Made by a program: the position numbers and the translations under genes
Sequence record: PP449093.1
Reading direction: 5' to 3' (one strand)
DNA from: Escherichia coli phage phiS
Length of the DNA: 64,000 nucleotides
The notes under the pieces: generated by a model
What the model saw: the letters and a program-made list of their open reading frames with translations, nothing else
The model's database searches: none
Told to the model about the DNA's origin: nothing
Shown here: positions 1-64,000 of the stretch, piece by piece
Layout: every line of letters begins with the position of its first letter
How positions within the stretch are numbered: position 1 is the first letter of the stretch

Positions 1-1
1 T

Positions 2-247
2 CCATTTGATCCACTGTTTGGATGCGATCTCAATAAATCACTGTTTGAGAACATGAACCCACTGACAGTGGATACCTTATCAAAAAACATCAATGAGGCG
101 ATCCGAAACTATGAACCACGGGTCCGAAACCTGACAGTAGAAGTAACTCCGCAGTACGACGATAACTCGATCATAGTATCAATCTACTTTTCAGTAATAG
201 ATAACCCAGATGATCTTGAACAACTACGCATAAGACTTGCAAAGTGA
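2..247 (+). CDS. 25: baseplate wedge protein gp25, 3' portion (gene starts upstream of window)
   Basis: Frame is open from the window edge to TGA at 245-247; C-terminal sequence (FDP.FGCDL, RNYEPR, SVIDNPDD) matches the conserved C-terminus of T4-family gp25 as recalled. Confidence 0.8.
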   Translation, partial: PFDPLFGCDLNKSLFENMNPLTVDTLSKNINEAIRNYEPRVRNLTVEVTPQYDDNSIIVSIYFSVIDNPDDLEQLRIRLAK

Positions 248-294
248 TTTTGTGTGTGATATGATATAGGTCTTAGTGTGAATAAGGGGATATT

Positions 295-702
295 ATGGAC
301 CTAAACGATTTGAAAGAACAATTAGAAGCTGACATGAAGATCGATGCGACTAAGTTGCAATGGGAGGCGCTGAATAATCCGGTAGTATACTCAAAGTGGT
401 TAAGGATTTACAGCGAGGCGAAAAGAGAGACGATTGCTCTTGAGGCTAAAAAGAAAAAGGCTATGAAAAATCGTCTTGACTTTTACACTAACCGTAGTGA
501 TGACTGGTGTCGCGCTGAATATGAGAAATCAGAATTGAAAGTTGTCATGGCAGCAGACGACGAGATCTTACCGCTTGATACGAAAATTGCATATTACCAG
601 ATGGTAATGGATTTTGCTGGTCGCGCACTTGATATCGTTAAATCTCGTGGATTTGCGATCAAGAATGCTATAGAATTGCGTATGCTGGAATCTGGACGCT
701 AA
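295..702 (+). CDS. uvsY: UvsY recombination mediator protein
   Basis: 135-aa ORF with AAGGGGA RBS; similar to T4 UvsY (KLQ.EA.NN..YSKWL, KSRGFAIK) and syntenic with 25 and uvsW. Confidence 0.85.
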   Translation: MDLNDLKEQLEADMKIDATKLQWEALNNPVVYSKWLRIYSEAKRETIALEAKKKKAMKNRLDFYTNRSDDWCRAEYEKSELKVVMAADDEILPLDTKIAYYQMVMDFAGRALDIVKSRGFAIKNAIELRMLESGR

Positions 703-723
703 ATACATGCAGGAGGAATTTTT

Positions 724-900
724 ATGAAAATCTGTATTTGTTGTAAACAACCTGTCGAGGATGCGTTAGCCGTCCAGACAGAAAACGGCGTTGTTCACAC
801 TGGCTACTGCTTACAGCTAGTAACAGAACGTTCGATTAGTGAAGATGCGAACGGCGAAGAACAAGAACAACTCGTAGAGCAAACAATGCTGTTAATGTAA
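724..900 (+). CDS. small Cys-rich protein (58 aa), position of T4 uvsY.-1/-2
   Basis: ATG with AGGAGG RBS 8 nt upstream; not in ORF track (<60 aa); followed by terminator. Confidence 0.4.
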   Translation: MKICICCKQPVEDALAVQTENGVVHTGYCLQLVTERSISEDANGEEQEQLVEQTMLLM

Positions 901-933
901 TTTGTTGATAACCGATTTTAATTGGTTTATTTT

Positions 934-958
934 GCCCCATCATTGATGGGGCTTTTTT
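934..958 (+). terminator. rho-independent terminator
   Basis: gccccatcattgatggggc hairpin followed by tttttt; sits at the convergent junction between uvsY unit and uvsW unit. Confidence 0.6.
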
Positions 959-963
959 ATATC

Positions 964-1200
964 TTAAAAATCCTCTTCCGGCTCCTCTTCTGGCTCGTTG
1001 TCCGCTTCCAGTTGCTTACGGCGTCCAGCGATGGCATCACGGATCGAAATATCATCAGCAGGTTTCAATTCTGTTTCTTTCTTGCGCTTCTCATAATATG
1101 CCTCAAGTTCATTTAATCCCTCGATAGTATTACAAGAATAAATCTTACGCATGAAACCGTCAATAGCGGCCTCAACCAAAAAACGTTTAAAGCTAATCAT
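964..1200 (-). CDS. uvsW.1: UvsW.1-like small protein
   Basis: 78-aa ORF immediately downstream of uvsW on same strand, acidic C-terminus; synteny with T4 uvsW.1. Confidence 0.5.
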   Translation of the reverse strand: MISFKRFLVEAAIDGFMRKIYSCNTIEGLNELEAYYEKRKKETELKPADDISIRDAIAGRRKQLEADNEPEEEPEEDF

Positions 1201-1243
1201 TTTTAATCTCCGTAGAATAAAGGGGCATTAAAGCCCCTATTTA

Positions 1244-2746
1244 TTAGATCTCGATTGTTTTCGTGACATATTCGAATCGATCGGTGTTATAAATTTTTAT
1301 TCTTTCAAGCGCATGTTTAAGAGCATAATTAAGGTGGCTAAACTGTTTCTTAGCATTCTTGCTCTTTGTCTTAACCGCCAAATGATCGATAAGATCCCAG
1401 ACCGTTGCAATATCCTTAGAACCATGTTTACGCAATGCACGACCGATACTCTGACGAACGATAGTTGATTCCTTCACTGGATGACCGAAAATAACATGAT
1501 GCAAATTCTTAATTGAAACACCAGTAGAGAATACACCATAAGACGCAACACAAATGATCCCGGTGTCACCCTCCGCCATTTTCTTAAATTCATCACGTTC
1601 TTCTGTCTTAACTCCACCGTCAATATAATAAACCTTGTCGTGTACCTTCTGTAACGCGTCATACATAAGTTTTCCGTGCTTAGTATTGCGGAACATAAGG
1701 AATACGTTTTCGCCCTTCTTAGCGAGTTTTAGCGCCAAATTACAAGCAAACTTATTACGTCGTGGGTTAGACGTAATATACTTGATCTCTTCCGCATATT
1801 CTCTACCCTTAACCGCGCTACATTCCTCATCGGTATAACGAAGGAAAAGACAGTTAATTTTCAGTTTTGTCACCTGGCCTTCTTCCATCAGGCGGTCAAT
1901 ACTCACGATCTTAGAAATATCACCGAAAAGCCCGACATACTGCATCATGTTAGCTTTCCCGTCACGAGGGGAACCAGTCATGCCGATCTTAAATTGGCAA
2001 TGATCCATATCAGTAACGATGTTTAGCAGGTTTTTAGCAGTAGCCTTGTGACATTCATCAACAATTACCATCCCAAATTGTTGGAACCACTCACGAGGCT
2101 GTTTACATGCTGACTGCCACGTACTAACAACGATCAGGCGATCACCTACGTGTTTACTAGTACCGCTCATGATAGTATGAATTGCTTCATACGGAAACTG
2201 GCGATAATCAACAAAGTCATCACGCATTTGCAGCACTAGCGACGTGGTAGGAACGATGATCAGCACTTTCCCTTCGTAGTTCTCTAAGTACCAACGAGAC
2301 AACATACAAGCAATCGCAGATTTACCAGCGGACGTAGGCAAAACTAACATACGGCGTTTATGATGAATACCTTCAAAGACAGCCTTTGACTGATACCAAT
2401 GCGGGGTGATCCTGTTAGCACCGGAATATAATTCTAAGTCATTACACCATTTTGTAATTTCTTCTTCTGTAACTTGTTCTTTTTCGAATAAGCGAGGATC
2501 TACCCATACGCTATAGCCCATATTTTTAGCGAAGATTCCCACGGTTTTAGTTAGGCCGATTGGCAGCTTTCCGTTGTAATCTAAAAGACGAATACGCCCA
2601 TCCCAGCCGCCGTATTTTACTCGTTTTTGAAATCTTGCTCCCTCGACTTCAAAACTAAAATAATCTCGCATTTCTAATAAAATTGAATCGCTACATTCAA
2701 TTTGAACATGGGAATAGTTCAGAAAGTGAATTTTAATATCTTGCAT
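1244..2746 (-). CDS. uvsW: UvsW SF2 DNA helicase
   Basis: ORF track 1244..2761 starts at an upstream GTG; ATG at 2746 aligns with T4 UvsW N-terminus (MQDIKIHF); helicase motifs PTSAGKS and DECH present. Confidence 0.9.
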   Translation of the reverse strand: MQDIKIHFLNYSHVQIECSDSILLEMRDYFSFEVEGARFQKRVKYGGWDGRIRLLDYNGKLPIGLTKTVGIFAKNMGYSVWVDPRLFEKEQVTEEEITKWCNDLELYSGANRITPHWYQSKAVFEGIHHKRRMLVLPTSAGKSAIACMLSRWYLENYEGKVLIIVPTTSLVLQMRDDFVDYRQFPYEAIHTIMSGTSKHVGDRLIVVSTWQSACKQPREWFQQFGMVIVDECHKATAKNLLNIVTDMDHCQFKIGMTGSPRDGKANMMQYVGLFGDISKIVSIDRLMEEGQVTKLKINCLFLRYTDEECSAVKGREYAEEIKYITSNPRRNKFACNLALKLAKKGENVFLMFRNTKHGKLMYDALQKVHDKVYYIDGGVKTEERDEFKKMAEGDTGIICVASYGVFSTGVSIKNLHHVIFGHPVKESTIVRQSIGRALRKHGSKDIATVWDLIDHLAVKTKSKNAKKQFSHLNYALKHALERIKIYNTDRFEYVTKTIEI

Positions 2747-2782
2747 AGCGAATAGCCTCACTCAATAAATACAGTATACAAA

Positions 2783-2790
2783 TATTTATA
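2783..2790 (-). promoter_or_regulatory. T4-type late promoter TATAAATA upstream of uvsW
   Basis: Plus-strand tatttata = TATAAATA on minus strand, about 37 nt upstream of uvsW ATG. Confidence 0.55.
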
Positions 2791-2816
2791 CAAACACCCC
2801 CAATCAGGAGAATAAC

Positions 2817-3542
2817 ATGTTTGATAAAGAATATTTCGAAGAACTCCTCGCTATTGCGGCGTCCGACGACAAAGAAGCACAGAAAACAGCTAAAACAGAA
2901 TTAGCGGACTACGCAAAACAATTTGACATCAAGGCCAAAAAGACTTTATCACTAGAGAACATGATCGAGTTCGTAGAAACCGAATTAACTAAACTGGCTT
3001 CCGAAATGGAAGAAGAAACTCCGGCAGAAGGAACCAGTATTAACGATCTTATTCTGGCAGCAGACACCGCAGAGGATAAAGTGGTATTCGACGAAGTTGA
3101 CCCGTCTCTGGTTGAAGCAATGAAAGAACCTGAGATCGTCATTGAAGAAACAAAAGAAGAATCTCCAGCAGTTGAACCAGTGGTCGAAGAAGTTAAGTCA
3201 GATGTTGAAGAAGCACCGGAAGTTAAAGTGGAATCTCCGGTAGCAAACATTTTCTCTGACGAAGCAGAACATCGTTCCCCCGCACATGACACTGATTCAT
3301 TTTGCGATCTTACTGGCTTCCGTCCGACCATTTGCTTGATCGGTGGCGGTCGTGGTTACTACTCCTGCCCGTGGTGGATTTTCGACTGGATCGTTAATAC
3401 TCCAGATTGGAAGAAGTATCCAGAACGTTTCCCGCACGCGTATGTACACGACACCCTCAAGTCACTGATCTATTATATCAAACGCGATGGGTCTGTCAAG
3501 GTGCGAGAGACTAAACATAGCCAATTCCACACACTCAAGTAA
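2817..3542 (+). CDS. acidic Glu/Val-rich protein (241 aa) at the position of T4 inh
   Basis: ORF with GGAG RBS; assignment by position only (between uvsW and hoc). Confidence 0.4.
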   Translation: MFDKEYFEELLAIAASDDKEAQKTAKTELADYAKQFDIKAKKTLSLENMIEFVETELTKLASEMEEETPAEGTSINDLILAADTAEDKVVFDEVDPSLVEAMKEPEIVIEETKEESPAVEPVVEEVKSDVEEAPEVKVESPVANIFSDEAEHRSPAHDTDSFCDLTGFRPTICLIGGGRGYYSCPWWIFDWIVNTPDWKKYPERFPHAYVHDTLKSLIYYIKRDGSVKVRETKHSQFHTLK

Positions 3543-3807
3543 TTTTTGGGTGATAAAAGTTGTGAAATATTTGTTATAATTTTAATTGTAGTTCCGTTAT
3601 GCAATTAAAAAGAGGATACTACATGTCTAACAAAATCAATGTATTACATCAAACAGAACAAATACCCAGACGAGATCGATACTATTTCGGCCTCGTTGCA
3701 TCACTATTCTAATACTCATGTATTGGAATCTCGCAATGGTTATCTGGTTGATGGCAATCAACTATTTCAATTAATTAAATTCGGATTTTCTATGGGAGTG
3801 GCTTTAT

Positions 3808-5022
3808 ATGGCTTTCACAGTATCAATTAAATCTAACAAAAGATGTTTTCTTGCTGGAGATGGTTTCACCTTAACGGCGACTTTAGCGGGTGACGACCCA
3901 TTACCCAGCAATTTGACATATACATGGACAAAAGACGGCCAACCGCATGAAAATAAAACAGCTACGCTAACTGTAGAAGGCGCAACAAGTGAAAATGCGG
4001 GTAGCTATAAAGTAACGGTACAAGATACCGATACGATGGCATCAGTAGAATCTGAAGTTTTCCTCATGGAAGAAGCGGAATTAATCGTAAATATCACCGA
4101 ACCGCCGCATTTCTACGTATCATCACAAAAAGACGTAGAATTACATGCAACAGTAAATTTTTCGGGTGGGAAGACTCCAGCAGACAACTATGAACTACAT
4201 TATAGTTGGAGTAAGGGCGAAGAAGTTATAGACACAAAACAGAATACTACAATCAAAAAATTTACAGCAGATAAAAACGGCGTGTATACTGTAAAAGTGT
4301 GGGGTGAGTCGGAAAATTCAGCCGATAGCGCATCGACTAAAATCATGCTGGCAACAATGAACGTAGATCAGGATGTGGTGGAATCAAAGACCGTGGCACT
4401 AGGTAATGAGATCTTACTTAATTATGTTGTGTCAGAGGACATTGTAGGCGATTCTAGCGGTATGCCTGAATTGACGATCAAACATAACTGGTATTTGCAG
4501 CGCGAAGGGCAACCGTCACCGACTCTAATCGGTAGTGAGGACGGCGAAGCACTGGAAGGATTTTCTATCACTCCAGACGGTCATCTGTTCAAAGAGAGTG
4601 CTACTTACGATGACACAGCCAAATTCTGGTGTGTTGCTAAACTATATCAACAGATCGAAGATGAAACAGTAGAAGTTGCAGCAAGTACAAGCAGAAAATG
4701 TTCCATTGAAGTTGTTAAAATGTTTCGTTACGTACACCCGATCCCGTGGCGCAAAACTTCATTTATCTACATTGGATGGTGGGTATTTGACGAGATTGTT
4801 AAATTCAATGAGGCTGGGTTAGAGTGGCGTGACCGAGAAGTTTATTCTACCAGCAAGTACGCCAAAGATCTGGAGACAATCGCGGCAGCGGAAGAACAAT
4901 ATAGTGATTGCACTTGCATGGAATCTCGCAATGGTTTCATGTATCATTCCAAAGATTTACATAAACTGGACCGAGATACGTTAGAGCGAGTTCTACGCAT
5001 TCGTGAAACGCATCCTGCTTAA
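3808..5022 (+). CDS. hoc: Hoc outer capsid decoration protein (Ig-like repeats)
   Basis: Ig-like repeats (YTWTKDGQ, SYKVTV) and conserved C-terminal capsid-binding region (YVHP.P.R...GWWV.DEI, ESRNG) as in T4 Hoc. Confidence 0.8.
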   Translation: MAFTVSIKSNKRCFLAGDGFTLTATLAGDDPLPSNLTYTWTKDGQPHENKTATLTVEGATSENAGSYKVTVQDTDTMASVESEVFLMEEAELIVNITEPPHFYVSSQKDVELHATVNFSGGKTPADNYELHYSWSKGEEVIDTKQNTTIKKFTADKNGVYTVKVWGESENSADSASTKIMLATMNVDQDVVESKTVALGNEILLNYVVSEDIVGDSSGMPELTIKHNWYLQREGQPSPTLIGSEDGEALEGFSITPDGHLFKESATYDDTAKFWCVAKLYQQIEDETVEVAASTSRKCSIEVVKMFRYVHPIPWRKTSFIYIGWWVFDEIVKFNEAGLEWRDREVYSTSKYAKDLETIAAAEEQYSDCTCMESRNGFMYHSKDLHKLDRDTLERVLRIRETHPA

Positions 5023-5023
5023 T

Positions 5024-5050
5024 GAAATCTATCAGCCATCCTTCGGGGTG
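5024..5050 (+). terminator. rho-independent terminator after hoc
   Basis: agccatcc-ttcg-gggtggct hairpin followed by tttttt. Confidence 0.7.
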
Positions 5051-5222
5051 GCTTTTTTGTTTTTGTGCTCGACAGAGCGATTTAGAGGCATATAATGGCA
5101 CGCATCGACCTGCTACTGTCATAGTGAGGCGAAGAAAATATTATGAATATGGGGTTGAAAATGGCGTTGATAACTGTTACTGTCCTATTCGTTGTTGTGT
5201 TTATGAATGTATGAGGTGAAGT

Positions 5223-5420
5223 ATGAATGAGATTGTACGATTGATCAAAGAAGCATCAATCGAGATGTATTTTCTGGCTTTGGTTGCAACAATGGTCTAT
5301 CAGCTAGTCGCATGTCATGTGTGGAAGTCAGAAAATGCGTTTATCCGGTTTATTGGTACTGTCATGATCCAGTTTCCGGTACTGATCACTATCCTGTTAA
5401 TCGTCAATGGGGCGAAGTGA
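5223..5420 (+). CDS. small hydrophobic protein (65 aa)
   Basis: ORF with predicted transmembrane stretches; stop overlaps next start (TGATG). Confidence 0.35.
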   Translation: MNEIVRLIKEASIEMYFLALVATMVYQLVACHVWKSENAFIRFIGTVMIQFPVLITILLIVNGAK

Positions 5421-5695
5421 TGGACAAGAAAACAGCGTTAATGGTTTACATGCTACGCGAAGACCACGGTCTTAATTTTGTTGATATTGCTAAGAAGATT
5501 GGCGGGATCAGCGGACAAGATGCGGCTAAGGCATGGTTGATGGTAAAAGATGCACGCGAGGCTTACGCCAGCCGTGAAAAGGTTGTTTATCGTAAACACC
5601 ACATCAACAAAAAATTTAAAAATAAAGTTCAAAAACGTGTTGACATGCCAAATAACACTGTTATAATGGACGCATTCAAACGGGCAATGTCCTGA
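5420..5695 (+). CDS. hypothetical basic protein (91 aa)
   Basis: ATG at 5420 (M37 of track ORF 5312..5695) overlapping upstream stop; coupling typical of T4 early genes. Confidence 0.4.
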   Translation: MDKKTALMVYMLREDHGLNFVDIAKKIGGISGQDAAKAWLMVKDAREAYASREKVVYRKHHINKKFKNKVQKRVDMPNNTVIMDAFKRAMS

Positions 5696-5741
5696 TTTGT
5701 AATTAATATTCTGAATAACTAATCAATAGAGGTGACTAATT

Positions 5742-6179
5742 ATGAAATTCCGTAAAAACCACGTAGCAATGAAAAAGGCAATGTTCGAAGCATTCAAAGC
5801 AGTTGATCAGGGCGGTGTTACTCTGATTGAGCAAATTAATGTTGATGTTTGGCAATCTCCGGCGATCACTTGCTCCCGTCTTGCTACGGCTGGCCTTCTG
5901 AAAGTTCACAGCTCTACCGCATACGACGAAGCATTGCAAGTTATTAAGGCTTTTGCTGGAGACGTTACCAGCAAGTGGGTCTATGAGAATAAAGGTGAAA
6001 TTGCGGTTGCTCACGTAGGCAACAATATCCAGATGGAAATCAAGATTAAGGAAGGGTCTAAACGCAATCAGATGCTTGTTCGCTTCCAGCCATACAAAAC
6101 TAACGTAGTGCCGGATGATCTGATCATCTCTAAGAGTAATGTTACCATTCGCCGAAATCAGATCGTTATCAACAAATAA
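5742..6179 (+). CDS. hypothetical protein (145 aa)
   Basis: ORF with GAGGTGA RBS, followed by strong terminator. Confidence 0.5.
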   Translation: MKFRKNHVAMKKAMFEAFKAVDQGGVTLIEQINVDVWQSPAITCSRLATAGLLKVHSSTAYDEALQVIKAFAGDVTSKWVYENKGEIAVAHVGNNIQMEIKIKEGSKRNQMLVRFQPYKTNVVPDDLIISKSNVTIRRNQIVINK

Positions 6180-6188
6180 TTAACATTA

Positions 6189-6212
6189 GCCGTCCTTCGG
6201 GGCGGCTTTTTT
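6189..6212 (+). terminator. rho-independent terminator
   Basis: gccgtcc-ttcg-gggcggc hairpin followed by tttttt. Confidence 0.7.
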
Positions 6213-6269
6213 GTATCTGTTATTAACATAATTTTAGTTTACATGTGCACAATATTAATACTGTTTGAT

Positions 6270-6330
6270 TAAATTATGATCAAAACGAAGAAAGATCTTT
6301 AGAACATAGAAAATGTATCTTTGGTTAATT
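6270..6330. repeat. intergenic repeat copy R1 (caaaacgaaga..atctt.tagaa family)
   Basis: Shares tgattaaattatgatcaaaacgaag core with 6420-6480; diverged 3' half. Confidence 0.5.
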
Positions 6331-6419
6331 ATTAATCACTACATATTGTAACACAAATGTTATACTCCGTAGGAGTTCGCGAAGCGATATCCTTTTGTGT
6401 AGTTTTTACATGTATGATT

Positions 6420-6480
6420 AAATTATGATCAAAACGAAGACTTATCTTATAGAATAATAAAAATTTGTTTCGAACATTTA
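6420..6480. repeat. intergenic repeat copy R2
   Basis: caaaacgaagacttatcttatagaataataaaaatttgtttcg; near-identical to 43596-43640. Confidence 0.6.
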
Positions 6481-6539
6481 TTAATCAATTACTGGGAGTG
6501 TTTTATTGCTCGCTGTGCTCGCTTCCGCTACGCGGATAC

Positions 6540-6568
6540 TTGTATTTGTTATTAACTTGTAGTATGAT
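6540..6568 (+). promoter_or_regulatory. sigma70-type promoter (TTGTAT-17-TATGAT) upstream of 6593 gene
   Basis: -35 and -10 hexamers with 17-nt spacer, about 25 nt upstream of the GGAGG RBS. Confidence 0.45.
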
Positions 6569-6592
6569 ATTGCTTTCTATGGAGGAAATATT

Positions 6593-7180
6593 ATGTTTGA
6601 CCAGTTACAAGATCTATTTGGAGTAAAACCACTTCGTAGATGTGCTTTAATCGGCTCTAGAAAAGCGCCTAGCGACATTTTGATAATGGCTAGTACCATT
6701 GGGAGGGTATTGTCAGAAAATCGCGTTGTAGCGCATTCTGGAGGGGCTTACGGTATGGACAATGCTTTCATGAAGTATTACGATCCAGATTATAGAAAAA
6801 TTTTCATTCCAAATTGGAAGTTTTATGACCACAAGCATAACGGGCATGATGTGATTGCATGGCAAACCTTAGAACAAAAAAATCTGGCGATGGATGAATT
6901 AGAACATGTTTATGATAATCCTCGTTCTATACCGTTATACATGCAAAATCTGTTTTCTAGAAATGTTGCTCAAGTCTTAGGTGAGACACTTGATGACCCT
7001 GTAGATTGTGTGATATTTTGGGCGAAAGAAGTTAATGGAATCGTTTCGGGAGGAACTAGAATTGCTGTTTATGTTGCCCGTAGACATGGGATACCATGTT
7101 TTAACTTATATCATCAAGAAAATAGATCCGCCGTCGAAAAAATCTTGGGCGGATCTGACTTGTCTTGGTTAGATATTTAG
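6593..7180 (+). CDS. DprA/Smf-like Rossmann-fold (SLOG) nucleotide-binding protein
   Basis: Motifs GSRKAP and HSGGAYGMDNA resemble the DprA/LOG Rossmann core; remote, by eye only. Confidence 0.4.
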   Translation: MFDQLQDLFGVKPLRRCALIGSRKAPSDILIMASTIGRVLSENRVVAHSGGAYGMDNAFMKYYDPDYRKIFIPNWKFYDHKHNGHDVIAWQTLEQKNLAMDELEHVYDNPRSIPLYMQNLFSRNVAQVLGETLDDPVDCVIFWAKEVNGIVSGGTRIAVYVARRHGIPCFNLYHQENRSAVEKILGGSDLSWLDI

Positions 7181-8422
7181 TTAAGCGTTGTCAATCTCAA
7201 GCGGTGGCAGTTCGATTCCTAAAATGTAGGACATTTCTGAACGTCCAGCCATTTTACCCCAATCGTCACCCTTGATGACCTGGTGTTCTTCCTGATCAAC
7301 TTTTGATGTATATGGGTTGACAGAGAGTGAATAACGATTCATAATAGCTACATGATGCTGGAAGCTATTAGGGTCAATTACACTCTTATACGCGCCAGCG
7401 CCGTCGGCTTCTGTATATGGGGAGTAGAACAGAGAACCTACACTCTCCATATCACCGATCATGTGCTTACAACCAACGAGCATATAATCGAAAGGTGTTG
7501 TCGTGTCTGCGTACACTTCCAGACCGCAACGTAGACGACCTTCGCTTAGAGCATTGTCGGTTTCTTCCATCCATCCGGTAGATTGCAGGAGGCCAACCAC
7601 GCGAGAAGACGCCAAAACGTATGTACCAGCAAAGGAGGAAGTCCGCAACATTTGATTGCTCATTTCGCAAGCATAGCGGTAAAGTTCACGCGCTTGTGTT
7701 GGTGCATCCTGAACGCTAACGAGAGAAAGTATGCCATCAGGGGTGATCCCTTTAATTTTATAGCGAGATGATACAGTGATCAACTTCTGAATAATATCTT
7801 TGTTGATCTCTTCGGAAGCAACAGTAGCCAGAAGATCAATTACAGAGTTTTCAGAGTTGATTTGGCTTGCCTCAAGATCCTGCATTAATTCAGTGGTGAA
7901 CGAGGTTTTCAGTTTACGGGAACCTACATTAACCTGCCATTTATCAAACTGCATAGAGGTAGACGAAATTTCGGTGTTTTTATCTTCAAAGTATTCTACC
8001 GATGCACAATCGCTATAGAAACGAATTTTGTTTGTCATTATGCCTTTAAAGATTGCAGCTTCTGGAGTTTCGGCATCTTCACCGACTGTACCAGCGGTTA
8101 CAACTTCGTATACAACATCGTCTGATTTGAATAGTGCGCCTTCGTCATAAGATTTTTCTTTTGAAAACTCTTCAATCTCTGTGCGATCACCAGCCGCGCC
8201 ACCATAGGTTGTAGCAGTTCGGAAAGTCATCTGACCATCACGATTAAGATAACGTAGGCCGTACAATGCAGATACTGGTTGATCCGTTGGCTGGATTGCT
8301 ACCAGGTCAGAGAAAATCAGGTTGTTTACCGCGCGAGTTAATGATAATAGTTGCGGTCGCGCTGTCTGGTTAGCTACTGAGGAAGTAGATTCCCGCAACA
8401 GTTCAGTAAAAATATGAGTCAT
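7181..8422 (-). CDS. 24: head vertex protein gp24
   Basis: Paralog of gp23 fold; ATG at 8422 aligns with T4 gp24 N-terminus (ELLREST); track ORF extends to 8470 via a non-ATG start that would overlap the late promoter. Confidence 0.85.
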   Translation of the reverse strand: MTHIFTELLRESTSSVANQTARPQLLSLTRAVNNLIFSDLVAIQPTDQPVSALYGLRYLNRDGQMTFRTATTYGGAAGDRTEIEEFSKEKSYDEGALFKSDDVVYEVVTAGTVGEDAETPEAAIFKGIMTNKIRFYSDCASVEYFEDKNTEISSTSMQFDKWQVNVGSRKLKTSFTTELMQDLEASQINSENSVIDLLATVASEEINKDIIQKLITVSSRYKIKGITPDGILSLVSVQDAPTQARELYRYACEMSNQMLRTSSFAGTYVLASSRVVGLLQSTGWMEETDNALSEGRLRCGLEVYADTTTPFDYMLVGCKHMIGDMESVGSLFYSPYTEADGAGAYKSVIDPNSFQHHVAIMNRYSLSVNPYTSKVDQEEHQVIKGDDWGKMAGRSEMSYILGIELPPLEIDNA

Positions 8423-8459
8423 GTTTATGAATCCTGTATTTGCCTTAATGGATATATCA

Positions 8460-8467
8460 TATTTATA
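8460..8467 (-). promoter_or_regulatory. late promoter TATAAATA upstream of gene 24
   Basis: tatttata on plus strand, 38 nt upstream of the 8422 ATG. Confidence 0.55.
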
Positions 8468-8470
8468 CAA

Positions 8471-8496
8471 AAAGAAAAAGGAATCCGAAGGATTCC
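8471..8496 (-). terminator. rho-independent terminator (minus strand)
   Basis: ggaatcc-ttc-ggattcc hairpin followed by tttttcttttt on minus strand. Confidence 0.55.
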
Positions 8497-8649
8497 AAAA
8501 ATAAACTTACTTCTTCCTAGAAACATTATCAACGCTACGGTTAACTTTGTTTACCAGATTAATTGCATGATCAGAACGAATAATTGCATAAGCTAATGCT
8601 AACATCAATTCGTTGTATTCCTTACGAGTCATAACATAGCTGTTTTCTT
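8497..8649 (-). CDS. small protein (50 aa) between genes 23 and 24
   Basis: ATG preceded by AAGGAGG RBS; below ORF-track size cutoff; terminator immediately downstream. Confidence 0.35.
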
Positions 8650-8933
8650 TCTTACTCATGCATTTCCTCCTTATGGAGAATTTGTGGTTAATTCAGGGAA
8701 CAGCGTACCAAAACCAAAATTACCGCTAGCGTCACGCTGAAATGTCATAACAAGGTCGGCATACACCAGATCTGTATATCTACCAAATCTATCCGACCTA
8801 ATACTCATTTCATTCATTGGTCCTTTGCCATGTAGTTACTACGAAAATTGGTGGAATTGTTTGTTGTGTATATCTATTTTAGCTCCCAATAGAATATAGG
8901 CTTGCAACCTTATTTATGACGGGTTATAATACG

Positions 8934-8963
8934 CAAAAAGGGAAGACCCTTTCGAGTCTTCCC
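8934..8963 (-). terminator. terminator hairpin downstream of gene 23
   Basis: gggaagac...gtcttccc 8-bp stem followed by ttttt on minus strand. Confidence 0.5.
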
Positions 8964-9048
8964 TTTGGAATTAACACTTTACACTGTCATAAGGTTTATG
9001 ATAGGTCGGGTATTGCACCCGACCGGAGTTTTTCAGGAATGGCTTATA

Positions 9049-10635
9049 TTAGCAACCTTTAACCCATACACGACGGAAGTATGCGTTTTTACCTACGCTG
9101 TCTTTGCTCAACATACCGGAGGTGATGCGAGCGGACGGCGCCTGGGATTTGCTGTCAGCAAACGGGTTGATGCCAATGCCATAGCGAGTCTTGAAGCCCA
9201 GAACCGGGTGGAAAGACTGCGGATCAGTTGCACGCAGCGGAGTCAGAGCAACATACGGAGCATAGTAGATACCAGCATCCATTTCGTTGTCACCTTTGTA
9301 ACCTACGGTGAAGTAGTCCTGACGAGCATACTGGTCGATGAATACTTTGTACTTACCAGCCAGAACACCAGCGAAAACAGCTTTAGTGGTGTCGGTATTC
9401 AGACCTTTTGCAGCACCCTGCATAGCAAGACTGATACCCTGATCAGCAGAAGCCAGAATGTTTACAACGTTACGGGAAGCGATAACAAAGTTACCAGCAC
9501 CGCGACCAGTCTGACGAGCGATTTCAGCAGCTTCTTTGTCGATCTGGTAAATCAGAGACTTGAAGGATTCACCAGCCCAACGAGCACCGCGAGTATCAAT
9601 CGGGTCTTGCAGGTCAAATACACCAGCTTTAGAACCAACGGTCTGAGTCATACCAGTCTTACCAACCTGAGCGGTAAAGTTGATCACATCAACGATTTCA
9701 CGGTTGATTTCCAGCAGAACTTCGTTAGCCAGAATAGCATTCAGTTCAGCGTCAGCGTCCATACCGTGAACAGCACGCAGATCCTGCGCAACTTCGATAG
9801 AGTAACGAGCTTTCAGTTGGCGAGATTTCGCTTCAACAACCTGTTTGTCAATACGCATTGACATTTCAGCCCACGGGTTATTCTGAGAACCGTTAAAGCC
9901 TTCCTGAATTTCGGCAATGGAGGTCGCCATACCGAAAGCGATTTCAGCCAGATCGCCTTTTTCGATCAGTTTCATAACCGTTTCGTCTGGGGTTTCTTGA
10001 CCTGCTTTGGTCGGGGTTACTGCCCCTGCGGTAACGTTTTGCAGATATGCAATGCCAGTTTCTGCGAAGGTGTGGTATACAATATCACCTGCGTCAATCT
10101 GAGTACCGATTGCCAGTTGCTTGAATGCAGTACCAGTTGGAGATTCAGTCGTTGCACCTTTAGCAGCAAGAGAGCTATGGAAAGCATCAGGCGCATACAT
10201 CGGGTGGAATGCTTCTTTAGCCTGAGGCGCCAGCGGGTTAGGACCGTATACAGAACGGATTGCAAAGATCTGGCTAGTCGGAGTGCTCATCGGCTGAACG
10301 CCACAAATATCAAATGCGATCAGGTTAGGAATAGCACGGCGAACCATACCGATAACAGCCGGACCTACGTTGGTGATTGCGCCAGTAGTCTGACCAGCCG
10401 CGATGTGAGATGCGTCATAACCGTGGTCGCCAGCAACTTCGGCTTCTGCGATAAAGCCACCAAATGCTTCAACAACTTTTTCATCCTTATAGATCGGGTC
10501 TACAGCAAAATCCGCTTCCTGAGATTCCAGAATTTTAGCAACCAGTTTCTGCTTAGACGCAGTTGCGATTTCCGGCAGTTTTTCGTTCTCCAGCAGCGGG
10601 GACCATTTTTCCATCAGTTCTTTGGTAGTTTTCAT
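9049..10635 (-). CDS. 23: major capsid protein gp23
   Basis: 528 aa; near full-length similarity to T4 gp23 as recalled (RRAIPNLIAFDICGVQPM, GIYYAPYVALTPLR, FRRV.VKG). Confidence 0.95.
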   Translation of the reverse strand: MKTTKELMEKWSPLLENEKLPEIATASKQKLVAKILESQEADFAVDPIYKDEKVVEAFGGFIAEAEVAGDHGYDASHIAAGQTTGAITNVGPAVIGMVRRAIPNLIAFDICGVQPMSTPTSQIFAIRSVYGPNPLAPQAKEAFHPMYAPDAFHSSLAAKGATTESPTGTAFKQLAIGTQIDAGDIVYHTFAETGIAYLQNVTAGAVTPTKAGQETPDETVMKLIEKGDLAEIAFGMATSIAEIQEGFNGSQNNPWAEMSMRIDKQVVEAKSRQLKARYSIEVAQDLRAVHGMDADAELNAILANEVLLEINREIVDVINFTAQVGKTGMTQTVGSKAGVFDLQDPIDTRGARWAGESFKSLIYQIDKEAAEIARQTGRGAGNFVIASRNVVNILASADQGISLAMQGAAKGLNTDTTKAVFAGVLAGKYKVFIDQYARQDYFTVGYKGDNEMDAGIYYAPYVALTPLRATDPQSFHPVLGFKTRYGIGINPFADSKSQAPSARITSGMLSKDSVGKNAYFRRVWVKGC

Positions 10636-10668
10636 GTTCTTTAAACCTTGTTTGTTGTTAACCTAAAG

Positions 10669-10676
10669 TATTTATA
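10669..10676 (-). promoter_or_regulatory. late promoter TATAAATA upstream of gene 23
   Basis: tatttata on plus strand 34 nt upstream of gp23 ATG. Confidence 0.6.
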
Positions 10677-10694
10677 AAGTAGATTTGAATTACA

Positions 10695-11489
10695 TTAGAT
10701 GAAATTCAGGTAGCGGGATACGCCGGAATCTACAGTTGCCTTTTTCTCTGATTCTTCGACAGCTTCTGCAATAACATTCAGCTTGTCGGCATCAGTATTT
10801 AGTGATTCTTCAATCTTCGCTGGTTTGTCTTCTTTCTTAGCCACCATTTCGACAATTGCAGTTAATTTCTTATCGAAAGTTTCGCTATATTCCAGACCTT
10901 CAATCAGCGCGGTTACTTTTTCTTTCTGAGTATCGGAAAGATCACGAGTGCTTTCATTGATCGCTTGTTCGCGCTTCATGTCACGAATTTCGCTTTCAAG
11001 TTGCAGTTTGGCATCAAAGAGTTCAGAGGTTTTTTCTTTTTCTTCTTTGAGTGCTTCGTCAAGTTCAGCAACAACGTCTACAGATTCTTCCGGTACTACA
11101 ACATTGTGAGTAACGAAAACATCTTTCAGAGAACCAATCAGGGATTCGCACAGATCCGCTTTAATATTACGGGTGACGGCTTCTTTATTTTCTGCCAGCC
11201 ATTTAGCGCCTAAGTGATTCAGGAATTTATCTGCATCTTCGTACAGTTTGGTTTCAATCTCGGTGCGTGCTTCTTCGACCTTTGATTCTACCAGTTCATC
11301 GGCTTTAGCGGCGATTTTTTCAAGGTGGCTTTCTGCCAGTGCAACAGCATTAGCTTTTACCGCCTGAGCGTAGATAGTACCAAAATTTTCTTTTACTTCC
11401 GGCGACAGTTCGACGGATTCAAACAGGTCATCGAGAGCAACGTCTACGGTGATCTGTTTTGCTTCTTCGAGCAGCATTTCTTTAAGCAT
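10695..11489 (-). CDS. 22: prohead scaffold protein gp22
   Basis: 264 aa, highly charged coiled-coil protein between genes 21 and 23. Confidence 0.8.
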   Translation of the reverse strand: MLKEMLLEEAKQITVDVALDDLFESVELSPEVKENFGTIYAQAVKANAVALAESHLEKIAAKADELVESKVEEARTEIETKLYEDADKFLNHLGAKWLAENKEAVTRNIKADLCESLIGSLKDVFVTHNVVVPEESVDVVAELDEALKEEKEKTSELFDAKLQLESEIRDMKREQAINESTRDLSDTQKEKVTALIEGLEYSETFDKKLTAIVEMVAKKEDKPAKIEESLNTDADKLNVIAEAVEESEKKATVDSGVSRYLNFI

Positions 11490-11520
11490 GGTTATAACCT
11501 TCTTGTTGATAACGACGTTA

Positions 11521-12216
11521 TTATTTATAGCGTTTAGATAACGCTTCTGCGAGCGCCATAAACGCGCTATTATTCGATTCTACGATGTTTTGTTGTGAGG
11601 CTGTAGGGTTAGTCACTTTTTCGGTTTTATCGCTTTCTGGTGCGTCTGACGCGCTAGAATCGCTATCCGTTGACTCAACCACCGGAGTTACCCACGCATC
11701 CGGTGCGCTCGGACCCCAAACAACATCAACACCAACCGTCAACACAAAACCTTCCTGTACAATATTGTATCCGCGACCAGAGTCTTTCAACCGACCCAAC
11801 CCACGGGAGGAAACGCCAGGAATCCAGCCAGCGCGAATCAGTGCAGCAAGTTTATCACCTGCGCCTTTATCCCCTTCAATAACACGGGCTTTACCCATCA
11901 CGTTATTACCTTCCCACCATAATTTTTCAATTATGATGCAAGCATTAGATGGATCTGGCATTGCTCTTGCTGGGTGATTAAGTTCGCCTAGAGCTTGATG
12001 TGTCTCAACTTGTTCATGTATGTATTTAGTAACCGCATTTTCTAGAACACTGCGAGGATACCAGCGTTTATTACGGTTTACCGTTTCGGCTTGCAGGAAA
12101 ATCCCTTGAATATAGAGATTTCCTGTAGCCTTATCATCAAATGATTCAAGCAATGACGAACTACCGCGAGCACAAGGAACGCCCCATTGTTCGATCAGTA
12201 ATTCGTTCTTTTCCAT
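11521..12216 (-). CDS. 21: prohead core protease gp21
   Basis: 231 aa; position and size match T4 gp21. Confidence 0.8.
   Translation of the reverse strand: MEKNELLIEQWGVPCARGSSSLLESFDDKATGNLYIQGIFLQAETVNRNKRWYPRSVLENAVTKYIHEQVETHQALGELNHPARAMPDPSNACIIIEKLWWEGNNVMGKARVIEGDKGAGDKLAALIRAGWIPGVSSRGLGRLKDSGRGYNIVQEGFVLTVGVDVVWGPSAPDAWVTPVVESTDSDSSASDAPESDKTEKVTNPTASQQNIVESNNSAFMALAEALSKRYK
11522..11529 (-). promoter_or_regulatory. late promoter TATAAATA upstream of gene 22 (overlaps gene 21 stop)
   Basis: tatttata on plus strand, 33 nt upstream of gp22 ATG. Confidence 0.5.
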
Positions 12217-12227
12217 GTTGTTTCCTG

Positions 12228-12635
12228 TTATAATCCTAACGCCTTACGTTTACGCATTGCTTTTTTGCGCTTACGTTCCGCATGACGTTCGATAGATGGA
12301 TTTGCACGTTTGGTTTTTGCAGCACGACGGGCAATTTGACGGCGTTTAGCTTTGCTTAGGCCAGTAGTCATGTAAGCATTACGCTCACGGGTTTTGCGAT
12401 CTTTCTTACGTTCAACTTCCCCGCGTGCGTTTACATGTTTAACCATTGCTTCATTTACAGTAATTCCGTCGATGATAGACAGCATTGCTACCGCCAGTTC
12501 AGGCTCATCCTCGGAGATACCTTCAACGATTTTCAATAGTTCTTCTGACTCAAACATAGCCAACATGTCCAATTTTTCCTGTGCTTCCGGCAGAAAAGTT
12601 TCTAAGTCAGCTTTAGGAGTAAAATCTTTAATCAT
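12228..12635 (-). CDS. 68: prohead core protein gp68
   Basis: 135 aa with basic C-terminus; synteny. Confidence 0.6.
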   Translation of the reverse strand: MIKDFTPKADLETFLPEAQEKLDMLAMFESEELLKIVEGISEDEPELAVAMLSIIDGITVNEAMVKHVNARGEVERKKDRKTRERNAYMTTGLSKAKRRQIARRAAKTKRANPSIERHAERKRKKAMRKRKALGL

Positions 12636-12647
12636 GTTGGCTTCCTA

Positions 12648-12890
12648 TTATTCGTCGTCTTCTTTGTCTTTTTTATCGTCTTTGCGATCTTCGTCTTCGT
12701 CGTCCTCATCTTCCATATCTTCTTCATCATCGCGGTCTTTTTCTTCTTCACCTTCGATCATGATACTGGATGCGATTTCGACACGCTGGGATTCGATGAT
12801 CTGGGCTTTTTTAGCCTCCATGATCTTATCAAATTCTTTTTCGATCAGCGTTAGATCGCGAGTTTTAATTGCTTCGATAAATTGTTTCAT
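12648..12890 (-). CDS. 67: prohead core protein gp67
   Basis: 80 aa with poly-acidic C-terminal tail as in T4 gp67 (IEAIK, IEGEE). Confidence 0.65.
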   Translation of the reverse strand: MKQFIEAIKTRDLTLIEKEFDKIMEAKKAQIIESQRVEIASSIMIEGEEEKDRDDEEDMEDEDDEDEDRKDDKKDKEDDE

Positions 12891-14456
12891 TTAAAAATCC
12901 TCTATTTCATCGGGAGTTTGTTTAAAGCGCGGATCGTTCGCTTCTTCTTCGATCTGTTTCTTCTCGGTGTCCATCTGGTCATCGGTATATTTCAGAATGT
13001 CACGCATCACTGTCTGGTTAGAGAAATATTTACCAATGTAAGGTGTAATACGTTCGATTAGACCGATTCGACGTTCTAAAATTTCCGCGTCTTTAACTTC
13101 TGTATAGTAAGAGTCCCGATGGAAAACCACCTTGATATTATTTATTTCACGATCCCAATCGTCTTCCGTAATTACATTTTTGAGAATCAGATTATATTTC
13201 AGAGGATCGCGCAATACTTCCGAAAACTGTGATTGCAGAGTTCTAATGAATTTCGAAAATTCCAACTCATCGCGAGTAATTTCTGAACCGTCACCACCGA
13301 TCACCATATTAGCATCGGAGAGATTACTACGTGACAATGGCACACGCAACGCTTCATACAACTTACGGTTAAAGTAGCGAATATCATCGATATCACTCAT
13401 ACCGGATGCACCGGGTAAAGTAGTAACGTCGGTGATTGCTTTACCATCTCGACGCTGTAACCAGTAGTCCTCTGTCATTGATAGATTTGCTTGCTGGTTT
13501 TTAAGTTTACCAGTCGATGCATCATAAACAACGCGGTTTTTAAAAGACTGTGCCACTGAGTTCATGTGCTGTGCAGCCTTGCGGTTGTTCATGTTTCCGG
13601 TATCAATAAAGAACACTCGGCGTTCCGGTGCACGCGTGATACGATAAACGACCATTGCGTCTTCCAACAATTTAAGCTGGTTTGCTGGCTTAACCGCCCG
13701 ATGCAAATAACCAATGATATATTTATCATCGCAATCCATCAAGCCGCTGTGAGCGTATGTAATAGCACTACGCGGGATTTTAACGCGACTATTAGGAGAG
13801 AATACTTGACCACCTGCGCAATAAGAGCTATTACCTACAGTGTAGATGAAATATTCTTTCGTTGCTTTATAAATTTTACCTTCCGGTGTGTCTTCTGTAA
13901 TGATCTCTCGAACGTATTCAAGATTTCGTGGATCAAGCTGGCGTAATTCTACGATACCATCTTTTGGATTTTTGCCGATGATTTTATGGAAGAAAATACG
14001 AGAATCGACATACCAGCGACGGAACATATCCTGACCACGCTTATCAAACTGGATAGTGTTTAAAAGATCTTTAAATTCTTCATGAATGCGCTCTTTTACA
14101 GATTCACTAAAGCCAGTCGCCTCAAGATTTAATGAAACAACGTCATGACCGTCTTCGAATACAATAGCATCGTTAACGATATTTTGTACAGCGTTTTCGA
14201 CTTCATGGTTATTCATCAAACCGCGATATGTGTTAACTAATTGCTTAGTTGTACTGATTTTCTGGTCGGTGCTGTAAAATTGCTGGGTAAGAGAGTTCCA
14301 CGCGCTAGCAGGTGAATTATCATTAATTTCTACTTCCGTAGCACCATCATTGTTTTTAGGTGCGGCGATAGACTCTGCTTTATCTTTAATTTGTTCTTCG
14401 TATTTGTCGTTGTCAAAATCAGCCCAACGCGCAAGCATTTTTAATCTACTAAACAT
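12891..14456 (-). CDS. 20: portal vertex protein gp20
   Basis: 521 aa, ATGA overlap with gene 67; size and synteny match T4 gp20. Confidence 0.9.
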   Translation of the reverse strand: MFSRLKMLARWADFDNDKYEEQIKDKAESIAAPKNNDGATEVEINDNSPASAWNSLTQQFYSTDQKISTTKQLVNTYRGLMNNHEVENAVQNIVNDAIVFEDGHDVVSLNLEATGFSESVKERIHEEFKDLLNTIQFDKRGQDMFRRWYVDSRIFFHKIIGKNPKDGIVELRQLDPRNLEYVREIITEDTPEGKIYKATKEYFIYTVGNSSYCAGGQVFSPNSRVKIPRSAITYAHSGLMDCDDKYIIGYLHRAVKPANQLKLLEDAMVVYRITRAPERRVFFIDTGNMNNRKAAQHMNSVAQSFKNRVVYDASTGKLKNQQANLSMTEDYWLQRRDGKAITDVTTLPGASGMSDIDDIRYFNRKLYEALRVPLSRSNLSDANMVIGGDGSEITRDELEFSKFIRTLQSQFSEVLRDPLKYNLILKNVITEDDWDREINNIKVVFHRDSYYTEVKDAEILERRIGLIERITPYIGKYFSNQTVMRDILKYTDDQMDTEKKQIEEEANDPRFKQTPDEIEDF

Positions 14457-14471
14457 TATTCACCTCGAATT

Positions 14472-14502
14472 GGGAGAAATTAAGCGGGGAACTTCTCCCC
14501 GC
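14472..14502 (-). other. intercistronic G-rich stem-loop (GCGGGGA...TCCCCGC with alternative GGGAGAA pairing)
   Basis: Inverted repeat between genes 19 and 20 with two mutually exclusive pairings. Confidence 0.4.
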
Positions 14503-14514
14503 ATGATAATATAT

Positions 14515-15009
14515 TTATTCTACCCAATCGATAGCAAAAGTAACTTCAAACGTTTCAACTTCGTTGTTTTGTTCCCAATCGAGGGTTACTTCACCAACGT
14601 TGGTCGGGAAAATACCGTACAATGTTTTTTCGCTAGTTGATTCGGTGTTACGGTTAAGTTGACGAACAATAGCTTGTTTCTTATATTGTGCAGGAGTTGC
14701 ACCAGTGATCGCCGAACCTGTGCCATGTGTCTGATCGCTCCATGCAACGATAGCATCACGGATCTTGTGTGCGTCATCGTTGAATACAGTGATGGTCCAG
14801 TCGTCGTATACACGGTCGCCAGCGATGTTAATTTTACGGTTTTGATAGCCTACAGCAATTTTTTCTACGGTTGCGGCCGGGACAGTCGCAGCCTTACACA
14901 TCAGCTTAAAGTTTTGCCCCAGATACGGGATCTCAACTTCAAACAGGTTAGGACGAGCAAAATCGCCAGACTCGAAACCGCGTGTAATATCATTCAAATC
15001 GAGTGCCAT
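14515..15009 (-). CDS. 19: tail tube protein gp19
   Basis: 164 aa; size and synteny with T4 gp19. Confidence 0.85.
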   Translation of the reverse strand: MALDLNDITRGFESGDFARPNLFEVEIPYLGQNFKLMCKAATVPAATVEKIAVGYQNRKINIAGDRVYDDWTITVFNDDAHKIRDAIVAWSDQTHGTGSAITGATPAQYKKQAIVRQLNRNTESTSEKTLYGIFPTNVGEVTLDWEQNNEVETFEVTFAIDWVE

Positions 15010-15028
15010 AATTGATATTCCTTAATAG

Positions 15029-15049
15029 AGCGGGGATTTTCTCCCCGCT
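15029..15049 (-). other. intercistronic G-rich stem-loop (AGCGGGGA...TCCCCGCT)
   Basis: 8-bp inverted repeat between HNH gene stop and gene 19 start. Confidence 0.4.
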
Positions 15050-15052
15050 TGA

Positions 15053-15613
15053 TTAATCTAATAATTCCCAGACGTCAATACTATTTTTAGTGTATTTCTG
15101 TCTATTGTTTTCCCATGTGATTATTTCTAAATTCTTTATGCCGCCTATGATATGCGGCGGGATGTGATTATCAAATCCATAACGTATAGAAACTTTATGG
15201 TCTAGTTGATATGCACCTTTTTTACCACACATTCCTAACTTATCGGCATTTTCCCATTTAGACCATATTGGCTTATGTTTTCGTGTCTCTGAATAAACAC
15301 GGGCTTTATATTCCGCCAATTTATCCTTATCAGTTTTCCATCTTGGGTGATTTTCACCGCTAACGTGAGGGCGATGTGTGTTTTTTGTTTTTAACCCAGA
15401 TTTGCGAGATGCATCTTTCTTTGCACAAGAATAACATAAATGAATATCCCTTTTCATTAAAATTTGAAACTGTCTTTCAAATTTAGACCCGCATTCATCG
15501 CAAATACAATTTACTTTTTTATTACTATTGATCGGTAGATTTTCTACAGGAACTTCAATAATAGAAAATGGTTTAACTTCATATCCTAAATGCTCTGTCC
15601 ATCTTTTAGACAT
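15053..15613 (-). CDS. HNH homing endonuclease inserted between genes 18 and 19
   Basis: Cys-pair zinc motifs (CICDECG, CYSC) and HNH core (QLDHKVSIRYGFDNH, WENN); ATG at 15613 (M49 of track ORF); track start 15757 is TTG overlapping gene 18. Confidence 0.7.
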   Translation of the reverse strand: MSKRWTEHLGYEVKPFSIIEVPVENLPINSNKKVNCICDECGSKFERQFQILMKRDIHLCYSCAKKDASRKSGLKTKNTHRPHVSGENHPRWKTDKDKLAEYKARVYSETRKHKPIWSKWENADKLGMCGKKGAYQLDHKVSIRYGFDNHIPPHIIGGIKNLEIITWENNRQKYTKNSIDVWELLD

Positions 15614-15672
15614 TGCTCTTACATTTATAAAGACCGGTTTAGTAGTAATCACATGGGAATCCTCGCTTGTTA

Positions 15673-15692
15673 ATGGGGGGAGTTGACCTCCC
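15673..15692 (-). other. intercistronic G-rich stem-loop (GGGGGAG...CTCCCCC)
   Basis: 7-bp inverted repeat between gene 18 stop and HNH gene. Confidence 0.4.
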
Positions 15693-15704
15693 CCTTCATT
15701 AATG

Positions 15705-17705
15705 TTATGCTTGGTTGGGTGGACCGATAATTTCGTCAAAATCAGCACCAGTTGCAACAGCCGTGAAGTTCAATAGAATGTAGTTAATCGATTTTGCTGG
15801 TTTGATGAACATACTGGCAACAAATTCGTTACGATCAATTACATCCGGCGTGTTATTCGTGGTGTCGCATTGTACTCGGAAGTCATAAATGCCGCCCAGA
15901 GAGCGAATCGTGCTGAGATATTGCGAAACCTCCATACGGAAGGAAGCGCGAGTAAAGTTATCGTTGTTTTCAAACAGTTTGTATTTGCTTGAATCGCCGA
16001 TATTCTTTTTCAGCATGTTAAACAGACGACGAACGTTAATGCGGTCAAACGGGCTAGGAACAGTCGTAGCGGTTTTATCACCCATCAGGATAAACCCTTC
16101 ACCACCAGCACCGATCACCGGGTTAATTGCGGACTGATACAGACGATCGCGGTGCGCTTTGCGAGGCTCAATTGCCAGTTTAACCACGTTCATGATCTGA
16201 CCACGGTTATAACCTGCCGGACTCATCCACGGCTGGGATACAGCATCAGTACGAGCGCACAGACCAGCAATATCAGCAGCCAACGGAACCCAACGGTTTA
16301 CGTCGTTGTATTTGTCATACTGATATTTGTAGTTACCATCAATAACCGCGTAAGTGGTATTAATGTTCATGTTGTTTTCATTATAGTTTCCTGAACCTTC
16401 GCGCCATGCAATCAGGTTATCAATTGCGGTAGTCACCGGAATATTAACAACAGTGCTACGCGGCGGAGAAACCATTACTAAGCAATCCTGACGCTCATCA
16501 CCGATGGAAACAGCATGTTTCTGTACGGTAGAGAACGCATCGCCTTCGCCAGCACATGCACCAGCGATCAACAGGTTTACGTGAATAGATTCACGTTCAG
16601 CAAACAGATCCCAACCTTGCATCATCGCACCGATGAACGGATCAGCACCAACTCCACCAGTCGTTGCTTCGTTAGCAGAAACACCACCAGCAAGAGAGAT
16701 AATACCACTGAAACCATCTACCCACCCTTGAGCGGTTGCATAGATGTACTGGCTAGAACCACGAGCAAAGAAGTCGTCCATGTAGATAGAATTGCCGTAT
16801 ACGTCTTTATCCCCTTTCAGAGTAGACAGTACATAGGATTCTACCACAACACCATCGCGACGAACAATAAATGCATATTGATTATCATTCTGCGGTGCAT
16901 ATGGAATCAGGTTGCGTGCTGCGGTGCGCTCGCCACCATAAGGATACATGGTCAGATCCGGTGCAGTATTCTTAAACGCACTACGTGCCAGAATTTCAAC
17001 TTCCAGAGAGTTACCAATCTCACCAGCATAGATCGCGCTTACCGCTGGCATGTCATATTTCTTGAGTTTAGTCAAGAAAGTTTGACTTGTGATATTGGCA
17101 CGGGAAGTTTCCAGATCCGTTAAGAGAAGACCGGAATCGGTAACAATTTTAGTTACTGACAGCGCCGCACTACCGTTACCTGACGAAGAAGTGAACTCTG
17201 CCGTCCAACCTCCATCAAGTTCTGGATATACACCGATTGCTTTAGCGTGAGCGATAATTTTACCAGTTGGGATAAATACGCCCTTAACTTTACCATCACC
17301 ATCAACTTTAGTTACTTTACCTGCCGTTTCAATCTCTTGACGGTTATGTTTAATCTTGATGGTATCGCCTACTTTATAGTTTGAACCTTCGTTTGTGATT
17401 TCAAACTCTACGTTACCAGCTAGGGCAGTTGCGTTTTTTGCTTTTTCTTTATTGAGTACACGAACAACACGCAGGTCATTGCCATACTGGAGGAAGTTAG
17501 CCCCGCTCATGAAATAGTCTGCGGTGTTATTATCCGGCTGACCAAATTTATTAACTAATTCAACTTCATTAGTTACTTGAATAATCTGGAAAGCTGGACC
17601 CCATTGGAATTTACCCACCAGTGCCGCGCGACCAGTCGCAGATTGCACAATGGTAGTGGAGAGAGTAGTTTCTTTCGTTTCGAAACCCGGTGATAATAGA
17701 GTCAT
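15705..17705 (-). CDS. 18: tail sheath protein gp18
   Basis: 666 aa; N-terminus MTLLSPG and overall similarity to T4 gp18. Confidence 0.95.
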   Translation of the reverse strand: MTLLSPGFETKETTLSTTIVQSATGRAALVGKFQWGPAFQIIQVTNEVELVNKFGQPDNNTADYFMSGANFLQYGNDLRVVRVLNKEKAKNATALAGNVEFEITNEGSNYKVGDTIKIKHNRQEIETAGKVTKVDGDGKVKGVFIPTGKIIAHAKAIGVYPELDGGWTAEFTSSSGNGSAALSVTKIVTDSGLLLTDLETSRANITSQTFLTKLKKYDMPAVSAIYAGEIGNSLEVEILARSAFKNTAPDLTMYPYGGERTAARNLIPYAPQNDNQYAFIVRRDGVVVESYVLSTLKGDKDVYGNSIYMDDFFARGSSQYIYATAQGWVDGFSGIISLAGGVSANEATTGGVGADPFIGAMMQGWDLFAERESIHVNLLIAGACAGEGDAFSTVQKHAVSIGDERQDCLVMVSPPRSTVVNIPVTTAIDNLIAWREGSGNYNENNMNINTTYAVIDGNYKYQYDKYNDVNRWVPLAADIAGLCARTDAVSQPWMSPAGYNRGQIMNVVKLAIEPRKAHRDRLYQSAINPVIGAGGEGFILMGDKTATTVPSPFDRINVRRLFNMLKKNIGDSSKYKLFENNDNFTRASFRMEVSQYLSTIRSLGGIYDFRVQCDTTNNTPDVIDRNEFVASMFIKPAKSINYILLNFTAVATGADFDEIIGPPNQA

Positions 17706-17736
17706 TAGAATTTCCTCATCTTTTTATGCATTATCG

Positions 17737-21345
<3,609 letters not shown>

Positions 21346-21358
21346 AATAAATTACCTC

Positions 21359-22222
21359 TTAAAATTCTCTTACAATACGTGGACCCGGTGGAGTCGGTGC
21401 AACTGGTATTGGAATATCACTAGAATATGATTCTTTGATAGTTCCGTCCCATTCTTCTTGCTCGACGTCACGTTTAACGACCTCGTGATCCACAGATTCA
21501 AAATTACCGCTAGGATTTAATTCACGAGAATTAGCATGAAAATCAAGATAAATCGTTCTGATTTCCCCCTTAACGTCGGTAGCTGGAGGATAGATAAACC
21601 CGATGAACTCAAACATAATGGTCCACTCAAGACGACGACGAGAAAACTTATCTTCGCCTACCTGTTCATCTGGAGTAATAGAACTAATTGTGACCTGAAT
21701 ATCTCGATCAATCCATACATCATTACCGTGTAGTTCTTTAATCTTACAGTTAAAATGAGGCTGGAAGTAAGGAAGAATCTGTTCAATTATCTGAAACATA
21801 TCATCTTCGTTACGTGTATAAATCCCCAGCTCGAAGGTAAACTTATATGGTACAGGATTATATTGTGTCACACTCCTGATACCATCAGCCGTATATTTTG
21901 GTACTGTCTTATTTGCAATATTTGTTTTAAAGTTCTGGGCGTATGTCATATCAATCAAAGAAAGACACATACGAGGTAAAATAGTTTCTACCTTTGCTAC
22001 GTCTTCCTCGCTTAAGATATTGTTATATTTGTCCAGACTCATCATGAATTTTTCTTTCTTTGCGTAGGTGATAGGAACTTTAATAAAACGCTCACCGTCA
22101 CTACGCACCCTTTTAATTTGTACGCCGGAGAATAAATTACCCAGCAATACAATATATCTTCTAATTGACGAATTATAGTGCCAACCGAACATTTGACCCC
22201 CTTGTTTATGAGTATTTATCAA
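21359..22222 (-). CDS. 15: tail sheath stabilizer / tail completion protein gp15
   Basis: 287 aa; size and synteny. Confidence 0.8.
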
Positions 22223-22959
22223 AAATTAGCAAAAGGTGAACCAGTGCCATTAATAGGATCAAACGGGTCAATAAAATCTTGTCCTTCGCTTCTGAATTGC
22301 TTATCTTCTTTGTACTGATCTAAGTTGATATCTGTTAACCCGTCCAGATTAGTGATCGGTGCAAGGTCCAGATCCGCAAACTCATCAACATTAATTCCCT
22401 CATTGCGTTGTAATTCTGGTCGCAATTCCTCACCGCTATACACGAATTTCTCTGCAATAATTTTACGCATGGCATTTTTGCCAGCCTGAAAAAACGGCTG
22501 ATATGGCTCTACATATGAGATTTCAAATAAATCATTGCTCATAGGAATGTAAAACAAATCACCGGATTTAGGCTCTTGGTTATCTACTTGATGTTTAAAT
22601 AAATTTGGATTTATAGTTATGGTTAACTCATCATTAGCGGTATAACCGAAAGATTGAAAGAAATTGCCAGCACCCTCATACCCATCGAAAGAATTTATGT
22701 ATGCTGCAAACTTCCACGCCTTAGTGAATTTGCTTTGCACGTCCTCCCCAAATATCATATCAGGTTTCACAAATTCTCTCGGTATGTAGTACATCTCGAC
22801 GCCGCGCATTTGTATAGACTCGGCAACCATAATATCGGCTAGAGTTTGTGTATTTGTATGTGAATTGAAATTCACATAAGGATTGAGAATTTCTGTTTGT
22901 CTAGTGTTCTCATAATCCTTCTGTGACTCCAATCTGGCAAATAATGTAGAGTCAAACAT
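22219..22959 (-). CDS. 14: neck protein gp14
   Basis: 246 aa; size and synteny. Confidence 0.8.
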
Positions 22960-23536
22960 AATAAAACTCCTTCCATTTTTCTGCGGTTGACTTTACTCGT
23001 TTCCTCATAGAAGCGGCTGATATCCCATACTTTCTACAACATTCTTGAGTGGTTAAGTATAGAACACCTTCTGCCATAATTTTTCTTGCGCCTTTAAAAT
23101 TTTCCCAATCTCTATTTCTATTTTTTGCCGATTGACTCATTTTATTTTTAGTCTCGTCTGAGTGAGATTCTCTTTTTCGACTGGATGCTTTTTCAGATAT
23201 TTTTCTTCTTGCTTCATTTTTGGTTTCTTCGTCCATGTCATCCCACAAAGAACCTCTATTCACTCCACCCAGAGCAATATTATATGTATCTTCTCTTTCT
23301 ACAAATTCCTTAGTCACTATCTTTTTTTCTGCTAAAGCTAGTTCTTCTAACGTGTTGTGTGTGGAAAGAATAGTTTTTGTGAAGTTCTCTATTCCATACT
23401 TTTTTATTGCTCTTTTAATTCGTTTTCCGCTCCCCCAATAAGAATCCTTTTCTATTGGTTTTCTGGACGTTCTCATACCAACATAGACCATCCCATTTAA
23501 ATTATTTGTTATTTGATATAGATAATAATATGCCAT
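22952..23536 (-). CDS. GIY-YIG homing endonuclease (Seg-like) inserted between genes 13 and 14
   Basis: N-terminal [18 protein letters not shown] core, C-terminal HTH-like region; own promoter. Confidence 0.7.
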
Positions 23537-23564
23537 ATGATTCTCCTTTTTATGTTCTCGTCAG

Positions 23565-23594
23565 ATCATACACTAACGAGAACATATTAGTCAA
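23565..23594 (-). promoter_or_regulatory. early-type promoter TTGACT-18-TATGAT with stem-loop over the -10, driving the GIY-YIG gene
   Basis: Hexamers plus inverted repeat GTTCTCGT/ACGAGAAC; AAAGGAG RBS before ATG. Confidence 0.5.
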
Positions 23595-23603
23595 CACATT
23601 TAA

Positions 23604-24536
23604 TCAAATCATGAGGATGCCGAACGGAGGATCTAATAATTCTAGTTCTTGTCGCAATTTCTCAATGTCGGCTCGTGCTTCTTCAATGATTCGGATACCA
23701 TCAACAGTGACACCACCGGGTAATTGCAGACCTTGATGTTTAGCCATGATGGACCCCCAAACCTCCTTAGTGAAGGCGGTGGCCATATCTTTCACCCAAC
23801 GGTTATTATATGCGCCCTGCTTGTTCTCACTGATCGGTCCCATGCCAGCAACAATCCCGCTTAAACCAGCAGTTGGGTTATCATAAACGGCGCTAATCCC
23901 GCCAGCGGTAGAACATCCTCCCGCATGAGCATAACCAGCAACCGCACCGATCATATCAGGAACGTCTATATAGCTTTTAACATATAATTCAACAACAATG
24001 AGATCACCTTCTCGGAAGTTTCCTGTAATCTTAAGTTGTCCGTTTGCGCTATTATACCAATAATCTGGAAGCGGATTGAGCATATTTTGCATAGTTGCGC
24101 GATAGCTCATAAGCTGTTCGAAATATCCCAGATCACCGCCCATTGCATTTGGACCATAAAATTTACTACAGCCAGATCCTAAACCGCCATTTACACCCGC
24201 TAAACCCAACAGAAAGTCAGTAAACCACGGATAAACGGCAGTGCCATCCATCGTAGCCGCGCTACCTACGTTTGTTCGAATTATTTTAGTTACTGCGAAT
24301 ACTCCAGAATCGCTTAAATCAAATACCCCGTGTTGCGCTTGCTCTGCACTAACACGAAATACTTTATATCCTTTATTCACACCATCGAAATGATATTCCC
24401 CATAGAGTTCTAGTGCTCTCTGAATACAATCGTAAATCTGGTCTTCTGTGACTTCTACGTTAATTACTGGTGCGCCTAAACGACGCAGAATAGCGTCTTT
24501 TAATTCTCTTGGGTTATTGGTTACATATCCTGACAT
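23604..24536 (-). CDS. 13: neck protein gp13
   Basis: 310 aa; size and synteny. Confidence 0.8.
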
Positions 24537-24582
24537 AATATCACCTATAAACGGAAAAGGGGCTTAACGCCCCTTTAATTTC

Positions 24583-26352
24583 TTATACCGGAGAAATTCC
24601 AAAGAGGAACTCTTTAATTTGTAGCTGTTGCGCTAATGCTTCTTCGGATACGCCCTTAATGCGAATATCGATCCGGTCGCCCTTTTCAATATTTAGGAAA
24701 GCACTGGTAGAATAGCTAATTAAATCATCAGGTCCATAATGACCATTTCGTACCTCATGTACAATCAGACCATTTTTAGCAATACCGACTACGAAAGTAG
24801 CGTTATGTGCCGCATTTACAGAACAACGGAAATCACAACGGAATAAGCCTTTGTCGTTAACCGTAACAAGAGATTCGCTCTTAACCATTCCACGCGCAGG
24901 AACTTCTTCGGTCATATCGTTTAGCGGGATTCCTTTGTATTGATCTTGTCCGTCGAGAGTAATATCAATCTGAGCGGTGTTTTTAAATGCACCAGCCGCC
25001 CATGCGACCTGAACCCATTCCCCGTGCTTACGTAGATAATGGAAACCATCATCAGGAACGTCTGTTACCTTGCTTGCATTTGATGTGCTCAATTCCTTAA
25101 CAGTTTTCACGATCCCATCTTGTTCAAGCTGCGTGCTTCCTTCTGGATTGCCGTACATGTCGCTTGACAGCTTAATAACCCCGGCGGTTAGACCGGAATC
25201 TCGATCTCCGATCATTTGCTCGATATCCTGTACGCTAGCTTCTAGTCGTCCCTGTGTATTTTCTACAATTTTTAGACGACCTGCGATAGTATGACGCTCA
25301 CTATCAGTACCAACTGTGTTAGAGATTCGTGCAACCTCACCACGTAGACCATCAGCACCACTAACACCGACAATAGATTTAAGATCTACAAATTCCCGTT
25401 CTTGATTAGTCAATCGATAATCAATACTTCCAGCGGCTTGAGGACTGCCAATCGTATTTTCCAGAAGAGTTAAACGAGGACGGATACCAGCGTCAACCCC
25501 GTTGACTTCATCATTAAGCTGTGTATAATCAGATTGTAGCTTAGTTACTTTAGTACCGATATCAGGAATTGATTCAAATAGAATCGCTTTCTTTACTTCC
25601 TGAACTTCGTTTGATATACTAGCGATATTGCGAGTATTTGTGCGAAGACGAAGATAAACATTGTCCTGTGTTGCTAGTGATGTGTCGCCTAGCTCGCTTC
25701 GCATTTTGTTAACTTGTTCTGTTAGCTCTCCAACGTCAGAATCTTGCCAGTCGTTTTCTAGTTGGCGGATTCGCTGACCGTGGTTGTTTAATGCTTCCGT
25801 ATTCTGGATAACTCGATATTTGATACCGGAACCGGAACTACCCGGATCTGGAGAGCCGTTGATATTGAAGTTAGGGAAAGCGCCCAATTCTTGTTTGATG
25901 AAAGAAATATCATCATATATTGTTCGTGTACTCGGATCTGCTGCCGGACGAACACCAATTTTCTTTCCTGTCTCTGCCAGTTCATCTACTGTGGTTTGTA
26001 ATGTCCTTGAAGTTTCTCCTAAATTTTCTTCTACAGACTCAACCTTTGAAATAGTTTGATTGACAATATCAATAATACTACCATCAGCAACCGCGCCTAA
26101 AGTAGTTTTAATATCATTAACTGCTGTAACAACTTCGTTAACTTTTGTTACCGTTGTCTTAGAATTTTCATCCAGACGAACAATATTTTCTTGAATAGCA
26201 TAAGGGGCGCGGTTAAGCGTCCCCTCATGTCCTGTTTCTGTGGTTGCTGCGCTTAGACATTCACCATTTTTAATCCAGCTAATAGAATGCTGTCCCTCTC
26301 CAGGGACACCATCGACGTTAGGGATCTTTCGAATGTTTAACTGTTCGATCAT
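24583..26352 (-). CDS. wac: fibritin (whisker) with extended C-terminal domain
   Basis: N-terminus similar to T4 Wac (DG.P.EGQ..ISWIKNGE); coiled-coil body; foldon-like motif (DGFHYLRKHGEWV) followed by an extra 140 aa. Confidence 0.8.
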   Translation of the reverse strand: MIEQLNIRKIPNVDGVPGEGQHSISWIKNGECLSAATTETGHEGTLNRAPYAIQENIVRLDENSKTTVTKVNEVVTAVNDIKTTLGAVADGSIIDIVNQTISKVESVEENLGETSRTLQTTVDELAETGKKIGVRPAADPSTRTIYDDISFIKQELGAFPNFNINGSPDPGSSGSGIKYRVIQNTEALNNHGQRIRQLENDWQDSDVGELTEQVNKMRSELGDTSLATQDNVYLRLRTNTRNIASISNEVQEVKKAILFESIPDIGTKVTKLQSDYTQLNDEVNGVDAGIRPRLTLLENTIGSPQAAGSIDYRLTNQEREFVDLKSIVGVSGADGLRGEVARISNTVGTDSERHTIAGRLKIVENTQGRLEASVQDIEQMIGDRDSGLTAGVIKLSSDMYGNPEGSTQLEQDGIVKTVKELSTSNASKVTDVPDDGFHYLRKHGEWVQVAWAAGAFKNTAQIDITLDGQDQYKGIPLNDMTEEVPARGMVKSESLVTVNDKGLFRCDFRCSVNAAHNATFVVGIAKNGLIVHEVRNGHYGPDDLISYSTSAFLNIEKGDRIDIRIKGVSEEALAQQLQIKEFLFGISPV

Positions 26353-27755
26353 TATTGTACCCTTATCATGTAGTTTAATGCAAGGCTTTTAACGCGAGTT
26401 TCGCCAGACGTTCTAACCTGTCTTGCGCTGTCAAAGTTAACAATACTACCCCAATCATCACCACCACCGTTTTTATAGTTCGTGCTCCATTGACCACCTG
26501 TGATGGAAAATGCACCACCAGTCCAACCGCGCCAACGGTTAGCTACAGGGAAGTTACCTGTCATATGTTGCATGGTGTCGTCTTGATAAGTACCAAATCC
26601 ACGACCTGGGTCTAGTCCTCGACCGTGGTCGCATCCTCTAGCAACAAGCCCTCGCATATCGGGTAGAGCAAAGTTGTCTCCGCCATCTCCGCCGTAAGTG
26701 AAACCGATTCGTGAAAATAATACTGGATATTGGTGTTTATTTAACCATTGACCGTTACAGATTTTGAATTGTGCGTGGTCGAAACTGTTAAATGCTGTAA
26801 GAATGATGCCACCAATAGGCATACAAAGACCATCCAGTTCATTTTTAATGATAAACTGGTTTCCGTCGCCTCCGCTATGACGATACACATCACCAGTAAC
26901 GACACCACCACTTAGAGGCAATACACGAGCATTTGCCGACAGTGCTGTGTTTGCCTCGCCTGATCCTGGGTTATCTGTTAGCTTAACAACACCGAATTGT
27001 CCAGTGGTTGCTTTAGTGTTCGCAAATTTTTGTGCTGATACTACTACTGTGTTGTCATTGCCGTCAATCATTTGTTGGGATGAGGCAATTTTAACAGTAC
27101 CCGCCTGATTTTCATTGGCTCTTGCGTTGGAAAATGCATATGGACTAACGGCAAATCCTTCTCTGATAGTACCAGCAAGCGTTTGTTGGCTTGTCGCCAG
27201 TCTAACTAAACCCTCACGGGACTCGGTCGCCGTGTTTTGTTCTGGAATCAACCCAGGAACAATCTGAGCAATAGCAGCGTGCATCTTTTTAGGCGTTACT
27301 GCCATAGTGTCATCGCTACCTATTTTTGCCGCATCCATAGAACAGATTTTAATTGTACCCTGTACGGTTTCCGTTGCTTTCTTGTTCTCGAATACATGGG
27401 TTAATGTATCAGGACCAATTGCAATATTTGGAGTATCGCCCATAGCTTCATCGTTATTAGCATAGCGAGTGATCCCTTTGACAAGTTTTGTTGCGTCCGG
27501 TCTTGACAGCTTAACAGCCAATGTTTTTGGGGTAACAATTTTAGTTCCATCCAACCCATCATCTACTTCTTGTTGAGTAGCAATTTCAGCAATACCCGCT
27601 GTTTCTTCGGTTGCCGTTGGAAGACCTGCAATCGCAAATCCCTGAATAGCGGCTAATGCCGCTTGTACGTTTTTTATATTGCTAGGCCAATTTCCGGTAG
27701 GGTCAAACTTAACATACTGTGCATCGTCTTTTACGTGATTAATAGTGTTATTCAT
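26352..27755 (-). CDS. 12: short tail fiber gp12
   Basis: Similar to T4 gp12 (YVKFDP, ATESE.G..LAT, ALPDMRGL). Confidence 0.85.
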   Translation of the reverse strand: MNNTINHVKDDAQYVKFDPTGNWPSNIKNVQAALAAIQGFAIAGLPTATEETAGIAEIATQQEVDDGLDGTKIVTPKTLAVKLSRPDATKLVKGITRYANNDEAMGDTPNIAIGPDTLTHVFENKKATETVQGTIKICSMDAAKIGSDDTMAVTPKKMHAAIAQIVPGLIPEQNTATESREGLVRLATSQQTLAGTIREGFAVSPYAFSNARANENQAGTVKIASSQQMIDGNDNTVVVSAQKFANTKATTGQFGVVKLTDNPGSGEANTALSANARVLPLSGGVVTGDVYRHSGGDGNQFIIKNELDGLCMPIGGIILTAFNSFDHAQFKICNGQWLNKHQYPVLFSRIGFTYGGDGGDNFALPDMRGLVARGCDHGRGLDPGRGFGTYQDDTMQHMTGNFPVANRWRGWTGGAFSITGGQWSTNYKNGGGDDWGSIVNFDSARQVRTSGETRVKSLALNYMIRVQ

Positions 27756-27766
27756 AATTTTACACC

Positions 27767-28411
27767 TTACGCAATACGCTTAAAATAAAATAGTGTTGAA
27801 TCAAATTTTTCTTCCGTTCCCAATCTGGACCATGCACCATAACCATAACGAGCAGGGGAATTTATTTCCCCACGAACGCTAATACCATATTTTTCTACGA
27901 CCGTTGCTTCGTGTGCGTTTGAATCAATATACTGAATCTCTATTTTATCATTACCAGTGCCTTTCCGCTCAACTTTAGAGAATAAGATACTTTTGTCTTT
28001 CAATTCAGTAAATTTTGTTGTGACCATTTCGCATAATGCAACATTCGATGTTCCAACATTAACAACAAATGGATAACCCAAAACTTCAATTACAACTTTT
28101 GTCGCGGCTGGATCGTGTTTATTTGTTACCGTTCCAGTGAAAGAAAGAGTTTCTATTTGTCCCGCCGCTTCCGGTGGAGTTGAATTTGTAGTTACCAATA
28201 CATCACCGACATTAAGCATAGAAATGCTATACAAATCATCAATGGCTGATTGTACGTTGTTAATAAAAGAACCTTTGCGAGATTGGTCTACGTTTAATCC
28301 ACCAATTGGGCGAATGTCACCAATAATGGGGTCTTTCGACCCCGGATCGTATGAAATGAATGCTGCGTCGCTAGAAAATACGCTTGCTTTAGAACGTGTT
28401 TTAGAAATCAT
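27767..28411 (-). CDS. 11: baseplate wedge protein gp11
   Basis: 214 aa; size and synteny. Confidence 0.75.
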   Translation of the reverse strand: MISKTRSKASVFSSDAAFISYDPGSKDPIIGDIRPIGGLNVDQSRKGSFINNVQSAIDDLYSISMLNVGDVLVTTNSTPPEAAGQIETLSFTGTVTNKHDPAATKVVIEVLGYPFVVNVGTSNVALCEMVTTKFTELKDKSILFSKVERKGTGNDKIEIQYIDSNAHEATVVEKYGISVRGEINSPARYGYGAWSRLGTEEKFDSTLFYFKRIA

Positions 28412-28412
28412 A

Positions 28413-30215
28413 TTAACCTACCCTTAACCAGCGATGAACGGTACGATATGGAGGAAGAATACCCATCATTGATGGATCAGCATTTCCAGAATTAACTTTT
28501 ACGATATCCTCTCTATATTTCGTAAACGCTGGACCTGCCGCATCAGGATCAACTTGACAACCACCAATGATAATTGACCCTGTATCGTCTTTCACCAAAA
28601 CACGATCGCTGGATTGTAATTCAGGAATCATATCTTTCTTGATTTGATAGGCAACTTCACCACCAGTACCACCAGCGGTGTGTGTAGGTTGTCCATGAAT
28701 ATCAAGATCGTTATTGTTTAATGCAAAATTCTGGTCGCTGGCATCAGAAGACCAACCAGCAAGAAATTCTCCTTCCGCATACCGAACCCAGATACCAATA
28801 CCCATATATGTCGCTGGGTTAGCTGGGTTATGTGCGTTTTCGTATATCGTGCCGATCGGATGGAAAATATCAAACAGTGCATATATATCCATAATTCGAC
28901 CTGAATACTCTTCTGCCGGACGAGTGTTTTTCTGGCTAGGATTCTGGAAGTCGGTATATTCAATTTGTTTTGTTAAATTAACTTCGTCTTCGTTATTGAG
29001 ATAAATCTTGTCTGCTTTTTCTTTAATTCCGCCGACACCATCCCATTCTAATAGAGTTCCGATATCGTTATTAAACCAACGAATTGTTATAGTATCTCTA
29101 TTGTCCAACGCTTTAGCTAATTTAATCCCTGTTACAATGCTATTCTCATCAAATACCAGTGAATAATCTTCTCCAGACTGTACCCACTGACCGCCAGCAA
29201 GTGCGCAACTCTCTTCGGTTTCTCCGTCAGCACCTTCACAAACAAACGAAGGAAGATCAGCATCACCAGCTTTAATCATTTGAGTACCATTTATTAATAA
29301 CTCAAATGAATTTGGGTTAATTATATCACGTTTACTAACTCCCAAATCAGCATTGGTAAATTCTTTTTTCGTCGATAAATCACCTACCCACACTTCACCC
29401 GGAATAGTTTCTAGTGCTGTCATTCCGGTATCATACACTCTAATTGTGTGTGTGATATAACTAGATCGGAATGATGCAATTCCGTCCATATATGTAATAA
29501 TTTGAACGGTGTCCCCAGCCGAACAAGGAAAACGAAGTTTTATGCTTTTGCCATCAAGTTCAACAAGTGATCCATCCTCACCAATTGAACCGTAGTTAGA
29601 GTCATTACTAAAAGACTTGCCATAATATAAAAGGTTTCCTCGATAATATACTTCAACATTTCGAGTGTTATATGTGTTAGAACCAAATACATTAGGGAAA
29701 TCTGTTTGCCCTTCTGTGGCAATATAAACTTCCTTAGCTACTGTGCTTAGGTCAGACGTGGTGATCGTGTCAACTCGCTTGTTTTCGATATATTCCCAGC
29801 GTCCAGGCGCACAATAAACCAGTTCAACATCCATAAAATCTTTATACAACTCACGGTCGATTGGAGATCCCTTAATGGTATCACCTTGTGCTGGCTTCAA
29901 TGTTACGTTATGTGCAGCCCATGAGCGCCAAACATCACGAAGTTTAATTGTTTTATTGTAATCACTCGCGCTTCCTTTAGGCAATTCAACAGAAACAGCG
30001 TTGTTCGTTGTATTAATTGCCCATGCATCACCAAAATTTGGTTTTAATACTGGTTGTGTGTGAGTTTTCCACGCGCCGGATGCATGGGGGATATCACCGT
30101 CCCCCAGCTTAGTATAAAGTTCAGAAAAGTTGTCATTAATCTTTTGACCGCCTTTTCTTAGATAATCACCTGTACCGTCATCAACAACGTTACCGATATT
30201 AATTAATTGTTTCAT
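28413..30215 (-). CDS. 10: baseplate wedge protein gp10
   Basis: N-terminus INIGNVVDDGTGDYLRKGG as in T4 gp10. Confidence 0.9.
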   Translation of the reverse strand: MKQLINIGNVVDDGTGDYLRKGGQKINDNFSELYTKLGDGDIPHASGAWKTHTQPVLKPNFGDAWAINTTNNAVSVELPKGSASDYNKTIKLRDVWRSWAAHNVTLKPAQGDTIKGSPIDRELYKDFMDVELVYCAPGRWEYIENKRVDTITTSDLSTVAKEVYIATEGQTDFPNVFGSNTYNTRNVEVYYRGNLLYYGKSFSNDSNYGSIGEDGSLVELDGKSIKLRFPCSAGDTVQIITYMDGIASFRSSYITHTIRVYDTGMTALETIPGEVWVGDLSTKKEFTNADLGVSKRDIINPNSFELLINGTQMIKAGDADLPSFVCEGADGETEESCALAGGQWVQSGEDYSLVFDENSIVTGIKLAKALDNRDTITIRWFNNDIGTLLEWDGVGGIKEKADKIYLNNEDEVNLTKQIEYTDFQNPSQKNTRPAEEYSGRIMDIYALFDIFHPIGTIYENAHNPANPATYMGIGIWVRYAEGEFLAGWSSDASDQNFALNNNDLDIHGQPTHTAGGTGGEVAYQIKKDMIPELQSSDRVLVKDDTGSIIIGGCQVDPDAAGPAFTKYREDIVKVNSGNADPSMMGILPPYRTVHRWLRVG

Positions 30216-31066
30216 GTAGCAACCCCGATTTTAATAGTGTCTACGGCTTTAACTGCTAAACGAATATTTTCGCCAGTAGCCTTATACTCTGCATATACTT
30301 TATCGCCGGAACCGATGAAATAACGAACTTTGTATAGCTCATCTTCTGTCTTCTGCAAAACTGCATATTCCGTCGCATAAACTTTTCCGGCTTTAGAATC
30401 AATCATCAGTAGCGTTTCACTTGAACGCATTTTTGAACCGGATGTATTGCTAGCGGTAGTTAATAATTTGATGGAAACGTATTCTGTTTTTGCGGCAATA
30501 GCAACGTTTGTTGCTACTCCAGTTACGTTAACTGTTTTATCTAATGGCATTGTTGTATCGGTAAACATACTTTCGATACCCAATCGCCATGTTACGCGAC
30601 TACCTTCAACGGCAGTACACCAAACAGTGACTTTTGAGAAAGGTTGAGTTATTACCGCGTCACCTGAATACCCGCTAATAGAATCACCTGCTTGAGTTCG
30701 AATATTGAGCGGTGTCGTCGTTGAAAAGCTACCGTTACTATTTATGAATACAACACCCTCACCAACCTTTGCTTTAGGTAGAATAGCAATAAGTGCGCCT
30801 TGAGTTGTATCGATATCGTGTAGACTCCCAATCTCAACAGCGGAACCAGCGTAGCTTTGACGTGGATGTTTCTGATAGTATCCGGTTGCATGAATAACCA
30901 TTCTTCCCACGCCGTGGTCTATGTCTTTAAACCGTTGATCAGCGAATGCGTCATAGATTGAATCAAAGTTATCGTTAATTTTATTACCGCCATCATATAA
31001 GATATCGCCAGTCGATGGATTGCCGACAGTACCTGTGTCTATTCTTTTCTTTGGAACTTGTGCCAT
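30212..31066 (-). CDS. 9: baseplate wedge protein gp9 (long tail fiber socket)
   Basis: Similar to T4 gp9 (PKK.IDTG..GN.STGDIL.DGGNKIN, HATGYYQKH). Confidence 0.85.
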   Translation of the reverse strand: MAQVPKKRIDTGTVGNPSTGDILYDGGNKINDNFDSIYDAFADQRFKDIDHGVGRMVIHATGYYQKHPRQSYAGSAVEIGSLHDIDTTQGALIAILPKAKVGEGVVFINSNGSFSTTTPLNIRTQAGDSISGYSGDAVITQPFSKVTVWCTAVEGSRVTWRLGIESMFTDTTMPLDKTVNVTGVATNVAIAAKTEYVSIKLLTTASNTSGSKMRSSETLLMIDSKAGKVYATEYAVLQKTEDELYKVRYFIGSGDKVYAEYKATGENIRLAVKAVDTIKIGVAT

Positions 31067-31093
31067 TGTTTAATTCCTCATGTTATGATGTAT

Positions 31094-31101
31094 TATTTAT
31101 A
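31094..31101 (-). promoter_or_regulatory. late promoter TATAAATA upstream of gene 9
   Basis: tatttata on plus strand 28 nt upstream of gp9 ATG, just downstream of the MTase cassette terminator. Confidence 0.55.
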
Positions 31102-31111
31102 AAATACATAC

Positions 31112-31137
31112 AAAAAAGCCGCCCACAAGGACGGCTT
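31112..31137 (-). terminator. rho-independent terminator after methyltransferase gene
   Basis: agccgtcc-ttgt-gggcggct hairpin followed by tttttt on minus strand. Confidence 0.65.
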
Positions 31138-31141
31138 ATAA

Positions 31142-31981
31142 TTAAATGTCAAACAAATCTGAGAGCGTCCCAGACTCGCTTTCCTGTTTCGGTAAGGTAA
31201 TATCCTTACTTTCTTCTATTTGTTCGTTAGGACGTGATTTAGGCGCTTCTACGGCTTCTTTCTCGTAATACCGAACCTCAACCACTTCTGTTAAAACGTT
31301 GGTACTATGCCATTCATCGCGATAGATTGATGTATCGATCCCGCATCCGGCGTAAGTCACCAAACCAGTTTGTTTGCTCCATTTTAGATATTTATTAGAC
31401 TTCACTGATTCATCATAATAAGGTCTGCCGGAATAAGCAAACCCAGCGGAACTAGCAGGAACAATAAAATAACCTACATCGGCAAACTTCTGGCCTAACG
31501 TCATAACCTTAAATTCAAACTCACCGCCAGTATATTCAAATACATCCTTTGTGTCTGTAGTATTGATTTTACCGAAAGGTGGATTGCTGATCACCACATC
31601 GAATTTTTCGTTTGACTCAAATTCGAATACATCGCTGGTGATCCATTCTGCCTCCGGTAATAGTCGCTTGCCAATCAGCGCAAATTCTGGATTGAGTTCG
31701 ACGCATACGATCTTTTCTGGCTTACAACGATGTAACATACAAAAAGATAAGCGACCGATCCCCGCACAAAGATCTAATACTTTTCCGGTGCAATATGCAT
31801 CAATGGTAAAATCCCAGGCAAGCCATTCTGGGGTAAAGAATGCACCGGAACCACCTAGTCCATCGCCATGATAGTTGTTATAGCAAAATTCTTTTTCTTC
31901 AAATGTCAATGGACGATCTGAATTAATCAACTCCATCACCCGATCGTGTAATTTTTGTTCTTGTTTAGAAAGTCGTGCCAT
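31142..31981 (-). CDS. gamma-class N6-adenine DNA methyltransferase (NPPF)
   Basis: FFTPEW then motif I VLDLCAGIG then motif IV NPPFG (order I before IV); DNA versus RNA target not provable from sequence. Confidence 0.65.
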   Translation of the reverse strand: MARLSKQEQKLHDRVMELINSDRPLTFEEKEFCYNNYHGDGLGGSGAFFTPEWLAWDFTIDAYCTGKVLDLCAGIGRLSFCMLHRCKPEKIVCVELNPEFALIGKRLLPEAEWITSDVFEFESNEKFDVVISNPPFGKINTTDTKDVFEYTGGEFEFKVMTLGQKFADVGYFIVPASSAGFAYSGRPYYDESVKSNKYLKWSKQTGLVTYAGCGIDTSIYRDEWHSTNVLTEVVEVRYYEKEAVEAPKSRPNEQIEESKDITLPKQESESGTLSDLFDI

Positions 31982-32313
31982 TATTTAACCTTTGCTGTGA
32001 CGGTAACGCTATGTCCCAAATAAACATGAGACATAAAGAACACAAAGTTTTTAAATTGCGGATTCTTACGAATCCATCGTTTCAATTTTCGAATGCAAGT
32101 TATACGATGGTCATAATTAGAATAACTAAATTCAATACCCTGTTTCATCATCTCGTGCATTTCTTCGTATGTGTGCCATTGGTTATCATGTTTACAAAAC
32201 CAATGAGTACCATAGAGTTTAGGATCTTGTGCACGTAGACCATAGTAATGCTTTTGCATTGGGAACTTAGCTTTATTCATTGTGTAGTGCAATTTAATAT
32301 TTACGCGTGCCAT
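31981..32313 (-). CDS. hypothetical protein (110 aa) co-transcribed with methyltransferase
   Basis: ATGA-type overlap with downstream MTase ORF. Confidence 0.45.
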   Translation of the reverse strand: MARVNIKLHYTMNKAKFPMQKHYYGLRAQDPKLYGTHWFCKHDNQWHTYEEMHEMMKQGIEFSYSNYDHRITCIRKLKRWIRKNPQFKNFVFFMSHVYLGHSVTVTAKVK

Positions 32314-32558
32314 TTTCTATTACTCCACATACCGAAAGTTGGATTATACACAAAATAGATAGCTTCGTCGATAGTCTTGAATCGTTTAGTGTCATTCATG
32401 AAGTTGATACCCTCCCATAGTTCATCGGTGTAATCGGCTAATGATGAATGAGTATGATCGATGATCTCTCCGATCTTTTCACCGTTCGCGATCACATCCC
32501 AACCGCAAGGGGATACCTGAATTGCTTCACAATTATCTGTAAATTTACGACGTGCCAT
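32301..32558 (-). CDS. hypothetical protein (85 aa), first gene of methyltransferase cassette
   Basis: ATG preceded by GGAGGA RBS and early-type promoter. Confidence 0.45.
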   Translation of the reverse strand: MARRKFTDNCEAIQVSPCGWDVIANGEKIGEIIDHTHSSLADYTDELWEGINFMNDTKRFKTIDEAIYFVYNPTFGMWSNRKWHA

Positions 32559-32587
32559 AATTTATCCTCCGTTGTTTAGATGTGTGT

Positions 32588-32615
32588 ATTATACCTTACC
32601 AAATAAGATTGTCAA
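32588..32615 (-). promoter_or_regulatory. early-type promoter TTGACA-16-TATAAT with conserved acacacatc leader, driving the methyltransferase cassette
   Basis: Same architecture as the early-region promoter cassettes; lies between the gene 8 terminator and ORF 32301..32558. Confidence 0.55.
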
Positions 32616-32625
32616 CACCAAAAAT

Positions 32626-32653
32626 GGAAAAAGCCAACTCTCTCGAATTGGCT
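32626..32653 (-). terminator. terminator after gene 8
   Basis: agccaa...ttggct hairpin followed by ttttt on minus strand. Confidence 0.5.
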
Positions 32654-32668
32654 TTTAAAATCATACAC

Positions 32669-33664
32669 TTAGAACTCAAACAATACAGAAACAAGTTCTG
32701 TTTGATCTAATGACCGAACGATAGGTTGTCGGTTTTCCATGTAGACCATTTCGCCTGAGTGTGGCTCTAAGTCTTGCGGACGATACTTATCTTTAACCGC
32801 TTTAACGTCTGGATCGCTAGGACGTGCTTTCTTTTCCAATGGGTTAAGGATAATGCTTAACTGACGGAAACCAGTATTACCCACTAACGCGGTAGTTGGG
32901 AATTGTGCAGAGTCCATATAAGCCTGAAAACGCAAAGTTACTACTTTCAGCCGATAAAGCAGATTATAGTCATTATACCAGGTGATCACATTGTCATAGC
33001 CCCAACGCGCCGGATCTTGTCGCAGTTCATCGGGGAACGGTACAACAATATGTTCATTGGTGCAACGGTTGATCGCCGCATCAGGTGGAATTGTGTACAG
33101 ATATTCCCAACGATACCCATCACCCATATCAATAGAATCGCCCTTTCCTACAGGTGGCGCAATTGATTCATGAGTGGGGGTCCACTTTCCGCCCAACTTC
33201 AAACACTCTACTTTATCGTCAATGCTTGAAATCGAGCAGTAACCGCGATCAGGAACATCGGTTACGCGATACACCATCCAGCCGCTACCAACATCAGTTC
33301 GGTTATATGGTGCTGAGTTGACAACAACAATGTCATTGATAAAGAATGTGCGCGGGTTATCCTGTCCGGTATCACCCCAATCTTTACGAGGTATAACCGC
33401 ATCAAGAAGTGATTTGTTAATCTTAACCGCCCCCAACATATGGGTCCACATATCAACAACGCCAGCCGTTGAATCGGTCGGATAAGGTGGGGCAAAGCCC
33501 ACCTCTTTTTCGTTTTCTGACCACGGCTCCGAACGTCCAAACGTTCCATAAATTGTAATTTGATTTGCTCCATCGCCTACAGAATTATAGAAGTTCAGAA
33601 GTTTTTCTGTTCTGAATTTGCTAGTAATGATTGAGCGATAGATCACACTATTTTCATTAGCCAT
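32669..33664 (-). CDS. 8: baseplate wedge protein gp8
   Basis: Strong similarity to T4 gp8 (SVIYR.I.TSKFRTEK.LNFYNS, GDGY.WEYL, INRCTNE). Confidence 0.9.
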   Translation of the reverse strand: MANENSVIYRSIITSKFRTEKLLNFYNSVGDGANQITIYGTFGRSEPWSENEKEVGFAPPYPTDSTAGVVDMWTHMLGAVKINKSLLDAVIPRKDWGDTGQDNPRTFFINDIVVVNSAPYNRTDVGSGWMVYRVTDVPDRGYCSISSIDDKVECLKLGGKWTPTHESIAPPVGKGDSIDMGDGYRWEYLYTIPPDAAINRCTNEHIVVPFPDELRQDPARWGYDNVITWYNDYNLLYRLKVVTLRFQAYMDSAQFPTTALVGNTGFRQLSIILNPLEKKARPSDPDVKAVKDKYRPQDLEPHSGEMVYMENRQPIVRSLDQTELVSVLFEF

Positions 33665-36600
33665 TAATTTTCCTCTGTGTCGGATTCTTCGGATCGCGTG
33701 GATTCCCTATATTATCCTTCAACCGTTTATCTACAAGTTCACGGAACATAGAGAATGTTACCGCCGACTGGTCAAACAGTGGACTCATTGCAAATCTTCG
33801 TTCGCTTGCTTTAAGTCCGTGGAACAATTCGCTGTTCTCCTGATCATATTCAGGAGGAACGGGGAACTCTTCGCCCATTGTCGGTGACGTTAAGTATAAT
33901 GCTTTCCCTGTTAGTGGGTCAATCTTAATGTTTCCGTCAACGTCAAGGTCTGCCACCCGATCAGGATACACGCTAGGCAATCCGCTGTCAAACTTATAAT
34001 TTTTCAGAGATTGAATTATAGTCTCGGTGTGCTTCATGCTCAACCCGCTGTTAATGAACATCGTAAGCAGGGTAACACCGATAAACCCAAAGCCGACAGG
34101 ATGAACGAATCGCATTACATCATTTGCATAGCGCGAAACTGGCAATGCACTTTTAATCTTCATGGTGTATTGGCTTCGTGAGCGGTTGATATAGTCGATT
34201 GAACTACTCAACAACTCTTTACCACGTACACCAACAAGGATCATCCCCTCAAACGCTGTTTTCTCTGATTTGATCACTTGACCTTCTTCGAACCGTCCGA
34301 TCAGGTTATGAATGGTTACTCGCCAGCGTAGGCGACCACCTTCATATTCCCTTTCAAGATACGTCACGTTAGCCCGTCCGGTTGGAGTATAGATCGTGCG
34401 ACCTACGATATCCTCGTCAATGTTCGTTGAACTAACAACAATATCATACTCTAGTCCGGCTTGTGATTCAACCTCAATTTCCACATCTTCATTATAAAGT
34501 AACTTAAACAAGAACTTGTAAGAAGCCTCCACGCCCTTAGTGGAATAAAAATCTGATTTGCGGGATTCAAAGAATCTTACGACCGCATCTCGCTTGTTTT
34601 TATCTGCATAGATGTTTCGTTTGTTCATCTCTGACCAAAGATACTCATATGCATCTTGCTCGCGTGGATATTTGTTTTTAATCAGATTTTTTAGTTTATT
34701 ATAATATGTTCCTGAACCATCACTTAAGAATTGCAGATAATATTCAGAGAATTTTCTGAAATTTTCGTTCTCAAGTAAAAAGCTATCAGGTGTCATCTTA
34801 TTCAGTAAAGGTCGCAAATCTGGGTCTTGCTCTCTGTCATAATGAACAGGAACCCAGGGAACCTCTCGGACCTGATTTTGCAGTTCAGCAACAAATGCTA
34901 CATTTGTAGGTTTCCAATATACACCAACCAGATCGCGAACACGATAGTTAAATTGATAGAATCCAATGATCTCTCCCGTGTTTTTATGGAACATTACACC
35001 GGATGCATATTGTTTGAACCCTTCAAATTTAACATTGTTAAGATAACAGGTCACGGTCCCTTTATCATAAACTTCACGGTTAATTCTGTTTTTATCAAGA
35101 ATGCCGGAAGTATCAACGTCTTGAGTATAGATAACCTCTGGATAAACAACCAACGGGCGATTATCATTTGTGATCCACACACGAACACCATTTCGACGCA
35201 TCCATGTATAATCAGCCTCATTATAATACGCTTGCGGTCCTAATTCCCAAATACGCAAATCATCATAACTTGCTCTGAAAGTAGTTTGATGTATTTTCTT
35301 ATCAGTTAGATAAGTTGGCTCCTGAGAATATTTTACAGCTTCGCTTAATTCATATTTCGCGGCAGTTTCTGGATCAGGTAAAATGCTTTCGAAATGATGA
35401 TTATAATGGCTTATGAACACCTCATCACCATTGGTTGACATATTACTGAACCCATGCTGAATATATTCCCTTTCCTGCGGAGTGTTGCCAAATACTCTCT
35501 GAAAAGACAGACCATCACTCCCAATTAAGTATACACCCGCATCGTCTGACGGAACAACGTTTTCTGGTTTAGTTGGATCTTGATAACGCTGTTTAACTTC
35601 ACCCGTAACAAATACAAGCAATTTACCGTCGATCACATCCATTTTCTGAATGACAGCTTTATCATTTCCTGTTACTCGGATAACATCAGGATCGAATATT
35701 TTTTCTCCAAACGTAGGCGAACCCTGTACGGTATCGACCGGAGTATTCTTAAGGCGAATCCTGCGAATAACATCCTTAGCACCAACCCACAAATAATCGT
35801 CACTACACGCCATCGCTTCGGCGTATTTTGTGGTGTCGCCTGTTAATCGGGAAAATACGCCAAATACCTCAACGTCAAACCCTAAATCGTTCTCGTCACC
35901 AACCTTTGCAAAAGTGATCGTATCATCACTAAATCGAACATCGTCCGCGCTCCATCGAGTATCGCTCGCTTGTCGTCCGTAAAAGATTCGGTCATAACCT
36001 AAAACGTAAGTAGTTGTTTTAGACTGATAAACGCATGTACGGGAAACCGGATTGCCTACACGGTCATTAAAAGCCTTGTATGCTTTCCATGATTGACCTT
36101 TATCATTTGACACTTTCACGATCGGCTGGAACCGTTCGAAAAGGTACAAAACACCGTTCATTTCCGCTAACATAGTGCGGTTTATATCAATACAAACTTT
36201 TTCTATGTGATCCTGTATTTCATGAAAGTTCTCATCAACTACAATGTAGTTTGAGATATTTGTCATGTTTGCATATTCAGGACTAAAGACAAAATCTTCC
36301 TTCATCAATGATGCTTGAATCAGGTCAGTATTAAACTTGACATACTCTCGATTATCGTATGTAAATTTTTCCTTTATAAACTCATTTGCAAGGTTGAACT
36401 CTCGCATCATAGAAAAATTATATGCGTTTGTTTTAAATGTCTGAAACTCTTCTGTTTCAACCCATTTACTTTGTTCAAATCCTTCTGCGGCTACTGCTAC
36501 ACGAAACTTGTAATAATATTCTGGAAAAAGGTTTTTATCCTCAAACCAGTTTTGTTCGGCAGTATATCCCAGGTTTACCCAGCTTAACTCATCGACGGGG

Positions 36601-36743
36601 ATGATCTCCCCGTCTCGTGTTCTGGTTTCGGCTAACTCCACAAAATAAAAGAAGTTTTCGCCTACGTCATCCCATGTGATATACGCCTGATTAGCAGACA
36701 ATTTTTCTATTGTCAAGCTAGTTACACTAGGCGCTTTAATCAT
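33657..36743 (-). CDS. 7: baseplate wedge initiator gp7
   Basis: 1028 aa; size and synteny with T4 gp7. Confidence 0.85.
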   Translation of the reverse strand: MIKAPSVTSLTIEKLSANQAYITWDDVGENFFYFVELAETRTRDGEIIPVDELSWVNLGYTAEQNWFEDKNLFPEYYYKFRVAVAAEGFEQSKWVETEEFQTFKTNAYNFSMMREFNLANEFIKEKFTYDNREYVKFNTDLIQASLMKEDFVFSPEYANMTNISNYIVVDENFHEIQDHIEKVCIDINRTMLAEMNGVLYLFERFQPIVKVSNDKGQSWKAYKAFNDRVGNPVSRTCVYQSKTTTYVLGYDRIFYGRQASDTRWSADDVRFSDDTITFAKVGDENDLGFDVEVFGVFSRLTGDTTKYAEAMACSDDYLWVGAKDVIRRIRLKNTPVDTVQGSPTFGEKIFDPDVIRVTGNDKAVIQKMDVIDGKLLVFVTGEVKQRYQDPTKPENVVPSDDAGVYLIGSDGLSFQRVFGNTPQEREYIQHGFSNMSTNGDEVFISHYNHHFESILPDPETAAKYELSEAVKYSQEPTYLTDKKIHQTTFRASYDDLRIWELGPQAYYNEADYTWMRRNGVRVWITNDNRPLVVYPEVIYTQDVDTSGILDKNRINREVYDKGTVTCYLNNVKFEGFKQYASGVMFHKNTGEIIGFYQFNYRVRDLVGVYWKPTNVAFVAELQNQVREVPWVPVHYDREQDPDLRPLLNKMTPDSFLLENENFRKFSEYYLQFLSDGSGTYYNKLKNLIKNKYPREQDAYEYLWSEMNKRNIYADKNKRDAVVRFFESRKSDFYSTKGVEASYKFLFKLLYNEDVEIEVESQAGLEYDIVVSSTNIDEDIVGRTIYTPTGRANVTYLEREYEGGRLRWRVTIHNLIGRFEEGQVIKSEKTAFEGMILVGVRGKELLSSSIDYINRSRSQYTMKIKSALPVSRYANDVMRFVHPVGFGFIGVTLLTMFINSGLSMKHTETIIQSLKNYKFDSGLPSVYPDRVADLDVDGNIKIDPLTGKALYLTSPTMGEEFPVPPEYDQENSELFHGLKASERRFAMSPLFDQSAVTFSMFRELVDKRLKDNIGNPRDPKNPTQRKING

Positions 36744-38644
36744 TGAGCAATTGCCTCCAGACTAATAGTTGTGTACTGAGGACGGAGATCGTTTTCAAAC
36801 ACGATCAAAGAACCGTCTTTAGTAAAGATGTTATCAGCAATCGGTTTAGCTGTCAACTCAATATATGAACCAGTAAAGCGATCGCTATTGATATTCAGTT
36901 TACCCAGATCCCATGAAATAAGGTCGTCATAATGCTTAACCTCTCCAACCTCAAAGTATAGGTCCGCACCGTCGATAACCTCTTTATCAAAATCAGTGCC
37001 GGAATAGTGCGGTAAAGCGATTGTAGAATCAACAGGGAAAGGTCCAACCAGCAATTTAGCTAAACCGGATTCTTTGTTCATTTCTGTACTTACATAATGG
37101 ATCGGATATTGCTTGTCGTCCTTTTCGAAGTTGAATGAACTAGACTTGATTCCGCTCTTATACTGGTTTAAAAACTTGATTCCAGCCATCGGTGCTTTAT
37201 AGAAGTTGTCGATCTCTCGCACCATCTCGATTTCTGCACTAGAACCTATCACAGATACATCAGCTTTGTCAATACGCGCAAGCATTTTAGACTTACTAAA
37301 GGTCTGGTTAAAAATTTCCACTTCGTCGTTATAATATGCATCAATCTGATCAATAACCGCACCGCGCAGCCACTGTTCTGATTCAGACAAGTCATTTATT
37401 GAATATGAAACTTTAATATTCTGTTTAATATACAGATAGTTAGGGTCAATGATGCTCGGTGTGATAGGGGCAAGATTATATTTTGCCAGATAATCCCGCA
37501 TATCTTCTTTTTGAACAGTTGTCAAGCGCAAGCCAGATTTCGGCTTAACAGCAACAAAAGCATAACCTGGCTTTTCTCGGTCGGTGAAACATTGTACCGC
37601 CTGAACAATACTACCAAAACGGCTAGATACAAAAGCCTCATAGTCGGAAGCAGTAACACAACGACGCTGAGATTCACGCATTACCGGAGCAAGTTCACGA
37701 ATACGTTCGATTGATTCAGGATCACCACCACCATCTGCGCCGACATAATCACGATCATTTGTCGGATTCTCAATAATTTTAACAATAGAGATAGATGCAA
37801 GGGTATCCGCATATGTAAAATTAACTGAACCGTTTGCTTCCGCTCCCTTAGTGCTGATATATTCGATAACAATATTAGCACCAGTTGACGGCTTAAGGCC
37901 ACCAATATAATTTGCTTCCAGCGCCCCGCCAGCCGCAGATAAGGTTGATTCACCTTCACCAAAGAAGATTTCTGTATGTCCGTCTACGGTTTCGCGCATA
38001 TAGAAAATATTGCTTGCACCAGTTGCATTAACAATACTTTCGCGCGTCCAGTCTTTCCATTCAGCACCGTCTACCCACAACTTAACCTGAGCGCGGTCAA
38101 TATCAGGATCGCGGATCAGAATTTGTTTCTTCGGATCAAATAACATCTCTGTACGAACGATACGACCTTGTGCGACTTTAAGCATAGGCGTATATAAACC
38201 ATTTGAACCTAAAACGCTCACAACGTCTTCTGTAGTAACAAATGGGTAAGAAGTCTGGCGATCCACACTTGCAATAAATTTAGTTCCTCGTGGGATTCGA
38301 ATACTTGCCGGATTTCGCGGATGTGTTACGTGCAACATAATTGTAGTCGATGCACTAGTTTTACTTGCTGGCAAATATCCTAAATCTTGCGCGGCTTGAA
38401 CAACTGAACTACGCTTAATTGCAGTTCTGATAAAAGATTCATATAGCGCGGCGTTAGCGAATTGCTGAATATACAGAGTGTTATATGCGAGCAAGTCCAT
38501 CAATACGTTAATACCAGCACCATTAAAATCAAAATCTTTAAATTCTTCCTGGTTTCTCATCCAGTCTGTTAATGCGCTTTTAATTTCATCGAATGTGGCA
38601 GCATTAAAAATGTCAGGGATTTGTGTAATCTTTTGCTTTGTCAT
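36740..38644 (-). CDS. 6: baseplate wedge protein gp6
   Basis: 634 aa; size and synteny. Confidence 0.85.
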
Positions 38645-38934
38645 TTTATAAACACCTTCGGTGATGCCATAGCGACGGTATCGCCACAGCTAATACGGTC
38701 TGCCATTTGAATTGCTTTCTTTCCGGTAACAAATACTTTCGGGGTACTGGCGACCGTAGTTCCCCCGTGTGTATCATAAGGTTTTGTTGTTCTTGTATGT
38801 GGGATTATAGAATCACCTTCCACCAATACCGGAATACCTTCAACGAATACTTTAGATTGAGATGCATTAATCATTGTAGGCGGAAAATTTGAATGCCCTG
38901 TTGTTTTTGCTTTATCATAAGATAATCCAGCCAT
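38641..38934 (-). CDS. 5.4: PAAR-repeat spike tip protein gp5.4
   Basis: 97 aa beta-rich protein; same size and position as T4 gp5.4. Confidence 0.75.
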
Positions 38935-39500
38935 TAAACACCCCTATGTACATAATCTCTTAATTGCTCTGCCCAGATATCCCAATTACCGAAAACTGTT
39001 TGAGTATAAACTTTCTCTATTGTGTGCTCGGTTACTACCGGAGGCGGATTAGTTTCACCAGCACCCTCTCGGCTATTGGAACCACCACTATTTCCTTCAC
39101 CGGAACCACCAGAAGACTCCGAAACAGATTGGATATAGGTTAGGGTTACTTTATAAGTATAAACCTCCTGTAGACGTGTAGGAGCGTTAAAATAATATAG
39201 ATCTGCGGTAGTTGGATCTGGTAAATCATCAAAACTTCCGGCAGATTTTTTAATTCGATCTTTCGTTATATATTTAAGAGAATCCTCGCCAAGCGAAAAA
39301 CTATCCCGATACTCACCAGATATTTTAGTTTCTTCAACGGTAACGCCCTTATTAGGGCGATACTCGATGATCTTAAACTCTTTAATCGTGTATGTGGTAT
39401 TTGCATCAGGTGGCGTTGCTTTATAAGAGAACACCACCTCAAAGATTTCTCGCTCGCTGATATCCTCCAATTTTGAACTCATCGGAAGAATTTCAACCAT
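38934..39500 (-). CDS. 5.1: gp5.1-like protein
   Basis: 188 aa with Gly/Ser-rich segment; position between genes 5 and 5.4. Confidence 0.5.
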
Positions 39501-39508
39501 TAGTTACC

Positions 39509-41308
39509 TCACCCAAGATCAATACGGCTACCATCAATTTTAACTGTACCCGATGCAATATCTTTAACGTTTGCACCACAATTACGGGACCAGTCACCAT
39601 TAACCTGATCTGATTTAGTGCCATTGACGGTCATATTAAAATTACCTTCAACGGTTAAATCATAGTTACCTTTAATTGTCTCGGTAGTATTACCCTCGAT
39701 CATTAATTCAGCATTACCCTTGACGTTAGCCGTCAAATTAGCGTCAAGCTGTGCGGTAACATCACCTACAACATGCATATTCGCAGTACCCTCAACGGTC
39801 TGATTAACATTGCCACGAATAAATTCAGTGACGTTACCATCAACGGTTTGCATCACATTACCCATATAATAAACTTGCGCGTCACCTTCAACAACAACTT
39901 GCAGATTGCCTTTAACGTTGACTTTGCGACCTTGCTTAACGATCAAATAATCATCACCTTCAATCTTTTCTACCCTCGTTCCGTCCGGTCTGGTTTCTTC
40001 AAATGTACCAGAAGGATGTTTACGATGATATCGCTCGTGAGAAGGAGTATCATCAATCTCTATAATATGACCGCTCTCTGACTCGTATACATGGTTATAA
40101 GGATACCTTGCAGAATACGAACTCTTAGGCTCTTTAAACATGATTCGTGTGTCTTGTGGGGTAAACGGTGCTTCTGGGTCTTCTTCTGCTCTCTGTGTCT
40201 TATAGGCAGCAATACGGGCTTTTCTTAAACGCTCTCTAGGATCATCAGAAATTGATTCCTCTTTCTTTGTAGCAATTACGCCATATGATTCTAAGTTACC
40301 AGTAAGAATAATTTTAGAAACACGGTTGGAGCGTCCTGGAGTTTGACTAGCCCATACAGATTGACGTAATCCATCATAGGCTTGTTTCCATTCTTCCGCC
40401 AGCATTGCAGCAAGACTATTCTTAAATTTACCCAATCCACCAACGCCCATTTGAAACGCCATATTTTCTAATGCCATACGACGAGAAGCATTACATTTAT
40501 TATAGACAGGTGCAATACGTGGATGTTTGCGCATATCACGACGGGTCTTTTCTATATCGTCAGCAAATACTTTACTAACTTCTTCGGCGGTAAGTCTTCC
40601 GTTTGTAACTTCACGCCCTACCAGCTTAGAAAGTTCATTATTGATAATACCCAGATCACTGGTTTTCTTATAAATGATCAAATGCCCGATCCCTATTGTC
40701 GGATATCCTTCTGAATCAAGATACCATTTCTCGCGATATCCCTCATCGCCCCGCAGCATTTTTTCTATTGTAAAATCAGGATTATCATCAACCGGAATTT
40801 GGTCTAATGGCTCGTCGTCTGGATTTACTGCAACTCCAGTGTTTTCATCTCGAATATAGACACTATCAGGTTTTGTTGTTTGTCCGGTTTCTGGGTTAAT
40901 ACCGCCACGGGCAAGAATATTAACATCATTACCAATATAACGAGGATATGCACCAGAAGGGTCACAAAAACCTTCTGTAGTGAGTGGTTTCTCTGTATAT
41001 TGTCCGGCAATAGTACCCAGAATAACGCAGTTTAAATAACGTTCATCTAAAGCCAAACCAAATACCATTGAACCTTCAACAATACCAGTAGGACTTTGAC
41101 CTATACCGGAGATCGCCGCGCTTGTAATATCTTGTACTGGAGTAATCCATAATAGATCTTCGGTTGGGAGACCTTGAATGTCACCGTGTGCGGATAGCGA
41201 AGGATGTATACCATGAATCCTAACCTGAACACGCCCCAGCATTAATGGGTCTTCCCTGTTTTCTACAATTCCGGTAAACCATTTAACGGAGTTATTAAAC
41301 ATTAGCAT
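39509..41308 (-). CDS. 5: baseplate hub and tail lysozyme gp5
   Basis: OB-fold N-terminus, T4-lysozyme-like domain (DSEGYPTIGIGHLI), C-terminal VxGxxxxxG beta-helix repeats. Confidence 0.85.
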   Translation of the reverse strand: MLMFNNSVKWFTGIVENREDPLMLGRVQVRIHGIHPSLSAHGDIQGLPTEDLLWITPVQDITSAAISGIGQSPTGIVEGSMVFGLALDERYLNCVILGTIAGQYTEKPLTTEGFCDPSGAYPRYIGNDVNILARGGINPETGQTTKPDSVYIRDENTGVAVNPDDEPLDQIPVDDNPDFTIEKMLRGDEGYREKWYLDSEGYPTIGIGHLIIYKKTSDLGIINNELSKLVGREVTNGRLTAEEVSKVFADDIEKTRRDMRKHPRIAPVYNKCNASRRMALENMAFQMGVGGLGKFKNSLAAMLAEEWKQAYDGLRQSVWASQTPGRSNRVSKIILTGNLESYGVIATKKEESISDDPRERLRKARIAAYKTQRAEEDPEAPFTPQDTRIMFKEPKSSYSARYPYNHVYESESGHIIEIDDTPSHERYHRKHPSGTFEETRPDGTRVEKIEGDDYLIVKQGRKVNVKGNLQVVVEGDAQVYYMGNVMQTVDGNVTEFIRGNVNQTVEGTANMHVVGDVTAQLDANLTANVKGNAELMIEGNTTETIKGNYDLTVEGNFNMTVNGTKSDQVNGDWSRNCGANVKDIASGTVKIDGSRIDLG

Positions 41309-41319
41309 AATTAATCACC

Positions 41320-41874
41320 TTACACATCAGCCTTTTCCATTTCTCGAATGAATGCGTTAATAAATTGTTTAATTTGTGTAGGATCTATGATCTTGATCTT
41401 GCGTCGTTCCTCGTTGCGGAGGATCGCATCTTCCAGTGTATCTACTGCCGATAATGCACCATGAAACTGCAAATGACGGTGATGAATATCACCTTTATCA
41501 TACCAATTGCTTGATCCTTTCGGATATTCGGTAAGATTCCAATACTTGTTTCCGTCAATATCAACGTGGTATAATACTTGATTTCCTCCTACATTTGCAT
41601 ATCGTTGTTCGGCTGATTCATATGCTGTCTCTTGATCGGTGATCCAGTCATGAAACGGATCGTATACGTCATTAAGCATCAGCAAGATCCAATAAAGTTG
41701 CTGGTTTCCGTATACTTCATATGCAACCTGTTCCGGTCGTGGGCTACCTTGAATGTAATATGTTTGTATGTTATAATCAGAAATTATTGCATTGAAATAT
41801 GCGCGGTAATTGCGCACAATGTCAGTAATCATCTTGCCGTTGTATTCAATGGCAGGGAAGAAAGAAAAGAGCAT
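41320..41874 (-). CDS. 53: baseplate wedge protein gp53
   Basis: 184 aa; size and synteny. Confidence 0.7.
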   Translation of the reverse strand: MLFSFFPAIEYNGKMITDIVRNYRAYFNAIISDYNIQTYYIQGSPRPEQVAYEVYGNQQLYWILLMLNDVYDPFHDWITDQETAYESAEQRYANVGGNQVLYHVDIDGNKYWNLTEYPKGSSNWYDKGDIHHRHLQFHGALSAVDTLEDAILRNEERRKIKIIDPTQIKQFINAFIREMEKADV

Positions 41875-41906
41875 TTTAGCACCCTCAATTGATAAATAGT
41901 ATTATG

Positions 41907-41914
41907 TATTTATA
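41907..41914 (-). promoter_or_regulatory. late promoter TATAAATA upstream of gene 53 (divergent region with gene 4)
   Basis: tatttata on plus strand 33 nt upstream of gp53 ATG; plus strand carries near-consensus GATAAATA 24 nt before the gene 4 ATG. Confidence 0.5.
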
Positions 41915-41921
41915 ATAAAGG

Positions 41922-42407
41922 GTGCTAAAAATGGGAGGATCTAACACTTATAAGGGCAAGTATAAGCCAGAAAATCCTGAGAAGTATAAAGGGAATAACT
42001 TACACAAGATCACGTATCGGTCAAGCTGGGAGTTGCACATTTTTAAGTGGCTAGACCGTAACCCTAGAGTCGCTAAATGGGGGTCGGAGACCGTAGTGAT
42101 TCCATACTGGTCCAGCGCCGATAACAAAAAAAGGCGCTACTACATGGATATATACGTTAAGTTTGATGATGGTAAAGAGCATTTATGGGAAATAAAACCA
42201 GCAAAAGAGACAAGGCCACCAGAAAGGCCAAAAAGAATAACCACTAAGACTAAGCAAAGATATATGCAAGAGTGTTACACATACACAGTGAACACAGAAA
42301 AATGGAAAGCTGCGGTTGATTTATGCCAAAAGCATAACATGGAGTTTAAGATCATAACTGAACACGCATTAAAGAAAGTATTTGGCTTTAAAGGGCTTAA
42401 CAAATAG
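41922..42407 (+). CDS. 4: head completion protein gp4-like, PD-(D/E)xK fold
   Basis: 161 aa at the gene 4 position; motifs SSWEL, D, WEIKP; paralog of the C-terminal domain of the gene 17 N-fragment ORF. Confidence 0.65.
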   Translation: MLKMGGSNTYKGKYKPENPEKYKGNNLHKITYRSSWELHIFKWLDRNPRVAKWGSETVVIPYWSSADNKKRRYYMDIYVKFDDGKEHLWEIKPAKETRPPERPKRITTKTKQRYMQECYTYTVNTEKWKAAVDLCQKHNMEFKIITEHALKKVFGFKGLNK

Positions 42408-42418
42408 AGGATAATATT

Positions 42419-43240
42419 ATGAGCGTATTTGAAATAATCACAGAAGACGAAAAGCCGTCTCCCCAAAAGCGAAAGTCTAAACAGTGGGTCGAATTGGGCG
42501 TAGAATTTGCGAAAGCAAAAGCCAAAGGCATGACAGCTAAAGCATTCGCAGATTCTAAGGGAATAGCCTATGCGACTTTCACTAAAAGTATGTCTCGTTA
42601 TGCCAGCGAAATTAAAACAGCAATAGAAGTTGAAAAACTAAAAGGGAAAGGTGCAAAGGGTCTCAATAAGCAGCAACGCGCAATGATGATGATTAATGAT
42701 TTTCGTGCGTCTATGCGTGCTGTATCAAAGAGTCGTCCTAAAGAAAAATCACAAGAGTGGTTTACTAAAACAATAAAATCGGGAATAAAGGGACACCAGA
42801 TTGTAAAACCGCAAGTAGGGAGAATCTATACCTTTATGTATGATGCGAAGTATAAAGACACTTTGCCATATTGGGATGTTTTCCCGCTGATCATTTGTCT
42901 GGGTGATTCTAAGACAAAGGCGGGTAATACTGTAATGCTGGGTCTTAACTTACACTATGTAACGCCTAAAGCCCGTCAGCAGTTTTTAGAGGCACTTTTA
43001 AAGCAATATGCATCTACTCCTACCTTGAGTAATAAAACACGCTTAAAAATCAAATGGAGCGATGTAAAAGGTATGCGTGGAAGTGATCACATGATCAAAG
43101 CATATCTACCGGGACACATTAAAACAAAACTTGTTGAGATTAGCCCGAAAGACTGGAGCAATATCATCTATATGCCAACATATCAGTTTATGTCAAAAGG
43201 CAAGAAATACGACGCAAGGAAAGTCTGGAAGGATGCATAA
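42419..43240 (+). CDS. 2: gp2-like DNA end-protector protein (by position)
   Basis: 273 aa basic protein between genes 4 and 3; assignment mainly by synteny and size. Confidence 0.5.
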   Translation: MSVFEIITEDEKPSPQKRKSKQWVELGVEFAKAKAKGMTAKAFADSKGIAYATFTKSMSRYASEIKTAIEVEKLKGKGAKGLNKQQRAMMMINDFRASMRAVSKSRPKEKSQEWFTKTIKSGIKGHQIVKPQVGRIYTFMYDAKYKDTLPYWDVFPLIICLGDSKTKAGNTVMLGLNLHYVTPKARQQFLEALLKQYASTPTLSNKTRLKIKWSDVKGMRGSDHMIKAYLPGHIKTKLVEISPKDWSNIIYMPTYQFMSKGKKYDARKVWKDA

Positions 43241-43245
43241 GATTA

Positions 43246-43269
43246 AGCCCGTCAATGACGGGCTTTTTT
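43246..43269 (+). terminator. rho-independent terminator after gene 2
   Basis: agcccgtc-aat-gacgggct hairpin followed by tttttt. Confidence 0.7.
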
Positions 43270-43270
43270 A

Positions 43271-43525
43271 TTATAGATCGATAGCATGAGCATAACCATG
43301 TAAGAAGTCTTTTAATTCTTCCTTATTGGTAACACGCTGTAAAATCTCTAATGCCTTGTCGCGATCACGTAATGCACCTGAAAGGGATTTTATTTGTTCA
43401 TCCCTTTCTGCAATCTGCTTAAGCAGATCTGTATTGCATTTAGACAAATAGAGAACTTCACCCCGCAATGTTGCTAATTCGTTATCCAAACGATCATAGA
43501 GTTTTAACAAAATGTCTTCTGTCAT
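43271..43525 (-). CDS. coiled-coil protein (84 aa), inserted between genes 2 and 3
   Basis: ATG with GAGG RBS; heptad-like Leu spacing. Confidence 0.4.
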   Translation of the reverse strand: MTEDILLKLYDRLDNELATLRGEVLYLSKCNTDLLKQIAERDEQIKSLSGALRDRDKALEILQRVTNKEELKDFLHGYAHAIDL

Positions 43526-43589
43526 AAGAAGTCCTCGTATAGTACCCGTTTTATTTATTACTGTATAAAAATATAGTTATTGGTTAAAA

Positions 43590-43640
43590 CATAACCAAAA
43601 CGAAGAAAGATCTTATAGAATAATAAAAATTTGTTTCGGT
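43590..43640. repeat. intergenic repeat copy R3
   Basis: caaaacgaagaaagatcttatagaataataaaaatttgtttcg; near-identical to 6432-6478. Confidence 0.6.
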
Positions 43641-43681
43641 TAAAAAGTAGTCAGTGCCTCCGGCACGTCGCAAAGCGACAA

Positions 43682-43710
43682 TTGACATTATATACTAGAT
43701 ATGTTAGATT
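43682..43710 (+). promoter_or_regulatory. sigma70-type promoter TTGACA-17-TAGATT upstream of HNH-AP2 gene
   Basis: Hexamers 35 nt upstream of AGGAG RBS. Confidence 0.4.
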
Positions 43711-43743
43711 GATGTTGTTATTAATATTATCAGGAGAAAATGT

Positions 43744-44277
43744 ATGTCTGGTTTTAAGATGTGGGATGATTTTACACAAAAAGAAATTAGAGATAAGTAT
43801 AAACACGTTAATGGTATATTGTACCATTTGAAAGACAGTGGAAAGAATGGTCGATGGTATAAGGCAGGAGACCCGGTTAAAGTTTATAAAAATAGTCGAG
43901 GTTATCTATGTTTTAAGTTTTGGCGCAGTGATGGCTATTCTTTGGTCATTAAAGTTCATAGGGTTGTTTGGTATCTTGAACATGGTACGCAAGTTAAAAT
44001 GATCGACCATGTAGATAGAAACCGAGAAAATAATGCACCGGATAACTTGAGAGAATCCACTTCTCAGGAAAATGCATTCAATCGCGGAAAACTTGATGGT
44101 TGTAAGAGCAAGTATAAAGGAGTGATTAGAACACAGAATAACAAATGGTGTGCTCAGATATCAATCAATCGTAGAAAGGTCCATTTGGGCGTCTTTCTTG
44201 ACGAAGTTGATGCTGCAAAGGCTTATGACGAAGCAGCAAAGGAACATTTTGGAGATTATGCTAGTTTAAATTTTTAG
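43744..44277 (+). CDS. HNH-AP2 homing endonuclease (copy 1)
   Basis: HNH core (HRVVWYLEHG, IDHVDRNRENN) followed by AP2-like DNA-binding domain (YKGV, KW.A.I, LG.F, EAA.AYD); paralog of 52200..52775. Confidence 0.75.
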   Translation: MSGFKMWDDFTQKEIRDKYKHVNGILYHLKDSGKNGRWYKAGDPVKVYKNSRGYLCFKFWRSDGYSLVIKVHRVVWYLEHGTQVKMIDHVDRNRENNAPDNLRESTSQENAFNRGKLDGCKSKYKGVIRTQNNKWCAQISINRRKVHLGVFLDEVDAAKAYDEAAKEHFGDYASLNF

Positions 44278-44308
44278 TTGATAAATATTTTCATTTAAGG
44301 AATCGTAA

Positions 44309-44899
44309 ATGTCCAATCTCTTTAACTATGCTAACCCTAGCAACTGGCAGATTGCCATTCCAGATGGTCAACTAACAAAAGGCTTTACTTTAAACTGTCA
44401 AGGTGTTACACTTCCGGCTATAACCATTCCACCGACTAAACAAGTTGCTGGTCAATATGGTTTGGCGGTTGCTGATTATCCGTCTAGTCATGTAGAGTTT
44501 GACCCGCTGGTAGTCCGGTTTATTGTCGATGAGCATTTGGAAAGTTATCTAAACCTTTACACATGGATGCTTTCTATAGTAGACTACAATAACGGTAACT
44601 CCACAGCGTGGAAGGATTCAATGCCGGAAGCCGTTCAAGTTCACATGATGGACAACGAACGCCGTAACATTGTGTGCACTTTTAACTTTTATGGTTGTTG
44701 GTGTTCACAATTGGGGGAACTTGAGTTAACATACACCGATGATATGCATGAATCTCTGGTGTGTACTGCAATTCTTCCCTTTAAAACAATGAGCATTGAA
44801 CGTGATGGTCAACTGATCGTTCCTCGCCCAGCAATTCAGGCGGCGGATCGTCAGAGGGTGGAAGGTATTAAAGCTATGCACCCTGCTTTTAGAAAGTAA
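44309..44899 (+). CDS. 3: gp3-like tail completion protein (by position)
   Basis: 196 aa between genes 2 and 1. Confidence 0.45.
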   Translation: MSNLFNYANPSNWQIAIPDGQLTKGFTLNCQGVTLPAITIPPTKQVAGQYGLAVADYPSSHVEFDPLVVRFIVDEHLESYLNLYTWMLSIVDYNNGNSTAWKDSMPEAVQVHMMDNERRNIVCTFNFYGCWCSQLGELELTYTDDMHESLVCTAILPFKTMSIERDGQLIVPRPAIQAADRQRVEGIKAMHPAFRK

Positions 44900-44914
44900 T
44901 AAGAGGCTTATATA

Positions 44915-45571
44915 ATGAAATTGATTGCACTTTGTGGTAAAAAGCGAGTAGGAAAAGACACTGCCGCGTTAATCATTGATGGACATAGTTATCAACTGGC
45001 AGCACCGATCAAAGAAATATTGTGCGAATGTCAACCAGACTTAGGTCTGACTTATCTTGACTTTGACGGGTTAGGGCGTGACAGAGAATCCGATCTAGGT
45101 ATTGATACCTATACCGCGCATAAGTGGTTTATTCAGTGTCTTCTTATGCTAGATTCGAAGTATGGTGGTAGTTCCTTTACTTGTGATCGTCTGGCTGAGA
45201 TTTACAAGGTCGTTAATGAGATTGGCGAAAAACATAATAACGTCTGGTCTATTCGTCTCATGTTAACCACTCTCGGTACTGATATAATGGTTAACTTGAT
45301 CAATCCGCTTTATTGGTGTAATCTCTTCGTGGATGAGTTTATGAAGCGCAAAAATGAAGAAGGTTATTTTGTAGTGGTTGATGTGCGTCAGCCTATTGAA
45401 ATTGCTCTCGTGCGTGCTATGGGTGCTAAGGTGTTGCATATTCAGCGTGATACTGGTATTGTATCGACTCACTCCACCGAAAAAGGAATTTTGCCTATTG
45501 ACGGTGAAACCATTATCATAAATAATGGTACATTAGAAGAATTTGAAAGCGCGATTCTCGCGAACATTTAA
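44915..45571 (+). CDS. 1: deoxynucleoside monophosphate kinase gp1
   Basis: P-loop GKKRVGKDT and similarity to T4 gp1 (LGTD..VN, YW). Confidence 0.85.
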   Translation: MKLIALCGKKRVGKDTAALIIDGHSYQLAAPIKEILCECQPDLGLTYLDFDGLGRDRESDLGIDTYTAHKWFIQCLLMLDSKYGGSSFTCDRLAEIYKVVNEIGEKHNNVWSIRLMLTTLGTDIMVNLINPLYWCNLFVDEFMKRKNEEGYFVVVDVRQPIEIALVRAMGAKVLHIQRDTGIVSTHSTEKGILPIDGETIIINNGTLEEFESAILANI

Positions 45572-45603
45572 TAAAAAGTTATCAACAAGTAGGAGATGTG
45601 AAT

Positions 45604-45864
45604 ATGTCCAATCAGCATGAACAAATGATTAATGTCCTGAAAGTACGTCTGTTTGACACTCAAGAAAAGGCCGCATTCTTAGAAGGCCAACTGAAAGATC
45701 GTGAGCGTGTATTGATGGAACTGGTACGCATTCTGGGTATTCAGCCAGACGAAAACGGCACTGTTTCCCTTGATGCTATTGTCGAAGAAGTGAAAGCACT
45801 TCTCCCTAAAGACGAAGCCGCAGAAGAAGCAGAAGAGGAAGTAGAACTGATCAAGGAGGCTTGA
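45604..45864 (+). CDS. 57A: gp57A-like coiled-coil chaperone
   Basis: ATG with AGGAG RBS (track start 45598 is GTG); acidic C-terminal tail; position. Confidence 0.5.
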   Translation: MSNQHEQMINVLKVRLFDTQEKAAFLEGQLKDRERVLMELVRILGIQPDENGTVSLDAIVEEVKALLPKDEAAEEAEEEVELIKEA

Positions 45865-45866
45865 TT

Positions 45867-46331
45867 ATGACCCCGTTTAGAGAATCCGTTAAAGGTACAT
45901 ATGCGGCGGTTAAATTCACTGAGGATACACTAGACCGCATTGAAAAATTGCAGGAGTTCTACGATCTGCCTAATGCCGTTCCTCGTGATAAACTGCATAG
46001 CACTATCTTATATTCTCGTGTCTATGTTCCGTTTATCCCAGAAGAAGGGGAGAAGTTCTTAGGCTCTCTATGCCATCTGAAAGTGTTTGAAACTCAATCC
46101 GGTACTAATGCGCTTGTGCTGGCATTTGAAAGCGACTACATGCAATTCAGACACGATATCGGCACTGCTTTAGGTGCGACGTGGGATTATCCTGAATATG
46201 TACCGCATATCACGCTTTCTTATGATGTTGGTGCGCGTAAATTTGGCACTGACCTAGAGTTTGATTTAGAGATTGTCCGATCTCATGAGTATGTCGAAGA
46301 TCTAGACCTGGAGTGGACGACCAAACTGTAA
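45867..46331 (+). CDS. 2H phosphoesterase superfamily protein (position of T4 57B)
   Basis: Two H-x-T/S-x motifs (LHSTIL and PHITLS) with appropriate spacing; AAGGAGG RBS before ATG at 45867. Confidence 0.55.
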   Translation: MTPFRESVKGTYAAVKFTEDTLDRIEKLQEFYDLPNAVPRDKLHSTILYSRVYVPFIPEEGEKFLGSLCHLKVFETQSGTNALVLAFESDYMQFRHDIGTALGATWDYPEYVPHITLSYDVGARKFGTDLEFDLEIVRSHEYVEDLDLEWTTKL

Positions 46332-46338
46332 TTTTATA

Positions 46339-46363
46339 CCCCGAAAATTTTTCGGGGTTTTTT
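46339..46363 (+). terminator. rho-independent terminator
   Basis: ccccgaaaa...ttttcgggg hairpin followed by tttttt. Confidence 0.7.
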
Positions 46364-46374
46364 GTTTTTAGGTG

Positions 46375-46403
46375 TTGACAACCATAAACGACTATAGCAT
46401 AAT
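46375..46403 (+). promoter_or_regulatory. early promoter cassette P1 (TTGACA-17-CATAAT + conserved leader)
   Basis: Followed by atcgaaacgaaacac leader and ggagaatcaaaATG. Confidence 0.6.
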
Positions 46404-46440
46404 GCACATATCGAAACGAAACACATTTAGGAGAATCAAA

Positions 46441-46818
46441 ATGATGATGATGTTTAAAGATAAGTTCGAATGTCACTACACCCGTAACTTTTACTTAGTA
46501 TCCCGCTACTACATTCATAAAGAAACTGGTACGCAAGTAGTTCTTGAATCTCACAGCGAAGTAGGATTCGATTCAACAAAAGTAGCAATTAGTGCTCGCT
46601 TCTGGGATAACGGCAAATTTGCTTATATCGCTTGGAACGACGACGAAAATGTAATTACAGTAGCTTTCGGTGATGACTACTACACTAAAAAGACTTTCGA
46701 TAGCAAGCCATCAAATGAATACCTGAAAGCGTATGTGCAGCACATGTTCCAACGTGTTCTGACCGGAATGGAAATCAATGTCATGAAAGACATTGTAGAC
46801 GAAGTAAAATTTTCTTAA
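46441..46818 (+). CDS. hypothetical early protein (125 aa)
   Basis: ATG at 46441 with conserved RBS (track ORF begins upstream inside the promoter). Confidence 0.5.
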   Translation: MMMMFKDKFECHYTRNFYLVSRYYIHKETGTQVVLESHSEVGFDSTKVAISARFWDNGKFAYIAWNDDENVITVAFGDDYYTKKTFDSKPSNEYLKAYVQHMFQRVLTGMEINVMKDIVDEVKFS

Positions 46819-46824
46819 AAACAG

Positions 46825-46853
46825 TTGACAACATGAAACGGGGGTAGTAAGAT
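46825..46853 (+). promoter_or_regulatory. early promoter cassette P2 (TTGACA-17-TAAGAT)
   Basis: Conserved leader and aggagaatcaaaATG. Confidence 0.55.
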
Positions 46854-46884
46854 ACACCCACAAACAAACGAAAGGAGAATCAAA

Positions 46885-47043
46885 ATGAAATTTATCGGTA
46901 AAACTTTTATGTTCGTAGCTGGTACTCTGTTTACTGCAACTCTGTTAGCTGGTGGCTTAGATATCTTTACTGCATTTGAAACTTTCGGGTATACTGTAGC
47001 ATCGGGTGCTCTCTTCGGATTGGGTTTAGCGATTAGCAAATAA
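46885..47043 (+). CDS. small membrane peptide (52 aa)
   Basis: Hydrophobic, Gly-rich; conserved RBS; below ORF-track cutoff. Confidence 0.45.
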   Translation: MKFIGKTFMFVAGTLFTATLLAGGLDIFTAFETFGYTVASGALFGLGLAISK

Positions 47044-47052
47044 GGTGATAAT

Positions 47053-47256
47053 ATGGAATTTGATATGGTTAAAGCAAAATTTATGGGTAAGGATAAGAGC
47101 GGTAAAACATTTGTTATTAATAGAACATTGTTTCGCTCTGACCTTAAGTGGGTAACACAACAATTTGCGGAAGTCAACGAGGCAGTTGTGACATGCTTCG
47201 TTGATGGTAAAAAAGTTTTTGAAATTGATCGTCGTGGGATGTCTAATGATCACTAA
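47053..47256 (+). CDS. hypothetical early protein (67 aa)
   Basis: ORF in tight array. Confidence 0.4.
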   Translation: MEFDMVKAKFMGKDKSGKTFVINRTLFRSDLKWVTQQFAEVNEAVVTCFVDGKKVFEIDRRGMSNDH

Positions 47257-47443
47257 ACTGTTTAGCAATACTTTGTTTCTGATTGTATTTGTTTTCTTTC
47301 TGTGTCTGATGACCGGTGTTGTTACAGTAGGTAGCTATTCCGGTATTACCTTAGATGATTTTTGTGATCTTGTTTTAGTGTCGTTTATTCCTAGTCTACT
47401 GGTCGCTTTATGTAGTGCTTTAATGTGGGTTTGTAAGCTATGA
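47246..47443 (+). CDS. small membrane protein (65 aa)
   Basis: Internal ATG (M16 of track ORF) overlapping upstream stop; two hydrophobic segments. Confidence 0.35.
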   Translation: MITKLFSNTLFLIVFVFFLCLMTGVVTVGSYSGITLDDFCDLVLVSFIPSLLVALCSALMWVCKL

Positions 47444-47531
47444 ACGAAATAGACCGAATGATGTTGATAGGTGGACCGGAGTCCACTAAATTTGATGCAA
47501 TTCTTATTGCGTTGGGTTTTCTTATGATCTT

Positions 47532-47771
47532 TTGTATGGTTGCGCTATGAGTAGTATAAAATATTTCGCTTTCTTGTGCTTTATGATGTTCTTTACATTC
47601 TTAGCATGTGTTTTCTTTACCTGGCTTGCTCATGTTGATAATGCAACCGGACCGTTTTACTTCTTCTGTGTATTGTCTGTGTTGACTGGTGCTCTTGTTA
47701 CGTGGATGATTCGAGATTGTTATGGAATGTATAAGTTTGAAAAGACTCGACCGAAATTGGGCAAACGATGA
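47532..47771 (+). CDS. small membrane protein (79 aa)
   Basis: Two hydrophobic helices. Confidence 0.4.
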   Translation: MYGCAMSSIKYFAFLCFMMFFTFLACVFFTWLAHVDNATGPFYFFCVLSVLTGALVTWMIRDCYGMYKFEKTRPKLGKR

Positions 47772-47950
47772 AATTATTTGCGTGGCTAATTATTTTAAAT
47801 GTAATTGTTAAGACCGTTCTCGCTGGTCTGATGATGGCGCATAGCACCGAACCAGAAGAAGCATTAACGTATTTTGTTGCTTATGTGTTGGGATTCTTGC
47901 TTACTGCGTGGATGTGTGATGAATATCGAAGAATTGAGGTAAAACCATGA
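47768..47950 (+). CDS. small membrane protein (60 aa)
   Basis: ATGA overlap; hydrophobic. Confidence 0.4.
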   Translation: MKLFAWLIILNVIVKTVLAGLMMAHSTEPEEALTYFVAYVLGFLLTAWMCDEYRRIEVKP

Positions 47951-48165
47951 AAATGACTTTTTATATCTTAGCAAGTATCATGCTTGTGATCTCTTCTGCA
48001 CTATTTGCATTTCTTACCGTTTGGGGGATCTGTACTGATGCGAAGCCGTGGGATATCGTAGAAAATACGGTTATGTTTATTATTAGTGTCATGTGTCTTT
48101 TTGATGCATTTAACTCTATCAAGGAAGAAGATCAAAAACGTCGCGAGAGAAAGCGATATAAATAA
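47947..48165 (+). CDS. small membrane protein (72 aa)
   Basis: ATGA overlap; hydrophobic with basic C-terminus. Confidence 0.4.
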   Translation: MKMTFYILASIMLVISSALFAFLTVWGICTDAKPWDIVENTVMFIISVMCLFDAFNSIKEEDQKRRERKRYK

Positions 48166-48316
48166 TAGTGAACTAAAGACAGCGCGGTTAGAATGATTTG
48201 GACGTCACCTAGCCGCATTTATTACAGCGTATGTTGGCGATCCGGTACGCTAAAGCATTCACTTGCTAGGCCGCTAGCAGGTTGGAGACAAGGAAGATTC
48301 GCTACCTTCCCTATAA

Positions 48317-48340
48317 GCCACTCTTCGGAGTGGCTTTTTT
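48317..48340 (+). terminator. rho-independent terminator
   Basis: gccactc-ttcg-gagtggc hairpin followed by tttttt. Confidence 0.7.
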
Positions 48341-48367
48341 ATTGCCTAAAATTTTTTAAAAAAGTTG

Positions 48368-48396
48368 TTGACACCAGATCCGGCCTATAGCATAAT
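48368..48396 (+). promoter_or_regulatory. early promoter cassette P3 (TTGACA-17-CATAAT)
   Basis: Conserved leader acacccatcgaaacgaaacac. Confidence 0.6.
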
Positions 48397-48442
48397 ACAC
48401 CCATCGAAACGAAACACACTTTCTTAAACGGAGAATCAAATT

Positions 48443-48628
48443 ATGGCACGTCGCATCACTAAAGCACTGAAAGCAGTAAGCAAAGAAAACGTAGTAGCTA
48501 TTCTGGTAATCTGGGGTTATAACGAAGAATCCGCTAAACAGAAAGTTGAAGCAGGGTTTGAACTGGCAGTAAAAGCAATGCCGAATGATGACTCTGTAGG
48601 ACTGGCAAACTATATTGCATATTTCTGA
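48443..48628 (+). CDS. hypothetical early protein (61 aa)
   Basis: Conserved RBS. Confidence 0.45.
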   Translation: MARRITKALKAVSKENVVAILVIWGYNEESAKQKVEAGFELAVKAMPNDDSVGLANYIAYF

Positions 48629-48636
48629 TAAAAGTG

Positions 48637-48665
48637 TTGACAGGGGAGGATAACTCCCCTACAAT
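48637..48665 (+). promoter_or_regulatory. early promoter cassette P4 (TTGACA-17-TACAAT, palindromic spacer GGGGAG..CTCCCC)
   Basis: Spacer is a perfect inverted repeat. Confidence 0.55.
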
Positions 48666-48694
48666 ACAAACATCAACGAAACGGGAGAATCAAA

Positions 48695-48916
48695 ATGATT
48701 AACTTTAAAGACGCAGCAAAAGAAATTATCGACTTTGAGCGTGAACTGTTTGAGATGGAACCAAATATGAGTAAACTGGAATTGGCTAACCAGATCTGGT
48801 GCTCTAAGATGAATCCATCCGACCGCTTAGAAGTTATGAACATCGTAGGCGAAGTGAAAGGTAGTGCATTAATGAAACTCCGCGCTTGTCACGCTTACAT
48901 CGCTGATCAACTATAA
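48695..48916 (+). CDS. hypothetical early protein (73 aa)
   Basis: Conserved RBS. Confidence 0.45.
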   Translation: MINFKDAAKEIIDFERELFEMEPNMSKLELANQIWCSKMNPSDRLEVMNIVGEVKGSALMKLRACHAYIADQL

Positions 48917-48925
48917 GGGGGTAAT

Positions 48926-49120
48926 ATGGGGGATAAACCATTAGTACAACTAAGAGTACGCTATAACCAGATTTTAGCATTACTTAAAGCTGAGGGTGTA
49001 GACCCATCGGACCGCGAGGCTGTAAAAGCGTGTCTATCTGATACGGTACAGCCAAAACATAATTTTGCTTGTTATATGTACTTTTACAATAGGTTGAATA
49101 GACCGTTTGAGTTTGAATAA
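48926..49120 (+). CDS. hypothetical early protein (64 aa)
   Basis: ORF with GGGGG RBS. Confidence 0.4.
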   Translation: MGDKPLVQLRVRYNQILALLKAEGVDPSDREAVKACLSDTVQPKHNFACYMYFYNRLNRPFEFE

Positions 49121-49142
49121 CGTTAAGTGTTGAGGTGATACT

Positions 49143-49331
49143 ATGGAAGACCAAATTGAACAATTACGCGAATCCGCTAAAGAGCATGGTATGAGCGAAG
49201 CGTTTGTAGAATGGTTTATCTCTAAAAAGGTTGATTCCTGCGGGTGCTTTAACTTCCTTACTATGTCCATTATGTGGGAAGGTTGGAAAGGTGCTGTAGA
49301 AACTGCTCTAGAAATTATGAAAAAAGACTAA
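49143..49331 (+). CDS. hypothetical early protein (62 aa)
   Basis: ORF with GAGGTGA RBS. Confidence 0.4.
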   Translation: MEDQIEQLRESAKEHGMSEAFVEWFISKKVDSCGCFNFLTMSIMWEGWKGAVETALEIMKKD

Positions 49332-49339
49332 AAAAGTTG

Positions 49340-49368
49340 TTGACACGCGAGAGGGTGTATAGCATAAT
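49340..49368 (+). promoter_or_regulatory. early promoter cassette P5 (TTGACA-17-CATAAT, inverted repeat GGGTGTA/TACACCC around -10)
   Basis: Conserved leader. Confidence 0.6.
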
Positions 49369-49410
49369 ACACCCATCGAAACGAAACACGAACTACTAAG
49401 GAGTATCAAA

Positions 49411-49737
49411 ATGAAACCAGTATCTGTTAAAGTTATCTTCTCTGAATCTTCTGTATTCGCTAACGCAAACGAAGTATTCCACTTCGAAGACTTCGAGCGT
49501 AAAGCACAGGACGCGGCAGCAAAAGCCTATGAAAGCGAATATGACAAAACTCAAATCGAGGTTACTTTCGAAAACGGCACTACTTACGCTTGCCGCCTTG
49601 ACCTGGGTGATCGTCTGTCTGGCTTCCGTCACCATGTAGAGAAGACAATCGCTTTCTCTAAAACCGAAAAAGGAAAACACTACTTTTCTGTTTTCGGTAC
49701 TAAAAATCTGGATTTCTTGAAAACTGTTTCTTTCTAA
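49411..49737 (+). CDS. hypothetical early protein (108 aa)
   Basis: Conserved RBS. Confidence 0.5.
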   Translation: MKPVSVKVIFSESSVFANANEVFHFEDFERKAQDAAAKAYESEYDKTQIEVTFENGTTYACRLDLGDRLSGFRHHVEKTIAFSKTEKGKHYFSVFGTKNLDFLKTVSF

Positions 49738-49745
49738 GGTATATT

Positions 49746-49928
49746 ATGAAAAAGATTAATTGGTTAGCGAACATAGGCGCGGTCTGCGCCTTTAACATCC
49801 TCGGATGGATAATGTTACATTTTGATGAGCGAGTTTCAAAATGTGAGGGTGCATTGATTCTCGGATCTGCTAGCATATTCATTATGCTGTATGTAATTGC
49901 TGTTGACTTAAGCCGCGAGGATTGTTAA
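49746..49928 (+). CDS. small membrane protein (60 aa)
   Basis: Hydrophobic. Confidence 0.4.
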   Translation: MKKINWLANIGAVCAFNILGWIMLHFDERVSKCEGALILGSASIFIMLYVIAVDLSREDC

Positions 49929-49929
49929 T

Positions 49930-50124
49930 ATGAATATTACTAATACGGCTATCGGATTTTCTAGCGCCTTTGCTAGTTTCTTTGCGCTGGTCTGTATGTT
50001 TGTTTTTATTCCTGTTGTATATCTTGGATATTGTGATATTGAAATTGCATTGATTGCTGGGATCTATATGTGGGTTGCGGTCTTTGTTCTTTCTGTTATA
50101 ATGTGCAAGATTATTGACCATTGA
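49930..50124 (+). CDS. small membrane protein (64 aa)
   Basis: Hydrophobic. Confidence 0.4.
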   Translation: MNITNTAIGFSSAFASFFALVCMFVFIPVVYLGYCDIEIALIAGIYMWVAVFVLSVIMCKIIDH

Positions 50125-50146
50125 TTAACTATGTGAGGATTATACT

Positions 50147-50467
50147 ATGAGCAAACTGTTTGAAACTCCGCGTGAAATTCTAATTGATAAGCTGAAACAA
50201 CGTGGTTTTAAAATCAAAGATGCAACCAAATACAGCCGAATTGATGAAATTAAGTTGCATTCTCTTGATGAACTGGTAGAATATGTTGCGGCAGTGGCTG
50301 ATCCGCAGTTTGATGTGATTGTAGGTGACGTTGAATATCTCGATAATGTATATTCATTCTTCACTTATGGTAAAATTGTGTCTGTGAAAATATCATTCTG
50401 TGAAAATGTGGAGGTGCTTGCTAGTGAACCAGAAAAACCAACTGACAACGGTCCTACGGCAGCGTAA
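50147..50467 (+). CDS. hypothetical protein (106 aa)
   Basis: GAGG RBS. Confidence 0.45.
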   Translation: MSKLFETPREILIDKLKQRGFKIKDATKYSRIDEIKLHSLDELVEYVAAVADPQFDVIVGDVEYLDNVYSFFTYGKIVSVKISFCENVEVLASEPEKPTDNGPTAA

Positions 50468-50738
50468 CAAGGAAGACCGTCTGATTTATGCGCTGGCGGT
50501 TATCCTTGAAAAAGAATTACCGGATCTTGATGTAGTTTTTACTGACCGACCAGTAGGCCAACGTTACGGAGGATATGACAGCCTAGTTTATCCATCATAT
50601 AGCATTGAAATGTGGGTAGAAGATTTTAAAAACTTGGCTGATACATCTAAACCGCTTTATTTGTGGGATGTTGAGTATAATTGCGATCCTAACTGGCCTG
50701 GCATTAATGTTTATGCGTCTATGACTTTAAAGGTGTGA
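50400..50738 (+). CDS. hypothetical protein, 5' end overlapping previous ORF by 68 nt (true start uncertain)
   Basis: No in-frame Met downstream of the overlap; possible frameshift or long overlap. Confidence 0.3.
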   Translation: MKMWRCLLVNQKNQLTTVLRQRNKEDRLIYALAVILEKELPDLDVVFTDRPVGQRYGGYDSLVYPSYSIEMWVEDFKNLADTSKPLYLWDVEYNCDPNWPGINVYASMTLKV

Positions 50739-50960
50739 TAATGGTTGAACAAATGTTAACTTCAATGGTAATGGCTTTCTGTGTGGGTGTTGTTCTGTTT
50801 GCGATGATTCCAAAAGACCGAATGAATCTGCTTGTTGCTGTGTGTTTGGGTGTGGTTAGCGGTTGGTGTGGAATCGTTCTAGAACACGCTCTGCGATGAT
50901 TAACAATGCGGGTAGGGTAATGTACTACCCGCACTAAATTAGCTCACTGGAGGGCTTTCT

Positions 50961-51149
50961 ATGGCGTTTTGTCTATGGTTGCTTATAGTATGCTTTGTAA
51001 TTGGTTTATGCTTCTATACTGGCGTATTCTGTTTTGTCGCCTGGATAGACGGCGGATTCTCTAATATCATTTTGCTTGCAGGATCAATTGCCTCGTTTCT
51101 GTTTATTTGGCTATTTTCATATTTGATTGGTGAATGGGATTTATTATGA
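50961..51149 (+). CDS. small membrane protein (62 aa)
   Basis: Hydrophobic. Confidence 0.4.
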   Translation: MAFCLWLLIVCFVIGLCFYTGVFCFVAWIDGGFSNIILLAGSIASFLFIWLFSYLIGEWDLL

Positions 51150-51325
51150 ACAAATATATGTTTTGGGCGACCATTGCCTATGTTGTGATTGCGGTAGTAT
51201 GGGGATTCTGTGTTATTGTCGCTTCTCTGATCTGGTGGGAATCACTTGGTGCGGGTTGTCTGATTAGCGGCGCATCATGTCTTATCACTGGCGTGATTGT
51301 TGGTTTTCTTGTGTCGGAGGCTTGA
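51134..51325 (+). CDS. small membrane protein (63 aa)
   Basis: Hydrophobic. Confidence 0.4.
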   Translation: MGFIMNKYMFWATIAYVVIAVVWGFCVIVASLIWWESLGAGCLISGASCLITGVIVGFLVSEA

Positions 51326-51327
51326 CA

Positions 51328-51543
51328 ATGGTTTTCTTCGGTCTTATTATAATGGTGCTTAATGTCATTTGTGGCGTTGCTATGTTAGCTATGGCCTTTA
51401 CTGTTCCTATGTCTGTTGATAGCGCCGCATCCGTAGGTGTGTTGGGAATTGTAAACCTGTTTACCGCCCTAGCATGTTGGATCACCGGACGCGATGAGGT
51501 AATGTATTACTTTTATAAACGTAAACAGAGAAAAGGAAAATAA
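51328..51543 (+). CDS. small membrane protein (71 aa)
   Basis: ATG at 51328 with GGAGG RBS (track ORF starts upstream). Confidence 0.4.
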   Translation: MVFFGLIIMVLNVICGVAMLAMAFTVPMSVDSAASVGVLGIVNLFTALACWITGRDEVMYYFYKRKQRKGK

Positions 51544-51544
51544 T

Positions 51545-51736
51545 ATGAAATTTGCATTTGGTTTTACCGTGATGTTGATTATTGCTCTGAGTATGTGTAC
51601 CGGAATGCTTGTATTTGGTCTTGCAAACGGGTTTAGCATTTATAATAATCAGTGGGTTGATTGGGGAATGGTTGTCGTTAATGCGATCCTGATTGGTGCT
51701 AATACAAGAAATCTATGCAGGATCGCCGGAATCTAA
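51545..51736 (+). CDS. small membrane protein (63 aa)
   Basis: Hydrophobic. Confidence 0.4.
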   Translation: MKFAFGFTVMLIIALSMCTGMLVFGLANGFSIYNNQWVDWGMVVVNAILIGANTRNLCRIAGI

Positions 51737-51764
51737 ATATTATCACTCACAAAGGGGGTGAATA

Positions 51765-52154
51765 ATGTTTAAATTATCTCAAAGAAGCAAAGATCGGCTT
51801 GTTGGTGTACATCCTGATCTGGTAAAAGTCGTTCATCGTGCGTTAGAACTGACTCCGGTCGATTTTGGTATTACGGAAGGTGTGCGTAGTCTAGAAACGC
51901 AAAAGAAATATGTTGCGGAAGGTAAATCTAAGACTATGAAATCTCGTCATCTTCACGGTTTCGCGGTTGACGTTGTAGCGTATCCGAAAGATAAGGATAC
52001 ATGGAACATGAAATACTACCACATGATCGCGGATGCATTTAAACAAGCTGGTCGAGAATTGGGTGTTCCTGTTATCTGCGGTGTTGATTGGGTTACTTTT
52101 AAAGACGGACCGCATATGGAACTCGATAAAAAGGTATATCCAGACCCGGTATAA
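51765..52154 (+). CDS. M15-family L-alanyl-D-glutamate peptidase (T5-type endolysin-like)
   Basis: Motifs SRHLHGFAVD and DGPHMEL; overall similarity to T5 endolysin as recalled. Confidence 0.75.
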   Translation: MFKLSQRSKDRLVGVHPDLVKVVHRALELTPVDFGITEGVRSLETQKKYVAEGKSKTMKSRHLHGFAVDVVAYPKDKDTWNMKYYHMIADAFKQAGRELGVPVICGVDWVTFKDGPHMELDKKVYPDPV

Positions 52155-52199
52155 CTAAAATCAAGCCAGCTTAATCGCTGGCTTTGTGAGGATTATAAA

Positions 52200-52775
52200 A
52201 TGGCTTTTAAATATTGGGATGAATCCCTACAAAACGAGATAAAACTTAGATATGCTCATATAGAGGGTATCTTATATTATAGAGTCGATAGTAAAGCTAT
52301 CAAAGGACGACCATTAGGGAGTAGATATAAACACGGCGATTTAGTTAAAGTCAGAACAAATAAAGATGGTCATCTTAGATTTTGGCATAGTAGAGATGAC
52401 GGTCTTCCTAGAGTTCATCTATTCGTGCATAGGGTTGTTTGGTTTCTGGAACATGGGACGCAAGTTAGATTAATTGATCATATTGACGGGAATCCTGCTA
52501 ATAACAATCCTCCAAATCTTAGGGAGGCAACCGACGCGCAAAATCAACACAATAGAAAGAAGAAGTCTAAAAAGTTTTCTAGTGTGTATAAGGGTGTTAG
52601 TAAGTGTAACAGGAAGGATTTGCGTAAGAAATGGAGAGCTAGTATAATGGTCAACCTAAAAAGACATGTTCTTGGACAATATGACACAGAAATCGAAGCT
52701 GCAATCGCTTATGATAATGCAGCTAGGAAATTTTATGGAGAATATGCTCTATTGAATTTCCCAGATCCAAAATAA
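52200..52775 (+). CDS. HNH-AP2 homing endonuclease (copy 2)
   Basis: HRVVWFLEHG, IDHIDGN..NN HNH core plus AP2-like C-terminal domain; paralog of 43744..44277. Confidence 0.75.
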   Translation: MAFKYWDESLQNEIKLRYAHIEGILYYRVDSKAIKGRPLGSRYKHGDLVKVRTNKDGHLRFWHSRDDGLPRVHLFVHRVVWFLEHGTQVRLIDHIDGNPANNNPPNLREATDAQNQHNRKKKSKKFSSVYKGVSKCNRKDLRKKWRASIMVNLKRHVLGQYDTEIEAAIAYDNAARKFYGEYALLNFPDPK

Positions 52776-52837
52776 AATATTAACCATCAACGGGGAGACA
52801 ATCTAAGGATCTCTCCCCGTTCACTGGAGACTTTACC

Positions 52838-53323
52838 ATGAATATTGATGTAAAATTAGAAAGTAAAGATTTGATTTATGCTGCGTGTGTATCTGCCGTA
52901 AATGGCATCATAGAACGCCGTAAGCGACGAAATTTTGCTGATGACCTAGATTCCATCGTCTCAATCAATTTAGGCCGTCAAACAGGGCATACAGACGCTA
53001 CAATCAAGCTATATGACCATTATACGCGAAAAGGATATAGTGTCTTTATCGTTTCAACGACGCGGGAACATGCCAAAACGATCCGAGATCGCGGTCGCGG
53101 TGAAAATGTAAATATTTCAAATGTAGATTGTACGTCGATCCGAACTTTCCTGAATCCGATCACATGGCGAGGGCGTAGTCTTGACAAAACAATTTTTATC
53201 CTAGATACTACCATGCGCGGATTTACTGACAGCGTATTGCAGTTTTTAGAAGTAAATCGACTTAGTGTTGGGATGGGTAATGTAGAAGACCAACCTATTT
53301 TCATTGGCTTAGGTATCAACTAA
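52838..53323 (+). CDS. hypothetical protein (161 aa)
   Basis: ORF with GGAGA RBS. Confidence 0.45.
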   Translation: MNIDVKLESKDLIYAACVSAVNGIIERRKRRNFADDLDSIVSINLGRQTGHTDATIKLYDHYTRKGYSVFIVSTTREHAKTIRDRGRGENVNISNVDCTSIRTFLNPITWRGRSLDKTIFILDTTMRGFTDSVLQFLEVNRLSVGMGNVEDQPIFIGLGIN

Positions 53324-53458
53324 TGAAAAATAAAGATAGCGTAGCTCGTCGATTCCGTGCTACAATCAATAAGAATCGTAAAGTCCAACCTGATAAACTC
53401 TATGGTGTTTTGGTTGGTAAAATTAATGACGAACGTCCTGATCTATAAGAGGTGAATT

Positions 53459-53875
53459 ATGGAATTTAAAGCAATTCAAATCATGAAAGGTGAGCATAAA
53501 GGTACTATTATTGGTGGACACTTCGCGCCTATGATTCTGGTATCCGAACCGAAAGCACTGATCGGCGCTAAAGTAATTGTTAGTAAAACTTTCGCAGAAG
53601 ACCATGTGATCACCGCAGAAGACGTCGATTCTCTGGCACTGCACACAACTAGCTTCCGTCCTGTTTATATCGAAGATAGTATTGGTATGAAGCGAGGATC
53701 TCAACATCTCAACGTCAATGTAATGAATCGCGACCTTCTTCTGGATGCGGTAGAGAATCCGGATAAATATCCATCACTAACTGTACGAATTTCAGGCTAT
53801 GCGGTCAGATTTAATGCACTTACGCCGGAACAACAACGAGATATCATTACCCGAACCTTCACGGAAGCAATGTAA
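53459..53875 (+). CDS. autonomous glycyl-radical cofactor (GrcA/YfiD-like; T4 Y06I-type)
   Basis: C-terminal glycyl-radical motif (HLNVNV, TVRISGYAVRFN, LTPEQQRD) near-identical to GrcA. Confidence 0.85.
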   Translation: MEFKAIQIMKGEHKGTIIGGHFAPMILVSEPKALIGAKVIVSKTFAEDHVITAEDVDSLALHTTSFRPVYIEDSIGMKRGSQHLNVNVMNRDLLLDAVENPDKYPSLTVRISGYAVRFNALTPEQQRDIITRTFTEAM

Positions 53876-53882
53876 TTTTTTA

Positions 53883-53915
53883 AGCCAATCCTAAAGGGTT
53901 GGCTTTTTCTTTTTA
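53883..53915 (+). terminator. rho-independent terminator
   Basis: agccaa...ttggct hairpin followed by ttttt c ttttt. Confidence 0.6.
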
Positions 53916-53958
53916 TTGTGATATGATGACAAAACTTAACAACATGGAGATTGACATT

Positions 53959-54486
53959 ATGATTAAAAGATATTGTGACGACCATCCGGTGGAAGAGTGG
54001 AAAGTGATTGAGGATCTTTATCCGTTAACTCATTTTGAGATTAGCTCTCATGGTCGAGTTAGAAATTCTATTACCGGAAAATATTTGTCTATTGTTGAAA
54101 CGAAAGATTATACTAAAGTTTCTTTTAAGCATCGTCCTAGTAAAACGCATAAAACTTTAAACATGCATAGGATGATGGCTGTTGCGTTTATTCCTAATCC
54201 TAATAATTATCGTGTAGTTAACCATAAGGATGGAAACAAGAGAAATTTTGACCTGTACAATCTTGAATGGACTACAGACACGCGAAATCTTGCTCATGCA
54301 AAGGAAGAAGGGTTAAACAAAAATTGGGGAGAGAACCACGGAAACGCAAAACTAACAGATAAGCAAGTGAAAGAGATTTTAGCTTCTCCACATATGAAAG
54401 GTGTAGAGCTTGCAAGAAAATATAATGTTACCCCTGCCACAATTAGCCGTGTCCGAAATGGTAAAGTCCGTAACGTCAAATACTAA
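53959..54486 (+). CDS. HNH homing endonuclease with NUMOD4-like N-terminus and C-terminal HTH
   Basis: HFEISSHGRVRN, NHKDGNKRNF..NLEW HNH core, C-terminal helix-turn-helix; ATG at 53959 follows the terminator (track start lies inside it). Confidence 0.7.
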   Translation: MIKRYCDDHPVEEWKVIEDLYPLTHFEISSHGRVRNSITGKYLSIVETKDYTKVSFKHRPSKTHKTLNMHRMMAVAFIPNPNNYRVVNHKDGNKRNFDLYNLEWTTDTRNLAHAKEEGLNKNWGENHGNAKLTDKQVKEILASPHMKGVELARKYNVTPATISRVRNGKVRNVKY

Positions 54487-54499
54487 TGAGGGTTTAATT

Positions 54500-55198
54500 A
54501 TGCATACAATGGTTAAAATGGTTTTCGGATCTCACTTATACGGCCTTGATACTGAAAATTCCGATAAAGATTATCGTGGTATCTTTGTTCCGACTGCGAA
54601 AGAAATTATCTTAGGATCGATGAAAGAACACTATGACCAAAGCACTAGCGGTCAAGGTATCAAGAACACCAAAGACGATATTGATGTTAATATGTTCAGT
54701 CTAAAACGGTTTATCAATCTGGCATGTAAAGGCGATATCGGCGCTATTGACATGGTGCACGCTCCTAGTAACATGTTGATCGAATCCTCCAGAGAATGGG
54801 AATACATCCGAACACATCGAGATAAATTCTATCATGTTGGTATGTGGGGTTTGTCTGGCTATCTCAAAAAGCAGGTAGCCAAATCTGAAAAGTATTTCAG
54901 TAACTGGAAAGATCTTTCTCATGCTCTGCGTGTTGGTTATCAGCTACTTGAAATCTATCAAACTGGTGATCTACAATTCCCGCTCGCGCGACGTTCTTCT
55001 ATTTTAGCGTGTAAGTTAGGAGAAAGAACCTTTGATAATGTGCGGGAAGAATTGAAAGATCTCTACGAGCGTGTTAAACTCGCGCGTGAAGAGGCAAAGA
55101 AAAACGGTATGCCGGAAGAACCAGATATTGACTTTTGGAAAGATCTATTAGAATATATTCATCTGACAGTTGTTCTGGAACACTATACCCGTGGTTAG
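54500..55198 (+). CDS. nucleotidyltransferase-fold protein (Pol-beta superfamily GS..DxD motif)
   Basis: FGSHLYGLDTENSDKDYRG matches the minimal NTase signature; ATG at 54500 with GAGGG RBS. Confidence 0.45.
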   Translation: MHTMVKMVFGSHLYGLDTENSDKDYRGIFVPTAKEIILGSMKEHYDQSTSGQGIKNTKDDIDVNMFSLKRFINLACKGDIGAIDMVHAPSNMLIESSREWEYIRTHRDKFYHVGMWGLSGYLKKQVAKSEKYFSNWKDLSHALRVGYQLLEIYQTGDLQFPLARRSSILACKLGERTFDNVREELKDLYERVKLAREEAKKNGMPEEPDIDFWKDLLEYIHLTVVLEHYTRG

Positions 55199-55219
55199 TT
55201 AATATAGGAGATTAAGAAA

Positions 55220-55414
55220 ATGCAAGTTTATACCAATAGCAATAAAGGACAAGATATTACGCCCGGAAAGATGTATGATTTTACCCCGGCACGAGACGAC
55301 GAAAATCCACCGACAATCGGGTATATTGAAGATGATGCGGGGTTTCGTATTACAATACTTCTTAAGGATGGATGTTTTCATCTTCGCGGTGATCGTTGGG
55401 AGTTAGTACCATGA
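55220..55414 (+). CDS. small protein, tandem paralog family member A
   Basis: Shares motif with 55411..55656 and 55716..56051. Confidence 0.45.
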   Translation: MQVYTNSNKGQDITPGKMYDFTPARDDENPPTIGYIEDDAGFRITILLKDGCFHLRGDRWELVP

Positions 55415-55656
55415 TGTATGTGATGACACCTTATAGTAACCGCAAGTATATTACACCTAATACACTGTATGAATATACACCACATGAAAGATTTTCGAAT
55501 AGTGGTTATATCCGTGATGATAAGGGACACCAGATTTTTATTTGTCTTAAAAATTGTGCACACTTAGACGGTCGAACCTGGACACTGGTCGAAGAACCAA
55601 AACAACATGAGAATAAAGGTCTTTGGAATGTGCTAAAAAAATTCTTGAAAAAGTAG
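55411..55656 (+). CDS. small protein, tandem paralog family member B
   Basis: ATGA overlap with A. Confidence 0.45.
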   Translation: MMYVMTPYSNRKYITPNTLYEYTPHERFSNSGYIRDDKGHQIFICLKNCAHLDGRTWTLVEEPKQHENKGLWNVLKKFLKK

Positions 55657-55687
55657 TTGACAGCATGAAACGGGGGGGTAGTAATAT
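55657..55687 (+). promoter_or_regulatory. early promoter cassette P6 (TTGACA-19-TAATAT)
   Basis: Same cassette as P2 with two extra G in spacer; conserved leader. Confidence 0.45.
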
Positions 55688-55715
55688 ACCCCCATCGAAA
55701 CAAAGGAGTATTAAA

Positions 55716-56051
55716 ATGAGTGTTAAAGAAGTGTTTGTTTATACCGACTATGACGGGTGCGCCTATCTCACTGCTGGAAAACTTTACCGTTGTGAGATTA
55801 TTCATGGTACGCTAGGTCGAATTATGTGCGATCCGATTACAAAATTGTGGAAAAATAATCCTAGTGAGCGAGAAACTCTTATTAACCTAGATCCAGACGG
55901 TTGTTCACATTTGGACTATAGAAAATGGCATATAGTTACACATGATGCTTATGGTATTCATCTTGCTACTAAAGAATTAACTATTGACAAGTTCAAGTTT
56001 AAAGAAATCCCGTTTGTATACTGGCTTCGCAATTTGTTTAAGAAAGGATAA
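55716..56051 (+). CDS. small protein, tandem paralog family member C (111 aa)
   Basis: Weaker similarity to A and B (LT.GKLY, HLD.R.W). Confidence 0.45.
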   Translation: MSVKEVFVYTDYDGCAYLTAGKLYRCEIIHGTLGRIMCDPITKLWKNNPSERETLINLDPDGCSHLDYRKWHIVTHDAYGIHLATKELTIDKFKFKEIPFVYWLRNLFKKG

Positions 56052-56055
56052 TAAA

Positions 56056-56478
56056 ATGGAAACAATTAACGTACATGTTCGCCGTAGTAAGCTGCGTAGA
56101 TTCTTCGAAACCGAAATGCGCAAAACCAATGCGCAGATCAAAGAAAAGTGCTTGAATGATGGTTACGGTGAGTATATTTTCATTCGCTTTAGTCCGCATA
56201 TGATCGACCGTCTAACCGATCGTCATATCGATGAACATAAGACAATGGAACTATTCAATAAGATAGAAACTCGTTTGCCGGAGATCTTCGACTTCCTGAA
56301 AATGGAAGACCGTCCGAATCGATTAGAAATTACTGACGGTAACATGTGGATCGGGATGACAGTAGATCTAATCGAAGACGGCAAGCCATATCACGGTCTA
56401 TGCTGCCGAATGATTATAGAGAATCCAAAACGACTGGCGGGTAAAATGTCGGCGGTTGTTTTGAAGGTAGACCAATAA
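56056..56478 (+). CDS. hypothetical protein (140 aa)
   Basis: ATG at 56056 with AAAGGA RBS. Confidence 0.45.
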   Translation: METINVHVRRSKLRRFFETEMRKTNAQIKEKCLNDGYGEYIFIRFSPHMIDRLTDRHIDEHKTMELFNKIETRLPEIFDFLKMEDRPNRLEITDGNMWIGMTVDLIEDGKPYHGLCCRMIIENPKRLAGKMSAVVLKVDQ

Positions 56479-56501
56479 TGGAAATTGGTTAAAAATAATG
56501 C

Positions 56502-56530
56502 TTGACTTTCTGGTGATAGGGCTATATTAT
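56502..56530 (+). promoter_or_regulatory. sigma70-type promoter (TTGACT-17-TATTAT)
   Basis: Hexamers 35 nt upstream of the 56565 ATG. Confidence 0.4.
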
Positions 56531-56564
56531 GGAATCAGAAAGTTAAGCCAAACAGGAGAAATTA

Positions 56565-57155
56565 ATGTTAAAAGTTCTAAAAGCGATAGTATTGAGTCTG
56601 TCACTAGCCGTTGGTGCTACACACGCATCGACTAGCGCACCGATCAAAAAAGCGCCGATAGACAACTTTACAGCACACCAACTAGATAATTTACATTTCG
56701 CCTATCAATACGGCGAGCAATTCGAGAAAAGCGGTAAGTTGAAAAAGTACCATCCGAATATTCGCTATAACGGAAAGGGTTTAGGTCACATCCTGGCGGG
56801 TATCGCATGGCAAGAATCAAGCGCGGGTGCAAACTTAGCACCAAAGAAAAATCATCATGCTTATGGATTATTTCAAAATTACCTTAAAACGGTGAAAGCG
56901 AAAAATGCAAAGCGCGGTGTTAAAATGAGTGATCGCCAGACTATCAACTTTATCATGAATCGCGAGGTTTCTGCATTCTACGCGATGGATGAGTTAGCAT
57001 ACTGGCTGGATGTTCGAAACGGTAATATCCGACTCGCGCTAGCTTCTTACAATGCAGGGTGGAACTATAAAGCCGGGTTAGGTTATGCTGATGACGTACT
57101 AAAAAAGGCTAACCATCTAAAGAGTAAAGGCATTCTTAAGACTAAACGCTATTGA
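56565..57155 (+). CDS. secreted lytic transglycosylase (SLT domain) with signal peptide
   Basis: N-terminal signal peptide; SLT motifs AWQESS, YGLFQ, ASYNAG. Confidence 0.7.
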   Translation: MLKVLKAIVLSLSLAVGATHASTSAPIKKAPIDNFTAHQLDNLHFAYQYGEQFEKSGKLKKYHPNIRYNGKGLGHILAGIAWQESSAGANLAPKKNHHAYGLFQNYLKTVKAKNAKRGVKMSDRQTINFIMNREVSAFYAMDELAYWLDVRNGNIRLALASYNAGWNYKAGLGYADDVLKKANHLKSKGILKTKRY

Positions 57156-57162
57156 GGAATAT

Positions 57163-57522
57163 ATGAAAAAGTTGACAATAATTGCTATGATTGCTATGAT
57201 GTTCTCGGCTGGTGCGCTTGCTAGTAATGAGCGCCCTTATCCAAAGTTTGAATACAAAGGATTTGAGATCAACAAAAAGATCATTAAAACTTTCTGTGAT
57301 GATGATAACATGTGTAGTGATTTTATCGCGCTCGAACTTGATGAAGCATACAAACAAGGTAGAGACGAAAAACGAAAAAATCGAGCATGGGATCTGAGTA
57401 TTGCCAGCTTTGCTAAAACAAAACGCAACCTGTGTGATACTGCCCCTGATAAGCAATTATGCTTTGCTTATCGCGACACACTGTTAAGCCGTTTTATGGC
57501 TGGGTTGTCGTCCCGTGACTAA
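57163..57522 (+). CDS. periplasmic protein with signal peptide and 4 Cys (119 aa)
   Basis: Signal peptide MKKLTIIAMIAMMFSAGALA; adjacent to SLT gene. Confidence 0.5.
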   Translation: MKKLTIIAMIAMMFSAGALASNERPYPKFEYKGFEINKKIIKTFCDDDNMCSDFIALELDEAYKQGRDEKRKNRAWDLSIASFAKTKRNLCDTAPDKQLCFAYRDTLLSRFMAGLSSRD

Positions 57523-57537
57523 TGAGAGGTTTATATT

Positions 57538-57993
57538 ATGATTATTGATACTGTAAAGGGCGATCTCATCGCCCTGTTTAAACAAGGAAACGGTCATTTA
57601 ATTCATGGTTGTAATTGTTTTCATACTATGGGCGCTGGTATTGCTGCAAAGATCGCGAAAGAGTTACCGCAAGCGTTAGAGATTGACAAGCAAACTTCTC
57701 GCGGTAAGGTAGAAAAGCTGGGTGGGTTTAGTGTCTGGACGCATCAAGTTAATGGTTATAACTGGTGCGGGGTGAATCTCTATACCCAATTCCGACCGGG
57801 TCCAAATGCTGAATATGGTGCTATCCTGAAAGGATTTGAGACTATCAATGATGTTTTTGAAGGTGCTATACAGCCTTTCTATATTCCTAAAATCGGTTGC
57901 GGTATCGGTGGCCTTGAGTGGGAATGTGTAGAAGAGATCATTAATATTGCTACTCCAGACATTAACATTGTGGTGGTTGAATATGACAAATAA
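57538..57993 (+). CDS. macro-domain protein (ADP-ribose binding/hydrolase fold)
   Basis: N-terminal pattern GDL...LIHGCNCF..MGAGIA and later IGCGIGG resemble the macro-domain Gly-rich loops. Confidence 0.5.
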   Translation: MIIDTVKGDLIALFKQGNGHLIHGCNCFHTMGAGIAAKIAKELPQALEIDKQTSRGKVEKLGGFSVWTHQVNGYNWCGVNLYTQFRPGPNAEYGAILKGFETINDVFEGAIQPFYIPKIGCGIGGLEWECVEEIINIATPDINIVVVEYDK

Positions 57994-58177
57994 AAATGAT
58001 CTATATTCCGGTGATTGGGTGAAACGTCAGTCTGTAGAAAACGTAACTTGTTTTCGTTGTTTCACTGAATACAATATAAAAACCGCTCCTGTTAGTGTTC
58101 CAAAGACAGACGGGTATTATATTAAAGAACCGCATTGCCCTAAATGTAAATGTCGATTATATTGGAGTCATCTATGA
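57983..58177 (+). CDS. zinc-ribbon small protein (CxxC...CxxC)
   Basis: CFRC and CPKCKC pairs; ATG at 57983 overlapping previous gene. Confidence 0.4.
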   Translation: MTNKNDLYSGDWVKRQSVENVTCFRCFTEYNIKTAPVSVPKTDGYYIKEPHCPKCKCRLYWSHL

Positions 58178-58392
58178 AGAAGCCTAATACCGCTCACATG
58201 AAAGAAAACTGCCGATGTGTTAGATGTGGTTGGCCTATTATATTCACTTGCTGTAACGACGATATGCAGCGTTTACCGTGGGGAATGTGGGATTGGTGGA
58301 TGTATTGCAGCAATAAAGGTTGCGACCATCATGAAGGTGAAGGAGTCTTTCAGGAAACACCTGATTGGGTGGAGGTGATAGAAAATGCTTGA
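58174..58392 (+). CDS. Cys/Trp-rich small protein
   Basis: CRCVRCGW, CC, C..GC; ATG at 58174 with GGAG RBS. Confidence 0.4.
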   Translation: MKKPNTAHMKENCRCVRCGWPIIFTCCNDDMQRLPWGMWDWWMYCSNKGCDHHEGEGVFQETPDWVEVIENA

Positions 58393-58678
58393 GACTATCA
58401 TTAATCTTGTTGTGTGGACTTTTATTTTCGTTATTGTTATTATGGCGGGTGTAGAGATTGTAAAACAATATCTATTGCAATCTCGAAATAAACATGTTGT
58501 CGTTGATATGGACTCGCAAGGCAATAAGTTGATCCGGTTAGAAGATGGTCGGGAATATTGGGTCGGGTATCCCAAAACTCTGAAAGGGTTTATCCTTGCC
58601 ATGAGCATTAACATCTTTTTCATTGGTATCTGGACTTATATCGGTTTAGGTCTTGTTGGATTTTTGGAGATTAATTAA
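58385..58678 (+). CDS. membrane protein (97 aa)
   Basis: Two hydrophobic helices. Confidence 0.45.
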   Translation: MLETIINLVVWTFIFVIVIMAGVEIVKQYLLQSRNKHVVVDMDSQGNKLIRLEDGREYWVGYPKTLKGFILAMSINIFFIGIWTYIGLGLVGFLEIN

Positions 58679-59274
58679 TGGCGCAATTATATTTCTACTA
58701 TGCATCTATGAACGCTGGCAAATCAACTTCTCTGTTACAAAGTGCTTATAACTATACCGAACGTGATATGCGAGTATTAATTCTTAAGCCAGCGATTGAT
58801 AATCGAGATTCAGAAAGTGAAGTCGTTTCCCGAATTGGCCTAAGTGCCCCAGCGATCACCTTCACTAAATCGGATGATCTTTTCGATTTGGTTTATCGTG
58901 AATCGTTAGGTAAGCGTAGACCGGATCGATGGCGTCCAGATGCAGTTTTTGTAGACGAAGCCCAATTTATGACTAAAGAGCATGTTTTAGGCTTGTGTGC
59001 GCTTGTTGATGATGCTAATATCCCTGTACTGTGCTATGGCCTTCGCACTGACTTTCAGGGCAATCTATTTGAAGGATCTGCGGCATTAATGGCATTTGCT
59101 GATAAACTGGTCGAAATGAAGGGTATTTGTCATTGTGGCAAGAAAGCGACTATGGTCCTTCGCGTAGATAAAGATGGTAATGTTATTCGCGATGGTGCTC
59201 AAATAGAAGTTGGTGCAGAGGATAAATATGTTTCGGTGTGCCGTAAACATTTTATTGACGGTACTACCAAATAA
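58678..59274 (+). CDS. tk: thymidine kinase
   Basis: P-loop MNAGKST, VDEAQF, GLRTDF, zinc ribbon CHCGKKA...CRKH; similar to T4 Tk. Confidence 0.9.
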   Translation: MAQLYFYYASMNAGKSTSLLQSAYNYTERDMRVLILKPAIDNRDSESEVVSRIGLSAPAITFTKSDDLFDLVYRESLGKRRPDRWRPDAVFVDEAQFMTKEHVLGLCALVDDANIPVLCYGLRTDFQGNLFEGSAALMAFADKLVEMKGICHCGKKATMVLRVDKDGNVIRDGAQIEVGAEDKYVSVCRKHFIDGTTK

Positions 59275-59342
59275 GAGTTAATCATAAATAAAGCCCCGGA
59301 TTATAAATATAACTGAATATTTTCAATCTGGGGGAATGACTT

Positions 59343-59645
59343 ATGTCATTTATTCGTAAAACTCTAACAGCGGCAATATGCTTGACTGCGGTCGGAAGTG
59401 TCAGTGCTGACCAATATGATCCAACTGGTGATTTTACTGATTATTTCGACGGCGCAATGATAGTATATGTAAACAAAATATCTCCTTCCATTGAAACCAG
59501 CCAGAAATTTCATGCCCATATTATGAAGATGTATGCTCGTAGTAAATGTATGGATTCTAGGCAGTGTTTTATTATGGGGGGATATGCCGCACAACAATTT
59601 GTTCTGTTGCATAATATGGAGAATCGAGAACATGAAATTCAGTGA
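59343..59645 (+). CDS. secreted small protein with signal peptide (100 aa)
   Basis: N-terminal signal peptide. Confidence 0.45.
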   Translation: MSFIRKTLTAAICLTAVGSVSADQYDPTGDFTDYFDGAMIVYVNKISPSIETSQKFHAHIMKMYARSKCMDSRQCFIMGGYAAQQFVLLHNMENREHEIQ

Positions 59646-60030
59646 TTTTCTAAAGACTTCCGAAGAGGGAAAGGCTAATAAAGTTGACCGCTTTATCGGT
59701 GAATGTCTGATGAGTGTTACTTATATGCATTCTGCGCATTTTGGGGTAACTGGTCCTGGATCTTATGCAAAACATAAGGCTCTAGAAGAGTTCTATCTTG
59801 AAATGCAAGAATTGGTTGATAATTTCACTGAAACCAATATTGGGATCACTGGTCGTTATCAGCCAAAGTTGGTCGTCCGCAAGGAGATTAGCGAAATTGC
59901 CTATTTGCAAGAGTTAACGCAAATGGCTAGTGAGATTTATAATGATGTTGATAGCTCGTTACAGAGCGTTTTAGACGATATCAAAGCTCTATGCTTTAAA
60001 ACAATTTATAAACTCACTCGACTGGCTTAA
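59632..60030 (+). CDS. hypothetical protein (132 aa)
   Basis: ATG at 59632 overlapping upstream stop. Confidence 0.45.
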   Translation: MKFSDFLKTSEEGKANKVDRFIGECLMSVTYMHSAHFGVTGPGSYAKHKALEEFYLEMQELVDNFTETNIGITGRYQPKLVVRKEISEIAYLQELTQMASEIYNDVDSSLQSVLDDIKALCFKTIYKLTRLA

Positions 60031-60263
60031 TGTTAGCCACTGTGGGATGCATACCAGAAGTAAAAGAATACTAGCATTAACACAACTATTTGGCTTCCTC
60101 ATACTTTCTCGTGTTCAATTACTACCGAATCGGAAGACCCGTCTAAGACGAGGAAGGGTTATCATTGGAAAGGGATGGTGAATTGGTTACTATGTTTAAC
60201 TAGTTTAGCAAAGGTCGATTCAAACACTACTATACAAATGGACGTGAATAAAATATAATCAAA

Positions 60264-60294
60264 AGCCATCCGAAAGGGTGGCTTTTTCGTTTTT
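60264..60294 (+). terminator. rho-independent terminator
   Basis: agccatcc-gaaa-gggtggct hairpin followed by ttttt. Confidence 0.7.
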
Positions 60295-60299
60295 AGGTG

Positions 60300-60328
60300 T
60301 TGACAACCGGAATAGGGTATAGCATAAT
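60300..60328 (+). promoter_or_regulatory. early promoter cassette P7 (TTGACA-17-CATAAT)
   Basis: Conserved leader and ggagaatcaaaATG. Confidence 0.6.
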
Positions 60329-60357
60329 GCACACATCGACAACAAAGGAGAATCAAA

Positions 60358-60567
60358 ATGATTAATCCAGTAGCCGCAGCACTTGCCCCCGAAGAAACTT
60401 TGAAGTATATGGTAGAACATGCAGCAAAGAAAGGAGAAATTGTTACTGCCGATGAGATCGTAGAAACCATGCTCCGCGATCCGAAGGGTAACACTGCAAA
60501 GTTTTTTGGTGATCATCTTAAACTGGCTTACAAAACAATTATGGAGACCGTGAAGAATGCAAAATGA
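60358..60567 (+). CDS. hypothetical early protein (69 aa)
   Basis: Conserved RBS. Confidence 0.45.
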   Translation: MINPVAAALAPEETLKYMVEHAAKKGEIVTADEIVETMLRDPKGNTAKFFGDHLKLAYKTIMETVKNAK

Positions 60568-60895
60568 TGTGATTGAAATTATTATGAATCAATACCGAAA
60601 CCGGATTTGGTCTGGACGTATCAAAGAAGAAAAGGCAAAACGGATCATCGAAAAATATGCTGAAAAGACTAAGCAAGCGCCAACGGCTAACAGAGTTATG
60701 ATTCTTAAATGTCTGGTGCTTTCAGGTGACGATATGCCGATTGATGCAGAGACAGCTACCGATTTTCATAAGACCTATCGTCAGTGTGATGTAATTTTTA
60801 CTTCTGGCTTCGGTAGTTATGACTCTATTATGTGGAATTTAATGCACCTTGACGCAACGATCTGGGATGTACTTTCAGAGGAGGGTTACAATTGA
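60557..60895 (+). CDS. hypothetical early protein (112 aa)
   Basis: Overlapping start. Confidence 0.45.
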   Translation: MQNDVIEIIMNQYRNRIWSGRIKEEKAKRIIEKYAEKTKQAPTANRVMILKCLVLSGDDMPIDAETATDFHKTYRQCDVIFTSGFGSYDSIMWNLMHLDATIWDVLSEEGYN

Positions 60896-61242
60896 ACATT
60901 GATATTCAGCGATTAATTGATCATATTCACGCGGGAATACCTTATCATGGCGACGTTACCCGCGATATTCTTGATGTGTTGGAATATACCCAGCAAGTGA
61001 TCAACGAAAAGCAAGCATTAGAATCACGGATCGACGAGGCAATAGGAAACATTGCAACCGAAGATGAATTAGATAATCACTTTGGACCTGTTCTTGATGC
61101 TCTTATGGCTGCGCGTGATACCAAACTGAAACAGGATAAACAAGAATTTATCCTTGATGGTTTAGCTCGCTATCACAACGCAATTGATATTATGAATAAC
61201 CAGCATGATTATGCTATTAGTGTTTTGCGAGGTCTGGCATGA
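60892..61242 (+). CDS. hypothetical early protein (116 aa)
   Basis: Overlapping start. Confidence 0.45.
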   Translation: MNIDIQRLIDHIHAGIPYHGDVTRDILDVLEYTQQVINEKQALESRIDEAIGNIATEDELDNHFGPVLDALMAARDTKLKQDKQEFILDGLARYHNAIDIMNNQHDYAISVLRGLA

Positions 61243-61523
61243 AAGACACAAACGGATTTAACAGCATTCAGGTAAGCCCGAATTTTATTGTTCCATCACT
61301 GGTGACTAAGCTGAATGGTCATATGGTCGCTTTGTCTTCCACACCGCCAGAATCAGGAAAGTTTATCACTATCGTAGTTTATGCGGGGCAAATTTTCTCT
61401 CATGATTGCTGCATGAAAAATGATCAGTTGATGGTTGCAAATTATGACTACGGCGACCTTGAATGGGAAGTTTTAGACCTGGCTAAAAGTGCTGAAATTC
61501 TGGGCTATATTCGATTAATTTAA
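61239..61523 (+). CDS. hypothetical early protein (94 aa)
   Basis: ATGA overlap. Confidence 0.45.
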   Translation: MKDTNGFNSIQVSPNFIVPSLVTKLNGHMVALSSTPPESGKFITIVVYAGQIFSHDCCMKNDQLMVANYDYGDLEWEVLDLAKSAEILGYIRLI

Positions 61524-61541
61524 AATTTTTCTTAGAAAGTG

Positions 61542-61570
61542 TTGACAGCGATCCGGTGTTATTGCACAAT
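61542..61570 (+). promoter_or_regulatory. early promoter cassette P8 (TTGACA-17-CACAAT)
   Basis: Near-palindrome GTGTTATTG/CAATACAC around -10; conserved RBS. Confidence 0.5.
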
Positions 61571-61609
61571 ACACACATCGAAGCACGACACTTTCTAGGA
61601 GAATCAACA

Positions 61610-61900
61610 ATGACCACTGAACAATTAATCAAACATATCCGCAGTATTATCTGGGATCTGTCTGGCGATAAAGAGGAACAAGCCGAACGCATTTTAGCTA
61701 AACTGTATAAACGCCGCGATCGTGGAGTATCAGCAAAGAAAGTAGAAACTTTCAAAGAATTGTCTTTCATCGAAGCTAAAAAGGATGGATTAATTTATCA
61801 GTTGACAGATGGTTACTGGTGCTATGATAATACTCGCTATGACACCTCGACTGATGCATTAAAAGCATGTAATGACCATCTTCGCAAAACTACCATTTGA
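61610..61900 (+). CDS. hypothetical early protein (96 aa)
   Basis: ATG at 61610 with conserved RBS. Confidence 0.45.
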   Translation: MTTEQLIKHIRSIIWDLSGDKEEQAERILAKLYKRRDRGVSAKKVETFKELSFIEAKKDGLIYQLTDGYWCYDNTRYDTSTDALKACNDHLRKTTI

Positions 61901-61910
61901 GGATTATATT

Positions 61911-62108
61911 ATGAAGGTTAAAACATTAGCTGATATGGATGAGATCGAGACTCAAGTACATGCGGCGTTAGTCGGTTATGAGTTTGGTCGATTCCTTAAT
62001 AAGTTCCATGATTATAAATGTTTAAATTGTGGTGCTCATAACGTAATTGGTGCTTGCTGTATTAATCCTGTTATAGTACCATATAAAAGAAATGAAACAG
62101 AAGAGTGA
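61911..62108 (+). CDS. Cys-rich small protein (65 aa)
   Basis: CLNCG...GACC; GAGGA RBS. Confidence 0.4.
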   Translation: MKVKTLADMDEIETQVHAALVGYEFGRFLNKFHDYKCLNCGAHNVIGACCINPVIVPYKRNETEE

Positions 62109-62118
62109 GGAATATAGA

Positions 62119-62337
62119 ATGAAGACCAACGAATCAGTAATACCGCCAGCTTTCGGATATACTCCGGTCGAGATCACAAAATCTAATACTTCTTTCGTGA
62201 AAGTGGGAGAGAAAACGCATATTTCAACTATGCAGGACGGCACACAATATCTATGGTCCGATTTCTGCCAGCGTTACGAGCGTTTATCATGGGCTACCCG
62301 CTTATGGTGTGTTGAGTATAAGGAGATCACAAAATGA
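62119..62337 (+). CDS. hypothetical protein (72 aa)
   Basis: GAGGA RBS. Confidence 0.4.
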   Translation: MKTNESVIPPAFGYTPVEITKSNTSFVKVGEKTHISTMQDGTQYLWSDFCQRYERLSWATRLWCVEYKEITK

Positions 62338-62582
62338 TCGTCGGATACATCCCATATTCAACAACAAAACATATTGTCGGATTCGAAGACATAGAAAAGT
62401 CTTGCTTTCCTCTTAAGGTTGAAGTAGACTTTATTACAGCGAACGGATGGGCTTACGTTACCGTAGAAGAAATGAAGCGCGTAGGATGGGAAAACTGCAT
62501 TCACCTACCGCATCTTATCCTAGATGTTCGCGCTGGTGAAATTGATATTGATGGAAAGATCTATGGAGATAATGTAAAATGA
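62334..62582 (+). CDS. hypothetical protein (82 aa)
   Basis: ATGA overlap. Confidence 0.4.
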   Translation: MIVGYIPYSTTKHIVGFEDIEKSCFPLKVEVDFITANGWAYVTVEEMKRVGWENCIHLPHLILDVRAGEIDIDGKIYGDNVK

Positions 62583-62782
62583 AAATTAAAATTGAAATTT
62601 TTGACAATGGCGGATATTCTTTCATGAAAGGCGTTGAACTTCCTATCATCGTGGAAGGTCGACCGTATGGGCATGATTATCTTGTTGAAACGCAGGAATT
62701 ACGCAAAGCTGGCGTACCGATTAAAGGTTATTCTCCTGAGTATAAATGGTGTTTTCTTAGCAAAGAAGCCTGGGAAGTGTAA
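62579..62782 (+). CDS. small protein, tandem paralog 1 (GGYSFMKGV family)
   Basis: MKIKIEIFDNGGYSFMKGVELPIIV. Confidence 0.45.
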   Translation: MKIKIEIFDNGGYSFMKGVELPIIVEGRPYGHDYLVETQELRKAGVPIKGYSPEYKWCFLSKEAWEV

Positions 62783-62839
62783 TTAATTGAGGATTATATT
62801 ATAAAGATTGAAATTTTTGGTGATGGCGGATATTCTTTC

Positions 62840-63058
62840 ATGAAAGGTGTTAAACTTCCGATTATTGTTAGAGGAACTCCCTTCTATGATAGTTTCTTGA
62901 TACCAACAAGAGAACTACGCAAAGCTGGCGCTTCCTTTGAGGGAATTTATAATGATGATTATGAATGGTGTTTCTTGGATAGGTTTGCCCGTAAAGCAGA
63001 AGAAGCACGAAAAGCATCATTGTTTGCTCGTTTTAATAACTGGTTGAGGAAGCTGTAA
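62840..63058 (+). CDS. small protein, tandem paralog 2 (first ATG; homologous region begins 13 codons upstream at an ATA codon, 62801)
   Basis: IKIEIFGDGGYSF precedes the first ATG in frame. Confidence 0.4.
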   Translation: MKGVKLPIIVRGTPFYDSFLIPTRELRKAGASFEGIYNDDYEWCFLDRFARKAEEARKASLFARFNNWLRKL

Positions 63059-63396
63059 TGAACGAACTGAAAATGTATTTGTTGCTGAATGATTCAGGGT
63101 ATACCTTCTTACAAGGTGTCGAACGTGATTCGCGTCCTATTGTATATGGCAAGGGACATCCGACCATTCCTGGGATCATTGTTGTTACGACAACATCACT
63201 TCGTCGTGTGTCGGAAAGCCCATACCTACAAAACGTAAAGCAGGACCGAGAATGGGCTTTCGAGTTAGGTAAAGATCTTGTTGAATGGGTAAACTGTGAA
63301 GACAAGAACCAACGAAATCATGAAAAGAAGATTGCACGACTTGAACATAGAAGAAAACTTGATGAAATCAAAAACAGGATTCTACAATCAATGTAA
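63058..63396 (+). CDS. small protein, tandem paralog 3 (112 aa)
   Basis: LNDSGYTFLQGVE motif related to the two upstream copies. Confidence 0.4.
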   Translation: MNELKMYLLLNDSGYTFLQGVERDSRPIVYGKGHPTIPGIIVVTTTSLRRVSESPYLQNVKQDREWAFELGKDLVEWVNCEDKNQRNHEKKIARLEHRRKLDEIKNRILQSM

Positions 63397-63633
63397 CAGA
63401 GTATTCATTGTCCTGATGGAGTCCGAAAACTATCCCGAACTCGCTAAAACGCGTTTTCCGTGCGTTGTTGAAGCATATAAGACAGATGCGCCAGATAAAC
63501 AGTTTATCGTGTTAGCGAGCGAAATAGAGCGGTTGGGCGTGATTCCTAAACATGATGAATACGTGTTTCGTAATGTGTACTCTGTACATCATTTTGATGT
63601 AGTAGTTAATTCACTAATATCATAAAAAAGTTG

Positions 63634-63662
63634 TTGACAGGGGATCGCGTATCCCCTATACT
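63634..63662 (+). promoter_or_regulatory. early promoter cassette P9 (TTGACA-17-TATACT, palindromic spacer GGGGAT..ATCCCC)
   Basis: Conserved leader and aaggagaatcaaaATG. Confidence 0.55.
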
Positions 63663-63704
63663 ACACACATCAAAACGAAACACACTTTCTTAAGGAGAAT
63701 CAAA

Positions 63705-63983
63705 ATGAGCAACCTTTCTTTCGCTAAAGTAGAAATTTCCAAAACTCGTGGTGGTATCAAAATCAAAACTTCCAATATCACGTCCTGCCGTGGTTGCGAC
63801 CAGTTTGCTCGTGACCTGGCTGTTAAGCTGGGTATTAAAACCTTTACCGTTGAGAGCGGATCTAACTGGACCACTCTGATTGTTACTGCCGCTTGGATCA
63901 ATGGCGAGTATGTGGAAAAAGCATACTTTGACATTTTCTATGACTACGAAGAAAAATGCTTTTATGCACTGCAAGACATGTAA
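63705..63983 (+). CDS. hypothetical early protein (92 aa)
   Basis: Conserved RBS. Confidence 0.45.
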   Translation: MSNLSFAKVEISKTRGGIKIKTSNITSCRGCDQFARDLAVKLGIKTFTVESGSNWTTLIVTAAWINGEYVEKAYFDIFYDYEEKCFYALQDM

Positions 63984-64000
63984 GGAGGTATTATGGATTT

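Follow-up and report, generated by a model that had tools for sequence, protein, structure and literature searches.

What are the promoter-plus-leader units that recur through the early region of Escherichia coli phage phiS, and why does their similarity continue beyond the −10 element into transcribed sequence? Our analysis of the whole 64 kb stretch (the window) shows that these units are the published PeSLs (promoter-early stem-loops) of RB49-type coliphages: real, well explained and already known. We give a probability of about 0.88 to the whole account, in which they are early-promoter/hairpin/leader cassettes of an RB49/JSE/phi1-type phage, including the steps proposed below for RegB and recombination.

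A known family of early promoter cassettes

The genome that carries the cassettes belongs to Krischvirus, the RB49/JSE/phi1 group of T4-like phages, and is 96–98% identical to JSE: identity over 4 kb is 98% to JSE and 97% to RB49; and about 60 Krischvirus records show 96% identity across 75–82% of 24 kb. In the definition from RB49 and phi1, a PeSL has first a terminator or an AT-rich tract and goes on through TTGACA-N17-(T/C)ATAAT to a Shine-Dalgarno (SD) sequence and ATG, with a G-run/C-run stem-loop whose position varies (Arbiol et al. 2010, PMC2839356); Comeau et al. (2014, PMC4122927) later gave TTGACA-N17-TATAAT and a stem of the form G(n)-loop-C(n). The sequence-only reading had called the units “PeSL-like”, which was right at its core; because the phage is of the very type from which PeSLs were described, with no defining part missing, the units are PeSLs themselves.

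The anatomy, family membership and orthology of the units were computed here. The members are as follows:

46338..46443, + strand: PeSL p46375; terminator hairpin 46338-46358 with T-run; −35 TTGACA 46375-46380; −10 CATAAT 46398-46403; inferred +1 46410; SD GGAG 46430; ATG 46441 of a 125-aa ORFan downstream of 57B; GEC-3S has annotations of the orthologous promoter and terminator
46795..46887, + strand: PeSL p46825; −35 46825; −10 TAAGAT 46848-46853; SD 46874; ATG 46885 of a 52-aa ORF, followed by dmd and small membrane ORFs
48315..48445, + strand: PeSL p48368; terminator hairpin 48315-48336; −35 48368; −10 CATAAT 48391-48396; +1 48403 (ATCGAAACGAAACAC); SD 48430; ATG 48443 of a DUF7421 ORF
48607..48697, + strand: PeSL p48637; −35 48637; −10 TACAAT 48660-48665; SD 48684; ATG 48695
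48643-48659, + strand: stem-loop of p48637, GGGGAGgataaCTCCCC, perfect and filling the spacer; RNA fold −19.4 kcal/mol, z = −5.8
49310..49413, + strand: PeSL p49340; −35 49340; −10 CATAAT 49363-49368 inside the stem GGGTGTAT/ATACACCC (z = −3.3); +1 49375; SD GGAGTATCAAA 49400; ATG 49411
55627..55718, + strand: PeSL p55657; −35 55657; G7-TA...TA-C5 stem-loop over the −10 (AGTAAT), z = −3.05; SD 55705; ATG 55716 of a 111-aa ORF, followed by regB
60261..60360, + strand: PeSL p60300; terminator hairpin 60261-60286; −35 60300; −10 CATAAT 60323-60328; +1 60335; SD 60347; ATG 60358
61512..61612, + strand: chimeric PeSL p61542, joined in the SD box (A)GGAGAATCAA 61598-61607; ATG 61610 of an ORF078 homologue
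63604..63707, + strand: PeSL p63634; −35 63634; spacer stem-loop GGGGATcgcgtATCCCC 63640-63656; −10 TATACT 63657-63662; +1 63669; SD 63694; ATG 63705
32556..32660, − strand: PeSL m32615; upstream terminator hairpin; −35 TTGACA 32615-32610; 16-nt spacer; −10 TATAAT 32593-32588; SD GGAGGATAAAT 32570; ATG 32558; z = −4.65; leave-one-out E 5.5e-5

All copies are intergenic, oriented as the genes are and directly 5' of start codons. The cassette p49340 precedes an LPD25-domain ORF, the first gene of a long unit reaching vs.6, and m32615 lies in the late (baseplate) module, between g8 and a module, itself ahead of g9, that comprises two ORFans and a DNA methyltransferase gene.

An nhmmer profile search of the 64 kb recovered exactly these ten members (E 2e-19 to 2e-13) and no further one, the next match having E ~1; every member was still recovered by a leave-one-out profile (E 4e-16 to 5e-5). 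The nine plus-strand TTGACA boxes listed by the sequence-only reading are thus all in place, each with a 17-nt spacer, and so are its palindromes (GGGGAGgataaCTCCCC, GGGGATcgcgtATCCCC and, at 49354-49375, GGGTGTAtagcataaTACACCC). Its description needs correction in other respects: the copies are not “near-identical”, with pairwise identity (−47 to ATG) of only 53–80%, mean 66%; the −10 hexamers that it gave (CATAAT, TACAAT, TATACT) occur in the family but not at 55657, which has AGTAAT (or TAGTAA); and its minus-strand coordinates, 32588 and 23565, are ends of −10 boxes whose −35 boxes begin at 32615 and 23594. Only the first of those two minus-strand units, the methyltransferase cassette, is a family member. 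The other was rejected (leave-one-out E = 36) and has only architecture in common with the family; it is a look-alike promoter that a SegE-like GIY-YIG endonuclease gene, inserted between g13 and g14, has of its own:

23534..23605, − strand: GIY-YIG promoter; TTGACT 23594-23589; 18-nt spacer; TATGAT 23570-23565 inside a 14-bp stem (z = −5.7); then GGAGAATCAT and ATG 23536

Could AT-rich phage DNA have yielded the sites by chance, as σ70-like matches? A single match to the consensus is easily had (a simple promoter scan returns 94 sites vs. 58 expected in 20 kb); but the composite pattern TTGACA-N17-NANNNT-N18-48-GGAGNATNAA has 8 matches vs. 0 in 100 shuffles, and this, with profile E values down to 2e-19, refutes a reading that has next to no probability left. 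The SD box GGAGAATCAAAATG at ≤2 mismatches likewise has 9 matches vs. 0.77 expected, and the 21-nt “leader” at ≤3 mismatches has 4 vs. 0 expected (the exact 21-mer is found in only 2 copies and the exact SD box in 5). The position of the copies next to start codons, their orthologues in relatives and published functional data also speak against chance. The family is conserved in related phages: orthologous cassettes occupy matching positions in JSE, GEC-3S, RB49 and phi1, and GenBank records independently annotate the orthologous promoters (GEC-3S) and the orthologous internal stem-loops, as terminators (G2248). For the PeSLs, promoter and terminator activity is experimental (Arbiol et al. 2010, PMC2839356); literature on the RB49/phi1 orthologues covers promoter strength, terminator activity of one stem-loop, mini-circle junctions and the 5'-end mapping behind the promoter consensus.

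Transcript start, leader and stem-loops

Each cassette would open a new early transcription unit through a near-consensus σ70 promoter, in which (G)TTGACA follows a tract that is AT-rich or a T-run, and a 17-nt spacer separates it from (T/C)AnAAT; a C-rich discriminator comes next. In the consensus published for RB49 early promoters, −12 is T or C and −3 to −1 are C; mapped 5' ends agree with this consensus, which places the transcription start at the A of ATCGAAAC; “ACACCC”, previously assigned to the leader, is therefore untranscribed discriminator. Similarity does continue beyond the −10 element into the transcript, as claimed, and this extension is an argument for a structured leader, a cis-regulatory RNA of the early units such as a riboswitch, attenuator or sRNA target. 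We regard that as very improbable: the leaders are just 24–40 nt long, A/C-rich and U-poor, with nearly no G or U ahead of the SD; they are computed to be unstructured (MFE 0 to −5 kcal/mol) and fold no better than shuffles (z ≥ 0 in 7 of 9); and no Rfam family was matched in the window at gathering thresholds. Such a short, unstructured leader, ending in a strong SD box, GGAG(A/T)AT(C/T)AAA, directly before ATG, should yield high expression of whichever ORF follows.

Exact copies of the 15 bases at the 5' end of the transcript (ATCGAAACGAAACAC) also stand in promoter context in further T4-like (Straboviridae) genera, in T1-like Drexlerviridae and in jumbo phages, all without other DNA similarity: 47 of 118 instances of the 15-mer lie in promoter-to-start context, vs. 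0.9% at random positions, behind 46 different upstream sequences. The PeSL family itself is known; this occurrence of its transcript start behind promoters of unrelated phage families is less expected. It bears on the possibility that similarity beyond the hexamers is functionless, reflecting recent duplication and gene conversion among copies. Distant copies do share leader variants (ACTTTCTTAAGGAG in p48368 and p63634, 15 kb apart), p46375, p60300 and m32615 have a terminator-TTTTTAGGTG context in common, and one real cassette-by-cassette crossover exists; within-genome homogenisation, however, cannot explain an identical start in phages otherwise without DNA similarity, and we consider concerted evolution unlikely as an explanation. 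Because the identical start occurs in unrelated families, it speaks for the involvement of host components (RNA polymerase, ribosome, RNases) and not of a regulator specific to the phage. The proposal of a shared RNA-level or protein-binding element in the leader thus fails in its original form, although RNA-level control of a different kind, through the SD box, is plausible (below).

Four of the hairpins are upstream terminators; the stem-loops in the spacer or over the −10 element have z values of −1.9 to −5.8. Two types would be at work: a canonical intrinsic terminator just 5' of the −35 element in some copies, and a G-run/C-run stem-loop in the spacer or over the −10 element in others; formed on read-through RNA from the preceding unit, either would attenuate or terminate transcription and so insulate the units from one another. 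We infer such functions for the individual stem-loops, as we do an insulating value for the A/C-rich leader. The internal stem-loops are not canonical intrinsic terminators, since no U-run follows them; in the literature, one PeSL stem-loop only was assayed, and in that lacZ read-through experiment it acted as a strong terminator would (Arbiol et al. 2010, PMC2839356). Stems are weak or broken in p46825 and p61542 of phiS, so the hairpin is not indispensable; in p46825 the stem-loop over the −10 (GGGGGTA/TACACCC) is weaker than in JSE and RB49 because of a C>A change, and its orthologue in G2248 is annotated as an ARNold “terminator”.

The palindromes might instead be operators at which a dimeric DNA-binding protein of phage or host acts (an early-promoter repressor or a recombination protein). 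They are perfect inverted repeats exactly where repressors block RNA polymerase, their lack of a U-run makes them poor intrinsic terminators, and Arbiol et al. (PMC2839356) speculate that a specific recombination protein binds GGGG...CCCC. Yet they vary in sequence (GGGGAG/CTCCCC, GGGGAT/ATCCCC, GGGTGTA/TACACCC, G7TA/TAC5), loop and position, and four family members have no palindrome inside the promoter; because arm length and loop differ among relatives, only pairing potential and G/C runs are common, with no recognition sequence. Together with the lacZ result, this makes operators quite unlikely, and we retain RNA hairpins.

A possible RegB link, and recombination between cassettes

The second gene of the p55657 unit encodes an endoribonuclease:

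56056..56478, + strand: regB (PF10715, E 1.5e-48)

The cassette SD box GGAGAATCAAA matches the RegB/S1 cleavage consensus GGAGRAYARAA at 10 of 11 positions; at position 8 the box has C, whereas A is strongly preferred there in T4 RegB/S1 sites. Sites scoring at least 10/11 number 13 in the window (3.7 expected in total), and 7 of them are cassette SDs. All nine cassette-proximal genes have a GGAG SD scoring 9–10/11, whereas GGAG precedes 19 of 50 other genes and only 3 of those 19 reach 9/11. The SD box could therefore double as a putative RegB/S1 site, at which the phage RegB would cut, silencing the promoter-proximal cistron of each early unit after the early phase. On these sequence matches the regB product would be the trans-acting partner of the GGAG-A-rich SD boxes; the C at position 8 and the divergence of RB49 RegB count against this step. 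The SD of regB itself is GGAUAAUAAAA. Neither RegB nor the leader is discussed in the two PeSL papers (zero occurrences in PMC2839356 and PMC4122927).

Because ~70–100 bp are common to the copies, the phage recombination system would occasionally cross over between two cassettes, and such crossovers would delete, insert or swap the intervening genes. One case was computed here: p61542 is a clean PeSL-by-PeSL crossover inside the SD box (61598-61607), with the promoter and leader of the PeSL ahead of ORF080 in RB49, JSE and phi1, and with ORF080 and the g38 adhesin gene (~1.1 kb) gone. No GenBank phage record holds this junction as a single colinear piece. Comparison with related genomes thus yields one cassette-bounded gene change; the remaining indels are not inside cassettes. 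Among the structural differences from seven relatives at 43–64 kb, 1 of 7 falls inside a family cassette and one more just upstream of a cassette. Cassette recombination in the window is occasional and does not account for most of the variation.

The generalization that cassettes flank every mobile insertion examined does not survive this count, nor the presence of three HNH homing-endonuclease insertions without a family cassette:

43744-44277: HNH homing-endonuclease insertion
52200-52775: HNH homing-endonuclease insertion
53959-54486: HNH homing-endonuclease insertion
53882..53961, + strand: non-family promoter; terminator hairpin 53882-53905 overlapping a TG-preceded TTGGCT-17-TATGAT (53899-53927)

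An HNH/NUMOD4 homing-endonuclease gene is inserted right after the −10 element of this TTGGCT promoter (breakpoint 53928), and the methyltransferase module has a cassette at its head only, not on both flanks.

Comparison with known systems

The phiS cassettes share all defining features of the RB49/phi1 PeSLs (Arbiol, Comeau, Kutateladze, Adamia & Krisch 2010, Genome Biol Evol 2:140; Comeau et al. 2014): a near-consensus TTGACA-N17-TATAAT, an AT-rich upstream tract, SD and ATG 3', and ~100 bp shared; G-run/C-run stem-loops sited as published, in the spacer, over the −10 or upstream; a position ahead of ORFans in hyperplastic regions, plus a few copies in the virion module; and crossovers that fall between −10 and SD/ATG. 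Nothing essential differs; the phiS set has one chimeric cassette (ORF080 and g38 lost) and one degenerate stem. The RegB/S1 sites of T4 early mRNAs (Durand et al. 2006, PMC1702504) are alike in having GGAG in an early-gene SD, then an A-rich 7-mer, in single-stranded RNA, but differ in the base preferred at position 8; the SD of regB here is GGAU-plus-perfect-A-rich, as reported for RB49.

The T7 early promoters A1, A2 and A3 (Autographiviridae; E. coli RNA polymerase) are also strong σ70 promoters whose similarity reaches past the hexamers: A2 TTGACAACATGAAGTAA...CAGTAAGATACA resembles p46825 TTGACAACATGAAACGG...TAGTAAGATACA; the A1 spacer ends in CCTATAG, similar to the cassettes' CTATAG, with a start ATCGAG; and the A3 start is ATGAAACGACAG vs. 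ATCGAAACGAAAC in the cassettes. They differ in being three in tandem at the genome end rather than dispersed, without a stem-loop component, SD box or known gene-shuffling role.

The “transcripton” boundaries of T1-like Drexlerviridae, with the 21-nt direct repeat aaATAGCACnnnTTGnTAAAA of TLS, T1 and Rtp (PMC11447400), are dispersed, co-oriented, intergenic and ~76 nt upstream of start codons, many with a GC-rich hairpin followed by a −10 element; Sd1 and its relatives have the same discriminator-plus-ATCGAAACGAAAC start and then a nearly identical 5'UTR. The authors call the function of these elements unknown (stoperator, enhancer or UP element). The upstream half differs, with TTGCTA ~22 nt from the −10 vs. 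a canonical 17-nt −35 spacing, as do the phage family, the absence of RegB and an SD of GGAA vs. GGAG.

Finally, Arbiol et al. (PMC2839356) drew two analogies: with morons, in which a gene travels with its own promoter and terminator; and with integron cassettes, which are exchanged at short conserved sites, whereas PeSLs have no integrase or attC-type site and their exchange is presumed to be homologous recombination between regulatory sequences.

Identity and anatomy of the cassettes

Over 46300-50300 the DNA shares 98.0% identity with Escherichia phage JSE and 97% with RB49, and the ~60 records that match this interval all belong to Krischvirus (Straboviridae); over 40000-64000 the best records reach 75-82% coverage at ~96% identity. 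By these values the phage belongs, as a mosaic, to the “pseudo-T-even” group of RB49, JSE and phi1. For RB49-type phages, promoter-early stem-loops (PeSLs: a sigma-70 promoter with a hairpin, a leader, a Shine-Dalgarno (SD) box and an ATG) have already been described, with experiments. Arbiol et al. (2010; PMC2839356) reported 51-52 PeSLs per genome, usually in hyperplastic regions and ahead of ORFans but in a few cases in the virion module, with the stem-loop lying between the -35 and -10 elements, over either box, upstream in an AT-rich region, or downstream of the -10 element; the RB49/phi1 type is TTGACA-N17-TATAAT with a G(n)-loop-C(n) stem (Comeau et al. 2014; PMC4122927). The experiments of Arbiol et al. 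found very strong promoter activity for PeSL206/205 (~13,000 Miller units) and, for a single stem-loop, that of PeSL211/210, terminator-like behaviour, both in RB49/phi1, as well as mini-circles with junctions between the -10 element and the SD/ATG, and PeSL-mediated modular shuffling was proposed. Our additions are modest: a transcript start shared across phage families, a RegB reading of the SD box, and a chimeric cassette.

Promoters and gene modules of the window
44-64 kb, plus strand: early genes 3, 1, 57A/B, dmd, 55.3, endolysin, vs.8 and vs.6, with many ORFans
44-64 kb, plus strand: early genes nrdC.11, regB, vs.1, vs, tk and rI
21-37 kb, minus strand: late baseplate and neck module, g7 to g15
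32615-32588, minus strand: promoter of cassette m32615; TTGACA, 16-nt spacer, TATAAT
23594-23565, minus strand: promoter of the GIY-YIG gene; TTGACT, 18-nt spacer, TATGAT
22952-23536, minus strand: SegE-like GIY-YIG endonuclease gene, flanked by g13 and g14 and overlapping the g14 start; its product has an I-TevI-type DNA-binding tail

Because every defining feature that could be checked in the sequence is present, we take the cassettes to be PeSLs and not merely look-alikes, and the name given to them in the sequence-only reading was correct. The nine plus-strand copies lie where that reading had placed them (-35 elements at 46375, 46825, 48368, 48637, 49340, 55657, 60300, 61542 and 63634, hence p46375 and so on), and in each of them a 17-nt spacer separates TTGACA from a -10 hexamer that agrees with the consensus at three to five of six positions (three at 55657, AGTAAT). 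An AT-rich tract precedes every -35 element (e.g. AAAAAAGTTG, TTTTTAGGTG, TTAAAAACAG), the stop codon of the upstream gene falls 6-60 nt ahead of the -35 element, all ten copies have GGAG followed 7-9 nt on by ATG, and the genes behind them are mostly hypothetical. One copy, m32615, sits in the virion module before ORFans and a methyltransferase, like the exceptions in Arbiol et al. 2010. The expected conservation was found as well: the homologous 22 kb of JSE, GEC-3S, RB49 and phi1 contain 10-11 cassettes each, orthologous positions in the GEC-3S entry of GenBank carry annotated promoter, -35 and -10 features, and putative terminators are entered in the G2248 record where the p46825 and p55657 orthologues have their internal stem-loops.

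The repetition greatly exceeds chance: TTGACA-N17-NANNNT-N18-48-GGAGNATNAA, a composite of promoter and SD box, has 8 matches vs. 0 in 100 shuffles; the SD box occurs 9 times vs. 0.77 expected, and the 21-nt “leader” 4 times vs. 0 expected. A profile built from the copies recovers exactly ten members, namely the nine plus-strand copies and m32615 (E 2e-19 to 2e-13), with the best non-member at E ~1, so that nhmmer found no further members on either strand of the whole 64-kb window; each of the ten is still found by a leave-one-out profile (E 4e-16 to 5e-5). The copies are less alike than the description “near-identical” had implied, with pairwise identity of 53-80% (mean 66%) and sub-families comprising 46375, 60300 and 32615; 48368, 49340, 61542 and 63634; and 46825 and 55657. 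Two minus-strand sites had been assigned to the same cassette type: both exist, although the coordinates proposed for them (32588 and 23565) are the ends of -10 boxes, and the GIY-YIG promoter, with a leave-one-out E of 36, is a look-alike outside the family. Other perfect-looking TTGACA sites (51322, 57172, 53181, 61802 and others) were rejected, lying inside coding sequence without the leader. Two perfect consensus promoters of the form TTGACA-16-TATAAT occur outside the family, at 5640-5667 (plus strand) and 3499-3472 (minus strand); the former has an AT-rich tract upstream and a weak GGAC/GTCC stem after the -10 element, stands ahead of an ORF at 5742, and would probably count as a PeSL by the looser published definition.

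The hairpins take several positions. Canonical terminators (GC-rich hairpin plus T-run) stand upstream of p46375, p48368, p60300 and m32615; stem-loops occupy the spacer in p48637 (z = -5.8) and p63634 (z = -1.9) and cover the -10 element in p49340 (z = -3.3) and p55657 (z = -3.05). The stem-loop is stable in eight of the ten copies and weak in two: the stem over the -10 element of p46825 (46838-46859), intact in JSE, RB49 and phi1, is broken in the window phage by a C>A change that costs one pair relative to JSE and RB49, and p61542 has only a weak AT-rich stem over its -10 element. All three inverted repeats quoted in the earlier reading were found in the sequence. In the relatives, loop sequence and G-run length vary and the pairing is kept; the p55657 stem (55672-55694) has a 5' G-run of G7 in the window and G5-G6 in the relatives, with a constant C-run of C5. 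The internal stems at 48643-48659, 63640-63656, 49354-49375 and 55672-55694 are followed by TACAAT, TATACT or ATCGAA and have no U-run, so that, if they terminate transcription as one orthologous type did, they are non-canonical terminators.

The RB49 early-promoter consensus has T or C at -12 and is C-rich at -3 to -1 (Nolan et al. 2006); according to the same authors, it agrees with the 5'-end mapping by Desplats et al. 2002. Fitting this consensus to CATAAT-ACACCC-A places the putative +1 at the A of ATCGAAAC; ACACCC, previously counted as part of the leader, is accordingly the discriminator, since it lies upstream of this start. The leader from there to the SD box is A/C-rich and nearly devoid of G and U. 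RNAs running from the putative +1 to 15-20 nt past the ATG have minimum free energies of 0 to -5 kcal/mol, with z >= 0 in seven of nine, and the window contains no Rfam match at gathering thresholds; a search for tRNA and tmRNA also found none. A structured regulatory RNA in the leader, which we considered, is therefore unlikely: the leaders fold no better than shuffles, and Rfam yields no gathering-score match. An A/C-rich leader would avoid pairing with itself and pair poorly with any downstream ORF, which would suit a cassette that needs to express whichever gene follows. Elsewhere, several hairpins are predicted (-60 kcal/mol, z = -3.1) in a non-coding stretch of 175 nt at 48166-48340 (plus strand), which begins after the last small membrane ORF and has the p48368 terminator at its end; its Rfam hits are all sub-threshold and terminator-driven, and it may represent a 3'UTR or a small RNA.

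The SD box as a candidate RegB site

T4 RegB, acting with S1, targets single-stranded GGAGRAYARAA, whereas GGAA is cut very poorly and GGAU only when a strict A-rich tract follows (Durand et al. 2006; PMC1702504). The cassette box GGAGAATCAAA agrees with this consensus at 10 of 11 positions, with C at position 8, where A is preferred in T4, which calls for caution in the RegB reading. The unstructured leaders would present the box in the single-stranded form that RegB requires. Six plus-strand cassettes and m32615 score 10/11 and three score 9/11; sites scoring >=10/11 number 13 in the 64-kb window vs. 3.7 expected, and seven of the 13 are cassette SDs. All nine cassette-proximal genes have a GGAG SD (9-10/11), compared to 19 of 50 other early genes with GGAG in the SD region, only three of those 19 reaching 9/11; the chance that all nine would carry GGAG is ~5e-4 (hypergeometric). 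We infer that the SD box is a candidate RegB cleavage site: the 3' box of the cassette may double as a RegB target, by which the first cistron of each early unit would be silenced.

The window encodes RegB itself (PF10715, E 1.5e-48), the regB gene coming second in the p55657 unit. The SD of regB, GGAUAAUAAAA (56041-56058, plus strand), combines GGAU with a perfect A-rich RegB/S1 tract; it corresponds to the GGAU exception at regB published for RB49, as relayed in the Uzan/Miller review, and implies autoregulation. RegB is not mentioned in Arbiol et al. 2010 (PMC2839356) or Comeau et al. 2014 (PMC4122927).

Rearrangements and the chimeric cassette p61542

Comparison of 43-64 kb with JSE, GEC-3S, RB49, phi1, JK32, G2248 and Brandy revealed seven distinct structural events.

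Structural events in 43-64 kb relative to the seven relatives
43685-44276: event 1, HNH_3/AP2 endonuclease ORF (43744-44277, plus strand), missing from all seven relatives
49933-50131: event 2, intra-operon replacement
52116-52759: event 3, HNH_3/AP2 ORF (52200-52775, plus strand)
53929-54486: event 4, HNH_3/NUMOD4 ORF (53959-54486, plus strand) directly after the -10 element of a non-family terminator-promoter
60031-60256: event 5, variable spot just ahead of the p60300 terminator; distance to p60300, 5-130 bp
61597-61633: event 6, inside cassette p61542
62123-62146 (or to 62801): event 7, intra-operon replacement

Only event 6 falls within a family cassette and five of the seven are not at family cassettes, a sample too small for an enrichment statistic (n = 7). 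The three HNH homing-endonuclease ORFs are free-standing, HNH_3 being accompanied by an AP2 domain in two of them and by NUMOD4 in the third; the terminator-promoter at event 4 drives nrdC.11 in RB49. At event 5, G2248, JK32 and Brandy have a 2.1-kb gene and phi1 has ORF084.1; in the window 60031-60260 (plus strand) is a non-coding deletion remnant, in which 60064-60147 still encodes 28 residues of the 2.1-kb gene. The claim that cassettes flank every mobile insertion does not hold: the three HNH insertions have no family cassette, the DNA methyltransferase module has one at its head only, and the GIY-YIG gene has its own non-family promoter. JSE lacks that SegE-like gene; its endonuclease lies between g14 and g15 instead. 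Of the predicted cassette-bounded swaps among relatives, the comparison shows one clean crossover in an SD box, in p61542, with most events lying elsewhere.

The promoter and leader of p61542 are those of the PeSL before ORF080 in RB49, JSE and phi1; at the shared (A)GGAGAATCAA box they are fused to the ATG of an ORF078 homologue (61598-61612), and ORF080 and the g38 adhesin gene are gone from their usual locus. Homologues of ORF080 and g38 were found nowhere in the 64-kb window, and the junction as one colinear piece was not found in any GenBank phage record. Because G37-3, kvi and G2494 differ, keeping ORF080, missing g38 and having a different PeSL before ORF078, the ORF080-ORF078 locus must have undergone rearrangement at PeSLs more than once. 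With p61542 the window supplies a clean natural example of the published PeSL recombination mechanism: two cassettes were joined by a crossover within the SD box, and the gene of a receptor-binding adhesin was lost with it; loss of g38 could bear on host range. The model is tempered here by the make-up of the indels, most of which arose by insertion of homing-endonuclease genes or by replacement within an operon and not by exchange of cassettes. What is confirmed is textbook-level knowledge on RB49-type phages, i.e. short early units, each with a strong host-type promoter, an insulator hairpin and a ribosome-binding site; such shared units can act as recombination linkers, as in Botstein-type modular evolution.

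The transcript start in other phage families

A point worth following, which lies outside the claims of the sequence-only reading, is that the first 15 transcribed bases, and sometimes the whole 5'UTR, are common to promoters of unrelated phage families, including phages that otherwise show no similarity to the window. The 15-mer ATCGAAACGAAACAC occurs at 48403-48417 and 49375-49389, with variants at 46410 and 63669. A scan of IMG/VR for exact copies returned >120 stretches, of which 118 instances had complete flanks. In 47 of the 118 (40%) a -10-like hexamer precedes the 15-mer by 5-8 nt and an SD and start codon follow it, vs. 0.9% at random positions of the same loci; these 47 have 46 different upstream sequences. 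This positional test is the informative one: counting a 13-mer with <=2 mismatches in whole genomes (window 7 vs. 2.6 expected, T1 1 vs. 2.3) has little power in A-rich DNA.

Among the carriers are Krischvirus contigs, a Cronobacter S13-like T4-type phage, two contigs 233,234 bp and 176,788 bp long (lengths that would fit Aeromonas phage Aeh1 and coliphage RB16) and others of 174-247 kb, a contig partly related to the jumbo Salmonella phages 7t3 and Munch, an uncultivated phage whose GenBank similarity is the promoter-leader alone, and many 45-51-kb contigs, one of them Shigella phage Sd1 (Drexlerviridae). In GenBank, the 39-nt Krischvirus 5'UTR aligns end to end with T1-like phages (IME253, TR3, ACG-M12, Jk06 and others) at 85-87%, and its first 20 nt are exact in ~100 Klebsiella KP15-type phages. 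A host origin of the leader was rejected, the 51-mer having no match in 5,426 complete E. coli genomes. Searches of literature text for ATCGAAACGAAAC, GAAACGAAACAC and CGAATTGCTAAA returned nothing relevant, which is weak evidence of novelty as figures are not indexed.

The upstream motif AGCACGAATTGCTAAA by itself delimits about nine promoters in Sd1, and five of them carry the start sequence with <=3 mismatches. The exact 15-mer is not universal in Drexlerviridae, since T1 has only loose versions of it (ATCAAAACGAGAT and ATAGAAACGAAAT).

Strong phage promoters draw part of their strength from the region that is transcribed, as Kammerer, Deuschle, Gentz and Bujard reportedly found in 1986, and a polymerase-level constraint on the transcript start is therefore the conservative reading. 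Further sequence blocks are common to the cassettes and the early promoters of T7: A2 (TTGACAACATGAAGTAACATGCAGTAAGATACA, T7 210-242) resembles p46825 (TTGACAACATGAAACGGGGGTAGTAAGATACA, 46825-46859), A1 has CTATAG before the -10 element and an ATCGA start as in the cassettes (T7 83-125), and A3 starts with ATGAAACGACAG (T7 335-382). Identity that extends over 15-37 nt between phage families points either to an optimum that is very sharp or to a module that has spread horizontally. We tentatively propose, at roughly one chance in three, that the downstream half (the -10 element, the C-rich discriminator, the start AUCGAAACGAAACAC and an unstructured A/C-rich 5'UTR) is a portable expression module that is not specific to Krischvirus, which phages would have acquired from one another by horizontal transfer or reached by very tight convergence on what the transcription and translation apparatus of the host favours. 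Such a module would be common to several Straboviridae genera, T1-like Drexlerviridae, and jumbo and uncultivated phages, the upstream half being group-specific; its SD would be the cleavable GGAG in RegB-encoding phages vs. GGAA in the T1-like version. If functional, the transcript start and 5'UTR would make a compact, context-independent expression leader of practical use.

The portable module would also bear on a repeat already known from T1-like phages. TLS, T1 and Rtp contain a 21-nt direct repeat ~76 nt upstream of start codons, the function of which is stated to be unknown (PMC11447400), and the upstream motif of the Sd1 promoters is this repeat (aaATAGCACnnnTTGnTAAAA). Its TTGCTA is not a canonical -35 element, because it lies ~22 nt from the -10 element. 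These positions suggest that the 21-nt repeats are upstream halves of promoters; a module behind them, if real, would identify them as the upstream promoter part, and a functional shared leader would give the unexplained repeats a role. In the T1-like arrangement (Sd1 44616-44705, 14191-14280 and, on the minus strand, 40948, 3958 and 1204; T1 40026 and 1500) the repeat stands ~20 nt upstream of the -10 element, often with a GC hairpin between, and is followed by the same discriminator and transcript start as in the Krischvirus PeSLs.

Follow-up and report, generated by a model that had tools for sequence, protein, structure and literature searches.

The 64,000-nt stretch of Escherichia coli phage phiS DNA analysed here (PP449093.1; hereafter the window) carries a gene for a 129-aa M15 peptidase in the interval where T4 has its e lysozyme gene. 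This raises the question of whether the peptidase serves as the lysis enzyme of the phage and, if so, whether the exchange is particular to phiS or belongs to its lineage. An earlier note on this DNA, made from the letters alone, had suggested that the lysis enzyme had been replaced by a peptidase of different bond specificity. We conclude, with a probability of about 0.93, that the M15 gene is the canonical Krischvirus endolysin gene, located in the slot of T4 e in a lineage that has no e gene.

Genomic setting of the M15 gene

The window belongs to Krischvirus, the RB49/JSE group of T4-like coliphages in the Straboviridae. A 2-kb stretch around the M15 gene was matched at 97-98.5% identity over its full length in 13 of 58 Krischvirus records; the records matched include RB49, JSE, Phi1 and ECD7. 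The nearest records at the endolysin locus were FL04, G5211 and OZ035808 (~99% identity), and each of the 58 records carries the M15 endolysin gene. Gene names in the window were assigned with the JSE RefSeq annotation as a guide. The whole JSE genome (four loci), which has a local identity of 98.4% to the window, was used as a proxy for the phiS genome beyond the window. The IMG/VR loci held one Krischvirus only (L005) and were used solely for family conservation statistics.

The M15 gene encodes a zinc peptidase of the EndoRB49 type

The M15 gene (51765..52154, plus strand) encodes a predicted zinc L-alanyl-D-glutamate peptidase of M15 subfamily C, orthologous to EndoRB49 and LysECD7. The 129-aa ORF proved genuine, with an ATG start and a strong Shine-Dalgarno sequence, GGGGGTG (51754..51760, plus strand), which lies 4 nt before the ATG and is conserved in JSE, RB49, ECD7 and the L090 locus. 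Both motifs singled out in the earlier note, SRHLHGFAVD and DGPHMEL, were found in the protein. The zinc ligands H62, D69 and H117 are in place and are invariant across 44 relatives, and the catalytic D114 is kept together with the conserved W109 near the active site; the roles of these residues (H62, D69 and H117 in zinc binding, D114 in catalysis, and W109) were described for EndoRB49 (PMC10487532). The proposed membership of the M15 family was supported by a profile search, in which Pfam Peptidase_M15_4 scored 33.6 bits against a gathering score of 25 (E 5.8e-8), and the protein also matched the PHROG 465 'endolysin' family (4e-63).

Searches of the PDB returned EndoRB49 (23ri, E 1.4e-76) and LysECD7 (8q2g, E 1.8e-73), followed by ChiX (E 3e-32) and then the T5 endolysin (2mxz, E 2.8e-20). 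The resemblance to the T5 enzyme along its length, pointed out in the earlier note, was confirmed by alignment of 2mxz residues 3-128 with residues 2-124 of the M15 protein at ~36% identity. An AlphaFold model built on the 44 relatives had a pLDDT of 93.2, and Foldseek gave TM scores of 0.87 to 8q2g, 0.87 to ChiX (5opz) and 0.71 to EndoT5 (2mxz). The protein has no signal, SAR or transmembrane segment (maximum 19-residue Kyte-Doolittle value 0.81, threshold 1.6). Together, the sequence and the model identify the predicted product as a small soluble single-domain zinc metallopeptidase of MEROPS M15 subfamily C.

EndoRB49 (RB49 ORF102c, NP_891673, PDB 23ri) and LysECD7 (8q2g) come from the same genus and the same locus and are likewise 129 aa long. 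Residues 1-103 are 99-100% identical to those of the phiS protein, and the zinc ligands, the catalytic Asp, W109 and the fold are shared. The nearest cellular relative with a structure is ChiX of Serratia marcescens, an L-Ala-D-Glu endopeptidase with 48% identity to the M15 protein. This bacterial protein acts, with a holin-like partner, in the secretion of chitinase rather than in phage release. EndoT5 (2mxz, 8p3a) shares the M15C fold, the H-D-H zinc site, the catalytic Asp, the conserved Trp and the bond cleaved, but an insertion of ~11 residues separates its conserved Trp from its catalytic Asp and forms the Ca2+-binding loop by which it is regulated. No such loop is present in EndoRB49, which functions 'without ion regulation' (PMC10487532).

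The bond specificity of the phiS allele, L-Ala-D-Glu, is predicted from that of EndoRB49, to which it is ~90% identical. For EndoRB49, EndoRB43 and EndoT5, bond specificity was determined by NMR with a synthetic muropeptide as the substrate (PMC8140593), and lytic activity was reported for EndoRB49 (PMC8140593) and for LysECD7 (PMC7175214). The lytic activity, bond specificity and structure in the literature are those of orthologues ~90% identical to the phiS allele. A VanY-like D-Ala-D-Ala carboxypeptidase, rather than an L-Ala-D-Glu endopeptidase, is suggested by the Pfam description of PF13539, by annotations such as 'D-alanyl-D-alanine carboxypeptidase' in phage W115 and by the description of LysECD7 in PMC7175214, and RB49ORF102c was listed in 2006 under that same name as a Pfam match (Nolan et al., PMC1524935). 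However, the nearest solved relatives, ChiX, EndoT5, Ply500 and LysB4, are all L-Ala-D-Glu peptidases, and the VanY and VanXY structures are far more distant from the M15 model (TM 0.44-0.54). This makes carboxypeptidase activity a very improbable function for the phiS protein.

EndoRB43 and EndoRB49 were characterised as thermostable endolysins by Mikoulinskaia et al. (2018, J Gen Virol 99:402), as that work is cited in PMC10487532 and PMC8140593. Later work comprised an active-site analysis with W109 mutants (PMC10487532), substrate work (PMC8140593) and structures, and LysECD7 is under development as an antibacterial (PMC7175214). The presence of a peptidase instead of the e lysozyme in RB49-like phages is correct and is already published.

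The peptidase gene occupies the slot of T4 e

To the earlier claim that the window has no T4 e-type gene, tblastn gave a clear answer: with T4 e as the query, the lysozyme domain of gp5 was the only match (40283-40768, minus strand; 42.6% identity, E 7e-36). The query sequence is 98.2% identical to the annotated T4 gene. Gene 5 (39509..41308, minus strand) encodes the 599-aa baseplate hub and tail lysozyme, with the Pfam domains Gp5_OB, Phage_lysozyme and Gp5_C, and contains the sole T4 e-like sequence in the window. Queries with lambda R and T7 amidase matched nothing in the window. The search was extended to the whole JSE genome as the proxy, in which again gp5 alone matched T4 e. A T4 t query identified the annotated 218-aa JSE holin (48.5% identity), and the JSE annotation also includes rI, rIIA/B and the spanins pseT.3/pseT.2. 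The rI antiholin gene, the regulatory partner of the T-type holin, lies within the window (59343..59645, plus strand; Pfam Antiholin, 3e-23), and the holin gene itself lies outside it. Among the records listed, e-like sequences occurred in two places (e and gp5) in T4-, T2-, JS98- and Aeromonas-type phages and in one place in the Krischvirus records FL38 and MIZ2 (gp5) and in KP15-like Klebsiella phages.

We compared the gene order of the window with that of T4, for which the record used was a deletion clone with a clear order. The T4 order is 5, 53, 4, 2, 3, 1, 57A, 57B, ipI, the tRNA region, e.8, nudE and e, followed by ipII, regB, vs.1, vs, tk.4 and so on to tk and rI. In the left part of the window, uvsY is followed by the structural genes up to 5, 53, 4, 2, a homing endonuclease gene (HEG), 3, 1, 57A and 57B. 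The right part begins with a long series of ~25 small ORFs, which leads to the M15 gene, and continues after it with a HEG, vs.8, vs.6, another HEG, nrdC.11, regB, vs.1, vs, tk.4, tk and rI. Both the M15 gene and T4 e thus lie, on the same strand, in the variable interval that separates 57B from the block formed by regB, vs.1, vs, tk.4, tk and rI. Since the T-type holin, rI and the spanins are retained, the peptidase fills the slot of T4 e. The suggested exchange of the lysis enzyme for a peptidase of other bond specificity is upheld by this shared slot, by the lack of an e homologue other than gp5 and by the conserved holin, rI and spanins, and it is lineage-wide rather than peculiar to the phiS window. 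T4 e, a GH24 muramidase, has the same job as the M15 enzyme, that of a soluble holin-dependent endolysin, but the two differ in fold and chemistry, one being a glycosidase and the other a metallopeptidase, and have no detectable similarity. The replacement of e by the M15 gene is a textbook case of non-orthologous replacement within a lysis system whose holin, antiholin and spanins are conserved.

In a KP15-like Klebsiella phage, an M15 gene of 47% identity fills the corresponding slot and precedes vs.1, vs, tk.4 and tk, and the flanking orthologues in this phage have 35-49% identity, similar to the divergence of the M15 gene. Because the M15 gene is in the same slot and has diverged as its neighbours have, the exchange is probably old and common to the RB49 and RB43/KP15 groups. 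Independent acquisition of M15 genes by Krischvirus and the RB43/KP15 group was considered because prophage M15 enzymes are nearer (60-65%) than those of the KP15 type (47%); the same slot and the neighbour-like divergence speak against it.

In the proposed mechanism, the M15 peptidase would accumulate in the cytoplasm, lacking any signal or membrane segment. As it has no hydrophobic segment, it would stay there until the membrane is opened. A T4-type holin T, controlled by the RI antiholin, would then open the inner membrane and allow the peptidase to reach the murein. The holin dependence and the timing of the M15 endolysin are, as we infer, those of such a system.

A second muralytic-like gene, vs.1

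Two of the earlier statements did not hold, namely that the M15 gene is the only endolysin-like gene and that gp5 has the only lysozyme fold. The vs.1 orthologue (56565..57155, plus strand) encodes a 196-aa protein with an SLT lytic-transglycosylase domain (Pfam SLT, 25.8 bits against a gathering score of 21.3), which is another domain of the lysozyme superfamily and had already been pointed out in 2006 (PMC1524935). The protein contains the motifs IAWQESS (E-S), GLFQ and SYNAG (YNAG), and its N-terminus, MLKVLKAIVLSLSLAVGATHA, resembles a signal peptide. This suggests that Vs.1 is probably a periplasmic muralytic-like protein. A PDB sequence search with Vs.1 gave no significant match.

These features could be taken to mean that lysis is carried out, wholly or for the most part, by the exported SLT protein, with the M15 peptidase as an accessory, and 'some role in cell lysis' was proposed for vs.1 by Nolan et al. 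(2006, PMC1524935). The distribution of the gene argues against such a role, because vs.1 is conserved whichever endolysin is present: T4 has a vs.1 gene near e, 47% identical to that of the window, so Vs.1 is not a substitute for e. T4 e mutants do not lyse although vs.1 is present. Moreover, a strong murein hydrolase exported by Sec would lyse the cell without holin control, and EndoRB49 and LysECD7 are demonstrably lytic. We consider it most unlikely that Vs.1 is the main lysis enzyme, and assign this role to the M15 endolysin.

The 3' end of the endolysin gene is recoded

Comparison of the endolysin gene with those of RB49, ECD7 and SFHK24 revealed a sharp boundary. Nucleotides 1-309 are 97-98% identical to these genes (97.7% to RB49), whereas the last 81 nt (310-390) are only 59-62% identical (62% to RB49). 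The recoded 3' end comprises codons 104-129 (52074..52154, plus strand) and appears to have been imported with the HEG cassette described below. The differences from RB49 are clustered: of the 375 positions aligned, the final 66 contain 26 of the 33 (hypergeometric p 3.6e-16). At the protein level, the phiS protein and its orthologues EndoRB49 and LysECD7 differ at 12 of the 26 residues between 104 and 129 (ICGVDWVTFKDGPHMELDKKVYPDPV against EWGGDWTSFKDGPHLQLPHSKYPDPK). Among the changes, W105, a Trp in 71/73 homologues, is replaced by Cys, and G107, a Gly or Ala in 72/73, by Val. EndoT5 has a Phe at the position that is W105 in most relatives (primer sequence, PMC10487532).

The variant C-terminus is 100% identical in all 13 HEG-carrying Krischvirus records. 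The other 45 records have at most 71% identity over the C-terminal segment, with none intermediate. A similar end, hereafter C-type (VVCGVDW...HIELDKKVYPDPR), is native to HEG-less phages of a related lineage, such as P0003 (a 174.8-kb contig), in which the 3' end has 90.8% DNA identity to that of the cassette. This points to a C-type lineage like that of P0003 as the likely source of the recoded end. Scans of the IMG/VR and JGI metagenome contigs with degenerate DNA patterns for ICGVDWVTFKDG gave 0 hits in either set, and the C-type relatives were located via the protein database instead.

The changes in the recoded C-terminus, among them W105C and G107V at nearly invariant positions of the family, might indicate that the HEG insertion damaged the gene and left an inactive or crippled enzyme. 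Several lines of evidence make this scarcely credible. Thirteen independently isolated plaque-forming phages, among them the therapy candidate JSE, carry the exact allele and have no other endolysin. Many metagenomes also contain HEG-less phages with the C-type end (81 indexed blocks for P0003). In addition, the catalytic residues are all kept, and the model has a pLDDT of 83-91 over residues 101-129. Two natural C-terminal allele classes of an applied enzyme offer a comparison for structure-activity work.

An HNH-AP2 homing endonuclease gene adjoins the recoded end

The endolysin gene is followed by a free-standing HEG (52200..52775, plus strand) encoding 191 aa with HNH_3 and AP2 domains. 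Pfam HNH_3 was matched at 2.6e-10 (40.2 bits against a cut-off of 24.8) and AP2 at 8.6e-6 (26.4 bits, below the cut-off of 33.3), and the protein matched the HNH endonucleases of PHROG 99 (2.2e-44). The HEG was found in 13/58 Krischvirus records, and RB49, ECD7 and SFHK24 lack it. It is perfectly linked to the recoded end of the endolysin gene, which is present in 13/13 HEG-carrying and 0/45 HEG-less records.

Alignment with HEG-less Krischvirus genomes defined a 621-bp insertion (52140..52760, plus strand) located 15 nt ahead of the former stop codon of the endolysin gene. At its start the insertion has CCAGACCCGGTATAA, a diverged version of the original end of the gene, CCAGATCCAAAATAA, which now supplies the HEG ORF with its final five codons and its stop. 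A GC-rich hairpin, AAGCCAGC-TTAATC-GCTGGCTT (52163..52184), lies between the two genes and is part of the inserted cassette. The same cassette is carried by a metagenomic contig (L096), in which the tract corresponding to 52032-52806 (775 bp) is 99.7% identical to the window, and the first 150 nt of its endolysin gene are only 83% identical. The near-identity of this tract beside so divergent a flank indicates that the cassette moved between genetic backgrounds.

As read from the sequences, this arrangement is consistent with intronless homing in which flanking markers are co-converted. T4 SegF and SegG are described as cases of this process (Belle 2002 and Liu 2003, as reported in PMC2993671). 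Like them, the phiS HEG is free-standing, polymorphic among close relatives and co-inherited with a sharply bounded foreign flank. In contrast to them, it is predicted to be of the HNH-AP2 rather than the GIY-YIG type, lies within the 3' end of the endolysin gene and seems to carry a replacement for that end. The HEG was inserted 15 nt before the original endolysin stop, probably bringing with it a foreign allele of the last 26 codons. Cleavage, immunity and homing by the HNH-AP2 endonuclease are presumed. We tentatively propose that the endolysin gene is a homing site of this enzyme and that the 3' end of the cassette keeps the gene intact and immune while spreading a distinct allele, a reading that we hold to be possible but short of probable. 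If it is true, a biochemically distinct endolysin allele spreads through Krischvirus populations.

The divergent 3' end could also have come from ordinary recombination between Krischvirus lineages, with the HEG merely adjacent and neither homing nor co-conversion involved. In a HEG-less metagenomic Krischvirus (L093), the endolysin gene (2605-2994, protein P0002) joins a 5' part of the RB49 type (97%) to a 3' part of the C-type, the latter beginning further upstream (AAKEFNIPIVCGIDW...), and C-type ends also occur without a HEG at loci L089-L092. The P0002 chimera indicates that recombination in the endolysin gene occurs or persists without the endonuclease. Ordinary recombination as the whole explanation seems unlikely, though less so than the alternatives considered above, given the perfect linkage between the HEG and the recoded end, the 99.7% identical tract in two backgrounds next to an endolysin 5' part of only 83% identity, and the use of the old endolysin stop codon to terminate the HEG ORF. 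The homing proposal would make the HEG-linked chimeric endolysin allele a fresh instance of a known process, and one endolysin allele class spread by a HEG a simple system for HNH-AP2 homing.

Two further free-standing HNH endonuclease genes were found in the window. One, located between genes 2 and 3 (43744-44277, plus strand), encodes HNH_3 and AP2 domains. The other lies between vs.6 and nrdC.11 (53899-54486, plus strand) and has an HNH_3 domain with sub-threshold NUMOD4 and HTH_26 matches; RB49 has no HNH gene between vs.6 and nrdC.11. JSE was reported to have 7 putative HEGs against 2 in RB49 (PMC2993671). In a KP15-like Klebsiella phage (L097), an HNH-like ORF at 8087-8392, ~700 bp 3' of the M15 gene, has 34% identity to residues 77-182 of the HEG in the window. 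This could be another instance of an endonuclease gene located close to an M15 endolysin gene.

Upstream signals and neighbouring small ORFs

A weak candidate for a late promoter, TCTAAATA (51732..51739, plus strand), lies 26 nt before the endolysin ATG. It has one mismatch to the T4 consensus, TATAAATA, and is conserved in Krischvirus relatives. No exact copy of the T4 late promoter was found within 3.6 kb upstream of the endolysin gene, the nearest on the same strand being at 48157. Strong sigma-70-type promoters are present upstream, such as TTGACA-17-TATTAT at 51322-51350. Near-consensus sites of this kind (TTGACA-17-CATAAT, TACAAT or TATTAT, 11/12 matches) lie at 48368-51350 on the plus strand, ahead of the small-ORF cluster, and 29 promoter-like sites were found in 48000-54000 compared to 17.4 expected. 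This apparent excess in the small-ORF region is consistent with early transcription.

Seven small ORFs (54-71 aa; 49746-51736, plus strand) lie directly 5' of the endolysin gene, and every one of them encodes either one or two segments of strong hydrophobicity. One of them, of 71 aa (51328..51543), combines two hydrophobic segments with a basic C-terminal tail, KRKQRKGK, an architecture like that of holins. Four small hydrophobic ORFs (50961-51736) were considered as holin candidates and set aside: their PHROG matches are exclusively Krischvirus-specific families of unassigned function, a T-type holin is encoded elsewhere, and the KP15-type M15 gene has no counterpart beside it. A holin role for the small upstream ORFs is speculation. 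Further upstream in this hyperplastic region, a 108-aa ORF (49411-49737, plus strand) matches Pfam LPD25 (large polyvalent protein associated domain 25; E 3e-14) and is conserved in every related metagenomic contig examined.

Follow-up and report, generated by a model that had tools for sequence, protein, structure and literature searches.

RlaP proteins are nucleotidyltransferases (NTases) grouped in Pfam as PF10127, with the description 'RNA repair pathway DNA polymerase beta family'. In a December 2025 preprint, the enzymes of Pseudomonas fluorescens and P. aeruginosa were reported to extend RNA at its 3'-OH by one or two NMPs or dNMPs; Mn2+ is preferred, and in a mimic of a cleaved tRNA they favour the broken end (PMC12776372). 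These enzymes are inactive on DNA, protein and 3'-phosphate ends, and E. coli proteins were not labelled, but full-length tRNAs and rRNAs are labelled too (PMC12776372). When a tRNA missing one anticodon-loop nucleotide was pre-treated with RlaP, its aminoacylation was partly regained after ligation. The addition is untemplated, and correct refilling would therefore be inefficient, as the preprint itself discusses (PMC12776372). RlaP has been proposed to act as an antidote against 'smart' ribotoxins, RloC being one (PMC12776372). RloC excises the wobble nucleotide, and its discoverers suggested that this could defeat phage tRNA repair (PMC2610378). The RlaPs of jumbo phages have likewise been predicted to restore the nucleotides excised by RloC (PMC7824862).

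The T4 member of the family is NrdC.11 (NP_049709, 336 aa, 'nucleotidyltransferase' in RefSeq), which has been assigned to the NTases (COG3541) since 2006 (PMC1524935). The preprint places it in the RlaP family (cluster 5) and terms it 'of unknown function' (PMC12776372). T4 tolerates the loss of nrdC.11 in the laboratory (PMC9825161), which is unsurprising if the gene serves counter-defence.

The window, i.e., the whole 64-kb stretch of DNA that was analysed, belongs, judging by its nucleotide matches, to a phage of the genus Krischvirus (RB49/Phi1/JSE group). With megablast, positions 52800-56500 matched 58 phage records at 90-99% identity, all of them Krischvirus-type coliphages (RB49, Phi1, JSE and relatives). 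The local order in Phi1 and JSE is endolysin, vs.8, a small ORF, vs.6, nrdC.11, three small ORFs, regB, vs.1, vs and tk.4. In these two phages, nrdC.11 is the annotated name of the gene of the 232-aa ORF studied here, and it lies in Krischvirus three small genes 5' of regB. In the window, the gene is flanked by an HNH gene and by small paralogous ORFs.

The NTase gene occupies positions 54500..55198 (all the features given here are on the plus strand) and encodes 232 aa, with the ATG at 54500 and the stop codon at 55196-55198. A Shine-Dalgarno-like TGAGGG can be read at 54487..54492. As the Shine-Dalgarno and the start region are identical in Phi1 and JSE, the ATG at 54500 is supported. The NTase signature, FGSHLYGLDTENSDKDYRG, is read from the sequence at 54524..54580 (residues 9-27) and comprises G10-S11, a spacer of ten residues and D22-K23-D24. 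Among 88 relatives, G10, S21 and D22 are invariant, while S11, D24 and D62 are at least 90% conserved. D62 (codon 54683..54685) is located on a strand formed by residues 61-67 in the structural model and aligns with the LDIN Asp of canonical RlaP; it is thus the predicted third catalytic carboxylate. The catalytic signature of RlaP/PF10127 (G[GS], DxD and a third conserved Asp) is, in this way, wholly present in the 232-aa protein. The NTase is ~99% identical between the window and the Krischvirus relatives compared. Its dN/dS within Krischvirus is 0.02-0.05 (dS 0.07-0.11), and by this estimate nrdC.11 is under strong purifying selection. Its neighbour vs.6 is strongly diverged among the Krischvirus relatives, with a dS of 0.49-0.86.

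The sole Pfam match of the protein is RlaP (PF10127), at 53.6 bits where 23 are required (E=3.4e-14); residues 7-191 correspond to model positions 24-198 of 249. No Pfam match to the CCA-adding enzyme or poly(A)-polymerase families was obtained. The protein also matches phrog_388, 'nucleotidyltransferase', at 2e-79. Given the PF10127 and phrog_388 matches, the GS-x10-DxD motif is not a product of chance. When a profile of the NrdC.11 clade was compared with the canonical RlaPs by hhalign, a probability of 95.5% (E=1.3e-8) was obtained for the NTase domain only, the C-terminal domain being unaligned; the pairwise identity of the 232-aa protein to canonical RlaP is only ~17%. An exhaustive search returned homologues in 3,575 representative clusters at E<=1e-3 and in 190 at E<=1e-30. 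With tblastn, 1,619 phage records proved to contain a homologue, and most T4-like phages are among them. The gene is single-copy per genome, and neither a second RlaP nor a homologue of nrdC.10 was found in the window or in the JSE regions examined. When the protein and the 88-sequence profile were searched against the PDB, only chance matches came up (haemoglobin, troponin), in a PDB copy without the crystal structure of P. fluorescens RlaP (PfRlaP). PADLOC gave nothing significant for the NTase, its sole match being a CARF/HEPN model at E=0.032, and NCBIfam gave nothing significant either.

An AlphaFold2 model of the protein, built on the 88-sequence alignment, reached a pLDDT of 96.3 and a pTM of 0.91. 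It consists of an N-terminal alpha/beta Pol-beta NTase domain (residues ~1-115) and a C-terminal helical domain (~116-230) that ends in a long helix at residues 210-230. The crystal structure of PfRlaP is also composed of an N-terminal NTase domain and a C-terminal helical domain, and its terminal helix packs back onto the NTase domain (PMC12776372). With Foldseek, the nearest solved folds in the PDB were ANT(4')/KNTase, the Hailong protein HalB (9dbh), AAD(9) and LinB, at TM scores of 0.37-0.49 and identities of 8-14%, and 3c18 was returned as well. DrrA is also among the nearest folds, and the C-terminal domain is similar to HEPN-type helical bundles. CD-NTase, cGAS and OAS structures were absent from the top fold matches. 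In BFVD, the same fold is seen in many proteins of phages, giant viruses and baculoviruses (HE65).

T4 NrdC.11 matches the 232-aa protein in BLASTP at E=8e-51. The two proteins share two conserved blocks with 42-51% identity, and between these the window protein has a gap of ~104 residues. Nearly all the close relatives are 300-350 aa long and match in two stretches; the short forms without the insert are few, namely, the window protein and the homologues P0002, P0140, P0153 and P0226. In the model of a T4-type long form (P0017; pLDDT 94.4), an extra alpha/beta subdomain is found at residues ~132-238, between two helices, and this insert is itself folded (pLDDT ~95). In the window protein, its site is a loop of residues 129-135 (54884..54904). 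The Pfam RlaP model is colinear with the short forms, whereas in the long forms it is broken at the insert. The deletion boundaries vary among the short forms, and because of this the insert looks like a dispensable module. It appears that some lineages lost it and that this returned them to the canonical RlaP layout. On the basis of the alignments, T4 nrdC.11 has its Krischvirus orthologue in the ORF at 54500..55198, and the product of this ORF is a short variant of the T4 NrdC.11 orthologous group with the canonical RlaP layout.

These results revise a first-pass annotation of the DNA, which had described an endonuclease gene followed by a minimal NTase-fold protein. The two ORFs and the GS-x10-DxD motif (residues 9-27) are present exactly as it claimed, and its assignment to the Pol-beta superfamily is borne out by PF10127, phrog_388 and the AlphaFold2 fold. 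It had named a fold outside the NTase superfamily as the result that would speak against it; the model is instead a Pol-beta NTase domain with a helical domain. Structure prediction, which it had suggested for placing the protein in a family, leads to RlaP, and the nearest folds are HalB, ANT(4')/KNTase, AAD(9) and LinB, not CD-NTase. 'Minimal', on the other hand, does not describe a protein with two domains and the usual length for an RlaP (249 positions in the Pfam model). It was also wrong to state that T4 has no recognisable counterpart, considering the match to NrdC.11 and the name that the gene already bears in Phi1 and JSE.

Directly 5' of the NTase gene lies a free-standing HNH homing endonuclease gene (53959..54486; 175 aa), with its ATG at 53959 and its stop codon at 54484-54486. 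This start is supported since the JSE endonuclease, which begins MMIKRYCDD, keeps the MIKRYCDD N-terminus. The product matches phrog_59, HNH endonuclease, at 1.7e-36 and the PADLOC model 'homing endonuclease' at 6.4e-15. It had been annotated as a NUMOD4-HNH-HTH endonuclease; the HNH part holds, as HNH_3 (core at residues 70-110) scores 26.8 against a Pfam cutoff of 24.8, while NUMOD4 (20.6 vs 23.4) and HTH_26 (17.8 vs 22) stay just under theirs. The JSE and window endonucleases are 75% identical in amino acids, with a dS of 0.74 and a dN/dS of 0.25. A second HNH gene is present in the window; the idea that the two are recent duplicates was rejected, as only the HNH core is common to them (E=0.003).

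The site of this gene is variable. A terminator-like hairpin, found by a consensus scan at 53882..53905 (a 10-bp stem with a T run after it), lies 3' of the vs.6/GrcA-like gene and is kept in Phi1 and JSE. It is overlapped by a promoter-like site at 53899..53927, TTGGCT-17-TATGAT with a preceding TG, whose function is presumed from its match to the consensus. This promoter-like site is 5' of the HNH gene in the window and directly 5' of nrdC.11 in Phi1, which lacks the endonuclease gene; there, the spacer between vs.6 and nrdC.11 holds just the hairpin, TTGGCT-17-TATGAT and the ribosome-binding site of nrdC.11. In RB49 and others, the site is empty too, as judged from match length, and nrdC.11 is intact. 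In the window and JSE, the HNH cassette sits between the promoter-like site and nrdC.11, and the nrdC.11 initiation region is present in a diverged copy at its 5' junction and, regained, in an exact copy at the 3' one. In MIZ4 and a metagenome locus, a different NUMOD4-HNH gene, 28% identical to the window HNH, is found at the same site; the NTase of the metagenome locus is 57% identical to that of the window. In T4, the unrelated HNH gene mobD stands directly 5' of nrdC.11. Homology of the window HNH to MobD, which would have made the endonuclease and nrdC.11 one conserved unit, was considered and discarded, no similarity being detected.

A site that is empty or variably filled is the pattern typical of homing-endonuclease hot spots (PMC2988022). 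Both the marks of a free-standing homing endonuclease, an HNH core and presence/absence polymorphism at a fixed intergenic site, are seen here. From these comparisons, the site 5' of nrdC.11 is a homing-endonuclease hot spot, and the adjacency of HNH and NTase genes is incidental. It could be argued that the two form a functional two-gene module, since three unrelated HNH genes (those of window/JSE and MIZ4/L007, and T4 mobD) have come to lie directly 5' of nrdC.11. Such a partnership, which the title of the first-pass annotation had implied, is nevertheless hardly credible. The site is empty in Phi1 (verified) and in RB49 and others (by match length), the endonuclease is replaced in MIZ4, and the NTase is still intact and ~99% identical; moreover, the HNH genes at the site are mutually unrelated or only 28% identical. 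A selfish HNH gene would thus have been inserted between nrdC.11 and its promoter, and would ride on the nrdC.11 transcript with no functional partnership with the NTase.

The genomic surroundings of NrdC.11-type genes were scanned with one genome per species, and 17 loci encoding NrdC.11-type relatives were found. On a Nitrosospira contig (L022), there is an array of Ro60 (TROVE/vWA), RtcB, RtcA, an NrdC.11-type RlaP, a canonical RlaP, Hen1, an AAA ATPase and DUF2201; the NrdC.11-type protein of this array is a long form with 43% identity to the window protein. A canonical RlaP gene lies directly 3' of the NrdC.11-type gene at this locus and at four others (L019, L023, L025 and L028), one of which (L025) also has Hen1 and RtcB. 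Elsewhere, an RNA ligase gene is found 3 kb 5' of the NrdC.11-type gene (L027) and an HD-domain gene directly 3' of it (L015). In Vibrio phage R16F, a gene for a CCA-adding enzyme is overlapped at its end by the homologue, directly 3' of it. In Mycobacterium phage Silverleaf and Bacillus phage CM1, no RNA-repair gene adjoins the homologue.

As bacteria often keep both RlaP subfamilies side by side, the two are perhaps not equivalent. A tentative extension of this, which we hold to be possible but doubtful, is that the NrdC.11 type is a functionally distinct RlaP paralogue, placed in tandem with canonical RlaP in or next to bacterial RNA-repair operons, and that T4-like phages keep only the NrdC.11 type as the missing third enzyme of the Pnkp/Rnl1 pathway, which would reinsert the nucleotides removed by anticodon nucleases of the RloC type.

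In JSE, both pseT (Pnkp) and rnlA (Rnl1) are present, ~78 kb from nrdC.11; neither was found in the 64-kb window. As the window and 94 kb of JSE were found to contain no tRNA genes, one would expect NrdC.11 to act on host or phage RNAs and not on phage tRNA precursors. The ends produced by Pnkp carry a 3'-OH, and it is a 3'-OH that Rnl1 ligates to a 5'-P. Because of this, an RlaP step would fit chemically between the two enzymes. By analogy with the bacterial RlaPs, NrdC.11 would use NTPs, preferably with Mn2+, to add one or two untemplated nucleotides to the 3'-OH of broken RNAs, and its preferred substrates would be the 5' halves of cleaved tRNAs. The 3' phosphate would first be taken off by the phage polynucleotide kinase-phosphatase, NrdC.11 would next replace the nucleotides trimmed by RloC-type anticodon nucleases of the host, and RNA ligase 1 would finally reseal the tRNA. 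The most likely role of phage NrdC.11, on the weight of this analysis, is to put back the nucleotides that cleaved host tRNAs have lost, ahead of their ligation. The RNA-repair surroundings of the bacterial NrdC.11-type genes and the CCA-adding enzyme gene adjoining the homologue in R16F speak for this role. To the reading as a whole, in which the 232-aa protein is the orthologue of T4 NrdC.11 and an RlaP NTase that adds nucleotides to RNA 3'-OH ends and so refills cleaved tRNAs before they are ligated, and in which the HNH gene on its 5' side is a selfish non-partner, we would give a probability of about 60%.

Some observations sit less easily with a repair role. In the phage, nrdC.11 does not adjoin pseT or rnlA. 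The tolerance of T4 towards its loss, the inefficiency expected of untemplated refilling and the low identity to canonical RlaP are also counted on this side, and so are the profile match limited to the NTase domain, the separate sequence cluster of the assayed enzymes and the frequent pairing of both RlaP subfamilies in bacteria.

The same chemistry could serve other ends. The enzyme may tail the 3' ends of host tRNA or rRNA so as to shut off the host, as MenT does, or may mark or stabilise the RNA fragments that RegB makes; the labelling of full-length tRNAs and rRNAs and the position of Krischvirus nrdC.11 close to regB are in favour of this. We regard it as unlikely. Blocked tRNA 3' ends would hurt phage translation too, the nearness to regB is not kept in T4, where the two genes are ~6 kb apart, and the bacterial relatives of NrdC.11 are found in repair operons. 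Metal-independent RNases typically leave 3'-phosphate ends. Such ends cannot be used by RlaP (PMC12776372). Another proposal concerns the target rather than the purpose: as an MNT/antitoxin-like or other AMPylating enzyme, the protein would nucleotidylate a protein (a HEPN toxin or a host factor) or a small molecule, in the manner of KNTase or LinB. ANT(4'), AAD(9), LinB and DrrA are indeed among its nearest folds, its C-terminal domain is HEPN-bundle-like, and T4 NrdC.11 matches MntA, very weakly (E=0.07). These matches are, however, at fold level only (TM ~0.4, identity 8-14%), the MntA score is 13 bits, far under the cutoff of 60, no HEPN gene adjoins the NTase gene, and E. coli proteins were not labelled by the bacterial RlaPs (PMC12776372), which makes an AMPylating activity decidedly improbable. 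The MNT proteins of HEPN-MNT systems in particular are single-domain proteins of ~100-140 aa, with an MntA profile match, whose gene adjoins a HEPN gene; membership in this group was rejected for a two-domain protein of 232 aa with no NCBIfam match.

The remaining proposals turn on signalling and immunity. A HalB-like enzyme would make short DNA or mixed oligonucleotides (e.g., oligo-dA) that act as a decoy or imitate a signal and could, for example, silence a Hailong-type channel. HalB is one of the nearest folds, but its identity to the 232-aa protein is only 13%, no HalB sequence was reached at E<=10 when the family profile was searched against the PDB, and nothing significant came from PADLOC. 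As RlaP adds just one or two nucleotides and does not extend DNA (PMC12776372), and as the bacterial context of NrdC.11-type genes is RNA repair and not HalA, there is only a slim chance that this is what the protein does. A CD-NTase/cGAS-like signal synthase, or a mimic that interferes with CBASS-type immunity, shares with it just the common Pol-beta GS...DxD signature; it was rejected, being absent from the top fold matches and from significant PADLOC matches, and its likelihood is negligible. Among the roles that had been offered for the protein at first, signal mimicry and CD-NTase activity are, therefore, left without fold or PADLOC support, and tRNA/RNA repair is the one favoured by the evidence.

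Databases and the literature already cover this gene, the family to which it belongs and the chemistry that it probably performs. The main value of the present analysis is that it corrects the claim about the T4 counterpart and sets the NTase apart from the selfish endonuclease adjoining it. The anti-RloC role of RlaP is a published hypothesis, and the activity proposed for the NrdC.11 type is carried over from the other RlaP subfamily. If NrdC.11 does refill the nucleotides excised by nucleases of the RloC type, it would answer the question, raised in 2008, whether phages can undo wobble-nucleotide excision. A third enzyme would then join the textbook tRNA-repair pathway of T4 and extend that counter-defence. 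The short, insert-less Krischvirus form would be the simplest version in which the repair role can be tested, and the bacterial tandem of two RlaPs is convenient for it as well.

Compared with known systems, the endonuclease resembles T4 mobA-E and the I-HmuI-like NUMOD4/HNH_3 enzymes in its HNH_3 core, its promoter-less cassette and its varying presence among close relatives; it differs from T4 MobD, to which no similarity was detected. The NTase shares the arrangement of a Pol-beta NTase domain followed by a helical domain with Hailong HalB (9dbh), ANT(4')/KNTase, AAD(9) and LinB. This likeness is at the fold level only, with no sequence-profile match, and those enzymes act on other substrates (dATP to DNA, antibiotics). 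With the bacterial RlaPs of P. fluorescens and P. aeruginosa, whose gene lies between rtcB and rtcA (PMC12776372), the protein has in common PF10127, the insert-less NTase and helical layout and the three Asp residues, whereas the assayed enzymes belong to a different sequence cluster from the NrdC.11 type (PMC12776372). With T4 NrdC.11, it shares the NTase signature, the gene name and a homing endonuclease gene directly 5' in both phages. The neighbours are different, mobD.1 and nrdC.10 in T4 as against vs.6 and regB in the window, and the T4 protein has 336 aa with a folded alpha/beta insert (T4-type residues ~132-238), while that of the window has 232 aa and the plain, insert-less form.

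In bacteria, a canonical RlaP gene lies directly 3' of an NrdC.11-type RlaP gene in five loci, from Nitrosospira and several Desulfobacterota. The coordinates are 5001-6743 in the Nitrosospira locus (L022), 5001-6699 in L023, 5001-6714 in L019, about 4998-7911 in L025 and 5001-5833 in L028. In Nitrosospira, it is located within a Ro60-RtcB-RtcA-...-Hen1 operon. As the NrdC.11-type gene is directly followed by the canonical one in all five, the two subfamilies look non-redundant. No mention of this pairing was found in the accessible literature. The homologues of NrdC.11 are labelled ‘thioredoxin’ in many GenBank and UniRef records, and one record carries the label ‘HNH homing endonuclease’. 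Such labels are apparently mistaken, the error having spread from the gene name nrdC.

In phiS, the interval between nrdC.11 and regB is occupied by three tandem small ORFs (55220-55414, 55411-55656 and 55716-56051). They are paralogues of one another, and all match phrog_6261 and/or phrog_15978, both of unknown function. The tk.4 orthologue (57538-57993) lies downstream of regB and nrdC.11, a few genes away; its annotation in JSE is A1pp (macro-domain) phosphatase. Macro domains are able to process ADP-ribose 1''-phosphate, which is left by RNA repair, so a link with tk.4 may or may not be meaningful.

Upstream of nrdC.11 and its neighbouring HNH gene is the vs.6 orthologue (53459-53875), whose product is an autonomous glycyl-radical cofactor resembling GrcA/YfiD (Gly_radical, 1.9e-14). 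This product matches NCBIfam GrcA at 1e-33, which is under the equivalog cutoff. Between close Krischvirus genomes, vs.6 is unusually diverged, with a dS of 0.49-0.86, the value for nrdC.11 being about 0.1. This divergence may be the result of co-conversion around the endonuclease site.

Another free-standing HNH endonuclease of 191 aa, with HNH_3 and an AP2 DNA-binding domain, is encoded at 52200-52775, flanked by the endolysin gene and vs.8; an ORF is present at this position in JSE and none in Phi1. Upstream of the endolysin gene, several small ORFs of 62-88 aa with very hydrophobic products lie in a row (50961-51736); their counterparts in JSE and Phi1 are unnamed hypothetical genes.

In Vibrio phage vB_VpaM_R16F (L011, 4514-7004), the annotation divides the terminase large subunit into five consecutive short CDSs, which suggests introns, inteins or frameshifts in this gene. 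In JSE (L005, 17062-20204 and 35715-38337), two CDSs are assigned to the DNA polymerase, and nrdD is split, with a homing endonuclease gene in between. Both add to the signs of heavy mobile-element traffic in Krischvirus.

What the first reader, a model, noticed from the sequence alone, without database searches (positions are those of the whole stretch)
56565..57522. Signal-peptide lytic transglycosylase paired with a small periplasmic Cys-containing protein
ORF 56565..57155 has an N-terminal signal peptide and SLT motifs (ES catalytic dyad in AWQESS, GLFQ, AYNAG); the next gene (57163..57522) also has a signal peptide and four Cys. A phage-encoded periplasmic murein hydrolase with a secreted partner, expressed from its own promoter (56502-56530), could act in cell-wall remodelling or superinfection control, or form an enzyme/inhibitor pair.
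Basis: partly seen in the sequence, partly recalled or inferred. Interest (0 to 1): 0.45.

Follow-up and report, generated by a model that had tools for sequence, protein, structure and literature searches.

The report
T4-type vs.1–vs secreted gene pair
These two genes are the known phage T4 genes vs.1 (a cell-wall-cutting enzyme exported to the periplasm) and vs, but vs, which databases call a modifier of a cytoplasmic tRNA synthetase, looks in every relative like an exported partner of vs.1, so its textbook label may be wrong or incomplete.

Summary
Both ORFs are real. The window is a Krischvirus (RB49/Phi1-like T4-type phage, 99% identity), and the ORFs are the orthologues of T4 vs.1 and vs, in the conserved block regB–vs.1–vs–tk.4–tk–rI.

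Vs.1 is a GH23/SLT lysozyme-fold protein. It has a cleavable Sec-type signal peptide, an invariant catalytic Glu (WQESS) and the GLFQ and SYNAG motifs. Its SLT similarity has been published since 2003–2006.

Vs is annotated 'valyl-tRNA synthetase modifier'. Every intact homologue examined has a signal peptide, one clade has a lipoprotein lipobox, and all have four invariant Cys in a four-helix core with no known fold relative.

Vs sat directly downstream of vs.1 in most loci, usually with overlapping stop and start codons. It was never seen without vs.1, whereas vs.1 occurs alone in other phage families. Public T4 transposon data show that vs and vs.1 mutants are similarly under-represented.

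My best reading is an early-expressed periplasmic murein enzyme plus an exported accessory protein. Whether Vs inhibits or assists the enzyme is unresolved. The objects are already known, and the conflict over the vs annotation is the interesting part.

The parts
56502..56530 (+). Sigma-70-type promoter-like site TTGACT-17 nt-TATTAT in the regB–vs.1 intergenic gap
   Evidence: 10 of 12 matches. The same site is annotated as a promoter in phage GEC-3S. Prediction only.
56554..56559 (+). Shine-Dalgarno AGGAGA of vs.1, 5 nt before the ATG. It contains GGAG, the core motif cut by RegB.
   Evidence: Sequence. RegB motif taken from PMC3014915. The T4 vs.1 SD is GAGG, so the GGAG is not conserved.
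56565..57155 (+). vs.1 CDS (196 aa): exported GH23/SLT lytic-transglycosylase-like enzyme
   Evidence: annotated vs.1 in Phi1. Pfam SLT E 8e-6. PHROG 600 E 1e-59. AF2 model pLDDT 84.5, with Foldseek top hits MltD, Slt, goose-type lysozyme and GH23 chitinase.
56565..56627 (+). Predicted Sec signal peptide of Vs.1 (MLKVLKAIVLSLSLAVGATHA, cleavage THA|S)
   Evidence: heuristic. A signal-like N-terminus is present in 23 of the 24 aligned homologues; the exception (P0014) has a truncated N-terminus. This holds despite little sequence conservation in that region.
56808..56822 (+). WQESS motif. E84 (56814-56816) is the predicted catalytic Glu.
   Evidence: E84 is invariant in 24 of 24 homologues. It aligns with the AIAWNES motif of the T3SS transglycosylase EtgA.
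56865..56876 (+). GLFQ motif (G101–Q104), part of the conserved HHAYGxFQN block
   Evidence: G101, Q104 and N105 are invariant.
57045..57059 (+). SYNAG motif (S161–G165), equivalent to the AYNAG motif of family-1 transglycosylases
   Evidence: S161, Y162 and G165 are invariant.
57154..57158 (+). Shine-Dalgarno GAGGA of vs, overlapping the vs.1 stop codon (TGA 57153-57155). The intergenic gap is 7 nt.
   Evidence: In T4 the vs start overlaps the vs.1 end by 8 nt.
57163..57522 (+). vs CDS (119 aa): exported four-helix, 4-Cys protein, annotated 'valyl-tRNA synthetase modifier'
   Evidence: PHROG 1256 E 1.8e-33. Pfam PF26829 on homologues. AF2 model pLDDT 81 with helices 32-45, 49-72, 76-86 and 97-116.
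57163..57222 (+). Predicted Sec signal peptide of Vs (MKKLTIIAMIAMMFSAGALA, cleavage ALA|S)
   Evidence: A hydrophobic signal-like N-terminus is present in 54 of 55 unique locus-derived homologues and 42 of 43 database homologues. The exceptions are a frameshifted or truncated fragment. A lipobox LSGC is present in the CC31/Cronobacter-phage clade.
57295..57315 (+). First invariant Cys pair, C45 (57295-57297) and C51 (57313-57315), at the helix 1–helix 2 turn
   Evidence: Invariant in 19 of 19 homologues. Positions relative to helices. The disulfide itself is inferred.
57433..57462 (+). Second invariant Cys pair, C91 (57433-57435) and C100 (57460-57462), in the loop before helix 4 and its first turn
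   Evidence: The disulfide is inferred.

Best explanation
The two ORFs are the Krischvirus orthologues of T4 vs.1 and vs, transcribed together, probably from an early-type promoter just upstream.

Vs.1 is made as a precursor with a cleavable Sec signal peptide and released into the periplasm as a roughly 20-kDa basic GH23 (SLT family-1-like) enzyme. It uses a single catalytic Glu (E84) to cut the glycan strands of host murein, most likely as a lytic transglycosylase.

Vs is translated in tight coupling with Vs.1 and is also exported by Sec. In one clade it is exported as a lipoprotein. In the oxidising periplasm it folds into a roughly 11-kDa four-helix bundle held by two local disulfides.

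Vs acts there as an accessory of Vs.1: a binding partner that controls, stabilises or targets the enzyme. Together they modify the sacculus from early in infection and contribute measurably to phage fitness, most in minimal medium.

Shown here: gene identity, fold and motifs, conservation of the export signals, gene coupling, and the asymmetric phyletic pattern.

Inferred: actual export, disulfides, enzymatic activity, physical interaction, and whether Vs inhibits or assists. I consider the database name 'valyl-tRNA synthetase modifier' unlikely to describe what this ORF's product mainly does.
For: Identity: 99% DNA identity to RB49/Phi1-type phages, with the genes annotated vs.1 and vs. The T4 orthologues lie in the same order, regB–vs.1–vs–tk.4.

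Enzyme: Pfam SLT above its gathering score. Invariant E84, G101/Q104/N105 and S161/Y162/G165. The AF2 model matches MltD, Slt, goose-type lysozyme and GH23 chitinase. The best PDB profile hit is the T3SS transglycosylase EtgA.

Export of both proteins: T4 Vs.1 (MRKALLAGLLAISMMAHS|S) and T4 Vs (MTKILVLCIGLISFSASASA|D) also carry signal peptides. Among Vs homologues, 54 of 55 and 42 of 43 have a hydrophobic signal-like N-terminus, and one clade has the lipobox LSGC. Four Cys are invariant. Independent annotators of Acinetobacter phage Berthold marked both proteins 'putative periplasmic secretion signal'.

Coupling: vs was within 10 nt of vs.1 in 52 of the 61 vs-containing loci, out of 79 loci retrieved through Vs.1. 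This includes Acinetobacter phages that lack regB, tk.4 and tk nearby. All 7 loci retrieved through 5 divergent Vs proteins have Vs.1 directly upstream. Vs.1 occurs without Vs in Aeromonas T4-likes, Ackermannviridae and Felix-O1-like phages, so Vs depends on Vs.1 but not the reverse. The Vs family is confined to T4-type phages.

Phenotype, from the T4 HIDEN-SEQ preprint 10.1101/2025.11.20.689424, Extended Data Table 6. In liquid LB, insertion mutants have mean read counts of 26.6 (vs) and 22.6 (vs.1), against 128-770 for all neighbouring genes. From LB to M9-glucose, vs changes by log2FC -2.19 (adjusted p 0) and vs.1 by -0.87 (p 0.0055). On clinical strain CFE299, vs.1 changes by -1.20 (adjusted p 0.015) and vs by -1.04.
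Against: Decades-old T4 genetics and biochemistry (Neidhardt, Marchin and co-workers; recalled from memory, primary papers not retrievable here) define gene vs by modification of cytoplasmic ValRS in vivo. All databases attach that name to this ORF.

No SignalP run or experimental localisation was available.

Vs has no detectable similarity to known lysozyme or transglycosylase inhibitors or to T4 Spackle.

Both mature proteins are basic (pI about 9.9 and 8.3), so there is no obvious charge complementarity.

The distance-matrix correlation of Vs with Vs.1 is no higher than with unrelated neighbours (partial r 0.25, against 0.51 for vs.1–regB).

The whole regB–rI block is syntenic in T4-type phages, so adjacency alone is weak evidence.

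The parallel transposon phenotypes could simply reflect polarity of vs.1 insertions on vs.
Confidence: 0.5

Rival explanations
1. The annotation is right. Vs is the cytoplasmic tau factor that binds host valyl-tRNA synthetase. Its hydrophobic N-terminus is not, or only partly, used for export. Vs.1 is an unrelated accessory murein enzyme, and the adjacency is inherited T4-type synteny.
For: Names in all records and in Pfam PF26829 'ValRS_modifier'. The T4 vs knockout has a plaque defect specifically in minimal medium, which its authors link to amino-acid supply. The size of T4 Vs (13.1 kDa precursor, 11.0 kDa mature) is near the roughly 10 kDa I recall for the purified factor. The whole block is syntenic, and there is no co-evolution signal with Vs.1.
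Against: The signal peptide is kept in essentially every homologue despite fast sequence divergence (mean p-distance 0.58), and one clade has a lipobox that would anchor the protein outside the cytoplasm. Four invariant Cys are typical of periplasmic disulfides. Vs was never found without Vs.1. The original 1986 T4 record lists this ORF only as 'ORF 60.9', so the name was assigned later, on evidence I could not retrieve. T4 vs.3 (10.9 kDa) and vs.4 (10.2 kDa) nearby are equally close to 10 kDa.
Confidence: 0.2
2. A strict enzyme/antidote pair. Vs is a periplasmic inhibitor that keeps the secreted Vs.1 from lysing the cell prematurely, analogous to Spackle–gp5 lysozyme or Ivy–MltB.
For: An actively secreted murein enzyme made early would need restraint. 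The genes are translationally coupled. Vs depends on Vs.1 phyletically. In M9 medium, vs mutants fall lower (mean 5.0) than vs.1 mutants (11.9), as expected if losing Vs is worse while Vs.1 is present.
Against: In LB, vs.1 insertions are as unfit as vs insertions (22.6 against 26.6, with neighbours at or above 128), whereas loss of a merely dangerous enzyme should be neutral. Vs shows no fold or sequence similarity to any known inhibitor. Several phage families carry secreted Vs.1 homologues with no Vs.
Confidence: 0.2
3. Both proteins are exported but act independently. Vs.1 is an auxiliary lysis or cell-wall enzyme. Vs targets some other periplasmic or outer-membrane host component, for example in envelope stress, nutrient uptake or exclusion of other phages.
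For: Vs evolves about twice as fast as its neighbours, as host-interface proteins often do. There is no co-evolution signal. In the RB43/Karam-like group, vs is separated from vs.1 by 0.5-1.2 kb of other genes. In other phage families Vs.1 homologues lie close to spanin-like lysis genes.
Against: Vs was never seen without Vs.1, and stop/start overlap is preserved in 52 of 61 loci across very distant hosts. The two genes have parallel fitness profiles.
Confidence: 0.1

Closest known systems
Bacteriophage T4 genes vs.1 (ORF 61.4) and vs (ORF 60.9)
   Same: Orthologues: same gene order regB–vs.1–vs–tk.4, same lengths, same signal peptides, same SLT motifs and the same four Cys. PHROG 600 and PHROG 1256.
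   Different: About 48% (Vs.1) and 30% (Vs) identity to the T4 proteins. The window has a 7-nt gap with its own SD, where T4 has an 8-nt overlap. No function has been shown for Vs.1 in any phage.
Specialised family-1 (GH23, Pfam SLT) lytic transglycosylases such as EtgA, Slt70/Slt and MltD
   Same: Lysozyme-like helical fold, ES catalytic motif, GLMQ-like and AYNAG-like motifs, and periplasmic location through a signal peptide.
   Different: Very distant: PDB profile E 0.035, Foldseek E about 1e-2. It is a small single-domain phage protein with a conserved N-terminal extension (FxxxQxDNLxYAYxFGEQ). Activity and product (1,6-anhydroMurNAc versus hydrolysis) are untested.
T4 Spackle (gp61.3) – gp5 tail lysozyme; bacterial Ivy, MliC/PliC, PliG, LprI inhibitors
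   Same: Small signal-peptide periplasmic proteins that bind and control a murein-cleaving enzyme. This is a precedent for the proposed role of Vs.
   Different: No sequence or fold similarity was detected. The only such protein to appear was a DUF1311 structure (the family I recall as including LprI) at an insignificant Foldseek E of 6. Spackle acts on an incoming phage's enzyme, not on a co-encoded one.
Secreted or SAR endolysins of other phages
   Same: Murein enzymes exported by the host Sec system before lysis. Vs.1 homologues in Felix-O1-like and other phages sit near spanin genes and are annotated 'putative lysin'.
   Different: T4-type phages already have the cytoplasmic endolysin E, holin T and spanins. 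Vs.1 has a short cleavable signal peptide (12-13-residue h-region) rather than a SAR anchor, and it lies in an early-gene block.
Tau factor / ValRS modifier of T4 (classical gene vs)
   Same: The database name. The mature size of about 11 kDa is close to what I recall as the reported size of tau.
   Different: The expected location is cytoplasmic. This protein family has conserved export signals, a lipobox clade and invariant Cys pairs.

Membership tests
Pfam SLT (PF01464) / GH23 family-1 lytic transglycosylases | Significant match to the family profile | tested here: met
   25.8 bits against a gathering score of 21.3, E 8e-6, residues 76-167.
Pfam SLT (PF01464) / GH23 family-1 lytic transglycosylases | Catalytic Glu in an E-S motif at the end of a helix, conserved in relatives | tested here: met
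   E84-S85 in WQESS. E84 is invariant in 24 of 24 homologues, lies at the end of helix 74-85, and aligns with the NES motif of EtgA.
Pfam SLT (PF01464) / GH23 family-1 lytic transglycosylases | GLMQ-type and AYNAG-type motifs | tested here: met
   G101-L-F-Q104 and S161-Y-N-A-G165. G101, Q104, S161, Y162 and G165 are invariant.
Pfam SLT (PF01464) / GH23 family-1 lytic transglycosylases | Lysozyme-like alpha-helical fold | tested here: met
   AF2 pLDDT 84.5. Foldseek top hits are MltD, Slt, goose-type lysozyme and GH23 chitinase, with probability 0.94-1.0 but weak E values of 0.015-0.2.
Pfam SLT (PF01464) / GH23 family-1 lytic transglycosylases | Cleaves MurNAc-GlcNAc bonds with formation of 1,6-anhydroMurNAc | not testable with these tools
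   Needs purified protein and muropeptide analysis.
T4 Vs.1 orthologue group (PHROG 600) | Profile match and position between regB and vs | tested here: met
   PHROG 600 E 1e-59. Synteny with Phi1 and T4.
Vs family (PHROG 1256; Pfam PF26829 'ValRS_modifier') | Sequence membership | tested here: met
   PHROG 1256 E 1.8e-33. Close homologues carry PF26829. Aligns with T4 Vs, with four Cys, G66 and G114 invariant.
Vs family (PHROG 1256; Pfam PF26829 'ValRS_modifier') | Binds and modifies host valyl-tRNA synthetase | not testable with these tools
   No assay or complex prediction was available. The primary papers were not retrievable.
Vs family (PHROG 1256; Pfam PF26829 'ValRS_modifier') | Cytoplasmic location, as the named function requires | tested here: not met
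   Signal-peptide-like N-terminus in 54 of 55 and 42 of 43 homologues. Lipobox LSGC in one clade. Invariant Cys pairs. This is prediction, not experiment.
Sec (SPase I) secretory signal peptide, both proteins | Positive n-region, 10-15-residue hydrophobic h-region, small-x-small cleavage site | tested here: met
   Heuristic scoring and conservation of the property across families. SignalP was not available.
Proteinaceous lysozyme/transglycosylase inhibitors (Ivy, MliC/PliC, PliG, PliI, LprI, T4 Spackle) | Sequence or fold similarity to a known inhibitor | tested here: not met
Proteinaceous lysozyme/transglycosylase inhibitors (Ivy, MliC/PliC, PliG, PliI, LprI, T4 Spackle) | Binds and inhibits the cognate enzyme | not testable with these tools
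   Needs a complex prediction or biochemistry.

The most novel reading that the evidence does not exclude
The ORF carried in every T4-type genome as 'vs, valyl-tRNA synthetase modifier' is not, or not only, the cytoplasmic tau factor. It is an exported, disulfide-bonded periplasmic protein (a lipoprotein in some phages) that works with the early-secreted transglycosylase Vs.1 as a previously unrecognised phage murein-remodelling module. The recently reported minimal-medium defect of T4 vs mutants would then be an envelope phenotype, and the true ValRS-modifier gene, or a moonlighting mechanism, would remain to be found.
Probability: 0.4. Interest if true: 0.65.

Novelty: already known. Interest (0 to 1): 0.4.

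Why it matters
T4 is the reference for hundreds of therapeutic and environmental phages, and more than 1,000 genome records copy the label 'valyl-tRNA synthetase modifier' onto this ORF.

If the protein is really periplasmic and tied to a secreted transglycosylase, three things follow. A 50-year-old functional assignment would need revisiting. The unexplained minimal-medium phenotype of vs would get a different, testable explanation. T4-type phages would gain a third murein-active system, beside gp5 and endolysin E, that acts from inside the periplasm early in infection.

If the label is right instead, the conserved signal peptide and lipobox are themselves a puzzle about how a Sec-type precursor reaches a cytoplasmic enzyme.

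Tried and rejected
1. PDB sequence search with Vs.1 alone found only chance hits. The profile search was needed.

3. Pfam, NCBIfam and PADLOC scans of Vs found nothing beyond matches to its signal peptide.

4. hhalign of the Vs profile against the neighbouring periplasmic antiholin RI showed no relation.

5. A mirror-tree test on 43 genomes gave a Vs–Vs.1 partial r of 0.25, lower than vs.1–regB (0.51). There is no specific co-evolution signal.

6. Looking for Vs outside T4-type phages found none, both in a full scan of 1.84 billion representative proteins and in a profile search of 5.8 billion clusters. One 395-aa hit (P0041) is a spurious repeat protein.

7. The search for related loci with the Vs alignment failed because no stretch was conserved enough. 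Single-protein Vs queries only re-found known genomes.

8. I could not obtain the primary evidence for assigning gene vs to this ORF. The Miller 2003 review and Müller & Marchin 1975 are not held, and ten literature searches found no functional study of Vs.1 or of Vs localisation.

9. The idea that RegB regulates vs.1 through a GGAG in its SD does not generalise. The motif is present in the window but absent in T4.

Full report
**What is there**

The window matches RB49/Phi1/GEC-3S-type phages (genus Krischvirus, Straboviridae) at 99% identity over 56400-57600.

In the Phi1 record the two ORFs are annotated vs.1 and vs, in the order regB – vs.1 – vs – tk.4 – … – tk – rI. T4 itself has the same order.

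The promoter-like site TTGACT-17-TATTAT lies at 56502-56530, and the GEC-3S depositors annotated a promoter at the same place. It is a consensus match, not proof of function.

The vs.1 ribosome-binding site is AGGAGA. The vs ribosome-binding site (GAGGA) overlaps the vs.1 stop codon, leaving a 7-nt gap.

**Vs.1**

- Pfam SLT matches above its gathering threshold (E 8e-6). PHROG 600, a family of unknown function, matches at E 1e-59.
- In a 24-sequence alignment spanning T4, Acinetobacter, Aeromonas, Vi01-like and Felix-O1-like phages, several residues are invariant: E84 (WQESS), G101/Q104/N105 (HHAYGxFQN) and S161/Y162/G165 (SYNAG). An N-terminal signal-like segment is present in 23 of the 24 despite little sequence conservation; the exception, P0014, is truncated.
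- An AlphaFold2 model (pLDDT 84.5) finds MltD, Slt, goose-type lysozyme and a GH23 chitinase as its best PDB neighbours. Probabilities are near 1 but E values are weak, about 1e-2.
- The family profile's best PDB sequence hit is the type-III-secretion transglycosylase EtgA, at E 0.035.
- The SLT similarity of vs.1 is not new. It was reported in 2006, citing the 2003 T4 genome review (PMC1524935).
- The predicted signal peptide is MLKVLKAIVLSLSLAVGATHA|S. The mature protein is 19.8 kDa with pI 9.9.

**Vs**

- PHROG 1256 and Pfam PF26829 name it 'valyl-tRNA synthetase modifier'.
- The window protein (MKKLTIIAMIAMMFSAGALA|SNER) and T4 Vs (MTKILVLCIGLISFSASASA|DTSY) both start with textbook Sec signal peptides.
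- Among unique homologues from phage loci, 54 of 55 have a hydrophobic signal-like N-terminus; the exception is half of a frameshifted gene. Among database homologues the figure is 42 of 43; the exception is N-terminally truncated.
- The CC31/Cronobacter-phage clade has the lipoprotein lipobox L-S-G-C.
- Four Cys are invariant: C45, C51, C91 and C100.
- The AF2 model (pLDDT 81) is a four-helix bundle. The Cys pairs sit at the helix 1–2 turn and at the loop before helix 4, which suggests two local disulfides.
- No solved structure or protein family resembles it, and it is unrelated to RI.
- The family is confined to T4-type phages.
- It evolves about twice as fast as its neighbours: mean p-distance 0.58, against 0.27-0.41.

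**Linkage**

I retrieved 79 viral-contig loci through Vs.1.

- 61 also contain vs.
- In 52 of those, vs starts within 10 nt of the vs.1 stop, often overlapping it.
- The pair persists in Acinetobacter phages where regB, tk.4 and tk are not nearby. There it heads a run of genes annotated with secretion signals that ends in rI.
- In an RB43/Karam-like group, vs lies 0.5-1.2 kb downstream.

Starting instead from five divergent metagenomic Vs proteins, all seven loci had a Vs.1 gene directly upstream, with profile E values of 1e-63 to 1e-81.

Conversely, Vs.1 occurs without Vs in Aeromonas T4-likes, Ackermannviridae and Felix-O1-like phages, sometimes near spanin-like genes.

So Vs appears to depend on Vs.1 but not the reverse. 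That pattern fits an accessory factor. The caveat is that the whole block is syntenic in this phage family, and a mirror-tree test gave no specific signal.

**Experimental data from others**

A 2025 preprint (10.1101/2025.11.20.689424) mapped T4 gene fitness by transposon sequencing.

- The authors report vs as the gene most depleted in M9-glucose relative to LB, and they confirm the defect with a knockout.
- In their Extended Data Table 6, vs and vs.1 are the only genes in this region with low insertion read counts in liquid LB: 26.6 and 22.6, against 128-770 for the neighbours.
- Both fall further in M9: vs by log2FC -2.19 (adjusted p 0) and vs.1 by -0.87 (p 0.0055).
- Both also fall on a clinical strain: vs.1 by -1.20 (adjusted p 0.015) and vs by -1.04.

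These parallel profiles support a common pathway, or else polarity of vs.1 insertions on vs. They do not fit a model in which Vs.1 is merely a hazard that Vs neutralises. The lower M9 value for vs (5.0 against 11.9) does leave room for a restraining component.

The same preprint identifies the downstream macrodomain gene tk.4 as AdfM, an anti-DarTG2 factor.

**The annotation conflict**

ValRS is cytoplasmic. A protein family that always keeps a signal peptide, sometimes carries a lipobox, and has invariant Cys pairs is expected to be extracytoplasmic.

The original 1986 T4 sequence record lists these genes only as ORF 60.9 and ORF 61.4, so the name vs was attached later. I could not retrieve the evidence for that assignment.

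From memory, the purified factor was about 10 kDa. Mature T4 Vs is 11.0 kDa, but the nearby vs.3 (10.9 kDa) and vs.4 (10.2 kDa) are equally close. Size therefore cannot settle the assignment.

**Conclusion**

The most likely reading (about 0.5) is an early-expressed, Sec-exported GH23 transglycosylase with a co-exported, disulfide-bonded accessory protein acting on host murein. Whether Vs inhibits or assists is open.

The database function of vs is the main rival, at about 0.2.

The SLT enzyme itself is ordinary. The unresolved and easily testable question is whether 'vs' is mislabelled.

Noticed in passing
window 57172-57200 (+): The best promoter-like match in the region (TTGACA-17-TATGAT with an upstream TG, 11 of 12) lies inside the first 40 nt of vs. 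Transcripts from it would skip vs.1 and most of vs and would serve tk.4.
   Followed up: no
window 55220-56051 (+): Three tandem small ORFs (64, about 82 and about 111 aa) are paralogues, at 45% and 31% identity. They share invariant Y19, C52-x-H54-L55, W60 and V63, and have no Pfam family. They correspond to Phi1 ORF097, ORF096 and ORF095.
   Followed up: partly
window 57538-57993 (+): The gene after vs is the tk.4 macrodomain protein (Pfam Macro E 4.5e-6). A 2025 preprint names its T4 orthologue AdfM, an anti-DarTG2 factor.
   Followed up: partly
window 56555-56558 (+): The vs.1 Shine-Dalgarno contains GGAG followed by an A-rich stretch (GGAGAAATTAA), directly downstream of regB, whose nuclease cuts GGAG in early SD sequences (PMC3014915). 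T4 vs.1 uses GAGG instead, so this is not a conserved feature.
   Followed up: partly
window 53899-54486 (+): An HNH_3/NUMOD4 homing-endonuclease-like ORF sits just upstream of the nrdC.11-like nucleotidyltransferase (RlaP family). The Phi1 annotation shows no such gene between vs.6 and nrdC.11, so it may be a mobile insertion in this phage.
   Followed up: no
window 57947-58392 (+): Two overlapping small Cys-rich ORFs match the Pfam 'Phage zinc binding domain' families PF23903 and PF23895. The next ORF (58385-58678, 97 aa) has hydrophobic N- and C-terminal segments and no family.
   Followed up: no
L054 3871-4311, L079 4088-4528 (Aeromonas T4-type phages): These phages have Vs.1 but no Vs. 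A 146-aa predicted lipoprotein (MKKSIA…GMYGC) lies just upstream of tk.4 and could be a non-homologous replacement for Vs.
   Followed up: no
L080 2929-4227; L005 2501-4761 (Shigella phage Sf17): In phages outside the T4 group, the secreted Vs.1 homologue lies next to or near i-spanin/o-spanin-like genes, and in Sf17 it is annotated 'putative lysin'. This suggests a lysis role there.
   Followed up: no
L006 1983-3829 (Acinetobacter phage Berthold): Here vs.1 and vs head a run of five consecutive genes that the depositors all marked 'putative periplasmic secretion signal', ending with rI. It looks like a cluster of exported proteins.
   Followed up: partly
L048 3537-3864; L011 3541-3798: In two phage contigs the vs gene is split or truncated (65 + 61 aa fragments; 85 aa with only 2 Cys) while vs.1 is intact. 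These may be natural vs pseudogenes or sequencing frameshifts.
   Followed up: no
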